Assembly: GCA_964016885.1 (NCBI GenBank)
Contig: OZ024742.1
Span: 326,988,001 to 327,052,000, forward strand
Length of the DNA stretch: 64,000 nucleotides
Reading direction: 5' to 3'
Source: Eledone cirrhosa
Taxonomy: Eukaryota
Both the position numbers and the translations under genes were made by a program. Within the stretch, counting starts at the first letter, position 1. Each line of letters begins with the position of its first letter. Shown piece by piece: positions 1-64,000 of this stretch. Under the pieces are notes generated by a model. That model searched no databases, was not told the origin of the DNA, and worked only from the letters and a program-made list of their open reading frames with translations.

Positions 1-328
1 TTGGGTAGGATTTGACGACCTTTGTGGACTGTGGGAGGGAGAGTTCTTGTTCTGGTATTAGAAGGTAAATTCCTTGACATAGCAGTAGACAAAAATGTTG
101 TAGTAGTAGTAGTAGTAGTAGGCAGAGATGTTGGCAGTGGTGATGATTGGACTGCTGGGCCAGAGAAAGGATGTGGCGTTTCATGCTGTGAGACAGAGGC
201 TACTGGGGGGTCAATAGTTTCATTTAGTAGATCGGCCATTGTTGATGAATCAAGGAGTGGTTCACACTGTTGTTGTTGCTGTTGTTGATGTTGTTGTTGT
301 AGCTGTTGTTGATGTTGTTGTTGTAGCT

Positions 329-359
<31 letters not shown>

Positions 360-568
360 TTGCTGTTGTAGCTGCTGTTGTTGTTGTTGCTGCTGCTGGA
401 CAGCATTCGAAGAGAAAACACACCGTAGTTTATCCAAATGTTTATTGATTAATTTAAAAGCAATTTCGATTTGCTTTAATTTATTTTGAATCTGTTGTTC
501 AGATCGAGTTTTCAAAAATTGAACTGTACGTTTAGCAATGTCGTTCAGAGATGAAGCATCTATATTTT
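1..568 (-). CDS. Coding exon (runs off the window start) of an unidentified protein: helical segment, poly-Gln tract, then Pro/Ser/Thr-rich region
   Basis: Acceptor CCTTTCCCAAACAG precedes 568. The frame stays open to base 1: (E)[56 protein letters not shown], ~44 codons of Q with L/H interruptions, then [88 protein letters not shown]. Mixed CAA/CAG codons. Confidence 0.8.
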
Positions 569-597
569 CTGTTTGGGAAAGGCAATGCCATGTGTTT

Positions 598-609
598 ATA
601 TATATATGT

Positions 610-643
<34 letters not shown>

Positions 644-806
644 ATATCTATATCTATATATATCTATATATCTATATATCTATATATCTATATATATATA
701 TATATATATCAAAAATTGAACTGTACGTTTAGCAATGTCGTTCAGAGATGAAGCATCTATATTTTCTGTTTGGGAAAGGCAATGCCATGTGTTTATATAT
801 ATATGT

Positions 807-846
<40 letters not shown>

Positions 847-1115
847 ATATCTATATCTATATCTATATATATCTATATATCTATATATCTATATATATAT
901 ATATATATCTATATATCTATATATATATATATATATATATCTATATATATATATATATATCTATATATATATATATATATCTATATATATCTATATATAT
1001 ATATCTATATATATATATAAATATCTATATATATATATAAATATCTATATATATATATATATATCTATATATATCTATATCTATATATATCTATATATAT
1101 ATATCTATATATATA

Positions 1116-1148
<33 letters not shown>

Positions 1149-1440
1149 ATATCTATATAGATATAGATATATAGATATATCTATATATAGATATATCTAT
1201 ATATAGATATATCTATATATAGATATATCTATATCTATATATAGATATATCTATATATAGATATATCTATATATAGATATATCTATATATAGATATATCT
1301 ATATATATATAGATATATCTATATATAGATATATCTATATATAGATATATCTATATATATATAGATATATATATATATCTATATATAGATATATCTATAT
1401 ATATATAGATATATATATATATCTATATCTATATCTATAT
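598..1440. repeat. Compound (TA)n/(TATATC)n/(GATATA)n microsatellite interrupted by a duplicated exon-boundary segment
   Basis: Direct reading. Confidence 0.95.
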
Positions 1441-1716
1441 ATTGTTATACTTGGGGAGGGTCATATTTGTGTAATATTGCCAGAATTAATAACAGAACAC
1501 ACTCACTGTTTGGTTGGTTTTCGCTTCTCACTGTCTTTTATATCTGCGATCTAACTTAATCGGTCCTCAATGTTGCCATTGACTGACCGACGGTCAAAAA
1601 TAATACAGATACAATAAAAGACAGCGAGAAGCGAAAACCAACCAAACAGTGAGTGTGTTCTGTTATTAATTCTGGCAATATTACACAAATATGACCCTCC
1701 CCAAGTATAACAATAT
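1439..1716. repeat. Foldback inverted repeat: 103-bp arms (1439-1541 / 1614-1716), 72-bp spacer
   Basis: The arms are reverse complements with one mismatch seen. Confidence 0.9.
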
Positions 1717-1756
1717 TTGTTTCGACACACGATTTCATATAAAAAACCTCGCTAAA

Positions 1757-1797
<41 letters not shown>

Positions 1798-1935
1798 CGA
1801 GACAAACCACAAACCCTCCATGTCAATTTTACTTTTGCAAAGCATACAAACTGTGAAACCAGTAAAGGAAATAAATAAATATTCTTAAAAAGGTCCCAGT
1901 TGCATTTTCGATTTCTTTTCCTTATATATATATAT

Positions 1936-3222
1936 AATCATCATCATCATCATCATTTTACGTCCGCTTTTCCCTGCTTGCAAGGGTGGGACGGGTCCCA
2001 TTCAGCACAGAATCTCTCCACTTGTCATGGTCCTTTGTCATCTCCCCCGTGAGTTTCAGCGATCTGAGGTCTGCTCTCACCACCTCCACTCATGTTTTTC
2101 GTGGTCTTCCTCTACTGCATCTTCCTTCTACTGGGATTTCTTGGCACTTCTTTACCCAGCGATCATCTTCCATGCGCATCACATGTCCATACCATCTCAG
2201 TCTTCTCTCCTGCACACCACAACTTATCCCTCTTATACCCAGTTTCTTTCTCAACTCGTCTATGCTTGGTTGTTCACGCACATTGACATTGCACATCCAA
2301 CAGAGCATGCTTGGTTCATCTCTCTCCAGCCGTCGCATATTCTCTGCAATTGCTGCCCATGTCTCACTACCATGCAGCATCGCACATCTAACACAGGCAT
2401 CATATAACCGTCCTTTCGTATGCAGGGAGAAACCCTTCTTTGTCAACAGAGGAAGCAGCTCCCTAAACTTCTTCCAACCCATCCTTATTCTAGATACTAT
2501 GGCCTCGGAACAACACCCCCCCCCCCTCTCCCATGCTAATCTGATCCCCTAGGTACCGGAAGCTATCAACCACTTCTATAGAACCCATCTGCATTGAAAA
2601 AATGTTTCTATCACTGTGGTTACTACTGCCAACTTTCCCTGTACATCTACTGCATATGTAGTTTTCCCTACCTGATAGTTTGCCTGCTATCCCACTACAT
2701 CTCTTGTGTACCCAAGATCTGCATTGCGTACATTTTATGGAATTTATGCCAGTTCCTTTCCTACATATCGAACATGGCCATTTCCCTGATGGAATCAGAG
2801 TATTGTCCTCTCTTCTACTTACCAACTATTTTGTCTTAGCTATGTTCACTCTCAGTCCTCTTGATTCCAACTGCTGTTTCCATAGCCAGAATTTATTCTC
2901 TAGCTCCTCTACTGATTCTGCTATAAGAACCAGATCATCAGCATAGAGAAGTTCCCATGGGCATCCAGTCTTAAACTCCTCTGTTATGGCTTGGAGGACT
3001 ATAATGAACAAGAGCTGGCTGAGGACCAAACCCTGATGTACACCTACTTGTATCTGGAATTCCTCACTAAACTCCATTCCTTCTCTCACTTTACTGACAG
3101 CACCCCTGTACATAGCTTGCACTGTCCTCACAAGCCATTCCTCTACACCTAGTTTCCTTAGGGACCACCAGATGACAGATCAGGGTACCCTATCAAAGGC
3201 CTTCTCTAAGTCAACAAAAGCT
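1936..3222 (-). mobile_element. 5'-truncated RTE-clade LINE relic (RT core, Cys/His finger insert, C-terminal domain, (GAT)n tail)
   Basis: ORFs 2826-3131 (GVHQG..LS.LLF, LLYADDLVL), 2490-2825 (CSIC..CTQC..WVHKRC..CSRC, FRYLG) and 2090-2482 (MLHGSETW, RRLRWYGHVMRM, RGRPRKT). Frameshifted. (ATC)n tail at ~1937-1956. Confidence 0.92.
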
Positions 3223-4054
3223 AAGTATATATATATATATATGTATGTATATATATATATATGTATATGTATGTATATATATGTATATGTGTGTGTGTGT
3301 GTGCGTGTGTGAGAGAGAGAGTGTGTGTGTGTATGTGTTTTTGGCCTAACCTATGCATGCATGGAAAAAACAACTGTAAAAGTCTGACATGTACAAATAT
3401 GTGTGTGTACATTTGTATATTGAAGTACACACTCTTTCAGTCAAGTGAAGTTGGTTAAATATTCTATATGCATACATGCATGCACACACACATATGCTTA
3501 TATGCCTATATACAGATATGCACATACGTTTATATGCATACATACAGATATGTACATATACACAGAAACACACAAATATTCCCTCACACACACACACACA
3601 CACAGACACACACACACATGATAATGGTTTTCTTTCTTCAGGCTATACACCACAGCAACCTCTAACCTAATCTGAACCTGACTCTTAAGGTAACCAAGGA
3701 TCAAGGGCGGGTGGGGTGGGGGTAATCTTCCTGGCAGGAGGGCTGTAGGAAGGGTGGGGTGGGGTAATCTTCCTGGCAGGAGGGTTGTAGGAACAGTGTA
3801 AGTGTGGAAAGGGGGAGTGCATTTAGATAGACAGAACAAAAAAAGATAACAAGAAACACACCTGAGTAACTCATCATAGCCTTACCCCATATACATACCT
3901 CTTCCACCACATCACATTAACCAGGTGAAGGTCAGGTGAAGCTAGGAAAACTGTTGATACTATGTACTTTGATGTTGATGGTGTGGGAGAAGAAAGTAAG
4001 GCAAAGCCTATTTTCTTCATCATAAAAATTCCGCTTTCTCAATAATAATAATAA

Positions 4055-4790
4055 TAATTGTTTCTACTTTTGGCACAGGGCCGGCAATCACCCAGTGCAT
4101 TACTGGTACTTTATTTTATCGACCCCGTAAGGATGACAGCCAAAGTTAACCTCGGCGGGATTTGAACTCAGAACGTAAAGGTGTTATAACTCTATGCTGC
4201 AAAGCATGGTGTCTAACGCTATACTGATACTGCCAAATGATGATTACAGATGTAGGCACAAGGCCAGCAATTTTGGGGTAAGGGGAAAAGTCGATTATGT
4301 CAACCCTAGTGTGTTACTGCTACTTTATTTTATCAATCCGTAAGGATGAAAGGCATATCTAACCTCAGCAGGATCTGAACTCAGAACGTAAAGGGACATA
4401 ACTATGCTGCAACGCATAATAATAGAGATTTTTATTGGCGACAAGAGCACACTACATTGGGGACAATACAAAAAACTAAAATCACCACAAGTTGGGATTT
4501 ACATTCAGAAAAGGGAGAGGGAAATCAGACAAAGAGAAAACAACATATTTAACAATAACAATAATAATTTCTACTAAAGGCGCATGGCCAGCAATTTTTT
4601 GCTAACCTCGGCAGGATTTGAACTCAATAACAATAATGGTAATAAATAGTAATAATTGTTTCTACATTTGGCACAAGGCCAGCAATTACCCAGTACATTA
4701 CTGGTACTTTATTTTATCGACCTCGTAAGGATGAAAGGCAAAGTCAACCTCGACGGGATTTGAACTCAGACCATAAAGGGCCGTAACTAA
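4055..4790 (-). mobile_element. Cluster of 3-4 tRNA-derived SINE copies and fragments
   Basis: Repeated reverse complement of the family core GTTCAAATCC..CCGAGGTTAACTTTGCCTTTCATCCTTACGGGGTCGATAAAATAAAGTACCAGT..GGCCTTGTGCCAAAAGTAGAAACAATT. Confidence 0.85.
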
Positions 4791-5405
4791 ATAGGAAAAA
4801 TTTAGTTCTCTCCTCCAAATTAATCTCACATCAAGGGCATTCGATATGGAGACTGCCCTATCTCAGTTTCAGACCTGCCAACCTCTAAAAACCCAAATGA
4901 GTAGTTCAATGAAAAAAAGCGCTGCAAAACGGGGAGAAATGAGGCAAATGGAGAGATTTTACATAATGAAAGCTATCCCCATTTTCACAAGAGAAGACAA
5001 CTCTCACCCACCCCAAAGTGGAAGGGATATCTCCCTGGGGTGGGGGAGTGGACAGGTCTGCAGTTTCTTTCCTCCAGCCTAAAACAAACATACTGTAAGT
5101 CTCAGCAGTGTCACCCCTATCACCTATCTTTCATAAAACACAATAGAATGCAGCACCTTCTTCCCTACCTCTTCAAATGGTACTTGAAGTTGATGATGGC
5201 TTGGCCAGGAACAGCCGATTCCTGTCCTCAAACCTTTTAACCAAGTCCACCATAACAGATTCTTTTGCTCTAGCTATCAGACAAAGGAAGACTTTCTACC
5301 CTTCCTTTCTAAAGGAAGGTGGTGGTTCAATTTTCCCTATAGACTTGACTGATAGCCAGATCTGTCTTACACATAAGAGAAATTTGACAGATGCCCATAC
5401 ATTTA

Positions 5406-5570
5406 CAATGCACGCACTGGACAATAGTGTATAGACACTATCGTATAGAGGGCACTAATTTGATTGTCCTGGACATGTTTGATACCTGTCCATAAATTTA
5501 CAATGGACACACTGGACAATAGTGTATAGACACAATCGTATAGAGGGCACTATTTTGATATTGCTGGACA
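5406..5570. repeat. Two-copy tandem duplication (~91 bp)
   Basis: CACTGGACAATAGTGTATAGACAC.ATCGTATAGAGGGCACTA occurs twice. Confidence 0.85.
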
Positions 5571-6406
5571 CATCTCAAAACAGGTTTGCCTATTAGCACT
5601 TCCATAATTGTGCAGCATGTCTCAAACATTAACTTTGCCTTTCATCCTTAATGGGTCGATAAAATAAAGTACCAGTAATGCACTGAGTAATTTCTGGCCT
5701 TGTGCCAAAAGTAGAAACAAATTATTGAACACCTGAAGGTAGAGATATACAAAGACTCACTAACTTGAGAGAGAGAAAGAGATAAAGTCTGGCAAAGAGA
5801 AAGAGAGGAAGAACTGACCCATCCAGAATAACAGAGGCGACTGTGATCTAATTTCAACAGGTCACTGTGACATGCAATGAATATAATAAAATAACAGACA
5901 TATCTTATTCATCTGAATTTAACAAATAGTCAGGCACACTCACACCATTTGTGTGCATTTACAGAATCTTGCAGACAGAATCACAAAGACACATACATAA
6001 TCAAATACACACACACACACAAAGAAACAAACATGATTACAAACACAAATATACATGAAACTTATACAAGACAAACAATCACAAAATTTATTTACAAAAG
6101 ACAAAAATATAAACAAAAATAAAATACACAAACATAACTAGAGAGATCTGGACAACTAGCCTCTGGATAATGTTACTTTGGCAGCAGAAACAGTAAACCA
6201 TTTGGACATTTAACTCAAGTGATGAATTGGCTGAATCATCAAGGCAGTGAACTGGTAAAGTCTTTAGGGCATCAGATTAAATTTTTCAGTATTTGTTCTG
6301 GTTCACTTCACTAGGTGTAAAAACCAGCTAAGGTCAACTTTATCATTCTTCCTTTCAAGGTCAATAAATAATGTAGCAGTCCAGAAGCAGTGGATTGATG
6401 GAATTG

Positions 6407-6610
6407 TTAACCCTAGCATTTACATTATATATACTATTATATTCTCTTAGCAAAGGCTTTACCTCACATAATATTGGACCTATGAGATTTTGATATTAAT
6501 TTTGAGAACAATACCTTAACATCAGTACGAGCGGCCAGTTACAGCTGGTTTGAACAGAAAGAGATGAGAGAATTCTGGCCAGATACGGCTGATTTAAATG
6601 CTAAAGAGTT
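6407..6610. mobile_element. piggyBac-like MITE (family also at 14826-15054 and 31838-32042)
   Basis: TTAA-CCCT(TT)AGCATT at one end and AATGCTAAAG(G/A)GTT at the other. Shared internal GAGAATTCTGGCCAGATA.GGCTG. Confidence 0.65.
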
Positions 6611-6802
6611 GTCAGGATGCTTGGCAGTATTTGATCTGATGCTGGGCGTTTAAATACCACCTACTTCAGAGCCAGGTGTTGTGACCAACAGATAGTATCA
6701 GCAATGAAAAGACCAATGGAAACATTATTTCCTTGGTCTAGTCAATCAGTTGCTTTCCTTTCTTTTTATAATACTTGCTCACTGACTACAAGTTGCAATT
6801 GG

Positions 6803-7413
6803 TTAACACTTTTGTTACCAAATCCATACACAATTGCATATTTTAAAGTGTTCATATTTATCTAAAAACCTTCCTTCATTATTTCATGTAGGATTGGCAG
6901 TAGCAGTAAAGCATTTGACACAATGCTTCGGAGCATAGAGTTACCTTCCTTTACGTTCTGAGTTCAAATCCTGCTGAGGTTAACTTTACCTTTCATCCTT
7001 ACAGGGTCAATAAAATAAAGTACCAGTAACACACTTGGGTCAATTTAATCGACTTTTCTCTCTCTCAAAAATTGTTTTTAATTTAGAAAATAATCAGGAA
7101 TTTGGTTTAGTAACATACTTTCTTATGAAATTGGTGTTTAGAATGTAATTTAACAGAAGTTCTTACATAAAATTACGATGGAAGTTTTTATATAAATATG
7201 ACTACTTTGAAACAAACAGTTTTATATCATAAAACAAACGGTGATTTCAGGCAATTTTGTTTGAAAAGAGTTAAGTGCTGTTCCAAACATGAGCTTACTA
7301 ATGGAGAAGTTAAGTATTTTACTAAATTCTTTCAAAATGTTAATTATTTTCAAAATTATTTTAACAACATAGGCAGTGTATTTCACAAGAAATCTAGTAA
7401 CAAAAGGGTTAAA
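6803..7413. mobile_element. Second piggyBac-like MITE with a nested SINE (~6893-7070, +)
   Basis: Ends TTAACACTTTTGTTAC and GTAACAAAAGGGTTAA, with the SINE core inside. A related element, also with a nested SINE, lies at ~31000-31397. Confidence 0.5.
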
Positions 7414-8129
7414 AAGTTTACTTAAGGCTCTGGGTTCAGTCCCACTGTGTAGCATCTTGGGCAAGTGTCTTATTTTAGCCTCAGGTTGACCCAAGCCAGG
7501 TAAGTGAAATTGTGTAGATGGAAACTATAGGATAGACTGTACATGTAATACAAAGGGCTAACCTTGTCACACTCTGTGATACACAGAATCTCTTGATACT
7601 TACATTATGGGTACATCTATCTATGGAATACTCAGTCACTTAAAAGTTAATTTAAATGAGTAGGTCACTACATTGAACAACTGGAACAATCATCATGGAA
7701 ACTGACTGATGCCTATTTATCTTTTGACTGAATCCAAATGTGATATAGACCAATGTTGCTCATACATGGTGTGGTTTATCCCTAGGTCAGTGCAGATCAA
7801 GTAAACCTATGATCAAAGGCATTCCAGAAATGTCCAATTCAGCATATTTTCGGGCAATGTACTCAGGACAACACATCTGGCCATATTGTTAACCATTTCA
7901 TTGTCATATTTCTAATAAAATACACTGTATTTTAATTAATTACTGAAGAATTTGGAGAGATTTACTAAAATGATTTCAATAATTAAGATGGTATTTTTAA
8001 CATAACAATAGGTTCTTATATAAAATTATGTTGGAAGATTTTAATGTAAATTGGAACTGTTTAAAATGGATGGCTTTGATCCATAACAATAGGGGTGGTT
8101 TGGGGAGGGTTGGTATAAAGTCAGGATAA

Positions 8130-8760
8130 ATGAAGAGTGAAGGTAAACAACAAAGAGTGAAGGTAAGAGAAGATTGGATGTAAACAAAGAAAGTAAAGAA
8201 AGAGAGTAAAGGTAAAAGAGAAGAAGAGTGGAGGTAAACAAGGAAGAGTTGAGGTAAAAAGATGAATGGGGGTAAACAAAGAAGAGTGGAGGTCAACAAA
8301 GAATGGATGTAAATAAAGAAGAGTGGCGGTAATAGAAGAGTAGACATAAAGAGTAGACATAATAGGAGAGTGAAGGTAAGTGTAGAGTGGAGCTAATAAA
8401 AGAAGAGTGAGGGCAATAGAAGGATGGAGGTAATAGACAATGAAGGTAATAGAAGATTGGAGATAAGAGCAGAGTGAGATCGATAGAAGAGTAGAGGTAA
8501 TAGAAGAGGTAAACAAAGAGCGGAGGTAAGAGTAGAGGTAAACAAAGAGTGGAGGTAAGAGTAGAGGTAAACAAAGAAGAATGGAGGCAATAAAGAGTGG
8601 AGGTGATAGAAGAGTGGTTCCAATAGAAGATTGGAGGTAAGAGTGAGTGAGGTAAGAGAAGAATGGAGGTAAGGGTAGAGAGGTAAACAAAGAAGAGTGG
8701 AGGCAATAGAAGAGTGAGACAGTAAAAAAAGAAAAAAAAAGAAAGAGAAAAAGAGAAAAA
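8130..8760. repeat. Purine-rich degenerate minisatellite (AGAAGAGTGGAGGTAA-like units)
   Basis: Direct reading; strong purine strand bias. Confidence 0.9.
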
Positions 8761-8949
8761 GACAGAATTAACTTGATGACATTGTTACTGTTGAAAGAGT
8801 AAGAAAATTAAAATCAGACTCACAACCCTGACCCCACTCACAACCCTGACCCCACTCCTCAAACACAGACTGTCAACAATAGTAGAGGGGAATTAAAACA
8901 CACACCAACACCTATATCAGTAATTTATGCCAACCTAACCAATGACCTC

Positions 8950-11100
8950 ACACACACATACAGACACAATATATACACATACAGACACAATATATACACA
9001 TACAGACACAATATACACATACAGTCACAATATATACACATACAGTCACAATATACACACATTCAGTCACAATATATACATAGACACAATATATACATAC
9101 AGACACAATATATACACATACAGTCACAATATATACACATACAGTCACAATAAATACACATACAGACAATATATACACATACAGACACAATATATACATA
9201 TACAGACAATATACACACATACAGACACAATATACACACATACAGACACAATATATACACATACAGACACAATATATACATACAGACAATATATACACAT
9301 ACAGACACAATATACACATACAGACACAATATACACACACATACAGTCACAATACATACATACAGACACAATATATACACATACAGACAATATATATACA
9401 CATACAGACACAATATATACACATACAGACACAATATATACATATACAGACAATATATACACATACAGACACAATATATACACATACAGACACAATATAT
9501 ACATACAGACAATATATACACATACAGACACAATATACACACACATACAGTCACAATACATACATACAGACACAATATATACATATACAGTCACAATATA
9601 TACACATACAGACACAATATATACTCATACAGACACAATATATACACATACAGACACAATATATACACATACAGACACAATATATACACATACAGACACA
9701 ATATATACACATACAGACAATATATACACATACAGACACAATATATACATATACAGACAATATATACACATACAGAAATATATACATACAGACACGATAT
9801 ATACACATACAGACAATATATACACATACAGACAATATATACATATACAGACGCAATATACACACATACAGACAATATACACACATACAGTCACAATATA
9901 TACATACAGACACAATATATATACATACAGACACAATATATATACATACAGACACAATATATACATACATACACAATATATATACATACAGTCACAATAT
10001 ATATACATACAGTCACAATATATACAGACAATATACACACATACATATACAGACACAATATACACACATACAGACACAATATACACACATACAGACACAA
10101 TATACACATACAGACAATATATACACATACAGACACAATATATATACATACAGACAATATATATACATACAGACAATATATATACATACAGACAATATAT
10201 ATACATACAGACACAATATATACATACAGACACAATATATATACATACAGTCACAATATATACATACAGTCACAATATATACATACAGACACAATATATA
10301 TACATACAGACACAATATATACAGACAGACACAATATATATACATACAGTCACAATATATACATACATACACAATATATATACATACAGTCACAATATAT
10401 ACATACAGGCACAATATATACACATACAGGCACAATATATACACATACAGACACAATATATACATACAGATACAATATATACATACAGACGCAATATATA
10501 CATACAGACGCAATATATACATACAGTCACAATATATACATACATACACAATATATATACATACACAATATATATACATACAGTCACAATATATACATAC
10601 AGGCACAATATATACATACAGATACAATATATACATACAGACGCAATATATACATATACAGACACAATATATACACATACAGACACAATATAAACACATG
10701 CAGACAATATATACACATACAGACACAATATACACGCATACAGACACAATATATACATACAGTCACAATATATAAACATACAGACACAATATACACATAC
10801 AGACACAATATATACACATACAGACACAATATATACACATACAGACACAATATATATATAGACACAATATATATATAGACACAATATACACACACATACA
10901 GTCAATATATACACATACAGACACAATATATACACATACAGACACAATATATACATATACAGACACTATATATACATATACAGACACTATATATACATAT
11001 ACAGACACTATATATACATATACAGACACTATATATACATATACAGACACTATATATACATATACAGACACTATATATACACATACAGACACAATATATA
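8950..11100. repeat. ~21-bp minisatellite (CATACAGACACAATATATACA) with variants; resumes at ~13805-13945
   Basis: About 100 variant units; explains the YTHTDTI-type ORFs. Confidence 0.97.
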
Positions 11101-13804
11101 ATAATAATAATGAAATATTGTGTACAGTGCTCAGGTGCACTACAACTCATCAAAAAGTGATGTATAGTACATAGGGTAATGTACAAACATCTGGAAAATG
11201 AACAGTGCACGAGTCATGATACACACATGTGTGCATGTGTATGGAAGGGGTACATCAGGTGTAGTTTTGGCATATTTCAGGAAGCATGAGTGTTTTAAAG
11301 GATGCAGTGTCGCGGCAGCTAACAACTGATGCAGGCAGTTTGTTCCATGCTTCAGCAACTCTGAGCGTGAAAAAATGTTTACGAAAGTCATGGGAGCTGT
11401 GCTGTTTTCTGATTTTGTAGGCATGTCCACGTGTGTTAGACACATGGAGATCAAAAAGGTGCTCAGGGTTGCAATTGCCGAGATGGTTAATAATTTTCTG
11501 GGTATTTACCAAGTCCATTGCCAGACGTCGGAGCTTCAATGAATCCATGCCCAGGGAAGCAAGGCGTTCAGAGTATGGTAGGTGTCTGATGGAGGGTATG
11601 CGCTTGGTTGCACGTCTCTGAACAGTTTCCAGGAGGTCAATGTTCTGAGCAAGATAGGGGTTCCAGACTGATGATGCGAATTCCAAGTGTGGTCGTACCA
11701 TAGCTGTATACAGTTTTAAATAGATGGCTGGAGAGCGGCTAACAAAGGTCTTGCTGAGTGATGCCAAGACATCCTTGGCCTTCTTGACAATCTTAGATAC
11801 ATGCTTTGTCCAACGCAAATCGCTGCTGACAGTAATGCCCAGGTCACGTTCACAAGAGGACTTCTTGATATCAGTGTTGTGGAGGGAGTATGTGGACGCT
11901 GGATTTTTCCTCCAAAAATGCATGGTGGTACACTTGTCCACAGCCAGCTTCAGTTGCCAGTCTGTGATCCATTGCTGCATTGTGTCCAGGTCTGATTGTA
12001 GGAAAGAGTTGTAGATTTCAGGATCAGTCCTTTTGATTTCAAGGTACAGCTTGATGTCATCTGCATATTTCAGTACCGTGCCATTCTGTAAGTTGGCATC
12101 TATGTCATTAATATATGCCACAAACAAAAGGGGACCAAGAACAGATCCCTGTGGTACACCAGATGACATCTCATATGGTGAAGAATGCTGTCCTAGAACC
12201 GTGACTACTTCTTTTCGGCTGAGAATGAAGGATTTCAACCAGTCGAAAAGATCATCCTTCACACCCATTGCAGAGAGTTTTGCCATAAGTCTTTTGTGTG
12301 GCACAGAATTAAAAGCCTTAGCAAAGTCAAGGTAAACAACATCCACCCATGAGCCGCTGTCAGTGATCCGGGTGATGTCTTCAAGGAACTCGATAAGCTG
12401 ATCACAACAGCTGGAGTGAGGGATAAATCCAAACTGTGAGGGCCAGAAGAGGCTGTGAGAGCTCCAGAAGTTCCAAAGTGTTTCTCTAATACAGGATTCC
12501 ATCAGTTTGGCCATACAGCTAGTAAGACTGACTGGACGATAGTTGACAGGTGACATGCGGTTGCCCTTTTTGAACAGGAGAATGACACTGGCAGTTTTCC
12601 ACTGCTCCGGAGTAGCACCATTGTTGAGACAGTATTGAAAGAAAAAAGAAAGCTGGCGCAAAAGGAAATACCCGCCACGTTTGAGAAGCAGGTATGTAAC
12701 ACCATCAAGACCAGGGGAGGCATAGTTGCGCTTATTCTTAAGGTGACGTCGCAACATTGCAGGTGTAAATTCCATAGTTGCTATGGAATTTGATGTTAGA
12801 GATGGTGGAGATGGTACATTCTGGTTTTCAACAGTAAAAATACTTGCTTAGCACTCAGCAATGAGTTCTGCGCGTTCTTTGGGATCGTCAGTGATCTGGC
12901 TTGTGTGGGGATTGCGAAGAGGACCAACTGGAGAGTGAGGTCTCTGCTTTGAATGAACATATTTCTAGAACACCTTACTGTCAGGATTGGTTGCTATGCA
13001 CTGTTCAAATTCAAGCACTGCCTTCTTTGTCACTTGCTTGAGATAGTTAGAAGATTTATTCCGCTTTTTTCTGTTGGCATCTGATTTATGCAGTTTATAT
13101 TCCCGTTCAGCGTTCCAACGTTCTTTCCTGGCAAGTTGGACTGCTGAAGTTTCCCAAATTGCACTTTTGGGGTGGTTTTTTTTCTGCTTACGTGGCACCG
13201 ATGCTGCACACGCTATCCATATTGAGTCCAGGATGCTCTGGAGTATAGTGTTCACATCTCCAGAGTTATACATCTCATGCCAGTTTGGGCGCTGTAGCTC
13301 AGTGCAGTACAAGTTCCAATCTGCTTTCTTCCAATCAAAGAAAGCAGATTGGAGATGGCTCTGGTTTTTGTTGCTGTCCGCAAGTGCCAGATTGGCAATG
13401 ATCATAGCATGATCAGAGTCGCCTAGAGGTTCCTCAGTAGTACAACTGATAACCACTTCAGGAGTAGTGGTGAAGATCAGGTCCAAAGTGTTGTCACCTC
13501 TTGTTGGAGAGGTGACTACTTGTGACCAGTTTGAGTCCAGCACTAGTTCAAGGAAATCGTTTGCACCTTGTGGCCAACGAAAGGTTTCCCAATCGATCTC
13601 AGGATGATTGAAGTCACCTGCAATAAACACATAAGTGGCTGTTTTCTTGGCAGCAACTCTGAGGATATCGCAAAGCTGTGTGTCCTGATGGTAGTTTGGG
13701 GGGCGATAAACAACACCAAGCAGAAGTGTTGACATGGTCATATGTATGTCACAGAAAAAAACTTCTTCCTGTGATTCGTTCAAATCAACGCAAGGAATTA
13801 CCAA
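11100..13804 (-). mobile_element. Young 5'-truncated CR1/L2-group LINE (ORF2: C-terminal part of APE endonuclease plus RT), inserted in the minisatellite
   Basis: APE motifs YRPP, GDFNHP, PTRGDNTLDL, SDH. RT motifs NYRPVSLTS, QFGF, YLDFAKAF, GVPQGSVLGP, YADD, RDLG. One reading frame from ~13800 to 11255 broken only by TAG (12965-12967) and TAA (12848-12850). (TTA)n tail at ~11100-11112. Confidence 0.93.
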
Positions 13805-14219
13805 AAATATACACATGCAGACACAATATATACATATACAGACACAATATATACATACAGACACAATATATACCCATACAGACACAATATACACACACAG
13901 TCAATATACACACACATACAGACAATATACACACAGTCAATATACACACACACACCAACACCTATATCAATAATTTACACTATGAAACCCACAATCTCAT
14001 CTACCCACCCTCAAACAGCACACACACACACACAGTCATACACCCTCTCATACACATGCACACACAAACACATACAGACACACACAGATACAGCACCTAT
14101 ATCAGTAATTACACTAACACTTTAACTAATGACCTCACACACACACACACCATCATTATCACCTCTATCTAGTAATTTACACCACCACATCTAACAAAGG
14201 ATGTCACATACTCAAGTGT

Positions 14220-14265
<46 letters not shown>

Positions 14266-14825
14266 TTAACAGTAATTTACAGCACAGCCCCAACCTACAA
14301 CCACACACACAGCCACACACACACACACACAGCCACACCAACACACACACACAGGTACACACACACACACACACACACACAGGTACACACTCACATGTAT
14401 CAGTAATTTACACCACACACACACTAACCCATCAGTAATTAACAAAAAGTAAACATTTCATTTTGAGGTTAGTGAAAACTTAATTAATTAAATAGAGAAG
14501 AGATAGAGAGAGAGAGAGGGGGAGAGAGAGAGAAAGAACAATGAAACATTGGATAAATGTGCAAACAACCCATCCAATGTGCAAACAACCCATCCAACCC
14601 ATTCACCCAAACAACTCACAAACAGTACAATCACAACTAAAGTGTTGTAATTAATAACAGAACACAGACTTAATGGCCACAATGACGACAAAAACAACAT
14701 GGAATTGAATGGACCTCCATCAGTTTCCATGAAGAGTGTAACATTCCAGCTTTTTGATCACGAGAACAGCCCTGCTCATGAAATTAACGTGTAAGTTGCA
14801 AGCTATTCCACAATCAGGTGTACCC

Positions 14826-15054
14826 ATAACCCTTTAGCATTTACATTACTCTATATATACTATTATATTTTCATAGTAAACACTTTAGCTAACATAATTA
14901 TCTCATATAATATCGAATCTACAAGATTTTGATATTATTTATTTTGTGAACAATACCTTAACATAAGTATGAGCAGCTGGTTACAGCAGGTTTGAACAGA
15001 AAGAGGTGAGAGAATTCTGTCCGGATATGGCCAGTTTAGATGCTAAAGGGCTAA
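14826..15054. mobile_element. piggyBac-like MITE
   Basis: TAACCCTTTAGCATTT...GATGCTAAAGGGCTAA; homologous to 6407-6610. Confidence 0.65.
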
Positions 15055-16061
15055 AGTAATTCCCTGAGAGATCCAACATGACACAGCATGTGACCAGGGC
15101 CTTTTTTAAGGAAGGGGGAGGGGGTGGAGCAATTTCCCCAGGTCCCCTACAGTGTGTGGGGGGCTACCAGCAATGGTCATAGCAATTTATTTGTTCCCTC
15201 AGTCGGGGAGGGGGGGGGGGGGGCCTGTGTATTCTAATTTTTTGTGTATGAAGGGGCCCTCAAAACAACTTAAATCTAACCCGGAGTGTGACAAGGCTAG
15301 CCCCTTGAATTACAGGTACAGTTTCTCCCTACTCAATCTCACATACAACCCATGCTAGCGTGGAAAATGGACGTTAAACGAAGATGATGATGATGAAGGC
15401 TTGGATCAACCTTAAACTATGGTAAAAGAAAACACTTGTGCAAGATGACATGAGGTAGGATCAAACCTAGGATTTCATGATTATGAAGCAAATTCCTTTG
15501 TCATTTGGTCATGCTGCATCTATTCAAAAATATTATCAACAAATAATAATATGTCTTCTTGTATCTCTTCCAACTGTGTGCAATATGAGTGCAACGGCTG
15601 CCTCTTGTCACTGAAAAAATAATGACATGAGAGGACTGAAGCACCTTATCATTAAAACACCTACCAAAATTCCTATGAAATACAATCTCATAGAAGGCCA
15701 ATTATACTTAGGCAAGTGTAAGTCACAACAATTACAACAAGCATTTTAAGGCCTTGTTTTCCTTGCCAAAGCTTAATACTTGTTAAAACATCTAAGAAAG
15801 CTCCAATGAAATACAATCTCATAAAAGAGGCTAAACCTATACAGGTGTGAGCCATAACAACCACATAAATTAACTGGAGGCAAGAGGGTTGCTGCTTTTG
15901 AAACCCAGTAATTCATACTGTGAGTATATAATTCATTTGGTATTTTATATCACAATTTCAAAGTGATACTATCTAGTATCGTTGGATACAGTCCACTGCA
16001 TTTCTGATAGAGAGATTGACTTGAAAGTGTCAACAACCGTTTGGTTTCCTCACCTACGTTT

Positions 16062-18670
16062 ATCATCATCATCACCGTTTTACGTCCGTTCTTCCATGCT
16101 AGCATGGGTTAGACGGGTTGTCCTGTTGTGGGCAGTGTCTGGTCGGCTGACCATACCTTGCTCATAGAGGAACTGATTTTGGCTTGATTTCTACAGCTGG
16201 ATGCCCTTCCTAACACCAACCTCATTTACAGTGAGTGCTAGGTGCTTTTTTCCGTGGTGCCTACACGTCCACTTTACAGTGTGGGCTGGGTGCTTTTTTG
16301 CCGTGGCACCTCCATGACCACTTTGCAGTAGGAGGGTCTGGGGCATATTGTCTATATGCTTCAGCTTGTACCCATGGGAGGTCGGGTACTCTGTATTACT
16401 GCGTGACGCCAGAGGTCACGGTCATGTGTCATCGCCTTTGCGAGGTGTAATTGGGTAAGGTCGGCTTTTATCACCTCATCCCAGGTCTTCTTGGGTCTCC
16501 CTACTCCGCGGTTTCCATCGACTTCTAGTGCTCTGCACCTTTTTATGCAAATGTCATCCTTCATACGCATCACATGTCCATACCAACGCAACCGCCTATC
16601 CTGCACACAGCATTTGATTCCTCTTATGCTCAGTCTCTCTCTCAATTCATTTATGCTTTGCCGTTCGCGTATATTACTATTACACATCCATCGGAGCATG
16701 CAGGCTTCGTTTCTTTGTAATCTACGTAAGTCTTCCACCTTCAGCGCCCAGGTCTCACTACCATGTAACATTGCTGTTCGGATACACGCATCATACATTC
16801 TGCCTTTCATTTTGAAGGAGAAGCCTTTTGCAGCTAGCAGTGGCAGTAGTTCCCTGAACTTTTTCCATCACGTTCTTACCCTAGTTATTGTACTTTCTGA
16901 ACACCCACCTCCACTGCTAATTCGGTCACCTAGGTAGTAGAAGCTGCCTACTGTTTCTACAGAACCCTCCCAGAGATTGGTGGTACTTGTTTCCTGTGGC
17001 TGTTTGCTGCCCCAGCACAGCTGCTACATGTGAAGCCTACATTCTTAATTAAGCTTCCTGAGATCCCGCTACATCTCTTGTGTACCCATTGTTTGCATTT
17101 GGGGCAGAGAATGGAGTTCCTACCTACACCTTTCCTACATACTGAGCAAGGCCATTTCCCTGAGGGGATCTGGGTTCTGTTTTCTCGTTTACTTACAAGG
17201 ACCTTAGTCTTTGTCATGTTGACTTTGAGACCCTTTCTTTCTAGTCCCTGCTTCCAGGTCATCTGCATACAGGAGTTCCCATGGGCATCCGGTCTTAAAC
17301 TCCTCCGTTTTGCCTGCAGGACTATGATGAACAGGAGAGGGCTAAGAATAGAGCCATGGTGGACACCAACCTGTACGCTAAATTCCTCGCTATACTCATT
17401 GCTAATCCTAACTTTGTTGACTGCTCCCCTGTACATGGCTTGTACAGCTTTCATAAGCCATTCATCTACTCATAGTTTTCTAAGAGCCCACCAGATTATA
17501 GCATGTGGAACTCTGTCAAAGGCTTTCTCGAGATCGACGAATGCCAGGTAGTGGCTTACTTTTAGCTAGGTACTTTTCCTGTAACTGCCTCACAAGGAAG
17601 AGGGCATCAGTGGTGCCTCTTCCTGGTACAAACCCAAATTGCATCTCATCTAGTTTCACCCGGTCCCAAATCAACTGTGCTATAACTCTTTCTGTTACTT
17701 TCATGACCTGGTCCATCAGCTTTATACCTCTATAGTTTCCTCTATCTAGTGCATCACCTTTACCTTTGTAGAAATTGACAATGATGCTACTGCACCAATC
17801 TTTTGGTATGACACCACCTAGTATTACCTGGTTAACAATACGTGTGGTTATAGTGTGACCTACAGACCCAGATGCCTTCAGCATCTCGGCAGCTATACCC
17901 GATGGACCGGTTGCCTTCCCCATCTTCATATCTTTGATTGCCTTACTTACTACGCTGCTGCTGACTTGTACTGCTGGCCCCTCTATAGGGTCTACTTGGG
18001 GTAGGGTCTCTTCTTCCCATGCATTCTCCTCATTTAGTAATCTATCATAATGGCTCTTCCATGCATCTTTCTTCTCAGCACTTGTGAGGGCAAGCTCACC
18101 TTTATCATTCCGGATACACTTCTCTCTAATGACATCACAATTCTCTCTGATACACCGCCTCGCAATCTTGAACACCTCCTGTTTCTGGTCCTCATGTTGC
18201 AAAACATACTTGAATTTTCTATCCTCTGCTTCCCTCCTAGCTAAGTATACTTGTCGCCTAGCTTCCCTCTTGGTCTCTATGTAATGTACCCTGCTTTCCC
18301 CGTTCTTCCATTCTTTCCATGCCTGTCTCTTGGCCTTAACTGCCTCATCTACCTTATTGTTCCACCACCAAGTCACTCTCCTCCTGCTTGTGGTCTTACT
18401 CCAGCCACAGATCTCATCCGTCGCCTCTAGTAAGTCATTTTTTAGGAACTCCCAGTGCTCTTCTACATTGAATGTCTCTATCTGTTCTTCTTTACTGTCG
18501 TAGGCGTTGAGTAAAATATCTTTAAATCTGTTACTGGCCGAGGGGTCTTTCGGCTTCCAGATCTTTCTTCTCCAGGTTGGCCTCTGTTTCCAGGTTCGTC
18601 TAGTTCTGACCGTGAGGTTGCTGACAACTAAGCTATGTTGGAAGGTACATTCCTCACTAGGGAAGGCTTT
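16062..18670 (-). mobile_element. RTE-clade LINE relic (end of endonuclease, RT, Cys/His finger insert, C-terminus, 3' UTR, (GAT)n tail)
   Basis: ORFs 17516-18871 (WWWN, KGKGDALDRGNYRGIKL, QFGF.PGRGTTDA), 16957-17454 (CSVC..CPKC..WVHKRC..CSSC) and 16361-16810 (MLHGSETW, RRLRWYGHVMRM). YADDL at ~17255-17270 is followed by a deletion. Confidence 0.93.
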
Positions 18671-18754
18671 TGTGTTTTTTGCAAATATACAACAGCAAAG
18701 GACACACATACATTCCACAAAGACACACAAAGATACATATATATGTATGTATTC

Positions 18755-18807
<53 letters not shown>

Positions 18808-19074
18808 TACACACATATATGCTTGTTTGTAGCCAGACAGCCAACTTCGAGTTCCATACTGTGGTCAACACATGTATATATGGGCTTCCACATAGATTCT
18901 GTCAAACAAATTTCACTTACAAGGCTATAACAGAAGTCATCTGTTCAAGCTGCTACATGGTGGCACTGAATCTGAAACCATATGCCTGCAAAGCAAACTC
19001 CTTCACCATACAGCCATGCCTGCACCAACACTTTACTTTTTTTTTCTTTTCTTTTTTTTTTCAGGTAGTGACGC

Positions 19075-19350
19075 TACTTCTCCTAATTAAGAGATCACAT
19101 TTCCAATATTACAGGCATGTGGTTAGAATGTCTCAGGAAAGACTTGGACAGATTTTACAGGTAAAACCAACCAGCAGGAGGCCCAGGGTAGGCCCGGAGC
19201 AAGATGGTTGGATAACATCCATAAACTTGGCTGATGTCACTTGGGATCCAGTCAGAACATTAGAGAGTGTTGCTTCTGACAGGACCCCCTTGGAAGGAGC
19301 GTTTGAGAATGCTTCCCTTATGACATTCTCAGGAATAAGAGGGCAAATAA
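19075..19350 (+). mobile_element. Degenerate RTE-like LINE 3' fragment (homologue at ~31420-31625)
   Basis: Translates to FQYYRHVVRM..KPTSRRPR; shares sequence with 31440-31620. Confidence 0.55.
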
Positions 19351-19417
19351 TAATAATGATGGTAATTTATGTTAGGATACAGACAATTCAAATGTTTCCA
19401 CTGCTTCTAAAGTCAAC

Positions 19418-19470
<53 letters not shown>

Positions 19471-20031
19471 CTAGATAGATAAAGATGAATGTAATAATCT
19501 ACAAAATATCATCTGATCTACAACTGATCAAATAAGGAAATAATTGAATTGTTTAATTAAGAGGAGGAGAGGGTGGGGTGGGGAGGAGGGAGTGGGGTAG
19601 CAGGAGAGGAGGGAGGAGAGGGGTAGTGCTAAGAGCAGGTGTACTTTATTATATATTCTATATGACAGGAAGTCTATGAGTCAATTAAGAGCTGCACTGA
19701 TATAAACAATATATATGACAGAGGGAGGGGGTAAATCCTCACTATATTACTACATATGTGAGATCCATACATACTGTATGGTAATGTGTACTTGTGTGCT
19801 GATATAACACTTGACCTTATTCAAACATATTTCTCAGCTGTTCTCTTTTTCACTCAACAGAATTTGGTAGTTTAGTTCACAATAGAGGCATTTTGAAGTG
19901 TTAGAGAGAGCCAAACTAATTAATTATGTTAAAATTTCACATATGTACATACATGTATATGTGTACATATGTAGAGCAAGAGAGTCAACATATATATCAT
20001 CATCATTATCATTTTATGGCTGCTTTCCATG

Positions 20032-20069
<38 letters not shown>

Positions 20070-20114
20070 GTGTGTGTGTCTGTGTGTGTGTGTGTGTGTA
20101 CATATCTATCTATA

Positions 20115-20360
20115 CATACATACATCTATGAATGAAAAGCTGGCTGTATGATGCCTGTGTGTGAAGTGATGTTGCATGGAAGTGAAACATGGCTAATGAT
20201 TGCAGAAGATATGTGAAGGCTAGAGAGAAATGAAGCAAGCATGCTTCAACAGATGTGTGATGTTAATGTGCTTGAATAGTAAAGCATGGATGGACTGAGA
20301 GGTAAACTGCGTAAAGAGGAATTAAATGTAGTGTGCAGGATAGAAGACTACACTGGCTGA
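20115..20360 (+). mobile_element. Degenerate RTE LINE C-terminal fragment
   Basis: CTGTATGATGCCTGTG..ATGTTGCATGGAAGTGAAACATGG (LYDAC..MLHGSETW), homologous to the RTE copies above. Confidence 0.75.
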
Positions 20361-21861
20361 CCAAATTTTGCTCCACTGTAGGTTGTAAGAATCAACTAAA
20401 AGGGTTGGCAACAGGAAGAGCATCCAGCTGTAAATCATTGCCTCAAAAAATAAAACTTGATGAGTATGAAACATAGTATGAGGCCTACAAGGCTAACCCA
20501 TACTTTAGCAAGGAAAATGTCCTTAAAACACTTGTTATGCAAATATCAAATACTTCAAGTAAAATTTTAAAGTAGTGAAAAAATTTACTTTGTTATATTA
20601 TAAACATTATCATAGGCAAAATGAGTATAAAAAGAATCAGCTGTTGTGTGCAATATGATGTATGTGAAACCTGACAATTGGTGGAAGAAAGTTTAAGTGA
20701 TTCAAGTGGAAGGAACATACAGAAGAGAAAAGATCAAAGACATGAGAAAAAGTGATGCAGGTTGATCTCAGGATTCTGAACTTCACAAGAGATAACAAAT
20801 GACCACAAATGGTGAGATGTACTGGAACAGATTCATCCAGCCAACAATATGAAAAAAAGCACAGTTGTAAAATGATATAAGTGTTTTAAAGCCATTTCCC
20901 CTGCTAAAGCAGAGGTTAGTATTGTGGTCTCCATGATAGGCTTCATATACATCATAGACTCCCTTTTTAAGCAATGATTTATAACTGGCTTCCTTTCTGG
21001 CGTTAACCCCTTTAGTTGCCTCTTATGACAGACAGGGGTATAGTGTACCTATTATAAATTAGGTACATATAGTGTTCTAATTATGATGACTATCAAAAAT
21101 ATCTTCATTTGAGCATGATGACATAGTTCTGCTCAACCAGGACTGACCTAGGGCTAAATAATAATAACATGATATTCAATGAGTTTTTAAAGAAGCCTCT
21201 ACATGGCCACATGATATGTTAGAAATAGCATTCAAATCTCTCAAATTGTAGTTTGTTGTCTTAAAAATAGGAAAGCGCACATTTCATAGTGTATTCTTAG
21301 ATAAACTGTCTCTATAAATGGTCACAACTGGAATGTTTTTGGTTATATATCTGGAATGAAATGCCAACAACTTGTTCAGAATGACAAATGAAAAATGTCT
21401 CAATTTCTCACTCACTAGTGTAAGTTTGTCAGTATATGGGTATAGCACAAATTATTGTGCAGGCAATTAAACACTACAAACGATATTAGTCATAATAGGA
21501 CAACACTTATGTAGGATTATATGTTAGTGTGTGAGTGACTTCATATGTGTGTGTGCATATGAGTGACTTCATATGTGTGTGTGCATATGAGTGACTTCAT
21601 GTGTGTGTGTGTGTGTGAATGTGTGTTTGTAGACAGCTAAATATCTGGAAACTGATCTCAATATACATGTGCCTGTACTCAAAGACATTCTTGATAAGCT
21701 ACACACACACACACACAGAAACAAATACCACACACACACACACAGAAACAAATACATGTGCATACAGATGCAAATACACACACACACACAGGCAATTTAG
21801 TTTTGTAATATATTTTGTTATATGATGTTTATGTTTCAAAACAAATACACATAGTCATAAG

Positions 21862-21975
<114 letters not shown>

Positions 21976-22737
21976 CATTTTCCATCCATTTTCCATACTA
22001 TTTATACTCACATACAAAGGCAAGCTTACATACAACCAGTACTTGCAATAACAATAATAATGAACTATTAAATCTGGTAAAGACATTATCTTTTCCTGTC
22101 TCTAGATATGTGTGTGTGTGTGTACATCAGTGTGCATGTATACATGCTAGAAAGTTCTATATGAGAAAGCAGCAAACTCTATATGAGAAAGCAGCAAACT
22201 CTAGCCCATGGTCCAAATTCAGTCAATTTTTAGCTTCATTTCATCTGGCCATAGACTTCATTGAATATGTCATTGCATAGAAAAATACTTAGTTTATCTT
22301 TTCAAACTTTACTTAGCAATGAATAAAATTCAGTATCAAAAAGATTTGACATCTTGCAGTGACCTCAAAAGAAATCAATATTTTACAAATACAAATACTT
22401 GGTAAAAAAAATGGAAGTTTGCCATGTGTAAGATTTTAATCTTTAGGACACTGAATTTCTTTTATGGATTGCTTCCCTTGACACTGTATTATGTATTCAG
22501 GGGAGATTACTCTATCGGCGACTTATGTCTCCAACAGCACCAAGAAGGTTAAACAGTAAATGTTTTCACCTTTTTAAATTGGAGCAAAGGCACATTTATT
22601 TTATTGAAAATCATTTATTTTATTCTATGTTAAACACATATAATGAAAAACAACTTTAAAAAGAAAAACCTGTTTCCATGATCAAAGTTTCATTTTTCTT
22701 TTATCTTCCTTGACCAAATATTCCCAATCCAACCTAC

Positions 22738-22810
22738 CACCAAAAAGGTTTGCCAATTCCTGTACTATATTCTCAGCAACTGACTCTATAAGTTCTTTCT
22801 TTTGAAGTCT
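22738..22810 (-). CDS. Putative 73-nt internal exon of the same gene (RLQKKELIESVAENIVQELANLFG + G)
   Basis: Acceptor TGTTTCAG and donor G|GTAGGT flank an open amphipathic-helix-like frame. The leftover G plus the AA at the start of exon 568 gives GAA (Glu), in frame. Confidence 0.65.
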
Positions 22811-23019
22811 CTGAAACATCAGATCAGATTTCCCATCCTTTCACAACAACTCAATTCACTGTAATGTTTTATAGCCTACAAACTTTTATATTTTATCAAC
22901 ACATAAATAAAGACTATTCAGAAGTGAGGTTACAGCATGTGCCATTCATTCTACTACTTTGACGCTAAACTCTGCCAGTTGCAGACTGCGCATCAAAATG
23001 AGATATTTTTCTCCACAAA

Positions 23020-23280
23020 GTTCAATCATCAACCGCAGAGTGCGAAGAGCAAAGATTAATTCCAGTCCATAAATTGACATTGTCAAGCCATCGTTTTGGC
23101 TGCCGGCCTCTGCTTCCCTTACCAGCCAACCTTCCTTCCAGGCATAACCTACTCACACCACAAGTTGATCTTTTTATATGACCGTATAGTTTGAATATTC
23201 TTAACTTGACAATTGATGTAATTGGTCTGAGACATCCTGATTCAGTCATAGACGTGCCTACAAAACAGTTTCCATGGCAT
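23020..23280 (-). mobile_element. Degenerate RTE/BovB-like C-terminal fragment
   Basis: ORF with KLYGHIKR..EGRLAGKGSRGRQPKRWLDNV. Confidence 0.6.
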
Positions 23281-23829
23281 TCAAACCAGATATTTGCCTC
23301 CATGTTTGACTCCAGGTGACCCAGGTGAGAGGTGAAGGATGAGGGAAAGACAGAAAGAAAGCGAGAGATTAATTATTGACCTTGAGAGAATTAAAGGCAA
23401 AATGGACTTCAGCGGGATTTAAACACAAATAAACAAATACCACAAGGTATTTTGTCCTATGTTCTACCACCTTACTAACTCATTCAAATTGCAACATTAT
23501 ATGGCAAATCACCATCCATCAATGTAAAATATTATTGAAAAGTATGATATGTTTGACAGGCAAGTCAAATAAAATATGAGTATATAAATAATACTGCCAT
23601 GTCTTTTGTTTAAAATGTAGCTTAGTTACTACTAATGTTTAAACAAAAGAGCAACATGAAGAAATTGTTGAATAGAAACTAGGGTGATGTATTGACATTT
23701 TTAGGGACCAGTGGTCATGAATGGATGAGTTTTGTATTATATGGCTTTGTGTGCCAGTGTATATGAATGTGTGCATGTATGTGTGATTTTATAACATATA
23801 AAGTGCCATTATTTAACACTTAACCCGAG

Positions 23830-24018
23830 GGCGGTGGATTGGCAGTATCAGTAGAGAGTCGGACGCCATGCTTTCCAGCATAGTTACGTCCCTTTACGGT
23901 CTGTGTTCAAATCCTGCCGAGGTTAACTTTGCCTTTCATCCTTACGGGGTCGATAAAATAAAGTACCAGTAATGTACTGGGTAATTGCTGGCCTTGTGCC
24001 AAAAGTAGAAACAATTAT
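23830..24018 (+). mobile_element. Full-length tRNA-derived SINE
   Basis: 5' GGCGGTGGATTGGCAG (A-box-like), GTTCAAATCC (B-box-like), family core, AT-rich tail. Confidence 0.88.
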
Positions 24019-24149
24019 TTAACGCTTAACATCCTGTACCACATGAAACTGCATTAACAAGACATTCTTGATAAGTATAAAACAGCACTTTAACTGCATC
24101 AAATGTTCACAATATGGTTTTCAGTTCAGTACTCCTACAAGTGTTTTAT

Positions 24150-24340
24150 ATAATTGTTTCTACTTTTGGCACAAGGCCAACAATTACCCAGTACATTACT
24201 GGTACTTTATTTTATCGACCCCGTAAGGATGAAAGGCAAAGTTAACCTCGGCGGGATTTGAACTCAGATCATAAAGGGACGTAACTCTATGCTTCAAAGC
24301 ATTATGTCTGACTCTCTATCGATACTGCCAATCCACCGCC
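24150..24340 (-). mobile_element. Full-length tRNA-derived SINE (inverted partner of 23830-24018)
   Basis: Near reverse complement of 23830-24018. Confidence 0.88.
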
Positions 24341-25377
24341 TTATAATAACCTCGAGTTGGTCAATGCCTTGCGTGATAGTCGGTAGGTTGAAACTGTGCA
24401 GAAGTCCATCATATATATTTGTGCCTGTGCCAGTGACTGTCTATGTCCATTAACTTAATGGTTCAACAAAAAGAAATTGTTAAAATTAGTATAAGACTTG
24501 AACAAAAATATACTGAGGTTGATACGGTTGGATAAATCTTTTAAATGCATAAATAAACCAGCATGGCACAGTCCAATGATTGAAACCAGTAAAAGAAAGG
24601 AAAATAGACTAGACTCCATATATCTATTGTATCCATTATTCAGTCAATGTTGTTTTATCTATCTAAAAACATTTATCTTTAACTATATATGTCAATGTGT
24701 GTGTACACACTGACACATGCTCATGTCTATGTATAAATTAATTCGTGTGGGGTGCAATAAGGTGTGGGGTGTAAGCATGTGTCAAATTTGGGAATGTGAG
24801 CAAGCTTCCTCCTTCTCCCTAACCTTTATCTGAGGACAGGTCAGTGGGCCAGTCATGTCAAACAAAGTAAAAAAAGGCTCCTTTAACAAAAGGCCACTAC
24901 TACCCCACCACTTCTACCACCAACATTGTGAGCAACAATAGAAATTCCTATAAATAAGAAAAAAATATAGACAGGATATGGAAAAGAGGGCTAGGGCAAA
25001 CTCCACCTTAATGTCACTGCCCAGAATATAAGGTGCAAACATACAGTCAATGAATTTTATCTATAGCCAGCGAATTTGTTATATAGCAGTGATCCCCAGC
25101 CTGTGGCCCTAGGATCGCATGCTACCCATAAGGATATTTAGTGCGGTCCTCAGAACAATCGAATGAGACCTTGTCATTGAAATCAGAAAACGATCAGCAA
25201 GAAGATTTTAAATCATTCAAAAGTATCTGCTTATTAGAATCAAAGGTCGAAATAATGTTATCAAAATATTCAAGTAAACTACAACACAGCCACTATGATA
25301 ACTACGTAGATCAAAACAAAAGCGTGTTGGCTATGGGGACAGGGTAAGTGTATGGTAATGGTTGTGGAAATAATAAT

Positions 25378-25580
25378 GGATTTAGGCACAAGACCAGCAA
25401 TTTTGGGAGTGAGGAAAGTCTATTAAATAGACCCCAGTGCTTGATTGGTACTTTATTTTATCGACACAGTAAGGATGAAAAGCAAAGCTAACCTCGCCGG
25501 GATTTGAACTCAGAACGCAAAAAGCCATAAATCCTATGCTGCAAAGCACGGTGTCCGACGCTCTACCGATTCTGCCAAGA
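25378..25580 (-). mobile_element. SINE copy
   Basis: Family core and B-box in reverse orientation. Confidence 0.8.
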
Positions 25581-25862
25581 TGTTGGGAGGGGGAAAAGAT
25601 ACTAATGTAAAGTTGGTCGATGAGGTTGGTGGTATTGGTGCACATAGCAACTAAGTATTTGTTTCCGGAGATACTAAGTTTCATGACAGACGATATCTTT
25701 CGTTATTACAATTCACACTCATATATATATATATATAATATATATAAACAAAAATGATTTTCTGAGAAGGAAGAAGCCACAGTTAAATTCATAATCACAA
25801 TAACAGTCAGTGATGATTATTACCTTTTACATTGTTACATCATTTTACAACTGTTTCTATAC

Positions 25863-25929
25863 TTCATTCAATTTCTTGCACGACTTTTCTATTTTTGAAA
25901 GATGCCGCATCATTGAACAGTTTGCTTTC
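25863..25929 (-). CDS. Putative 67-nt exon of the same gene (G + KANCSMMRHLSKIEKSCKKLNE)
   Basis: Acceptor CTTTCCAAAAG and a weak donor GAA|GTATAG. It ends in phase 0, matching the phase-0 start of exon 22810. It contains ATG ATG, a possible start. Confidence 0.45.
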
Positions 25930-26966
25930 CTTTTGGAAAGTGGTTAATGAGATTACTACACTTCAATGACTGCTGCACAACAGCCAACAGACAACGTTTA
26001 CAGCATTTTTCAAACCGAGACTTTTATTTTAAGAATTAAAGAATTTCAACTATAGAATTATAGGTGATCACCAACTGTAAAAGTCACCAGTCAATGGAAT
26101 TTTCGAAATTTAATTCTGTCCAAAGCCTGGAGTCTTATCAGGTCGGAGCTTATTCCAATCATTTTCAGCTAAGTTAACTCGAATCTTTGAAGTGTTTTGC
26201 TCAAGAATGCAACGCGCACCCAATCTAGGAATTGAACTTGGGACATTACGACCGTAAGTCTGACACTAACAACTTGGTCGCGCACCTTCATCCGATGCAA
26301 TAATAAAAGAGAGCGAGACATTATTTTATAATCAACGATAATATTATCAAAATTAATGAATATCAAAGTCATTAATTTAAAATGAATCAAAACTGATTCA
26401 CTCATAAAAATCAAATATCCAAATACTGTTATTCTCGGCAGGTTATGATGCAATAAGTGTTTTCGAAAAGGATTCCACTGGTTTCGAAAATGGATGGAAA
26501 GACTGTTTAATGATTAGCTAAAATACGTTGAGGTCTGGGGGGATATGTGGGCACTGCTCTTCCCTACCAAATGAAATAATAAAACAAAATCGAAAGATAG
26601 CACAGAAGATTGTACGCCGGGAAAATATATTTTAGCCTTACAATTAATCTATACACTACACGCATTCATTCATTTATATAAATCTCTACCCGATACCTAG
26701 TCTGGGTGTATAATATACACATATAGAATATACACTTCTATAAATTTGTAAATATGAAACGTATATATGTTTGCACACACAGAGAGAAGTGGGTGTATAT
26801 ATGTATATGAAAAGATACACACTAAGAATAAAAACACAGTGCTAAGATTTCACCGATAAGATCAGTATTGAATTTAATACACATGTATATAAGACAGTTG
26901 CAGGAAGTCTTTGATATTTAATGCAAGAGGAGAAATTGAGAATTAAAAGGGAGAGGGGTGCCATGT

Positions 26967-27150
26967 ATAATTGTTTCTACTTTTGGCACTAAGCCAGCAA
27001 TCTGAAGGGAAGGAGAAAGTCGATTAAATCGATCCCAGTATTGGTACTCTATTTTATCGACTCCGGCAAAATTAATTTCGGCAGGATTTAAAGTCAGATT
27101 GTAAAGAGCCTGCAAATCATGTTGTCCGACGCCCTACCGATTCTGCTTAT
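26967..27150 (-). mobile_element. SINE copy with internal deletion
   Basis: Family core in reverse orientation. Confidence 0.7.
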
Positions 27151-28550
27151 CCCCGACCCTGGTACCAAGTAGGATATATTCTTTGTTGGCTTTTTTAGAC
27201 GTGTGGTTAGGGTGTTGGATTAACAATTGTAATATCGAGAGTTCGATTCTTGAGCTGGGTAGCAAGTTGGGTTCTGGAGCAAAACACTTCATTTCACATG
27301 GCTCCAGTCTACTCAATTGAAAGTGAGTACCATCAATAGTTAGGAGTAAACCTCGCGATACACTGGCATTCTGTTCAGCGGCAGTATTCCAATGAAACCG
27401 AGATAACCAACGGCCTGATGAACTTCGAGGTTTGAGAGAAACTTTGACATTTTTTAATAGCTATTATTCTATTATAGATGGCCGAATAAAATAGGTTCGT
27501 GAGTGAGAAAGGCTATACAATGCTGGTTGCTACAAGTTTGCCGCTGAACAGGATTCCTTGCTATTGCTGGTAGTCACTTTCAGTTGAGTAGACTGGAGCA
27601 ACGTGAAATCTAGGCCAGATAGGAAATATGTAGATCCAATTTCGAGCAACTCGCTAAGTCCTCTCAGACAGCCGTTTTCGATCCACTGCATGGTAGAGCT
27701 TCAGCAACTTATGCCTGTTTTAAGCCTACCTATCCACGCAGGCCAAGTGGGGAATTTAAACCTGGAATGGATATCATGTAACGCGACTCACATTCTAAAA
27801 ATATTGCCAATCCCCAGCTACTGGACTGATGAAAAGCAAAGCTGACTTCGACGGAATTTAAACCTAGAGCACAGAGAACCAGTATTTTAGTAAATCAGTG
27901 GTTAGCATGTATGATTATATTTGGTAAAAACATGTAGCGTACATGATGCACAGAGCAGAATAAAAGAATCAGAACGTAGGACGACGAAGCCCTACCCACT
28001 AACTCAGAATCGTATGTCCATGGCGGTGAGTAAGGAGAGGTAAATTTTGAGATTTTAGTTCAGATATTAGATTAAGCATTAAACATATACTTAAAGCCAT
28101 GACTCTTCCGTATTTCTCCATATCACTGACTAACATTTTTTAGAGGTGGTATTGGGTGATTTGAGGGTAATCTGGTTACTATTTCTAGCAAGCAGTTTAT
28201 GCAGACGCATAAAAGGTTAATAGCCTCGTTGGCTTCGCAGCAGCAATTAAATAAAATACAACGCTTCTTAAACCGTTAAACGAAATAAGTAGAGCGGCTA
28301 GTTATCGCTGTGGTATCTCTTACTCTCGGGGCGTCAGGAGTTTGGAACTAGCAATTATCACTAGTGTTTGAAGCCATGACCATGACCACAATCGCTTTAT
28401 CAAGCAGGCAGGCGTCAGGCAGTATTTTAAAAGTCCAGACATTGATTGAACATCCGAACATACCTGGATAATGTTACACACAATTTTACACCAACACACA
28501 TATACATACATAAACCATATATATATAGAGAGAGAGAGTCAGAATATATA

Positions 28551-28817
28551 TATCCCGGTATTCGCGGGGGTTACGTTCCTAGAGCCCCGCTTAGGAATTT
28601 TTATGGATCGCGGTTTTTCACTCTATCAACGTCAAAATATAATAATAAAAAAAATGAGGGAGCGTCTTAATTGTTTAACGTTAAAAAAAAATGATATATA
28701 TATATTGCCACGAAAAAAGCCACCAAAAAAATGTACGATTCCGCGAATATGCAGTGGTTTCCGCGAACAATTATTAGTTAGGTTCTAAGAAAATTTCCGC
28801 GAAATCCGGGGGATACA
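28551..28817. mobile_element. Tc1/mariner (Tigger/pogo-like) MITE
   Basis: Imperfect terminal inverted repeats TATCCCGGTATTCGCGG / CCGCGAAATCCGGGGGATA in a TA-rich context. Confidence 0.5.
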
Positions 28818-30329
28818 TTGTGTGTGTATATATATATATACAGAGAGAGAGACTAACATCTATGACATTCGAAGGAACGCACGTAGTAGTGAAAAACTGA
28901 GAGTAACAATAGAGTGAACCATCGGATGTATGTGTATATGTACTCACGTAAAGGTATCTTTAAACATTAAAGAAATAAAACTCCATAAATAAACTCATCA
29001 TAATTTTCCCTACCACTATTTACACTGGTCACGTAGAGCACATTTTCTGGTTAATAATAATAAAGCACTTATCTGGCGCCATAAATCCATCAAAACGGAA
29101 AGAAGAAAAATGTTCATAGACGCCCTTAGCGTTCAAACATTTTAAAGGCAGTTCACTGCTGGTATTTCCCGAGTCTTCAGATTTGATCTGAAAGCCGACA
29201 CAGTTCGTACTGAGACAAAGCTCATTCGAGAGTGCTGGCTGGAGCTGACTTACATTCTGTCCAACAATCAGAATCTAGGAAAGAGTTGCATTTTACATAA
29301 AATATAATTTTTTTTTTTTTTTTTAATGTTAATTTATTTAAAACAGTGAAAACTTGTATCGATGAAGATATAAGGAAAAAAACACTGAAAACACTTACAT
29401 TTCAGTTTAAACCTTTTTTTCCTAACCAACAAGTTAATCTTTTTTTGTGACAACACAATTTACTATACCGAATCATGCTTTATATAAAATCAGTTTAGAA
29501 TTTACCATAATTTTTCTTAGAATTATTTACCACTTTGTGGTAAAACATTCCAGCTTTCCAATACTCTGAGAAAAAAAATATCCTGATATTTGTTCTTATA
29601 TATATCTTGGATATTTTATAACCATGTCTTCTCGCATCATTTTAATAAGCTGGAAAACTTAATGTTTAATAAAAAAAAAAAAAAAAAAAAATGTTTTAAT
29701 TAAAAAAAACTACATGAACACGTACTTATATTGGTTTATGTTACATATGTATGTTCAACAAGTTTAATGTGTATGGATTGGGCTTCCGTCGGTTTCGGCT
29801 ACGAGTATTCTAGTTGTTCGTTCGATGAAAAAGCTACTCGTGAAATAAACGTTTAACTAGCCGAGCACTCCACAACCCCACGGGATCATAAAATAATTCA
29901 TAGAGAGATTCGGCCTGTTACATACAGACGGCTACATTCCATTCGACAGGCTTCCAAAGTTTTTGTCTGTCCAATTTCACTCACCAGACTTAGGTTGACC
30001 TGACGCTGTAGTATATGACACTTGCTCAAGATGCCACGTAGTGGGATCAACTCCGGGACTTGATTGCAAAACGAAACCATTGGGTCATGTTGCGTCCACA
30101 CAGAATGCACACATAAGTGAATTTTCTATACGTTTGAATTTACAAATTTGGAGAGTAGTCAATGCATACATATAATGTATTTTCTTATTCATATTTGAGG
30201 CTTCACTTCCAGATCTGTCAACACGCCTCCTCCGATGGGGATATTTCCCCGTTTTGGCTCATTTCTCTCCGTCTCCTCGTTTTTGTGAAAATGCATATAG
30301 CTTTCACTATGTAAAATCTCCCCATTTTA

Positions 30330-30820
30330 GGGCACTTTTTTCATGGTACTCCCCGTGAAGAAATGGAAGAGGAAGGGAAGGATATAAATACATATATGTA
30401 GTATTGGGGCCATGAAGGATATAAATACATATATGTAGTATTGGGGCCCACTGTGTAAACTCTGTAAAGTGGAGGTGTTGGTCCCTTGATAAAATGCTAC
30501 CAGTCCACACTGTAAAGTAGTAGTGCTGGTTCCATGACAAAACTCACCCAGCCCACTCTGTAATGGTAGTGCTGGTGTCATGATAAAAAAAAGCACACAG
30601 TTAGCCTTTAAGATAGTAGTACTGATGCCACAATAACATGCTCCCAATACATACTGTAAAATGGTTGGCATTAGGAAGGGTATCCAGCCATAGAAACCAC
30701 ACCCAAAAATGGAATGTATGAACTAAATGTGGTCATCTGGCCAGTCTAGATTCAGAATGTGACTAGCCTAACTAACCTACGCAAGCATGGAAAATAGATA
30801 TTAAATGGTGATGATGATAT
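30330..30820 (+). mobile_element. RTE 3'-UTR-derived repeat ending in (GAT)n
   Basis: GTTGGCATTAGGAAGGGTATCCAGC..TAGAAA and GCATGGAAAA..ATGATGAT match the 3' UTR at 16062-16330. Confidence 0.65.
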
Positions 30821-31837
30821 AAAGATGAGTAAACACAATCCAGTTTTCTGAAATATTATATTTTGTTACTCTAGTTGTTTTTCTCTATCAGCCTAAAGCT
30901 GTAACAGTAGCAGACCAACTGGTTGGGTTGGTGTTTTAGAAATAATTAAAAGATGCTTTGAGTACAGCATACCTGGAGCCACTCCTGGTTCTATCATACT
31001 AAAATATATTTATCTAAAAACCTTCCATCATAATTTTATGTAAGAACCTTTGTTATGTTACATTCCAAACACTAGCTTAATAATGGTTTCTAATTTAGGC
31101 ACAAGGCCAGCATTTTGGAGGAGGTAGAGAATAGATGGTTATATCGATCCCAGTACTTGATTTGTACTTTATTTTACCCAGTCCAGAAGGATGGCAGGCT
31201 AAGTTGACCTGAACCAGATTTGAAACCAGAATGTAGAGCTGTAATGAAATACTGTAATACATTTCATCCAACACACTAACAATTCTGCAAATTCACTGCC
31301 CTACACTAACTTAATAATGCAAATATTTTTATTTTCAAAATGGTTCGAAAATTGTAAGCAGTGTCTTTCATTAGAAATATGGTAACAAAAAGGTTAATGT
31401 TATTGTTGTTAAAGCTCACCTCTCACAGATTTTATGAGCAAAACCAACCAGCAAAAGACCCAGGAGTAGACTGAGCAAGAGGGATGGACAACATTCATGA
31501 GCTGAGGTGATCTCACTTGGGGATTTAGCTGGATCAATTGGAAATAGTTACTTCTGACAGGACTTGCTGGAGGGCATGTTTGAGGACTCTTTCCCCATGA
31601 CTCTCCCAGGAGTAAGTGGGTGATGAAGAAGACCTTTGGTGAAAGGTGTACCAGTTGTGACCATCACTGATGTAGTCATTTTATCATTATAGGGTATATA
31701 TAAGGAAAACTGAGATTGTTCTATGCTAGAAATTAATAGTATGTTGTTGTTTAGTCCTAGGTCAGTTGTGATTGAGAAACCTATGTTCAAGGGTGTTCTA
31801 GTTGCAGAATATCATAAAAGAAAAAAAACAGTGGGGT

Positions 31838-32042
31838 TTAACCCTTTAGCATTTAAACCAGCCATATCTGGCCAGAATTCTCTCACCTTTTTCTTTTCAA
31901 ACCAGTCATAACTGGCCACTCATAGGTAGTGTTCTCAAAATAAATAATATCAAAATCTCATAAATTCACTATTATGTGAGATAAGCCTTTATCATGAAAA
32001 TGCAATAGTAAATATAGAGTAATGTGAATGCTAAAGGGATAA
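31838..32042. mobile_element. piggyBac-like MITE (opposite orientation to 6407 and 14826)
   Basis: TTAACCCTTTAGCATT...AATGCTAAAGGGATAA. Confidence 0.7.
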
Positions 32043-32948
32043 TGTTATTATTGTTGCTGGAAATATAACTAGTAAGACTATTCTGTTAGAAATTGATATT
32101 ATGTGGTAAGAAACTCTCAGGAGAGCTGGAGAGCAGAAGGTCGTCAGAGAAAAAACCCCGCTCGAGCAAGTGTTTCAGCCCTTATGTTGTTTAGTAACCC
32201 AAAATCTATCCTGATTGAGCCGATCTTCAGGACAGGCAAGTCTGTGTGGTTAAAATTCAGCATTGCAACCACACGAAAAGCAAAAATACATTGATAAATC
32301 TCACCACGATTGAATTTGCATTTGATATTTTGCTGTGGTGGGATCAATAAAGTATGTTCTAGTAATATAATTGTTTCTACTTTTGGCACAAGGCCAGCAA
32401 ATACCCAGTGCATTACTGGTACTTTATTTTATCGACCCCGTAAGGATGAAAGGCAAAACCAACAATATCCTTCCTTCCCTTCTAAATATGAGGTCTTGTA
32501 TCTGTTATATATAATATATTCAGACATTAACTGATTGAAGACTGGTAGGTAGAGTGCAGGAATTTATTGTCAAGCGGTCTTGCCGTGGGGTGCAGCCCTA
32601 TTACTGTCGCGCCCTAGGGCCAGAGCCCAATCACCTTCACCCTCACCCTCCTCATTCTTCCGTGACACTAGAGCCCTTACCATTCCCTTCCTTTTTTGTT
32701 TTTATATTTTCTTATTTTACATTCCATTCTCTGTTCTCAATCTAATTTTTTTTTTCTTTTTCTATTGAATTGAATTTACATAATATATCTTTACATAGAA
32801 TTCTGAAAATAATCAAAAATTTGGAAGTTTTAGTAATATAGGAAAGTGGCAGGGACTTCCAAATTTCAGTTTGGTCACTATCTGGCTGCCTGATGAAACG
32901 AGCAAGCTGAAACTTCAAGAGATCGCTGTCACTTTTCTTCTTGGGAAT

Positions 32949-32979
<31 letters not shown>

Positions 32980-33067
32980 AGCGTTAACCTAATATATACC
33001 TTCCATATACTGTACCGATTGTGTTGTTATTTCTGTTTACCTTTTGCATATATATATATATATAGAT

Positions 33068-33167
<100 letters not shown>

Positions 33168-33238
33168 CTATTATTTTTATCTAAAGACATTTTTTCCAAT
33201 TCCACCCCGCCCGTCTCCTTAATCTATTTCTCATTCTT

Positions 33239-33274
33239 TCTTCTGATGAAGGACTAGCGTCCGAACCGTTAAGA
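33239..33274 (+). ncRNA. Degenerate minimal hammerhead-ribozyme motif (Penelope-like-element type)
   Basis: TCTT-CTGATGA-A-GGAC(TAGC)GTCC-GAA(C)-CGTT-AAGA. Stems I and II pair; GAAA is mutated to GAAC. It sits between ~80-bp direct repeats (32979 / 33294). Confidence 0.5.
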
Positions 33275-33358
33275 CCCTCTTTCTGCTATATCAAGCGTTA
33301 ACCTAATATATCCCTTCCATATACTGTCCCGATTGTGTTGTTATTTCTGTTTACCTTT

Positions 33359-33405
<47 letters not shown>

Positions 33406-33608
33406 TTATATTAAGTACTGTAGATTGGCAGAATTTCGTTCCGAATTCAAATGGCACCAGAGTCGAGTTTATCATTTATTTTTTCGTGAACGATTTAAAT
33501 ACGAACCTATCCTGCAAGATCGATCACGCCCTAAATTCTAGGAATGATCTAAATAGTTTCAGGAACAACAAACAAACGACCCCCCCCCCCACACACACAC
33601 ACACACAA

Positions 33609-33647
<39 letters not shown>

Positions 33648-34799
33648 GGTAAAAATTGGTTTCAATGACAATGGTTGTTCCAGTTGTTTGATCATACTAG
33701 ATAAATGAGGGACGAAGGGAGTGTGGTCGGTCCCGGGTGGCACTTTTTGGTCTGTTGAATATATTTGAGTATGGGTTGGGATGGTGAGGAAGGGGGAGTA
33801 AGTGACAAATTAAAAGGCTTCCGCAGGTGGCACACACTGATCTGAAGTGTTTCCGAAATGCTTCCTTCTATCCAGTTTCATTCACAAGGCTTGGGTCGAT
33901 TCGTGGCTATAGTAAAAGAAAAAAAAATCTTTTCCCCGGATACTACACAGTAAGATCGAACTCAGAACTTCATGATCCTTTTGTTTTTAACTGTTTCAGC
34001 AGCACATTTAAAAAGACGGTAATAGCCCTGAAATATTATGTTGAAACAGAACTTATTGACCTTTCGGCCATGCTACGTCCGTGGAAACAATACGTTTACA
34101 ATGAACGATCTCATCGATTATAGCCAATCCAAAAAAAAGGTGTGGCTTTGTGTCTAATTGTTGTGAGCGTATTGTTATTGTTGCTCCATAACAAGAGTGT
34201 GTAGGAGAGAGAGGGAGTGTGTGTGAGAAAGAAATGTGTGTGATAAAGAGAGAGAGTGACTGCTATTTTTAATGTTATTTAATCGAAAGTTAGCCGTGAT
34301 CGTGAAAACGTATGATCAACGACGTCCCAGCCGTGACTATACCGTTATTTAGTATTAATCCAATGTTTCCTTCCAAGTGTTTAACCATTTCATTACCCTG
34401 CCTATGTGTTTCAATTAATTTTGAAAATAACGAAACATTTGGAGGTTGAATATAACTAAGTTTTTCATTAGAAAGCAGATATTAAGAAAAATATTCTAAA
34501 ATAAAATTATCATACACGAATAAGCATTTTATAATGAACAGTTTTGAATCATAAACCCAGTCAAAAGGGTTAAAATAGTAGAGTGTTCTTGATTTGGAGG
34601 GGGGGGGGAATATAGCTGCTATTTCTAGTAGGACAAGTGACCATGTAGAGGATCCTTAGTTGTTAAGTATATATAGGTGGATCGGTTGACCTTGCCCTTT
34701 GTACAATGTTTAGTGTTTTTCCGATACGAGTACAACCTTGATTGATTAAAATTATGTTTACTATATTCATTATCTATATTTTATTATATAGCAAGTAGT

Positions 34800-34850
<51 letters not shown>

Positions 34851-34990
34851 ATAATAATAAAATTGAAGACTAAAATCCAAAGAGGGCTCGATAAGGATAA
34901 ACATATATCAAATATATAAGAACCGTAGAGCAAAGTTACGATAAACTTAAAAGACGAAAAAGTGACAACTGCCTACGGGACTCTTACCAC

Positions 34991-35408
34991 GTATCTCAAA
35001 ACTTGGAAGAACCCAGTAATATCAACATGTTGACTCTACAAGTAGTATTCGAGGGTATGTTTCGTATATATATATTACTGAAACTAGTTTTAAAACTAGT
35101 ATTGGGGGGGGGGGGGTAGAATGTGTTGTGTACAGGGTGCACGTGATGTGTGTATATATCTAGGTTGTCTTTTTCTATTTTTTCTGTGTAAAGTGTGGAC
35201 ATGTGATGTGTTTGTTAATGTAGAGATTATTGTGAGTATAAAGATATATCCTATATTCCAAATCACGCTGTGTTAGTGCTATCATTAATTACATAGGGTG
35301 TCGATCAATGACACATGTTTCAGTAATAAATATACGAAACATACCCTCGAATACTGCTTGTAGAGTCAAAATATTGATATTACTGGGTTCTTACAAGTTT
35401 TGAGATAC
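34991..35408. repeat. Foldback inverted repeat, ~93-bp arms (34991-35084 / 35317-35408)
   Basis: The arms are reverse complements with a few mismatches. Confidence 0.85.
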
Positions 35409-37358
35409 AAGTTTTTAGCCCGAGATAACTCAAGAATCAGCAGACCTATGAATGATCAAAGGCATTCTAGCCGTATGTATGCAAAGAAGCCGGGAATTAA
35501 ATTATCCAACGTAGGTACAAGATTGATATGGTTGTTATTTCTTGGAGATCAAGCCACAACGTAAACGCTCCACCCTCTCCTTGGCTCGTGTAAAGAGATT
35601 CGTTCGCACATGTAACATGTTCAAGTTATGCCTGAACTGTTGTGAACAGGTAATCATGTTGTATATGATAAATTGGCTTACGTGAGTGTGCATGTAATGT
35701 ACACAGGCGCACACAAACACAAACATATATACATGTGTTTAAGTGATGCGTGTACCTGTATATATGTGAAACGGTTGTCTTAAAGTATAGATTACACAGA
35801 AATTACAGATGTGGTATGCAGTGAAGACATAGGCATACCACATATGTATTAGCCCAAGGACAACAGTCATCTCCAGCCGTAACCATCCTATCTTTTTTTT
35901 TTTTTTTAAATATTCTATCTAGGATCATATCTAACGTGTCCTTTTGTGGGAGATTTTGACTGTTACTTCTAGCCGGCCATGCGAGAACGCGGAGACAGGC
36001 TCCTTCGTTGGTTTGTGTAAGCGTGATATTCAGGCCCAGGTCAAAGCTGGCAGGGTAACCTATGATCAAAAGCATCTGATGGACACTGATTCCATCGATT
36101 GAGTATCATCAACGTTAAGTATGGAAGAATATCGAAGATATAATCGAGAAAGTAAAAATGTATTCTTTATCAAGTAAAGGCGTATATGGACACATATTTA
36201 ATCTCGCTAAGAATATTTCAAGCTATAATCATATTACAGCTACCTCGATATCGAGCTAGAAGCGGTTTACAGATATATTTCAGAATCGTTACTCTTCGTC
36301 AGCAGTTGCTTACATACGCCTAGACATCGAGCTATTAAAGACTGTAAAGTTATATTAGATTTCGCAAACCAACTATTAGATATTTCATTAAGGAATACGT
36401 TCGTTCTTTCAATACAAACATATTTATATTCTGGTGGCGATGAATATCTGTAAAATATTAACATATCAGCAACCTTGGTAATGCGAAGTTGGTTTTACAT
36501 TGCCAACGCCATAACTGTGTAACTGTCAAACAGAAATGACAGAGGTGAAGCTTGACCGAACACGATGATGAAAGTATTTAAATTTAGATTAGATGTTTCA
36601 TACATTCAGATTATGTTTCATATTGAAGTGTGTTGACAGTCAATCGGAAGGACCAGTGTTTGCTAGCTGGGTTCAATCGATGAATACTTTAATTTATGCC
36701 GTGTTGTCAGCTACTTCGTTGAACTGCTCCTGGTGCATTTAACAATATTTTAACACTCATTCACGTATTCAATGTTCCATGTTTTCTAGTTTAGTGTTGT
36801 CAAATGAGTGAAACAGAAAAGTAAGAGGGCAAAACTGGTGAACATTAATCCCGATGATTGACAATATCGATAAGATTGACGACAACCAAGCCATTAGACC
36901 TGTATTCACTAGTTGCGCCTAGTGTAATATAGCAGTATATATTTTAAACAAAACAAGACGGGTTTTTATCTCGGTTTCATTGACTAGAAGAATTAACAGG
37001 GAGCCATTCCATCGTAATATAAACCCCAAACTATTGTTGGTACTTCTTTTCAGCTCAATGGACTGGAACAACGAGAAATGAAGCGTTTTGCTCAAGAACA
37101 CAGAACTGTCCAAGAATTGAACTCACAACACACAATACAGTTATAGTCCTATAGAAGTTATTTCTATATATAATAAAGACACATATACAACGTATTGAGT
37201 ATCTTTTTTATTTGTGTGTTACCACACGGGAACATATATGTGTGTGTAACAACAGTTACAGGCGTAGCGTCGTCGAAGCACTCGAAGTTGATACGAGGAC
37301 ACTTTTGTTTGGGTTGTATTCCAGTTTTACGGTTGTAGTGTGCAGAGTGTAAATATAT

Positions 37359-37428
<70 letters not shown>

Positions 37429-37959
37429 TTTGTAACTCTACGAAGTTTACTATGGAATCTCCTGATTATTTATCATTCATTCAGCCACGCCAATACAAAT
37501 TATTCGGCAAGTGTAAGCCCTATGTATGACATTTTAAATTTGGAGAGCCTTTAAAGCAATGTAAGAAGAAACCACACAAAATTAATAGGAGGAAAAAAAA
37601 AAATGAAATGTGAACTTTATAGACATTTACGTTAGCTACATACACTTTGTACCTATTTGACAACCAAAAATAAATTTTTTTAACCTGTGTAATGTAATGA
37701 ATAGAGAAGAGTAATTGTCAAAATAACGAGTATTAAAAATTACCACACTCACACATTATGTGTATATATGTGTGCATGTGCTGTGTATGTATGTGTGTGT
37801 TTTATATGTATATTATGAAAGTATATGTGTGTGTACACAATATATGTATGCATATATGTGTTGTATTAAAAACATGACTGTCTTAGTTTGTTTTTAAGTT
37901 GTTTTCAGTTCTTTGCAGTATATGCTATGTATGTATACTCTGACGTAAACTCAATACAT

Positions 37960-38032
<73 letters not shown>

Positions 38033-39779
38033 AGTATGTGTGAGTGTGTGTTTTGGAGTCTCCATTGCGTAAACAAACATGTATTATATATTAACAGAAA
38101 CAAACACGATCGAACATACAAAAACACTAACCTACGACGATATCAACAAAACATAGGTTGGTGTTTTACAGTATATATCTGTATATATATATTATATATA
38201 CAAAGACAAAAATATAAGATATCGAAGCTTATAGAAATGTAAACAAAGTGGTACACATACATGTGTATGTATACATATGTATGTAAGTATGTACGTGTAT
38301 GCATATGCAAACATAACATGCGGTGTATATAACAATGGTTTCTGATTTCGGCACAAGGACAGCAATTTCTGGGGAGGGGAAAGGCGATTAAATCGACCCC
38401 AGTATGTGACTGGTATTTTATTTTATCGATCCCGTAACTATTAATTAATCCAGTGAATTGGTAGACAGTTTGAATATTTTAAGAGGAAAAAATTGAATAT
38501 TTCCAGGGACAATTTTGCAAAATGTTTACCTTCTATCGTTTTAACAACAAACATTTTTATATTGTGTGTGTGTGGGGGGGGGGGGCATCAAAATATTTGA
38601 AGTACTGTAGTGAATTACGAAGTAAAAAAAGTTTGAGAATCACAGAACTAACCTGTCTTTCTACATATATATACAATATATGTATGCTTTCGAGTGCCTC
38701 GGCTGGCCACGTTTGGTAAAACGCAAGCAGGTTGTCCTCACAAATCTTTCTCTGTCTCTCACTTAATGGCAGTGTTAAAGAAAAAAAAAGTTTGTTTTAA
38801 CTCCCTCTGCCTGCAACTGCCGGCTGCTTGCCTTGTTGCTTTTTCTATGTGTCAGTGTGTTTGTTGTGTATGGGTTGGCTAGTGTGTGTATGTGAGAGTG
38901 TTCTGTGTCGCTGTGTTTCTATGTGTATGAGTTGGCTAGTGTGTGTCTGTGTGGGTGTTCTGTGTCACTGTGTATGAGTTGGCAAGAGTATGTGTGTGAG
39001 TGTACTATATCATACTGTGTCTGTGTGTGTCCCTGTGTGTATACTATAATGACTGGTTGGGTGTATGTGTCAGGCAAAATCTGTCGGTAGACAACAGCTT
39101 CTTCGTCTACCCACACACATACGTACACACACACATTGTCGAGTATTTACTAATATATAATATGTGAGTGTGCGTAAGTTTTTGTTTGTCTTCTATATAA
39201 CAATGATTGGTTGTGTGGGTATATATATCAGGGAAATGTGTCGGCAGTCAACAGCAAACCCATGCACACACCTTACTGTGTATTAATATATATGTATCTA
39301 TATGTGTGTGGATGTGTACGTGTGTGTGCACGCATATAACTTTTTGTGTCTATGTCATTTAATATTTTTACACTTCTCTATTCAACATCACACATGTGTG
39401 ACATATATGAGCGTGCGTGTGTGCATTTTTCGTTTACATTGCCATATATATAAACAATTTGATTTATTTGTGCATTACCAGCAGTTTCATAAACATATAC
39501 ATGTTTAGTGCCATCAGATGATTTTAAATAATATAAATATTTTTATCTATATTGAGTTGATTGTTCTGTTCTTTGGTTTATACTCATAACTAGCTGTCTA
39601 TGTGTGCCATATGTGTGCGTTTCGTTTACATCTTCAAGTGTATGTGTGGAAGTTATATTGCAGTCTTCATATACATTCAGAGTACAAACAAGAGAAAAAG
39701 TACCTAATACATATTGCAACAACAGTCAAACATTTCTAACAAAGTCTCTTCACAATTCATGACTTTCCATTGATCCCTA

Positions 39780-40077
39780 CTAAGGTTTGTATCGTCTGGG
39801 AGTCGATCGATGAATGTCCAAACAGGTCTTCCTCTACAGCGTCTCTCCGGATGTCCTCCAAGGAGACACATTCTCACCATATCTTTTCATATTCATTCTG
39901 GACTATGCCACGAGGGAAGCCATTGTTAATGAACAAGATCTCGGCTTTACATTGACACAAAAGAGAAGTAAGCGAAACCCATCGAGTATTATATGTGATA
40001 TAGATTTTGCTGATGACATAGCTCTTCTGTCAAATACAATTGATCAAGCTCAAGAACTTCTTCATAATACCATATAG
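39780..40077 (+). mobile_element. Non-LTR RT fragment
   Basis: VLQGDTFSPYLFI...DIDFADDIALL. Confidence 0.8.
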
Positions 40078-41279
40078 TATATGGAATTGGTTGTCAAAAC
40101 GGCAAGACCTCAGCCGTTGAGTGCCGACTCTCTAATATAGATATACCTACATATATATAGGGGGGGGGGGCGAAATATCTAGAACTGCAGTACTTAATGT
40201 GTCTTTTTAAGTCATTTGAAGGATATTTAGCTGCTATTTCTAGCAGTCGAGCTAGTCTCCATAGAGACTACCTCGTTTAGCTTGTTATTTCTATTGTTAT
40301 ATATATACTTTTGTGTCTGTGCGCACATGTGGACGTTTATATGAGTTTGAAACTGTTAATATGCAGCTGTTTATTCTGTGTGCGTATTTGTCTAGCTATT
40401 TATCCGTATGTGTCTGTGTGCTCATTTATGTAGTCGTTTCTGCATATGCGTGTATGTATGCATTTATATAGCTGATTATACATGTGTGTGTATCTGTACA
40501 TGCCTCTGTTTAGCTGGTTATACCTGTGTGTGTGTGTGCGTTTGTATATATACGTGCGTTTGTATACATACGTGCTACATTTGTATAGCTGTGTGTGTGT
40601 GTGTGCGTCCATTTGTATAGCTGTCTATGCGTATGCATTTATGTAGCTGTTTGTGTATGTGTGCGCGTCCAATTGTGTAGCTGTTTATACCGATATATAT
40701 GTACATTTGTGTAGATGTTCATAAGTATGTGTTTATTGCGTTTTAGGTGCTTCTGTCCACCTCTTCGCCCTCAATCAAAATTACCCGGATGACGGAATCA
40801 CCTAAGACACCAGCCGTGACGTCATGCATGGCTTGTCATGGACAGTGGTAGGCGGAGCTAATATTTAAATATGGATACCGCGAAAACTTTCAAAAGATTT
40901 CTTATAGTTTTATTCGTTTCCCTTCTTAGTTATTTATTTGCTTCATGTATATCTGTAGTATTTTTGGCGAACCTCTTAATTCTAGATTGTTTTAAATTAT
41001 GACCATTTCTTTCTTTTACAAATCATTGATATAATCAGCTATACCTCTCACCATATCAAAATATCGTTTTCTTGCGTTCATGTTAAAAATGTTTACTGTT
41101 TTTGTTAAAACCGATGCCATTGTCTTTTTTATATATATATATCATGGACTACAATGGGTTCTGTAACAGAATACATCAAACGTTTAATCTCCCCCCCTCC
41201 CCCCGTCAAACACACACAAGCACGCACAAACACACACACTCACGACCTTTCACCAAAGGACTTTCCTCATATCTTTCTT

Positions 41280-41440
41280 AATAATTGTTTCTACTTTTGG
41301 CACAAGGCCAGCAATTACCTCAGTGTATTACTGGTACTTTATTTTATCGACCCCGTAGAGATGAAAGGCAAAGTTAACCTCGGCGGGATTTGAACTCAGA
41401 CCATAAAGGGCCGTAACTCTATTCTGACGCTCTACCGAAC
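41280..41440 (-). mobile_element. SINE copy
   Basis: Family core in reverse orientation, near-identical to 4654-4790. Confidence 0.85.
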
Positions 41441-41796
41441 TTTATTCAACAGGCCTTCCAATTTTTTTTTATCTTTCTTGCGTAAAACTCACTTGACGCG
41501 CTTTGGAATCCCTGCCCGCACTGTTTAACCCACTCGACTCCACAGGTAGACACTATAATGATCATTTTCTTCCGTCTCTAACAGGATTTTGCCCAGTTTT
41601 CTCAACTATTATTTACTGTCGTCGACTGATATTACAGCTATTTCCTGTGACTGTGACTCTCGCATTTTAATATATATGTGTGTGTGTGTGTAAAGGAAAG
41701 AAGAGTGCTCTATGTATAGTACAGAGTTATTTTATTTCAGCCTCACTTTCATTTATAAGAGATTTTAATTTCATATCTTATATCCAAAATAAAGAT

Positions 41797-41867
41797 TTCT
41801 ATCTGATGAGCCATATCAGACTTTTCTGTTAGAATCGTCTAACTTCGTGAAACCTTGGGTAATGGAA
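41797..41867 (+). ncRNA. Type I hammerhead-ribozyme-like motif
   Basis: Stem I TTCTAT/ATGGAA; core CTGATGA; stem II closing GC...GT; GAAA; stem III ACC(TTG)GGT; cleavage triplet GUA at 41859-41861. Confidence 0.55.
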
Positions 41868-41892
41868 TAATTATATTGTGTTGTTTATTACA

Positions 41893-41951
<59 letters not shown>

Positions 41952-42409
41952 TATAAAGTAAGTGTTTTTGAAACAGCAGGCGAGTTTGAAATTAGAAAGA
42001 GAAGCTTTCGTCGTATTTTTTTACTACATCAATACTCATCTTTTTCCATATCTTAGAGGGTTCTAAAACCCCGCTACAAGGCAAAATTTCTTTAGTTAAA
42101 ATATATTTATTTATTTATCTGTGTGTGTGTGTTTCGTTTTATTGTCAATTGTCATTTTCTTTCAATTTCATTGTATTCGTCATATTGTCGAACATTTTAT
42201 ATGTCTAAAATGAATAATCCCCCACTTATATTTCGTGTAACAATCGATTATTCGAATTAAAAATATTAAAAAACTTTTCTGAAACAAATAGTAAAACATC
42301 CCGAAAACTCGTTTTGAAGAAAAAATCTTAAATGATGTTGCTTTAATTTTTTTAAAGTAGTTTGGATTCATTCTTTGAAGTTTTTTTTGTTTGTTTTTTT
42401 TGTTCACTA

Positions 42410-42565
42410 AGGCGGTGAATTGGCAGGTTTGTTATAAAGTCGGTAGAAGGCTTAGCTGTAATCGTTTCGGCTCTATGTGTTCTGACTGCAAAGCCTTCCG
42501 TGGTCAACTTTGCTCTTTATCCTTGCGAAGTCGATAAAAGAAATGTACCAGTTCAGTACTGGGTT
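42410..42565 (+). mobile_element. Diverged SINE copy
   Basis: GGCGGTGAATTGGCAG head and GGTCAACTTTGC..TATCC..GTCGATAAAA core. Confidence 0.65.
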
Positions 42566-44552
42566 GATACTTCCTCTATATCTCTTTCTCGTACACTCTC
42601 TCCTTTGAAAGAAACCGTCTGTGCTCAAATCTAGAGAGGAGACCAGCTCCGCTAGGTTTTAAATGCCCAAAATACGCTGTATGTTACTACAGCTCCCCTA
42701 TGACCCATCAGGAGTTACGGGTGCATACATACATAAATATAGTTTTACTGCTTAGTCAGAGATGTCAAAGTATTCCTCGAGACTAGTGATGGGAAGGAGA
42801 AAAGTATTCTTCAAACTTCTCGAATGTTTGCAACAAAGTGGGCTCCGCTAAAGACACCCAAGAGCCAGGTGGTGGTGAATTGGGTCACAAATTAAGATTA
42901 TCGCCCAAGATTGCCACAGATGAATTTTTACACAGAAGGCAAAGAGCCGGAAGAAATACACCAAGTTATTTCGCCCGACACTCTAGCAATTCCGCCAATC
43001 CACTTCTCTCGACTAGTATTATATTTTATCGTCCACAAAAGGATAAAAAGCAAAGTTGACCTCGACGGGATTTGAACTCGGTGAGCAGTGAGCAAATAAA
43101 GCGAAGCATTTTATTCTACGTTCTAACGACTAAACTGGGTCTTTTCATATAAATGAGGTTCTTCAGAAAAGTGTGAACAGCGCTCTGACTCAATATCTTA
43201 TAAGATGTGCGATCAAGTGCCTGAATGAAATAAAGATAAAATCCGTAGGATTTATATTGAAAAAAGAATAGCAATTGGTATTTGAGATATTTATGCCTCT
43301 CCTAAGGATATTAGAGGCAGAAAATGATACAATTTCAACAGTGAATAGAAGCCTGCTCACGGAATAATTTACTTTTAAAAAATCCACTGAACAACACATT
43401 GAAAATATGTTCGAGATATATTCAGCTGTGAAATGATCAGATAGATGAGCAAAAATTCTTTTGATATTCTGTTACTACTAATGATTAAACTGGTGTCTAA
43501 CATTCTGCCATACTTGTGTCTCTCTGTTATCGTTCTGAAGAGAAAAAGAAGTTAAAAAGCATTGCAGTAAGCCATGTGTTCGGAGAAATTTAGCTTAATT
43601 ACCTAGGTCTCTGAGATAAAGAACTTCTAAGGGAAAACAAGTCTGCTTTCAGGACCCGAAGAAGAAGAAGGGTTCCTCAACAAATTCAAGGAAACTAAGA
43701 GGTTGCTTTCGAGTGGCTGACGTCAGATATAGTGGCTGAACACTTCGCTTCTCTTATTTTAAAAAGAAAAACGAGGCGTAAGTCTGTCTAATGCTCGAAA
43801 TATCATCAAGATGGAGCTTATTTCGGTTCCATTGGCGTTAAGTGACTGACAGTACAAGACCCCTGGACAGAGCGCCAGTCCAACGCCTGTTTAAACATCA
43901 TTTGCTACAGCTGTTGGAACAGTGTAAAATGAAGTGTTTGGGTGTTTGATTCAAGAACAAAATGTTGTACCTGACCCCATAATTAAACCCGTGACATTAC
44001 AATTTTAAGCGCAAAACCTTATCCACTAGGCCGCATGTTTCCACTGTTTCCCTTCTCTTATAGGTCCCGCTAATGTGTCGTCGCTCTACAGAAGTGACAA
44101 TATATACCGTGCCAACAATTACTAAACAGGTCATGTGGGTGATATTGTAGCTGAATATGAAGAGGCGGCGCCGAATCTAAAATTGATGGGGTACATTACA
44201 TTGTCTACTATCATTCACCGAAGTACTAAGTCCATCAAGTTTAATTGAATCCAAATAATTTTCTATTGTATTTCACTTTCACACCCAGTAATTGTACATT
44301 TAGTTAGAAAAGGTCACTCTCTAAAGTCTTTACACATTCTTCGGGATGGACTTGAATATTCGCAAGAACGAGCCCATGAGGTAGACTATCTCTTTCGGCG
44401 GAACTCCCTTGAGTAACGTATTTGTTGTTTCGTTTGCCAGAACCATGAGGGAACAACAAACTCAAATGTGATTTAACATGTTCTACCTGTCTAAACAAAT
44501 CAAATTTATTATACTAGCTATCAGCAGTTGCTCAGCCATCAATTTTCGGCAG

Positions 44553-44624
44553 TCATACCTGGTCTAGTAGTTAGGATGGCACTCTCTCACCGCGACGGCC
44601 ACAGTTCGATTTCCCGCTTGGGAA
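44553..44624 (+). pseudogene. Degenerate tRNA-Glu(CTC) at the array edge
   Basis: 72 nt, CTC anticodon, broken acceptor, anticodon and T stems. Confidence 0.8.
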
Positions 44625-45147
44625 ATAGCATATCTCTTCCTTATTGCTTTATTTCCATCAAGTCATAACTATAAAGTATTTACTTTCAGTTCAATACATT
44701 TCAGAGATTTAAAATACATTTACTATATCATCATTGCTAAGGGGAAGAGAGAGGGGGAAGAAAGAAAAAAAAAAGGTGAAGGAAGCCACCTTAATTACAT
44801 GGGTGATAATGAGGCTAATGTGCTGGAAGAGCTCAGTACCCTCCCAAGAATATTAAGAAAATGTACTGCAAACAATGTCAAGAACTTCGTTGACAGCGTC
44901 CTTGCCCAGACAAACGTCTGAAATGACAGAGGGTGAAATAGCTAACAATGAGATCCTCGTCGTTGTCAGCGGCTCACAACAGAGCGGATCACAGTTGCTT
45001 GACGAAATATTAAAACCATTATTATTTTTAGGTAATTTTATCCTAGAAATTTGAGATACATAAATCGCCACACCCTCCTTATACACTGAAAATAAAAAAG
45101 TTATGATGTTGTTATTAAATGTCTTTCAGCATTCGATTTCATAAGCT

Positions 45148-45217
45148 TTCCAAGTGGTCTAGTGTAGGATTCCGCGCTCTCACCGCAGCGGCCGAGGTTA
45201 GATTCCTCGCTTTGGAA
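45148..45217 (+). pseudogene. Degenerate tRNA-Glu(CTC)
   Basis: D-loop deletion; T-loop TTAGATT. Confidence 0.8.
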
Positions 45218-45799
45218 ATATTTTGCGTTCAGTTTTTTTTTTTTCGTTTTTCTTTTTTTAATATGTTCTCCAATGCTTGGTAAGTTGTTATGCCGACTGA
45301 TAATATATATAAATATAGCAGTTAAATACATTGTTAATTTTCAAAATGCGTATGCAATGTCACAATGAAAAAAAAAAAGAAATATAGTAAAAGAAAACAG
45401 CGAGAGTTGACTGAATTGGAAAGAAGTATGTGAACAGTATATTTCCATTGAGACCCATGCTCAACATTACATTTAACACAGCCAGCGATACCTACTACAT
45501 CAGCCATAACAACCACGTAGGGTTTCTTAATTAGACTTGAGGAACTCAACTCGATTTCGTGGAATAAAACGATAGACGAGGGTCCGAGAAAACGAGAAGG
45601 CTCAATGGGAACCGATTAAAAATGGAAAAAGATTGCAAATTCCTGTCATTTAGTCATAGTCAGCCACTCGGAGTGGAAGTCAACAGTACCAGGGTTTTGG
45701 TTATAGCCATGAGATTGGCACCCGAGAAAGTCTCGAAATATATGGCATCCCAAATGAGAGATTTAACCTACTAAAACACGTATAAAAGTTTGACAACCG

Positions 45800-45870
45800 A
45801 CCTAAGTAGTCTAGTGGTTAGGTTTCCACTCCTTCACTACGGCAGCTGAGGTATGATTATCACTTGGTAA
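45800..45870 (+). pseudogene. Type D tRNA-Glu relic
   Basis: A-box region intact, B-box destroyed. Confidence 0.7.
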
Positions 45871-46695
45871 ATAACGTTTTTTCAATTTTTTTTCTATTCT
45901 TAATATTATAATAAATACATGGTAAGTTTATTTGCCAACTGATGATTATAACTATTTCAGTTAAATAAGTTGTACATTCTCCAAATGTGTATGTTATAAA
46001 AAAGAAAAAACTGAGAAAAGATAGCGAGAAGTGGGTGAAAATTTCTTCACATTTCCGTTGAGAACAAAGCTCAAGAGTACCTGGGTTTGTGGTCGTAGAA
46101 TTGAGGTACGCATTCGAAAAGGTATCGCGATATATGGCATCACAGATGAAAGAATTACCCGGCGAGTACGAGAAGAAATACCCCACTGTCACCAAGGGAG
46201 GTAAATAGCAATCAATAGCTCTCCCACTGCCTTTCTATAATACATGTTCGAATTTAGGAAATTTGAATATATGTCCATTTCGAAATCATGTTTTCTGGTA
46301 AATTTAAAACTTAACGATACTTGATGGAAATAAAACAATAGTCTAACCACTAGACCACTTGGGACAACTGAGTATAAGCGGCTGAAGGATAGCTTCTAAC
46401 TAAATTAGTAAATGTGAATCGATTTGAATCGATCACTTTAACAATTCGACAGAAAAGTTTAAATTCAATCAGCAAACTTGATTTCGAAATAGGCAAAACA
46501 CCTCAATATATTCTACATTGGAGGATGTGACATTGAAAGGTCATTTAGTAATAGAATTGACACTATAAACAGCCAGCGACATCTACTACATCAGCCATAC
46601 CTCTACGTAGGGTTCCTTCATTAGAAGTGATGTCAAAGTGATTCACATTTGCCAATTTAGTTATAAGCCGTCGCACAGCTTGTCATATTCATGTA

Positions 46696-46766
46696 TCCCA
46701 AGTAGTCTAGTGGTTAGGATTCCGCGCTTTCACCGCGGCGGCCGGGTTCGATTCCCCGCTTGGCAA
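46696..46766 (+). pseudogene. Type B variant with TTC anticodon (tRNA-Glu-TTC-like), probably non-functional
   Basis: Loop CTTTCAC, one G lost in the T stem, acceptor 3' strand CTTGGCA mismatched. Confidence 0.7.
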
Positions 46767-47328
46767 ACGTCTGTTATTTGTTTTTTTTCTTTCTTGTTTT
46801 ATTTGCATCAAGTCTCCTTGTTCTGCCAACCAGGAATCTATAGAATTATGTATTATTTATTTCAGTACATTTCAAATGTTCAGAAATACATTTATTAAAT
46901 CATTGTGACAGATGGGGAAAAAGGTGAAAGATGTTTCACGGGAATTTATATTTTGTCCGCACTCCGCGGACAAAATGTTGAGATTGTTGTGGTGGCGGTC
47001 GGCTGTACCTAGGTATGTGGTCCTGGCGTTGAGGTTCGCAGTATATGGCGTTCCAGATGAAAGACTTAATCTGCTAAAGAAGATAAACTATAGTCCCATC
47101 TGAGAGTTTAGCAGTAGCGAGCTCGAGACGAAAGATCCTATTGTCGTTAAGAGAGGAGAATCGCTATGAGTAACTACCCTGCTGCCTTTCAATAATACAT
47201 CTTCAAATTTAGAAGATTTTAATATGATATGTCCATTTCGAAACCATGTTTGCTGGTACATTTAAAGCTTAACGGAACTTGATACAAAAAAACAATAAGG
47301 AAAAAAATAAAACAAAAAAATAAAGGTA

Positions 47329-47399
47329 TACCCAAGCGAGGAATCGAACCCCGGCCGCCGCAGTGAAATGCGGGATCCTAACCACTAGACTACTTGGGA
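47329..47399 (-). pseudogene. Type C tRNA-Glu-like gene, 6-nt anticodon loop (TTTCAC)
   Basis: CCGCA-TTTCAC-TGCGG; A and B boxes intact; T1/T72 mismatch. Confidence 0.75.
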
Positions 47400-47510
47400 C
47401 AACTGGAAATGATTTGCTGAACTATCGCTTATAACTATGGTGTCGCAAATTAGAGATTTAACCTGATAAAACAGGTGTTGAAACACTGTCAATGATAAGT
47501 TTGACAACCG

Positions 47511-47581
47511 ACCTAAGAAGTCTAGTGGTTAGGTTTCCACGCCTTCACTGCGGCAGTTGGGGTATGAATATCACTTGCTAA
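47511..47581 (+). pseudogene. Type D tRNA-Glu relic
   Basis: GTCTAGTGGTTAGG retained; T-loop TATGAAT. Confidence 0.7.
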
Positions 47582-48043
47582 AAAAGCTGTGAAAAGATGG
47601 CGAGAAGTGGGTGAAATTTTCTTCACATTTCCGTTGAGAACAAAGTTCAAGAGTACCTGGGTTTGTGGTCGTAAAATTGAGGTTCGCATTAGAAAAGGTG
47701 TCGCAATATATGGCATTAGAGATAAAAGACTTAACTTGTTGAAGCAGGTAAACTATAATTTCATCTGGGTTATTACCACCGGCGAGTACGAGAAGAAATA
47801 CCCCACTGTCACCAAGGGAGGTAAATAGCAATCAATAGCTCTCCCACTGCCTTTTTATAATACATGTTCGAATTTAGGAAATTTTAATATGATATGTCCA
47901 TTTCGAAATCATGTTTTCTGGTAAATTTAAAACTTAACGAGACTTGATGGAAATAAAACAATAGGAAAAAAAAGATATTTCCCAAGTTATTCACATTTGC
48001 CAATTTAGTTATAAGCCGTTGCTCAGCCTGTCATGTTCGGGTA

Positions 48044-48115
48044 TCCCAAGTAGTCTAGTGGTTAGGATTCCACGCTCTCACCGCGGCGGCGGGGGTTCGA
48101 TTCCCCGCTTGGGAA
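48044..48115 (+). tRNA. tRNA-Glu(CTC), type B with two stem mismatches (possible pseudogene)
   Basis: CCACG anticodon stem, GGGGG T stem; different 3' flank. Confidence 0.6.
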
Positions 48116-48464
48116 ATAATAATTAGCGTTCAGTTTGTTTTTTTAATATGTTCACCAATGCTTGGCAATTTGTTATGTCGACTAATAACATATATAACTA
48201 TTGCAGTTAACTATAGTTTACTTGCTTTAGCAAGTAAACTATAATTTCATCTGGGTTATTACCATCGGCGAGTTCGAGAAGAAATACCCCACTGTCACCA
48301 AGGGAGGTAAATAGCAGTCAATAGCTCTCCCACTGCCTTTCTATAATACATGTTAGAATTTAGGAAATTTTAATATGATATGTCCATTTCGAAATCATGT
48401 TTTCTGGTAAATTTAAAACTTAATGAGACTTGATGGAAATAAAACAATAGGAAAAAAAAGATAT

Positions 48465-48536
48465 TTCCCAAGCGGGGAATCGAACCCCGGCCGCCGCGGT
48501 GAGAGCGCGGAATCCTAACCACTAGACCACTTGGGA
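48465..48536 (-). tRNA. tRNA-Glu(CTC), type A, intact
   Basis: TCCCAAG/CTTGGGA acceptor, CCGCG-CTCTCAC-CGCGG, CGGGG-TTCGATT-CCCCG; oligo-T terminator 5 nt downstream. Confidence 0.93.
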
Positions 48537-48868
48537 CAACGGTTTACAAGCGGCTGAACGATAGCTTCTAACTATATTAGTAAATGTGAATCAATTTGAA
48601 TCGATCACTTTAACAATTCGACAGAAAAGTTAAAATTCAATCAGCAAACTTGATTTCGAAATAGGCAAAACACCTCAATATATTCTACATTGGAGGATGT
48701 AACATTGAAAGGTTATTTAGTAATAGAATTGACACTATAAACAGCCAACGACATCTACTACATCAGCCATACCACCTACGTAGGGTTCCTTCATTAGAAG
48801 TGATGTCAAAGTGATTCACATTTGCCAATTTAGTTATAAGACGTTGGTCAGCTTGTCATGTTCAGGTA

Positions 48869-48940
48869 TCCCATGTAGTCTAGTGGTTAGGATTCCGCGC
48901 TCTCACCGCGGCGGCCGGGGTTCGATTCCACGCTTGGGAA
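48869..48940 (+). tRNA. tRNA-Glu(CTC), type B with two mismatches
   Basis: Acceptor TCCCATG, T-stem 3' strand CCACG; oligo-T terminator. Confidence 0.65.
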
Positions 48941-49487
48941 ATATCTTTTTTTTCCTATTGTTTTATATCCATCAAGTCTCCTTGCTCTGCCAACCAGGAA
49001 TCTAGAGAATTATGTATTATTTATTTCAGTACATTTCAAATGTTCAGAAATACATTTATTAAATCATTGTGACAGATGGGGAAAAAAGGTGAAAGATGCT
49101 TCACGGGAATTTATATTTTGTCCGCACAAAATATTGAGATTGTTGTCGTGGCGGTCGGCTGTACCTAGGTATTGTGGTCCTGGCGTTGAGGTTCGCATTA
49201 TATGGCGTTCCAGATGAAAGACTTAATCTGCTAAAGAAGATAAACTATAGTCCCATCTGAGAGTTTAGCAGTAGCGAGCTCGAGACGAAAGATCCTATTG
49301 TCGTTAAGAGAGGAGAATCGCTACGAGTAACTACCCTGCTGCCTTTCAATAATACATCTTCAAATTTAGAAGATTTTAATATGATATGTCCATTTCGAAA
49401 CCATGTTTGCTGGTACATTTAAAACTTAACGGAACTTGATGCAAAAAAAAACAATACGGAAAAAAATAAAATAAAAAAATAAAGGTA

Positions 49488-49558
49488 TACCCAAGCGAGG
49501 AATCGAAACCCGGTCGCCGCAGTGAACTGCGGGCTCCTAACCACTAGACTACTTGGGA
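49488..49558 (-). pseudogene. Type C tRNA-like, more decayed (loop GTTCAC)
   Basis: Homology to the other C copies. Confidence 0.7.
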
Positions 49559-49669
49559 CAACTGGAAATGATTTGCTGAACTATGGCTTATAACTATGGA
49601 GTCGCAAATTAGAGATTTAACCTGATAAAACAGATATTGAAAGTCTTTCAATGCGAAGTTTGACAACTG

Positions 49670-49740
49670 ACCTAAGAAGTCTAGTGATTAGGTTTCCACG
49701 CATTGACTACGGAAGTTGGGGTATGAATATCACGTGCTAA
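49670..49740 (+). pseudogene. Type D relic
   Basis: Homology to the other D copies. Confidence 0.65.
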
Positions 49741-50140
49741 AAAAGCTGGGAAAAGATGGCGAGAAGTGGTGGAAAATTTCTTCACATTTCCGTTGAGAAC
49801 AAAGCTCAAGAGTACCTGGGTTTGTGGTCGTAGAATTGAGGTTCGCATTAGAAAAGGTGTCGCGATATATGGCATCACAGATGAAATTATAGTTTACCTG
49901 CTAAAGCAGGTAAACTATAATTTCATCTGGGTTATTACCAGCGGCGAGTACGAGAAGAAATACCCCACTGTCACCAAGGGAGGTAAATAGCAATCAATAG
50001 CACTCCCACTGCCTTTCTATAATACATGTTCGAATTTAGGAAATTTTAATATGATATGACCATATCGAAATCATGTTTTCTGGTAGATTTAAAACTTAAT
50101 GAGACTTGATGGAAATAAAACAATAGGAAAAAAAAGATAT

Positions 50141-50212
50141 TTCCCAAGCGGGAAATCGAACTCCGGCCGCCGCGGTGAGAGCGCGGAATCCTAACCACTA
50201 GACCACTTGGGA
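50141..50212 (-). tRNA. tRNA-Glu(CTC), type A with T-stem mismatches
   Basis: T arm CGGAG-TTCGATT-TCCCG. Confidence 0.65.
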
Positions 50213-50909
50213 CAACTGTGTACAAGCGACAGAACGATAGCTTCTAACTAAATTAGTAAATGTGAATCGATTTGAATCGATCACTTTAACAATTCGACAG
50301 AAAAGTTAAAATTCAATCAGCATAGTTGATTTCGAAATAGGCAAAACACCTCAATATATTCTATTTAGAAGATTTTAATATGATATGTCCATTTCGAAAC
50401 CATGTTTGCTGGCAGATTTAAAACCTCACGGAACTTGATGCAAAAAAAAACAATAAGAAAAAAAATAAAATAAAAAAATAAAGGTATACCCAAGGTTTCC
50501 ACCCCTTCACTACGGCAGTTGGGGTATGAATATCACTTGCTAAAAAAGCTGGGAAAAGATGGCGAGAAGTGGGTGAAAATTTTTTCACATTTCCGTTGAG
50601 AACAAAGTTCAAGAGTACCTGGGTTTGTGGTCGTAGAATTGAGGTACGCATTAAGGAAAGTGTCGCGATATATGGCATCACAGATTAAATTATAGTTTAC
50701 CTGCTAAAGCAGGTGAACTATAACTTCATCTGGGTTATTACCTTCGGCGAGTTCGAGAAGAAACACCCACTGTCACCAGTAATTTGCAATCAACAGCTCT
50801 GTTCGAATTTAGGAAATTTGAATATATGTCCATTTCGAAATCATGTTTTTTGGTAAATTTAAAACTTAATGAGACTTGATGGAAATAAAACAATAGGAAA
50901 AAAAGATAT

Positions 50910-50981
50910 TTCCCAAGCGGGGAATCGAACCCCGGCCGCCGCGGTGAGAGCGCGGAATCCTAACCACTAGACCACTTGGGA
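50910..50981 (-). tRNA. tRNA-Glu(CTC), type A, intact
   Basis: Perfect cloverleaf plus oligo-T terminator. Confidence 0.93.
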
Positions 50982-51312
50982 CAACGGTTTACAAGCGGCT
51001 GAACGATAGCTTCTAACTATATTAGTAAATGTGAATCAATTTGAATCGATCACTTTAACAATTCGACAGAAAAGTTAAAATTCAATCAGCAAACTTGATT
51101 TCGAAATAGGCAAAACACCTCAATATATTCTACATTGGAGGATGTAACATTGAAAGGTCATTTAGTAATAGAATTGACACTATAAACAGCCAACGACATC
51201 TACTACATCAGCCATACCTCTACGTAGGGTTCCTTCATTAGAAGTGATGTCAAAGTGATTCACATTTGCCAATTTAGTTATAAGACGTTGGTCAGCTTGT
51301 CATGTTCAGGTG

Positions 51313-51384
51313 TCCCAAGTAGTCTAGTGGTTAGGATTCCGCGCTCTCACCGCGGCGGCCGGGGTTCGATTCCCCGCTTGGGAA
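51313..51384 (+). tRNA. tRNA-Glu(CTC), type B, intact
   Basis: Perfect cloverleaf plus oligo-T terminator. Confidence 0.93.
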
Positions 51385-51937
51385 ATATCTTTTTTTTTCC
51401 TATTGTTTTATTTGCATCAAGTCTCCTTGCTCTGCCAACCAGGAATCTAGAGAATTATGTATTATTTATTTCAGGACATTTCAAATGTTCAGAAATACAT
51501 TTATTAAATCATTGTGACAGATGGGGAAAAAAGGTGAAAGATGTTTCACAGGAATTTATATTTTGTCCGCACTCCGCGGACAAAATGTTGAGATTGTTGT
51601 GGTGGCGGTCGGCTGTACCTAGTTATGTGGTCCTGGCTTGGAGGTTGTATTATATGGCGTTCCAGATGAAAGACTTGATCTGCTAAAGAAGATAAACTAT
51701 AGTCCCATCTGAGAGTTTAGCAGTAGCGAGCTCGAGACGAAAGATCCTATTGTCGTTAAGAGAGGAGAATCGCTATGAGTAACTACCCTGCTGCCTTTCA
51801 ATAATACATCTTCAAATTTAGAAGATTTTAATATGATATGTCCATTTCGAAACCATGTTTGCTGGTACATTTAAAGCTTAACGGAACTTGATACAAAAAA
51901 ACAATAAGGAAAAAAATAAAACAAAAAAATAAAGGTA

Positions 51938-52008
51938 TACCCAAGCGAGGAATCGAACCCCGGCCGCCGCAGTGAAATGCGGGATCCTAACCACTAGACT
52001 ACTTGGGA
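51938..52008 (-). pseudogene. Type C tRNA-like (6-nt loop TTTCAC)
   Basis: As 47329-47399. Confidence 0.75.
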
Positions 52009-52119
52009 CAACTGGAAATGATTTGCTGAACTATCGCTTATAACTATGGCGTCGCAAATTAGAGATTTAACCTGATAAAACAGGTGTTGAAAGACTGTCA
52101 ATGATAAGTTTGACAACCG

Positions 52120-52190
52120 ACCTAAGAAGTCTAGTGGTTAGGTTTCCACGCCTTCACTGCGGCAGTTGGGGTATGAATATCACTTGCTAA
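52120..52190 (+). pseudogene. Type D relic
   Basis: As 47511-47581. Confidence 0.7.
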
Positions 52191-52590
52191 AAAAGCTGTG
52201 AAAAGATGGCGAGAAGTGGGTGAAATTTTCTTCACATTTCCGTTGAGAACAAAGTTCAAGAGTACCTGGGTTTGTGGTCGTAGAATTGAGGTTTGCATTA
52301 GAAAAGGTGTCGCGATATATGGCATCACAGATGAAATTATAGTTTACTTGCTAAAGCAGGTCAACTATAATTTCATCTGGGTTATTACCAGCGGCGAGTA
52401 CGAGAAGAAATACCCCACTGTCACCAAGGGAGGTAAATAGCAATCAATAGCACTCCCACTGCCTTTCTATAATACATGTTCGAATTTAGGAAATTTTAAT
52501 ATGATATGTCCATTTCGAAATCATGTTTTCTGGTAAATTTAAAACTTAATGACACTTGATGGAAATAAAACAATAGGAAAAAAAAGATAT

Positions 52591-52662
52591 TTCACAAGCG
52601 GGGAATCGAACCCCGGCCGCCGCGGTGAGAGCGCGGAATCCTAACCACCAGACCACTTGGGA
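52591..52662 (-). tRNA. tRNA-Glu(CTC), type A with acceptor mismatch and A14G (possible pseudogene)
   Basis: 3' strand CTTGTGA; D-loop begins with G. Confidence 0.6.
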
Positions 52663-52955
52663 CAACTGTGTACAAGCGGCTGAACGATAGCTTCTAACTA
52701 TATTAGTATATGTGAATCGATTTGAATCGATCACTTTAACAATTCGACAGAAAAGTTTAAATTCAATCAGCAAACTTGATTTGGAAATAGACAAAACACC
52801 TCAATATATTCTACATTGGAGGATGTAACATTGAAAGGTCATTTAGTAATAGAAATGACACTATAAACAGCCAGCGACATCTACTACATCAGCCATACCT
52901 CTACGTAGGGTTCCTTCATTAGAAGTGATGTCAAAGTGATTCACATTTGCCAATT

Positions 52956-52993
52956 TAGTTATAAGCCGTTGCTCAGCTTGCCTTGCTCAGGTA
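52956..52993 (+). promoter_or_regulatory. Putative upstream Pol III element (TATA-like near -33, TCAGC at -21, CAG at -6); example shown for one B gene
   Basis: The same motifs occur at identical spacing upstream of A, B and C gene types while the intervening bases differ. Confidence 0.55.
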
Positions 52994-53065
52994 TCCCAAG
53001 TAGTCTAGTGGTTAGGATTCCGCGCTCTCACCGCGGCGGCCGGGGTTCGATTCCCCGCTTGGGAA
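52994..53065 (+). tRNA. tRNA-Glu(CTC), type B, intact
   Basis: Perfect cloverleaf plus oligo-T terminator. Confidence 0.93.
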
Positions 53066-53613
53066 ATAGCTTTTTTTTCCTATTGTTTTATTTCCATCAA
53101 GTCTCCTTGCTCTGCCAACCAGGAATCTAGAGCATTATGTATTATTTATTTCAGTACATTTCAAATGTTCAGAAAATGTTCATTGTGACAGATGGGGAAA
53201 AAATGGTGAAAGATGTTTGACGGGAATTTATATTTTATCCGCACTCCGCTGACAAGATGTTGAGATTGTTGTGGTGGCGGTCGGCTGTACCTAGGTATTG
53301 TGGTCCTGGCGTTGAGGTTCGCATTATATGGCGTTCCAGATGAAAGACTTAATCTGCTAAAGAAGATAAACTATAGTCCCATCTGAGAGTTTAGCAGTAG
53401 CGAGCTCGAGACGAAAGATCCTATTGTCGTTAAGAGAGGAGAAGCGCTACGAGTAACTACCCTGCTGCCTTTCAATAATACATCTTCAAATTTAGAAGAT
53501 TTTAATATGATATGTCCATTTCGAAACCATGTTTGCTGGTACATTTAAAACTTAACGGAACTTGATGCAAAAAAAAACAATAAGGAAAAAAAAAAAAAAA
53601 TAAAATAAAGGTA

Positions 53614-53684
53614 TACCCAAGCGAGGAATCGAACCCCGGCCGCCGCAGTGAGATGCGGGATCCTAACCACTAGACTACTTGGGA
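53614..53684 (-). pseudogene. Type C tRNA-like (6-nt loop TCTCAC)
   Basis: CCGCA-TCTCAC-TGCGG. Confidence 0.75.
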
Positions 53685-53795
53685 CTACTGGAAATGATTT
53701 GCTGAACTATCGCTTATAACTATGGCGTCGCAAATTAGAGATTTAACCTGATAAAACAGATATTGAAAGTCTTTCAATGCGAAATTTGACAACCG

Positions 53796-53866
53796 ACCTA
53801 AGAAGTCTAGTGGTTAGGTTTCCACGCCTTCACTGCGGCAGTTGGGGTATGAATATCACGTGCTAA
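53796..53866 (+). pseudogene. Type D relic
   Basis: Homology to the other D copies. Confidence 0.7.
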
Positions 53867-54232
53867 AAAAGCTGGGAAAAGATGGCGAGAAGTGGTAGAA
53901 AATTTCTTCACATTTCCGTTGAGAACAAAGCTCAAGAGTACCTGGGTTTGTATTCGTAGAATTGAGGTACGCATTAGAAAAGGTGTCGCGATATATGGCA
54001 TCACAGATGAAACTATAGTTTACCTGCTAAAGCAGGTAAACTATAATTTCATCTGGGATATTACCATCGGCGAGTTCGAGAAGAAACACCCACTGTCACC
54101 AGTAAATTGCAATCAACAGCTCTGTTCGAATTTAGGAAATTTGAATATATGTCCATTTCGAAATCATGTTTTTTGGTAGATTTCAAACTTAACGAGACTT
54201 GATGGAAATAAAACAATAGGAAAAAATGATAT

Positions 54233-54295
54233 TTCCCAACCGGGGAAACGAACCCCGGCCGCCGCGCGGAATCCTAACCACCAGACCACTTGGGA
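54233..54295 (-). pseudogene. Type A allele lacking the anticodon loop (9-nt deletion)
   Basis: 63 nt; GTGAGAGCG removed between GCG repeats. Confidence 0.88.
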
Positions 54296-54626
54296 CAACT
54301 GAGTACAAGCGGCTGAACGATAGCTTCTAACTATAGTATTATATGTGAATCGATTTGAATCGATCACTTTAACAATTCGACAGAAAAGTTTAAATTCAAT
54401 CAGCAAACTTGATTTGGAAATAGACAAAACACCTCAATATATTCTACATTGGAGGATGTAACATTGAAAGGTCATTTAGTAATAGAAATGACACTATAAA
54501 CAGCCAGCGACATCTACTACATCAGCCATACCTCTACGTAGGGTTCCTTCATTAGAAGTGATGTCAAAGTGATTCACATTTGCCAATTTAGTTATAAGCC
54601 GTTGCTCAGCTTGCCTTGCTCAGGTA

Positions 54627-54698
54627 TCCCAAGTAGTCTAGTGGTTAGGATTCCGCGCTCTCACCGCGGCGGCCGGGGTTCGATTCCCCGATTGGGAA
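54627..54698 (+). tRNA. tRNA-Glu(CTC), type B variant (G7-A66 mismatch)
   Basis: 3' end ATTGGGAA; otherwise canonical. Confidence 0.8.
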
Positions 54699-55257
54699 AC
54701 TTCTCCTTTTTTTTTTCTTTTTTTTCTTGTTTTATTTGCATCAAGTCTCCTTGCTCTGCCAACCAGGAATCTAGAGAATTATGTATTATTTATTTCAGTA
54801 CATTTCAAATGTTCAGAAAATGTTCATTGTGACTGATGGGAAAAAATGGTGAAAGATGTTTGACGGGAATTTATATTTTATCCGCACTCCGCTGACAAGT
54901 TGTTGAGATTGTTGTGGTAGCGGTCGGCTGTACCTAGTTATTGTGGTCCTGGCGTTGAGGTTCGCATTATATGGCGTTCCAGATGAAAGACTTAATCTGC
55001 TAAAGAAGATAAACTATAGTCCCATCTGAGAGTTTAGCAGTAGCGAGCTCGAGACGAAAGATCCTATTGTCGTTAAGAGAGGAGAATCGCTATGAGTAAC
55101 TACCCAGCTGCCTTTCAATAATACATCTTCAAATTTAGAAGATTTTAATATGATATGTCCATTTCGAAACCATGTTTTCTGTTACATTTAAAACTTAACG
55201 GAACTTGATGCAAAAAAAAATAATAAGAAAAAAAAAAAAAATCTGAAAATAAAGGTA

Positions 55258-55328
55258 TACCCAAGCGAGGAATCGAACCCCGGCCGTCGCAGTGAGATGC
55301 GGGATCCTAACCACTAGACTACTTGGGA
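55258..55328 (-). pseudogene. Type C tRNA-like (loop TCTCAC)
   Basis: Homology; extra anticodon-stem mismatch. Confidence 0.72.
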
Positions 55329-55439
55329 CAACTGGAAATTATTTGCTGAACTATGGCTTATAATTATGGCGTCGCAAATGTGAGACTTAACCTGATAAAA
55401 CAGATATTGTAAGCCTTTCGATGCGAAGTTTGACAACCG

Positions 55440-55510
55440 ACCTAAGAAGTCTAGTGGTTAGCTTTCCACGCCTTCACTGCGGCAGTTGGGGTATGAATAT
55501 GACTTGCTAA
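55440..55510 (+). pseudogene. Type D relic
   Basis: Homology to the other D copies. Confidence 0.7.
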
Positions 55511-55910
55511 CACAGCTGGGAAAAGATAGCGAGAAATGGGTCAAAGCTCCTCAATTTTTCAGTTGAGAACAAAGCTCAACGGTACCTGGGTGTGTGGTCG
55601 TAGAATTGAGGTACGCATTAGAAAAGGTGTCGCGATATATGGCATCACAGATGAAATTATAGTTTACTTGCTAAAGCAGGTAAACTATAATTTCATCTGG
55701 GTTATTACCACCGGCGAGTACGAGAAGAAACACCCCACTGTCACCAAGGGAGGTAAATAGCAATCAATAGCTCTCCCACTGCCTTTCTATAATACATGTT
55801 CGAATTTAGGAAATTTTAATATGATATGTCCATTTCGAAATCATGTTTTCTGGTAAATTTAAAACTTAATGAGACTTGATGGAAATAAAACAATAGGAAA
55901 AAAAAGATAT

Positions 55911-55982
55911 TTCCCAAGCGGGGAATCGAACCCCGGCCGCCGCGGTGAGAGCGCGGAATCCTAACCACTAGACCACTTGGGA
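55911..55982 (-). tRNA. tRNA-Glu(CTC), type A, intact
   Basis: Perfect cloverleaf plus oligo-T terminator. Confidence 0.93.
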
Positions 55983-56313
55983 CAACTGTGTACAAGCGGC
56001 TGAAGTATAGCTTCTAACTAAATTAGTAAATGTGAATCGATTTGAATCGATCACTTTAACAATTCGACAGAAAAGTTTAAATTCAATCAGCAAACTTGAT
56101 TTCGAAATAGGCAAAACACCTCAATATATTCTACATTGGAGGATGTAACATTGAAAGGTCATTTAGTAATAGAATTGACACTATAAACAGCCAACGACAT
56201 CTACTACATCAGCCATACCTCTACGTAGGGTTCCTTCATTAGAAGTGATGTCAAAGTGATTCCCATTTGCCAATTTAGTTATAAGCCGTTGCTCAGCTTG
56301 CCTTGCTCAGGTA

Positions 56314-56385
56314 TCCCAAGTAGTCTAGTGGTTAGGATTCCGCGCTCTCAGCGCGGCGACCGGGGTTCGATTCCCCGCTTGGGAA
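56314..56385 (+). tRNA. tRNA-Glu(CTC), type B with loop substitutions
   Basis: Anticodon loop CTCTCAG, variable loop CGAC; stems intact. Confidence 0.78.
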
Positions 56386-56938
56386 ATATCTTTTTTTTTC
56401 CTATTGTTTTATTTGCATCAAGTCTCCTTGCTCTGCCAACTAGGAATCTAGAGAATTATGTATTTTTTATTTCAGGACATTTCAAATGTTCAGAAATACA
56501 TTTATTAAATCATTGTGACAGATGGGGAAAAAAGGTGAAAGATGTTTCACAGGAATTTATATTTTGTCCGCGCTCCGCGGACAAAATGTTGAGATTGTTG
56601 TGGTGGCGGTCGGCTGTACCTAGTTATGTGGTCCTGGCTTGGAGGTTGCATTATATGGCGTTCCAGATGAAAGACTTGATCTGCTAAAGAAGATAAACTA
56701 TAGTCCCATCTGAGAGTTTAGCAGTAGCGAGCTCGAGACGAAAGATCCTATTGTCGTTAAGAGAGGAGAATCGCTATGAGTAACTACCCTGCTGCCTTTC
56801 AATAATACATCTTCAAATTTAGAAGATTTTAATATGATATGTCCATTTCGAAACCATGTTTGCTGGTACATTTAAAGCTTAACGGAACTTGATACAAAAA
56901 AACAATAAGGAAAAAAATAAAACAAAAAAATAAAGGTA

Positions 56939-57009
56939 TACCCAAGCGAGGAATCGAACCCCGGCCGCCGCAGTGAAATGCGGGATCCTAACCACTAGAC
57001 TACTTGGGA
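56939..57009 (-). pseudogene. Type C tRNA-like (loop TTTCAC)
   Basis: As 47329-47399. Confidence 0.75.
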
Positions 57010-57120
57010 CAACTGGAAATGATTTGCTGAACTATCGCTTATAACTATGGCGTCGCAAATTAGAGATTTAACCTGATAAAAGAGATATTGTAAGTCTTTC
57101 AATGCGAAGTTTGACAACCG

Positions 57121-57191
57121 ACCTAAGAAGTCTAGTGGTTAGGTTTCCACGCCTTCACTGCGGCAGTTGGGGTATGAATATCACTTGCTAA
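57121..57191 (+). pseudogene. Type D relic
   Basis: Homology to the other D copies. Confidence 0.7.
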
Positions 57192-57590
57192 AAAAGCTGT
57201 GAAAAGATGGCGAGAAGTGGGTGAAATTTTCTTCACATTTCCGTTGAGAACAAAGTTCAAGAGTACCTGGGTTTGTGGTCGTAGAATTGAGGTTCGCATT
57301 AGAAAAGGTGTCGCGATATATGGCATCACAGATGAAATTATAGTTTACTTGCTAAAGCAGGTAAACTATAATTTCATCTGGGTTATTACCAGCGGCGAGT
57401 ACGAGAGGAAATACCCCACTGTCACCAAGGGAGGTAAATAGCAATCAATAGCACTCCCACTGCCTTTCTATAATACATGTTCGAATTTAGGAAATTTTAA
57501 TATGATATGTCCATTTCGAAATCATGTTTTTTGGTAGATTTCAAACTTAACGAGACTTGATGGAAATAAAACAATAGGAAAAAATGATAT

Positions 57591-57653
57591 TTCCCAACCG
57601 GGGAAACGAACCCCGGCCGCCGCGCGGAATCCTAACCACCAGACCACTTGGGA
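57591..57653 (-). pseudogene. Anticodon-less type A allele
   Basis: Same 9-nt deletion as 54233-54295. Confidence 0.88.
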
Positions 57654-57984
57654 CAACTGAGTACAAGCGGCTGAACGATAGCTTCTAACTATAGTATTAT
57701 ATGTGAATCGATTTGAATCGATCACTTTAACAATTCGACAGAAAAGTTTAAATTCAATCAGCAAACTTGATTTGGAAATAGACAAAACACCTCAATATAT
57801 TCTACATTGGAGGATGTAACATTGAAAGGTCATTTAGTAATAGAAATGACACTATAAACAGCCAGCGACATCTACTACATCAGCCATACCTCTACGTAGG
57901 GTTCCTTCATTAGAAGTGATGTCAAAGTGATTCACATTTGCCAATTTAGTTATAAGCCGTTGCTCAGCTGGCCTTGCTCAGGTA

Positions 57985-58056
57985 TCCCAAGTAGTCTAGT
58001 GGTTAGGATTCCGCGCTCTCACCGCGGCGGCCGGGGTTCGATTCCCCGCTTGGGAA
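57985..58056 (+). tRNA. tRNA-Glu(CTC), type B, intact
   Basis: Perfect cloverleaf plus oligo-T terminator. Confidence 0.93.
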
Positions 58057-58604
58057 ATAGCTTTTTTTTCCTATTGTTTTATTTCCATCAAGTCTCCTTG
58101 CTCTGCCAACCAGGAATCTCGAGAATTATGTATTATTTATTTCAGTACATTTCAAATGTTCAGAAAATGTTCATTGTGACAGATGGGAAAAAATGGTGAA
58201 AGATGTTTGACGGGAATTTATATTTTATCCGCACTCCGCTGACAAGATGTTGAAATTGTTGTGGTGGCCGTCGGCTGTACCTAGGTATTGTGGTCCTGGC
58301 GTTGAGGTTCGCATTATATGGCGTTCCAGATGAAAGACTTAATCTGCTAAAGAAGATAAACTATAGTCCCATCTGAGAGTTTAGCAGTAGCGAGCTCGAG
58401 ACGAAAGATCCTATTGTCGTTAAGAGAGGAGAAGCGCTACGAGTAACTACCCTGCTGCCTTTCAATAATACATCTTCAAATTTAGAAGATTTTAATATGA
58501 TATGTCCATTTCGAAACCATGTTTGCTGGCAGATTTAAAACTTAACGGAACTTGATGCAAAAAAAAACAATAAGGAAAAAAAAAAAAAGAAAAAAATAAA
58601 GGTA

Positions 58605-58675
58605 TACCCAAGCGAGGAATCGAACCCCGGCCGCCGCAGTGAGATGCGGGATCCTAACCACTAGACTACTTGGGA
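58605..58675 (-). pseudogene. Type C tRNA-like (loop TCTCAC)
   Basis: As 53614-53684. Confidence 0.75.
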
Positions 58676-58786
58676 CTACTGGAAATGATTTGCTGAACTA
58701 TCGCTTATAACTATGGCGTCGCAAATTAGAGATTTAACCTGATAAAACAGATATTGAAAGTCTTTCAATGCGAAATTTGACAACCG

Positions 58787-58857
58787 ACCTAAGAAGTCTA
58801 GTGGTTAGGTTTCCACGCCTTCACTGCGGCAGTTGGGGTATGAATATCACGTGCTAA
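58787..58857 (+). pseudogene. Type D relic
   Basis: Homology to the other D copies. Confidence 0.7.
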
Positions 58858-59223
58858 AAAAGCTGGGAAAAGATGGCGAGAAGTGGTGGAAAATTTCTTC
58901 ACATTTCCGTTGAGAACAAAGCTCAGGAGTACCTGGGTTTGTATTCGTAGAATTGAGGTACGCATTAGAAAAGGTGTCGCGATATATGGCATCACAGATG
59001 AAACTATAGTTTACCTGCTAAAGCAGGTAAACTATAATTTCATCTGGGATATTACCATCGGCGAGTTCGAGAAGAAACACCCACTGTCACCAGTAAATTG
59101 CAATCAACAGCTCTGTTCAAATTTAGGAAATTTGAATATATGTCCATTTCGAAATCATGTTTTTTGGTAGATTTCAAACTTAACGAGACTTGATGGAAAT
59201 AAAACAATAGGAAAAAATGATAT

Positions 59224-59286
59224 TTCCCAACCGGGGAAACGAACCCCGGCCGCCGCGCGGAATCCTAACCACCAGACCACTTGGGA
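59224..59286 (-). pseudogene. Anticodon-less type A allele
   Basis: Same 9-nt deletion as 54233-54295. Confidence 0.88.
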
Positions 59287-59617
59287 CAACTGAGTACAAG
59301 CGGCTGAACGATAGCTTCTAACTATAGTATTATATGTGAATCGATTTGAATCGATCACTTTAACAATTCGACAGAAAAGTTTAAATTCAATCAGCAAACT
59401 TGATTTGGAAATAGACAAAACACCTCAATATATTCTACATTGGAGGATGTAACATTGAAAGGTCATTTAGTAATAGAATTGACCCTATAAACAGCCAGCG
59501 ACATCTACTACATCAGCCATACCTCTACGTAGGGTTCCTTCATTAGAAGTGATGTCAAAGTGATTCACATTTGCCAATTTAGTTATAAGCCGTTGCTCAG
59601 CTTGCCTTGCTCAGGTA

Positions 59618-59689
59618 TCCCAAGTAGTCTAGTGGTTAGGATTCCGCGCTCTCACCGCGGCGGCCGGGGTTCGATTCCCCGATTGGGAA
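59618..59689 (+). tRNA. tRNA-Glu(CTC), type B variant (G7-A66 mismatch)
   Basis: As 54627-54698. Confidence 0.8.
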
Positions 59690-60239
59690 ACTACTCCTTT
59701 TTTTTTTCTTGTTTTATTTGCATCAAGTCTCCTTGCTCTGCCAACCAGGAATCTAGAGAATTATGTATTATTTATTTCAGTACATTTCAAATGTTCAGAA
59801 AATGTTCATTGTGACTGATGGGAAAAAATGGTGAAAGATGTTTGACGGGAATTTATATTTTATCCGCACTCCGCTGACAAGTTGTTGAGATTGTTGTGGT
59901 AGCGGTCGGCTGTACCTAGGTATTGTGGTCCTGGCGTTGAGGTTCGCATTATATGGCGTTCCAGATGAAAGACTTAATCTGCTAAAGAAGATAAACTATA
60001 GTCCCATCTGAGAGTTTAGCAGTAGCGAACTCGAGACGAAAGATCCTATTGTCGTTAAGAGAGGAGAATCGCTATGAGTAACTACCCTGCTGCCTTTCAA
60101 TAATACATCTTCAAATTTAGAAGATTTTAATATGATATGTCCATTTCGAAACCATGTTTTCTGTTACATTTAAAACTTAACGGAACTTGATGCAAAAAAA
60201 AACAATAAGAAAAAAAAAAAAAATCTGAAAATAAAGGTA

Positions 60240-60310
60240 TACCCAAGCGAGGAATCGAACCCCGGCCGCCGCAGTGAGATGCGGGATCCTAACCACTAGA
60301 CTACTTGGGA
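60240..60310 (-). pseudogene. Type C tRNA-like (loop TCTCAC)
   Basis: As 53614-53684. Confidence 0.75.
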
Positions 60311-60421
60311 CAACTGGAAATTATTTGCTGAACTATGGCTTATAATTATGGCGTCGCAAATGTGAGACTTAACCTGATAAAACAGATATTGTAAGCCTTT
60401 CGATGCGAAGTTTGACAACCG

Positions 60422-60492
60422 ACCTAAGAAGTCTAGTGGTTAGCTTTCCACGCCTTCACTGCGGCAGTTGGGGTATGAATATGACTTGCTAA
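60422..60492 (+). pseudogene. Type D relic
   Basis: Homology to the other D copies. Confidence 0.7.
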
Positions 60493-60892
60493 AACAGCTG
60501 GGAAAAGATAGCGAGAAATGGGTCAAAGCTCCTCAATTTTTCAGTTGAGAACAAAGCTCAAGGGTACCTGGGTGTGTGGTCGTAGAATTGAGGTACGCAT
60601 TAGAAAAGGTGTCGCGATATATGGCATCACAGATGAAATTATAGTTTACTTGCTAAAGCAGGTAAACTATAATTTCATCTGGGTTATTACCACCGGCGAG
60701 TACGAGAAGAAATACCCCACTGTCACCAAGGGAGGTAAATAGCAATCAATAGCTCTCCCACTGCCTTTCTATAATACATGTTCGTATTTAGGAAATTTTA
60801 ATATGATATGTCCATTTCGAAATCATGTTTTCTGGTAAATTTAAAACTTAATGAGACTTGATGGAAATAAAACAATAGGAAAAAAAAGATAT

Positions 60893-60964
60893 TTCCCAAG
60901 CGGGGAATCGAACCCCGGCCGCCGCGGTGAGAGCGCGGAATCCTAACCACTAGACCACTTGGGA
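60893..60964 (-). tRNA. tRNA-Glu(CTC), type A, intact
   Basis: Perfect cloverleaf plus oligo-T terminator. Confidence 0.93.
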
Positions 60965-61295
60965 CAACTGTGTACAAGCGGCTGAAGTATAGCTTCTAAC
61001 TAAATTAGTAAATGTGAATCGATTTGAATCGATCACTTTAACAATTCGACAGAAAAGTTTAAATTCAATCAGCAAACTTGATTTCGAAATAGGCAAAACA
61101 CCTCAATATATTCTACATTGGAGGATGTAACATTGAAAGGTCATTTAGTAATAGAATTGACACTATAAACAGCCAACGACATCTACTACATCAGCCATAC
61201 CTCTACGTAGGGTTCCTTCATTAGAAGTGATGTCAAAGTGATTCACATTTGCCAATTTAGTTATAAGACGTTGGTCAGCTTGTCATGTACAGGTG

Positions 61296-61367
61296 TCCCA
61301 AGTAGTCTAGTGGTTAGGATTCCGCGCTCTCACCGCGGCGGCCGGGGTTCGATTCCCCGCTTGGGAA
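61296..61367 (+). tRNA. tRNA-Glu(CTC), type B, intact
   Basis: Perfect cloverleaf plus oligo-T terminator. Confidence 0.93.
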
Positions 61368-61920
61368 ATATCTTTTTTTTTCCTATTGTTTTATTTGCAT
61401 CAAGTCTCCTTGCTCTGCCAACCAGGAATCTAGAGAATTATGTATTATTTATTTCAGGACATTTCAAATGTTCAGAAATACATTTATTAAATCATTGTGA
61501 CAGATGGGGAAAAAAGGTGAAAGATGTTTCACAGGAATTTATATTTTGTCCGCGCTCCGCGGACAAAATGTTGAGATTGTTGTGGTGGCGGTCGGCTGTA
61601 CCTAGTTATGTGGTCCTGGCTTGGAGGTTGCATTATATGGCGTTCCAGATGAAAGACTTGATCTGCTAAAGAAGATAAACTATAGTCCCATCTGAGAGTT
61701 TAGCAGTAGCGAGCTCGAGACGAAAGATCCTATTGTCGTTAAGAGAGGAGAATCGCTATGAGTAACTACCCTGCTGCCTTTCAATAATACATCTTCAAAT
61801 TTAGAAGATTTTAATATGATATGTCCATTTCGAAACCATGTTTGCTGGTACATTTAAAGCTTAACGGAACTTGATACAAAAAAACAATAAGGAAAAAAAT
61901 AAAACAAAAAAATAAAGGTA

Positions 61921-61991
61921 TACCCAAGCGAGGAATCGAACCCCGGCCGCCGCAGTGAAATGCGGGATCCTAACCACTAGACTACTTGGGA
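61921..61991 (-). pseudogene. Type C tRNA-like (loop TTTCAC)
   Basis: As 47329-47399. Confidence 0.75.
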
Positions 61992-62102
61992 CAACTGGAA
62001 ATGATTTGCTGAACTATCGCTTATAACTATGGCGTCGCAAATTAGAGATTTAACCTGATAAAACAGATATTGTAAGTCTTTCAATGCGAAGTTTGACAAC
62101 CG

Positions 62103-62173
62103 ACCTAAGAAGTCTAGTGGTTAGGTTTCCACGCCTTCACTGCGGCAGTTGGGGTATGAATATCACTTGCTAA
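62103..62173 (+). pseudogene. Type D relic
   Basis: Homology to the other D copies. Confidence 0.7.
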
Positions 62174-62573
62174 AAAAGCTGTGAAAAGATGGCGAGAAGT
62201 GGGTGAAATTTTCTTCACATTTCCGTTGAGAACAAAGTTCAAGAGTACCTGGGTTTGTGGTCGTAGAATTGAGGTTCGCATTAGAAAAGGTGTCGCGATA
62301 TATGGCATCACAGATGAAATTATAGTTTACTTGCTAAAGCAGGTAAACTATAATTTCATCTGGGTTATTACCAGCGGCGAGTACGAGAAGAAATACCCCA
62401 CTGTCACCAAGGGAGGTAAATAGCAATCAATAGCACTCCCACTGCCTTTCTATAATACATGTTCGAATTTAGGAAATTTTAATATGATATGTCCATTTCG
62501 AAATCATGTTTTCTGGTAAATTTAAAACTTAATGAGACTTGATGGAAATAAAACAATAGGAAAAAAAAGATAT

Positions 62574-62645
62574 TTCCCAAGCGGGGAATCGAACCCCGGC
62601 CGCCGCGGTGAGAGCGCGGAATCCTAACCACCAGACCACTTGGGA
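62574..62645 (-). tRNA. tRNA-Glu(CTC), type A with A14G
   Basis: All stems intact; D-loop starts GGTGG. Confidence 0.78.
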
Positions 62646-62976
62646 CAACTGTGTACAAGCGGCTGAACGATAGCTTCTAACTATATTAGTATATGTGAAT
62701 CGATTTGAATCGATCACTTTAACAATTCGACAGAAAAGTTTAAATTCAATCAGCAAACTTGATTTGGAAATAGACAAAACACCTCAATATATTCTACATT
62801 GGAGGATGTAACATTGAAAGGTCATTTAGTAATAGAAATGACACTATAAACAGCCAGCGACATCTACTACATCAGCCATACCTCTACGTAGGGTTCCTTC
62901 ATTAGAAGTGATGTCAAAGTGATTCACATTTGCCAATTTAGTTATAAGCCGTTGCTCAGCTTGCCTTGCTCAGGTA

Positions 62977-63048
62977 TCCCAAGTAGTCTAGTGGTTAGGA
63001 TTCCGCGCTCTCACCGCGGCGGCCGGGGTTCGATTCCCCGATTGGGAA
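62977..63048 (+). tRNA. tRNA-Glu(CTC), type B variant (G7-A66 mismatch)
   Basis: As 54627-54698. Confidence 0.8.
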
Positions 63049-63607
63049 ACTACTCCTTTTTTTTTTCTTTTTTTTCTTGTTTTATTTGCATCAAGTCTCC
63101 TTGCTCTGCCAACCAGGAATCTAGAGAATTATGTATTATTTATTTCAGTACATTTCAAATGTTCAGAAAATGTTCATTGTGACTGATGGGAAAAAATGGT
63201 GAAAGATGTTTGACGGGAATTTATATTTTATCCGCACTCCGCTGACAAGTTGTTGAGATTGTTGTGGTAGCGGTCGGCTGTACCTAGGTATTGTGGTCCT
63301 GGCGTTGAGGTTCGCATTATATGGCGTTCCAGATGAAAGACTTAATCTGCTAAAGAAGATAAACTATAGTCCCATCTGAGAGTTTAGCAGTAGCGAGCTC
63401 GAGACGAAAGATCCTATTGTCGTTAAGAGAGGAGAATCGCTATGAGTAACTACCCTGCTGCCTTTCAATAATACATCTTCAATTTGAGAAGATTTTAATA
63501 TGATATGTCCACTTCGAAACCATGTTTACTGTTACATTTAAAACTTAACGGAACTTGATGCAAAAAAAAACAATAAGAAAAAAAAAAAAAATCTGAAAAT
63601 AAAGGTA

Positions 63608-63678
63608 TACCCAAGCGAGGAATCGAACCCCGGCCGCCGCAGTGAGATGCGGGATCCTAACCACTAGACTACTTTGGA
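63608..63678 (-). pseudogene. Type C tRNA-like (loop TCTCAC)
   Basis: Homology; extra acceptor mismatch. Confidence 0.72.
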
Positions 63679-63789
63679 CAACTGGAAATTATTTGCTGAA
63701 CTATGGCTTATAATTATGGCGTCGCAAATGTGAGACTTAACCTGATAAAACAGATATTGTAAGCCTTTCGATGCGAAGTTTGACAACCG

Positions 63790-63860
63790 ACCTAAGAAGT
63801 CTAGTGGTTAGCTTTCCACGCCTTCACTGCGGCAGTTGGGGTATGAATATGACTTGCTAA
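63790..63860 (+). pseudogene. Type D relic
   Basis: Homology to the other D copies. Confidence 0.7.
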
Positions 63861-64000
63861 AACAGCTGGGAAAAGATAGCGAGAAATGGGTCAAAGCTCC
63901 TCAATTTTTCAGTTGAGAACAAAGCTCAAGGGTACCTGGGTGTGTGGTCGTAGAATTGAGGTACGCATTAGAAAAGGTGTCGCGATATATGGCATCACAG

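Follow-up and report, generated by a model that had tools for sequence, protein, structure and literature searches.

The locus described here, on contig OZ024742.1 of Eledone cirrhosa, is a tandem tRNA-Glu cluster that occupies positions 44553-64000 of the window (the whole stretch of 64,000 nucleotides that was analysed, whose numbering is used throughout) and continues past its end. According to the most probable reading of the sequence (roughly 0.72), an array of ~17 monomers would have arisen inside an older Glu(CTC) cluster through unequal crossing-over that was blind to the quality of the genes being copied, and the locus would today be an ordinary supplier of tRNA-Glu(CTC), active in part. 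Two stages can be told apart in this history: one tRNA-plus-flank unit was duplicated repeatedly, in both orientations, to give a 50-kb cluster, and a 1.68-kb slice of that cluster, containing two genes and two broken copies, was then tandemly repeated in three types. As it stands, a 29-kb core of ~17 monomers lies within the older scrambled 50-kb cluster.

A search of the window using one of its own tRNAs as nhmmer query recovered 44 tRNA-like units between 44553 and 63861, all of them derived from Glu(CTC), in agreement with the more than 40 Glu-derived units of the original prediction. ARAGORN called 28 tRNAs in the window, and Rfam yielded 28 matches over 42000-64000, every one of them to RF00005, with no other RNA family in the window part of the array. 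The proposed arrangement of four units in alternating orientation, A(-), B(+), C(-) and D(+), also stands, with start-to-end spacings of 332-333 bp for A-B, 548-563 bp for B-C, 112 bp for C-D and either 366 or 399-400 bp for D-A. The prediction of at least 19 kb of tandem ~1.63-1.69-kb monomers from 44553 onwards, on the other hand, holds for the monomer length (full monomers measure 1633-1687 bp) but not for the tandem arrangement of the entire window part, which is not tandem at 44.5-46.3 kb, is irregular at 46.3-50.9 kb and follows a strict ABCD order only from 50910. The first of these parts is a 5' halo (44553..46300, + strand) with three degenerate, non-tandem tRNA-Glu-derived units (44553-44624, 45148-45217 and 45800-45871), whose flanks are partly homologous to the monomer. 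The second is an irregular array edge (46343..50909) with the unit order B C D B A B C D A and internal deletions, and its stretch 46343-47582 shares 96% identity with an X-type monomer. The regular core begins at 50910, runs on past 64000 and ends at contig position 327063527, 11.5 kb beyond the window end, where a 19-kb scrambled 3' halo follows. Its monomers are arranged head to tail with similar spacers (TRF period ~1681, 12.8 copies in one row), and its GC content is 0.395.

Pairwise differences among 16 aligned monomers range from 0.4 to 7.1%, and the monomer alignment separates three types, X, Y and Z, that are ~4-6% apart. Copies of one type differ by only 0.4-2.2%, which supports the view that the array was recently amplified; the claim that it is homogenised is valid within each type but not between the three, which make up a trimeric higher-order repeat. 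This is also reflected in the mean monomer divergence, of 5.3% at lag 1, 3.0% at lag 3 and 2.2% at lag 7, and in the order of types along the core (X Y Z X Y Z X Z Y Z X Y Z X), in which the XYZ pattern is broken by recombinants. The first trimer (50910..55910; X 50910-52590, Y 52591-54232, Z 54233-55910) contains three perfect genes among its 12 units, and the second (55911..60892; X 55911-57590, Y 57591-59223, Z 59224-60892) includes a recombinant Y monomer that carries a Z-type A unit. The trimer would have formed through divergence of the monomers and their subsequent re-duplication, and the breaks in the XYZ order probably stem from later unequal exchanges.

Of the four units, A and B alone could be tRNA genes, and many of their copies are damaged. 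The window holds eight perfect 72-mers, exactly as many perfect Glu(CTC) units as had been predicted, four of them at A (48465, 50910, 55911 and 60893) and four at B (51313, 52994, 57985 and 61296). As in a tandem array of genes, there are intact units with an A box, a B box and oligo-T, 14 of the 69 core units being perfect and 55 imperfect; the combination of both boxes with a T5 run is found in 17/18 B units and 7/17 A units. The X-type A unit at 60893..60964 (-) is a perfect tRNA-Glu(CTC) with G9 and oligo-T after it, identical in sequence to nine dispersed genes, and the X-type B unit at 61296..61367 (+) is equally perfect and followed by oligo-T, with a cluster-specific A9. The Z-type A unit at 59224..59286 (-) has lost 9 nt of its anticodon arm and carries three substitutions. 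That deletion is present in 5/17 A units (five core monomers), A14G in four further A units and C65A in 5/18 B units; the lesions recur by monomer type, and disabling ones were amplified together with the repeat. A recurring 152-aa frame overlies B, presumably by chance.

No copy of C or D is intact. C is a 71-nt tRNA-like copy in which the anticodon loop has 6 nt and the first acceptor pair is broken, and the one at 61921..61991 (-) retains the A box, the B box and a T run; the two boxes are kept in 16/17 copies of C. D, as seen at 62103..62174 (+), is a pseudogene with ~20 substitutions, having lost its B box in 17/17 core copies. C-type copies also occur in the halo, at 77335 and 91203 (window numbering extended past its end), which makes C older than the array. 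A tRNA-derived SINE family was considered and rejected, because the genome matches are confined to the cluster for 15/16 of the C pattern, 17/17 of the D pattern and 40/42 of the A9 allele. Thermodynamic folding failed as a discriminator between genes and pseudogenes, all seven z-scores falling between -1.8 and 0.05.

The origin of the four units from a common tRNA-plus-flank ancestor is recorded in their surroundings. The four units have mutually homologous flanks (the A-C downstream score is 283, versus at most 40 for shuffled sequences), and within one monomer there are matches of 401 bp at 75% in direct and of 179 bp at 87% in inverted orientation. The 3' halo is covered to 96% by other parts of the cluster, its matches of at least 200 bp being direct in 159 cases and inverted in another 159, with a median identity of 74%. 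The alternating orientation would thus be a legacy of the older inverted duplications and would need no function of its own. Bodies are poorer in shared variants than spacers (4/144 for A plus B and 4/143 for C plus D, versus 123/1384; Fisher p ~0.01 each, for sites that are not independent), which points to some degree of constraint or conversion during the amplification, and conservation is as strong in the broken C and D bodies as in the A and B genes. The halo lacks dispersed repeats, which counts against pure drift, as drift does not explain that absence. In a comparison based on the idea of transcription-associated mutagenesis (PMC6130373), shared variants were slightly more frequent in the 40-bp stretches flanking A, B and C than in the remaining spacer (upstream, 16/120 vs 73/1065), and more frequent still in those flanking the dead D unit (9/40 and 10/40).

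Some information on activity comes from copies outside the cluster. The two A9 matches found elsewhere in the genome, L048 (C type, no body differences) and L044 (B type, three differences), match their closest source over precisely 5 nt upstream and then along a short trailer to a T run, with no further flank. A third dispersed copy, L045, shows the same kind of leader and trailer match, in its case to a dispersed gene, and the 5-nt leader match is missing in L050 (one of the four dispersed copies tested). Since a 5-nt leader with a short trailer is what pre-tRNA retrocopies carry, B and C were likely transcribed; the retrocopy-like insertions suggest germ-line transcription by Pol III that began at position -5, which the dispersed copies would mark as the likely start site. 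No RNA run was listed among those that contain the array, which says nothing about its expression. L044 is a full B-type copy directly followed by ~80 nt of dispersed repeat, between TA runs, and in this junction it resembles the mammalian tRNA/retroelement chimeras reported in PMC13174262. Most of those consist of antisense halves of tRNAs and show target-site duplications, whereas the copies found here span the full length, leader and trailer included, and a search for target-site duplications at L044 and L048 identified none.

Could the array instead have been amplified and kept by selection for more tRNA-Glu(CTC)? The locus holds 24/33 of the exact 48-mer matches in the assembly, it has 15 perfect Glu(CTC) genes among 24 inspected, the other nine being dispersed, and A and B bodies carry fewer shared variants than spacers, all of which would suit such selection. 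It is nonetheless unlikely, as just 3/12 units per trimer are perfect, the C and D bodies are conserved equally and nine perfect genes are available elsewhere; moreover, PMC2888827 argues that selection on tRNAs does not explain swings in tRNA gene copy number. The low share of perfect core units, together with the copied lesions, speaks against dosage as the driver of the amplification. That the array contributes to tRNA-Glu(CTC) dosage is, however, plausible from the share of perfect genes that sit at the locus.

It is rather unlikely, too, that C is more than debris, that is, a conserved and transcribed tRNA-like RNA, retained in every monomer facing an active tRNA-Glu gene, with the convergent B-C pair giving overlapping read-through or a non-translating Pol III RNA, and with C now retroposing like a founding SINE. 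This reading would be favoured by the age of C, which predates the array, by the persistence of its boxes, by a conservation like that of B, by one exact copy of it elsewhere in the genome whose ends are pre-tRNA-like, and by run X4 (which may or may not be RNA), whose coverage extends over the B-C interval and not over the A-B or D-A spacers. If true, a functional RNA from the broken C unit would raise the importance of the locus.

The array may also be seen as a dead or silenced tRNA-derived satellite, with the dispersed genes doing all the work, an improbable situation even though most core units are imperfect and tRNA clusters of Arabidopsis have been reported as epigenetically silenced (PMC13437025). 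Against it stand the fourteen core genes that remain perfect, the two retrocopy-like insertions with array-specific alleles and pre-tRNA-like ends, and a sequence with neither CpG depletion nor an excess of CpG transitions (26/363 CpG vs 44/664 other C/G sites, p 0.80). By the same counts, decay through CpG deamination is not supported as the source of the lesions.

More improbable still is that the cluster is kept as a barrier or boundary dense in TFIIIC or Pol III, where the promoter boxes would be more important than the RNA. PMC4041453 discusses the barrier activity of tRNA genes, and the idea would account for the boxes preserved in C, which cannot be a normal tRNA, and for bodies conserved whatever their coding ability. 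The setting of the cluster might point in the same direction: dispersed repeats make up 0% of the old halo vs 19-23% of the flanks, and CpG o/e is 0.87-0.96 vs 0.50-0.59. The predicted absence of dinucleotide microsatellites at 46.3-64 kb was borne out over a wider span, with none in 50.4 kb, whereas the flanks have 39 over 44.5 kb and 69 over 59 kb. Yet D is equally conserved despite the loss of its B box, two other tRNA clusters are likewise microsatellite-free and CpG-rich, and a CpG o/e of at least 0.85 is also reached by 5/38 background 10-kb loci. Furthermore, both flanks are alike in being repeat-rich, and a set of 120 ORFs from the flanks and the halo revealed no gene that might be shielded, the Pfam domains above cut-off (reverse transcriptase, endonuclease and PHD) belonging to LINE-like frames; one halo frame resembles CrtO below cut-off (22.8 vs 27.3 bits).

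Finally, an assembly expansion of a few units is hardly credible, as the core has no N gaps, its monomers bear both type-specific and private variants, and read depth in run X1, although this best short-read sample is possibly the assembled one and then no independent individual, is 130-193 on the array vs 6.3-8.6 on the flank, a ratio of 18-27 that fits the assembly, with stray reads of two other individuals (very few) also ~12-15 times deeper on the array. For other individuals, the array was covered at a depth of 0-5 by reduced-representation reads.

Tandem tRNA arrays have already been described in human, Hydractinia, plants and Entamoeba, and this locus adds one more animal. The human tRNA VNTR at 1q23.3 (PMC4041453; Darrow and Chadwick 2014) has a GC-rich 7.3-kb monomer with several isotypes, tRNA-Glu included, present in 9-43 copies with 98% unit identity and a CTCF site. 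The E. cirrhosa array is similar in its CpG-rich, kilobase-sized tandem monomers with several tRNA genes each and in its copy number (~17), but differs in a monomer of 1.68 kb with 39% GC, in the derivation of all units from a single isotype, Glu(CTC), half of them pseudogenes, and in its trimeric higher-order structure. Hydractinia and Nematostella have evenly spaced arrays of many isotypes, with tens to hundreds of similar tRNA copies plus spacers (PMC11067881), and E. cirrhosa is likewise an invertebrate with tRNA arrays of more than one isotype; alternating orientation, co-amplified pseudogenes and higher-order repeats would distinguish its array from those described in that paper, whose supplementary tables may bear on these features. 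Single-isotype tandem arrays are known from plants (Arabidopsis Pro, maize Ile and Ala, barley Gln), as is a module with position-specific copies of one isotype, namely the two Tyr copies in the Ser-Tyr-Tyr array of Arabidopsis (PMC13437025). In contrast to Arabidopsis, where tRNA pairs are nearly all parallel and clusters are reported silenced, orientation alternates here and the retrocopy-like evidence points to transcription. The arrays of Entamoeba, which contain nearly all of its tRNA genes, also consist of tandem units with several (up to five) tRNA genes, but their spacers are made of short tandem repeats (PMC2652664), whereas the spacers at 46-64 kb hold none beyond A/T runs, and dispersed genes exist.

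What the locus offers is a well-resolved formation series, from dispersed gene to scrambled local cluster, tandem monomer and higher-order repeat. In addition, identical copies elsewhere usually block the scoring of array-gene transcription (PMC4041453), but the genes of this array carry marker alleles of their own (A9, the 6-nt loop and distinct leaders), so that their transcription could be scored by ordinary tRNA sequencing.

The rarity implied by the original prediction is not supported, considering the published single-isotype arrays and two further tRNA clusters in the same genome, which brings their number in E. cirrhosa to at least three. One is a larger Glu(TTC)/Asp(GTC) array of at least 180 kb and the other a dense Thr(AGT) cluster. 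The spacers of the Glu(CTC) and Glu(TTC)/Asp arrays share no homology beyond the tRNA bodies and one 29-bp match, so the two arrays arose separately. Among the genome tRNA candidates, 63 of 552,091 were scored, and 13 of the 16 resulting places were followed; these comprised one dense cluster (C1, with two matches) and, elsewhere, 0-2 genes per 10 kb.

The tRNA-Glu(CTC) locus is genuine and well defined, a tandem tRNA array of an already known kind, in a 3.0-Gb genome rich in microsatellites and LINE-like frames. Searching with a profile of one tRNA of the window (G000:C3:326988001-327052000) recovers 44 Glu-like units from 44553 onward, and ARAGORN and Rfam each make 28 tRNA calls in the window. 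The unit positions agree with the order A(-), B(+), C(-), D(+) and with the spacings of the original prediction, whose count of eight perfect genes in the window was also reproduced. On an extended ruler, in which window coordinates are carried on through the adjoining 100 kb (earliest N gap at 102315), the units total 106. The tandem core, at ~46.3-75.5 kb, holds 69 of them (17 A, 18 B, 17 C and 17 D), with strict ABCD order beginning at 50910, and the halo around it, which is older, comprises 3 units on the 5' side (44.5-46.3 kb), 31 on the 3' side (75.9-94.8 kb) and 3 outlying ones as far as 104.5 kb. The array is no assembly artefact. Contigs of the short-read run X1 over window 42500-48040 have depths of 6.3-8.6 on five flank or halo pieces whereas three array pieces reach 130, 145 and 193, an array/flank ratio of 18-27 that is not a true copy number, in a run that may come from the assembled sample itself. 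Two reduced-representation runs from other individuals, with few reads, have mean depths of 2.3 and 1.7 in nine array bins versus ~0.15 in nine flank bins (one repeat-bearing flank bin was left out of this mean).

Within the monomer, unit A has the canonical Glu(CTC) sequence, identical in 9/9 dispersed genes inspected, and unit B differs from it by G9A. Unit C, of 71 nt, has an anticodon loop of 6 nt and its first acceptor pair is broken, but it keeps the A box, the B box and the T run in 16 of its 17 copies; unit D carries ~20 changes and lacks the B box in 17/17. With C and D broken, each monomer therefore contains at most two genes. Perfect units number 14 of the 69 in the core, plus one in the halo. 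Units at 46696 and 94754 read as Glu(TTC), and a halo unit at 87369-87440 on the extended ruler (in L013) has a damaged Glu body whose anticodon has drifted to Lys(CTT).

Tandem tRNA arrays are known at human 1q23.3 (PMC4041453), in Entamoeba (PMC2652664), in Hydractinia for every one of the 20 isotypes (PMC11067881; its supplementary tables could hold similar cases), and with a single isotype in plants (PMC13437025); homogeneous clusters and anti-parallel tRNA pairs have been described as well, parallel pairs being the majority (PMC2888827). The accessible part of the giant squid genome paper gives tRNA counts and mentions no arrays (PMC6962438), and titles and abstract openings, mainly from non-subscription journals, mention neither this locus nor tRNA arrays in cephalopods, nor any tRNA array with a higher-order repeat. 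What makes this array a variant is that each monomer has four units of one isotype, alternating in orientation and half of them broken, that the higher-order structure is trimeric, and that its marker alleles have retrocopy-like offspring.

Flank homology, both direct and inverted, is common to units A, B, C and D and shared by 29 of the 37 halo units, and other parts of the cluster cover 96% of the 3' halo, direct and inverted hits being equally numerous and the median identity 74%. Thus one tRNA-plus-flank unit, duplicated locally again and again, gave rise to the cluster, and the tandem array is younger than the alternating orientation. Among 16 aligned monomers, three types differ by ~4-6% from one another and by 0.4-2.2% internally; they are arranged as X Y Z X Y Z X Z Y Z X Y Z X, and several monomers contain an A segment of another type. 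Lesions go with type: five A units have a 9-nt anticodon-arm deletion, five B units have C65A, and four A units have A14G, by itself or together with a single further change. Unequal crossing-over is a general mechanism for tandem arrays and would have produced this one; the most likely reading, with a probability of roughly 0.7, is a gene cluster that is active in part and owes its shape to such exchange. Dosage selection may have amplified or maintained the array, which holds 24 of 33 exact 48-nt core matches and, among the copies inspected, 15 perfect 72-mers versus nine dispersed.

The array may also have a boundary function. Some features do not fit simple drift. Shared variants in the tRNA bodies are at ~1/3 of the spacer level, equally for A+B and C+D, which may be due to any one of conversion between the bodies, constraint on promoters or a clustering of spacer changes. 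Across the whole 50-kb cluster there are no dispersed repeats or dinucleotide microsatellites, despite the old halo. Finally, X4, a run from another sample with library kind unspecified, has array contigs only at window 46777-47425 (the B-C interval plus unit C) and none on the A-B and D-A spacers, whereas X1 covers B-C, A-B and D-A.

Could the array be wholly silent? It may be, but the dispersed copies carry signs of transcription. The 5' pattern with A9, the cluster-specific allele, has 42 matches, 40 of them inside the cluster. Of the two outside, the one at C4:289.84 Mb (L048) is a C unit with an identical body (0 differences), and the one at C4:32.94 Mb (L044) is a B unit that has 3 differences and runs into ~80 nt of dispersed repeat, between TA runs. 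Both share with their closest-body source (115 possible sources) exactly 5 nt upstream, starting at an A that C precedes in the source, and a trailer of 6-14 nt. Locus L045 likewise matches a dispersed gene for 5 nt upstream and L050 has no leader match, the pattern being present in 3/4 copies tested. Pol III starts and T-run stops define pre-tRNA ends, which these leader and trailer ends fit; in contrast, a DNA-level halo copy (L043:5149-5676, C2:63.66 Mb) spans 529 bp at 91.7% identity to its source at 80922-81427 on the extended ruler. The pattern of unit D, which has no B box, is absent outside the cluster (17/17 matches inside), a weak control. From these sequences we infer that units B and C were probably transcribed in the germ line at some recent time. 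Short DNA patches may instead be the source of the dispersed copies, and no target-site duplication was identified at L044 or L048. An 11-bp inverted repeat flanks the C-type copy at L048:4922-5025, whose trailer recurs, reverse-complemented, just 5' of its leader. At L045:5389-5700 and L044:4660-4830, full-length tRNA-Glu copies within TA runs are fused at the T run to dispersed repeat, namely to the head of a tRNA-like repeat in L045 and to 80 nt of a repeat end in L044, and by sequence look like chimeric retrocopies. The L043 copy, on another chromosome, adjoins a long TA run.

With two further clusters besides the Glu(CTC) array, this genome habitually forms tandem and single-isotype tRNA clusters. 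One lies on the chromosome of the Glu(CTC) array, where divergent pairs of Glu(TTC)(-) and Asp(GTC)(+), repeated every 1337 bp, start at C3:277.237 Mb and extend over at least 180 kb (G000:C3:277237000-277417600; L022-L025, L034-L039, L051-L055), spacer matches reaching at least 277.417 Mb; the first 91 kb have 68 Glu-position and 66 Asp calls, the next 50 kb 38 and 38, and 67 monomers have a mean divergence of 3.0%. A dense cluster at G000:C1:243650001-243680000 (L056-L058), the ends of which were not found, packs 50 tRNA calls into 30 kb. Of these, 43 are Thr(AGT) and the others apparent variants; they share a single strand, and the cluster includes partial tandem blocks of 1.2-1.9 kb. Neither cluster has dinucleotide microsatellites, and CpG o/e is 0.88-0.93 in the two. 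Elsewhere, lone high-scoring calls (L060, L062, L063, L064, L065, L067, L068, L069) have anticodons rare in eukaryotes, namely Ala GGC (6 loci), Val GAC and Thr GGT, and may represent the head portions of a tRNA-derived repeat family. A 745-aa open frame at L015:3898-6132 (-) (G000:C3 ~327.096-327.098 Mb), with a YRDD motif, a Cys-rich C-terminal part and no Pfam hit, sits between 1129-bp inverted repeats of 99.2% identity and resembles a young Penelope-like retroelement. The 5' flank of the array contains LINE-like reverse transcriptase and endonuclease frames at window 11255-13900 and 16361-18901 (-), and a minisatellite of 21-bp period at 8954-11100.
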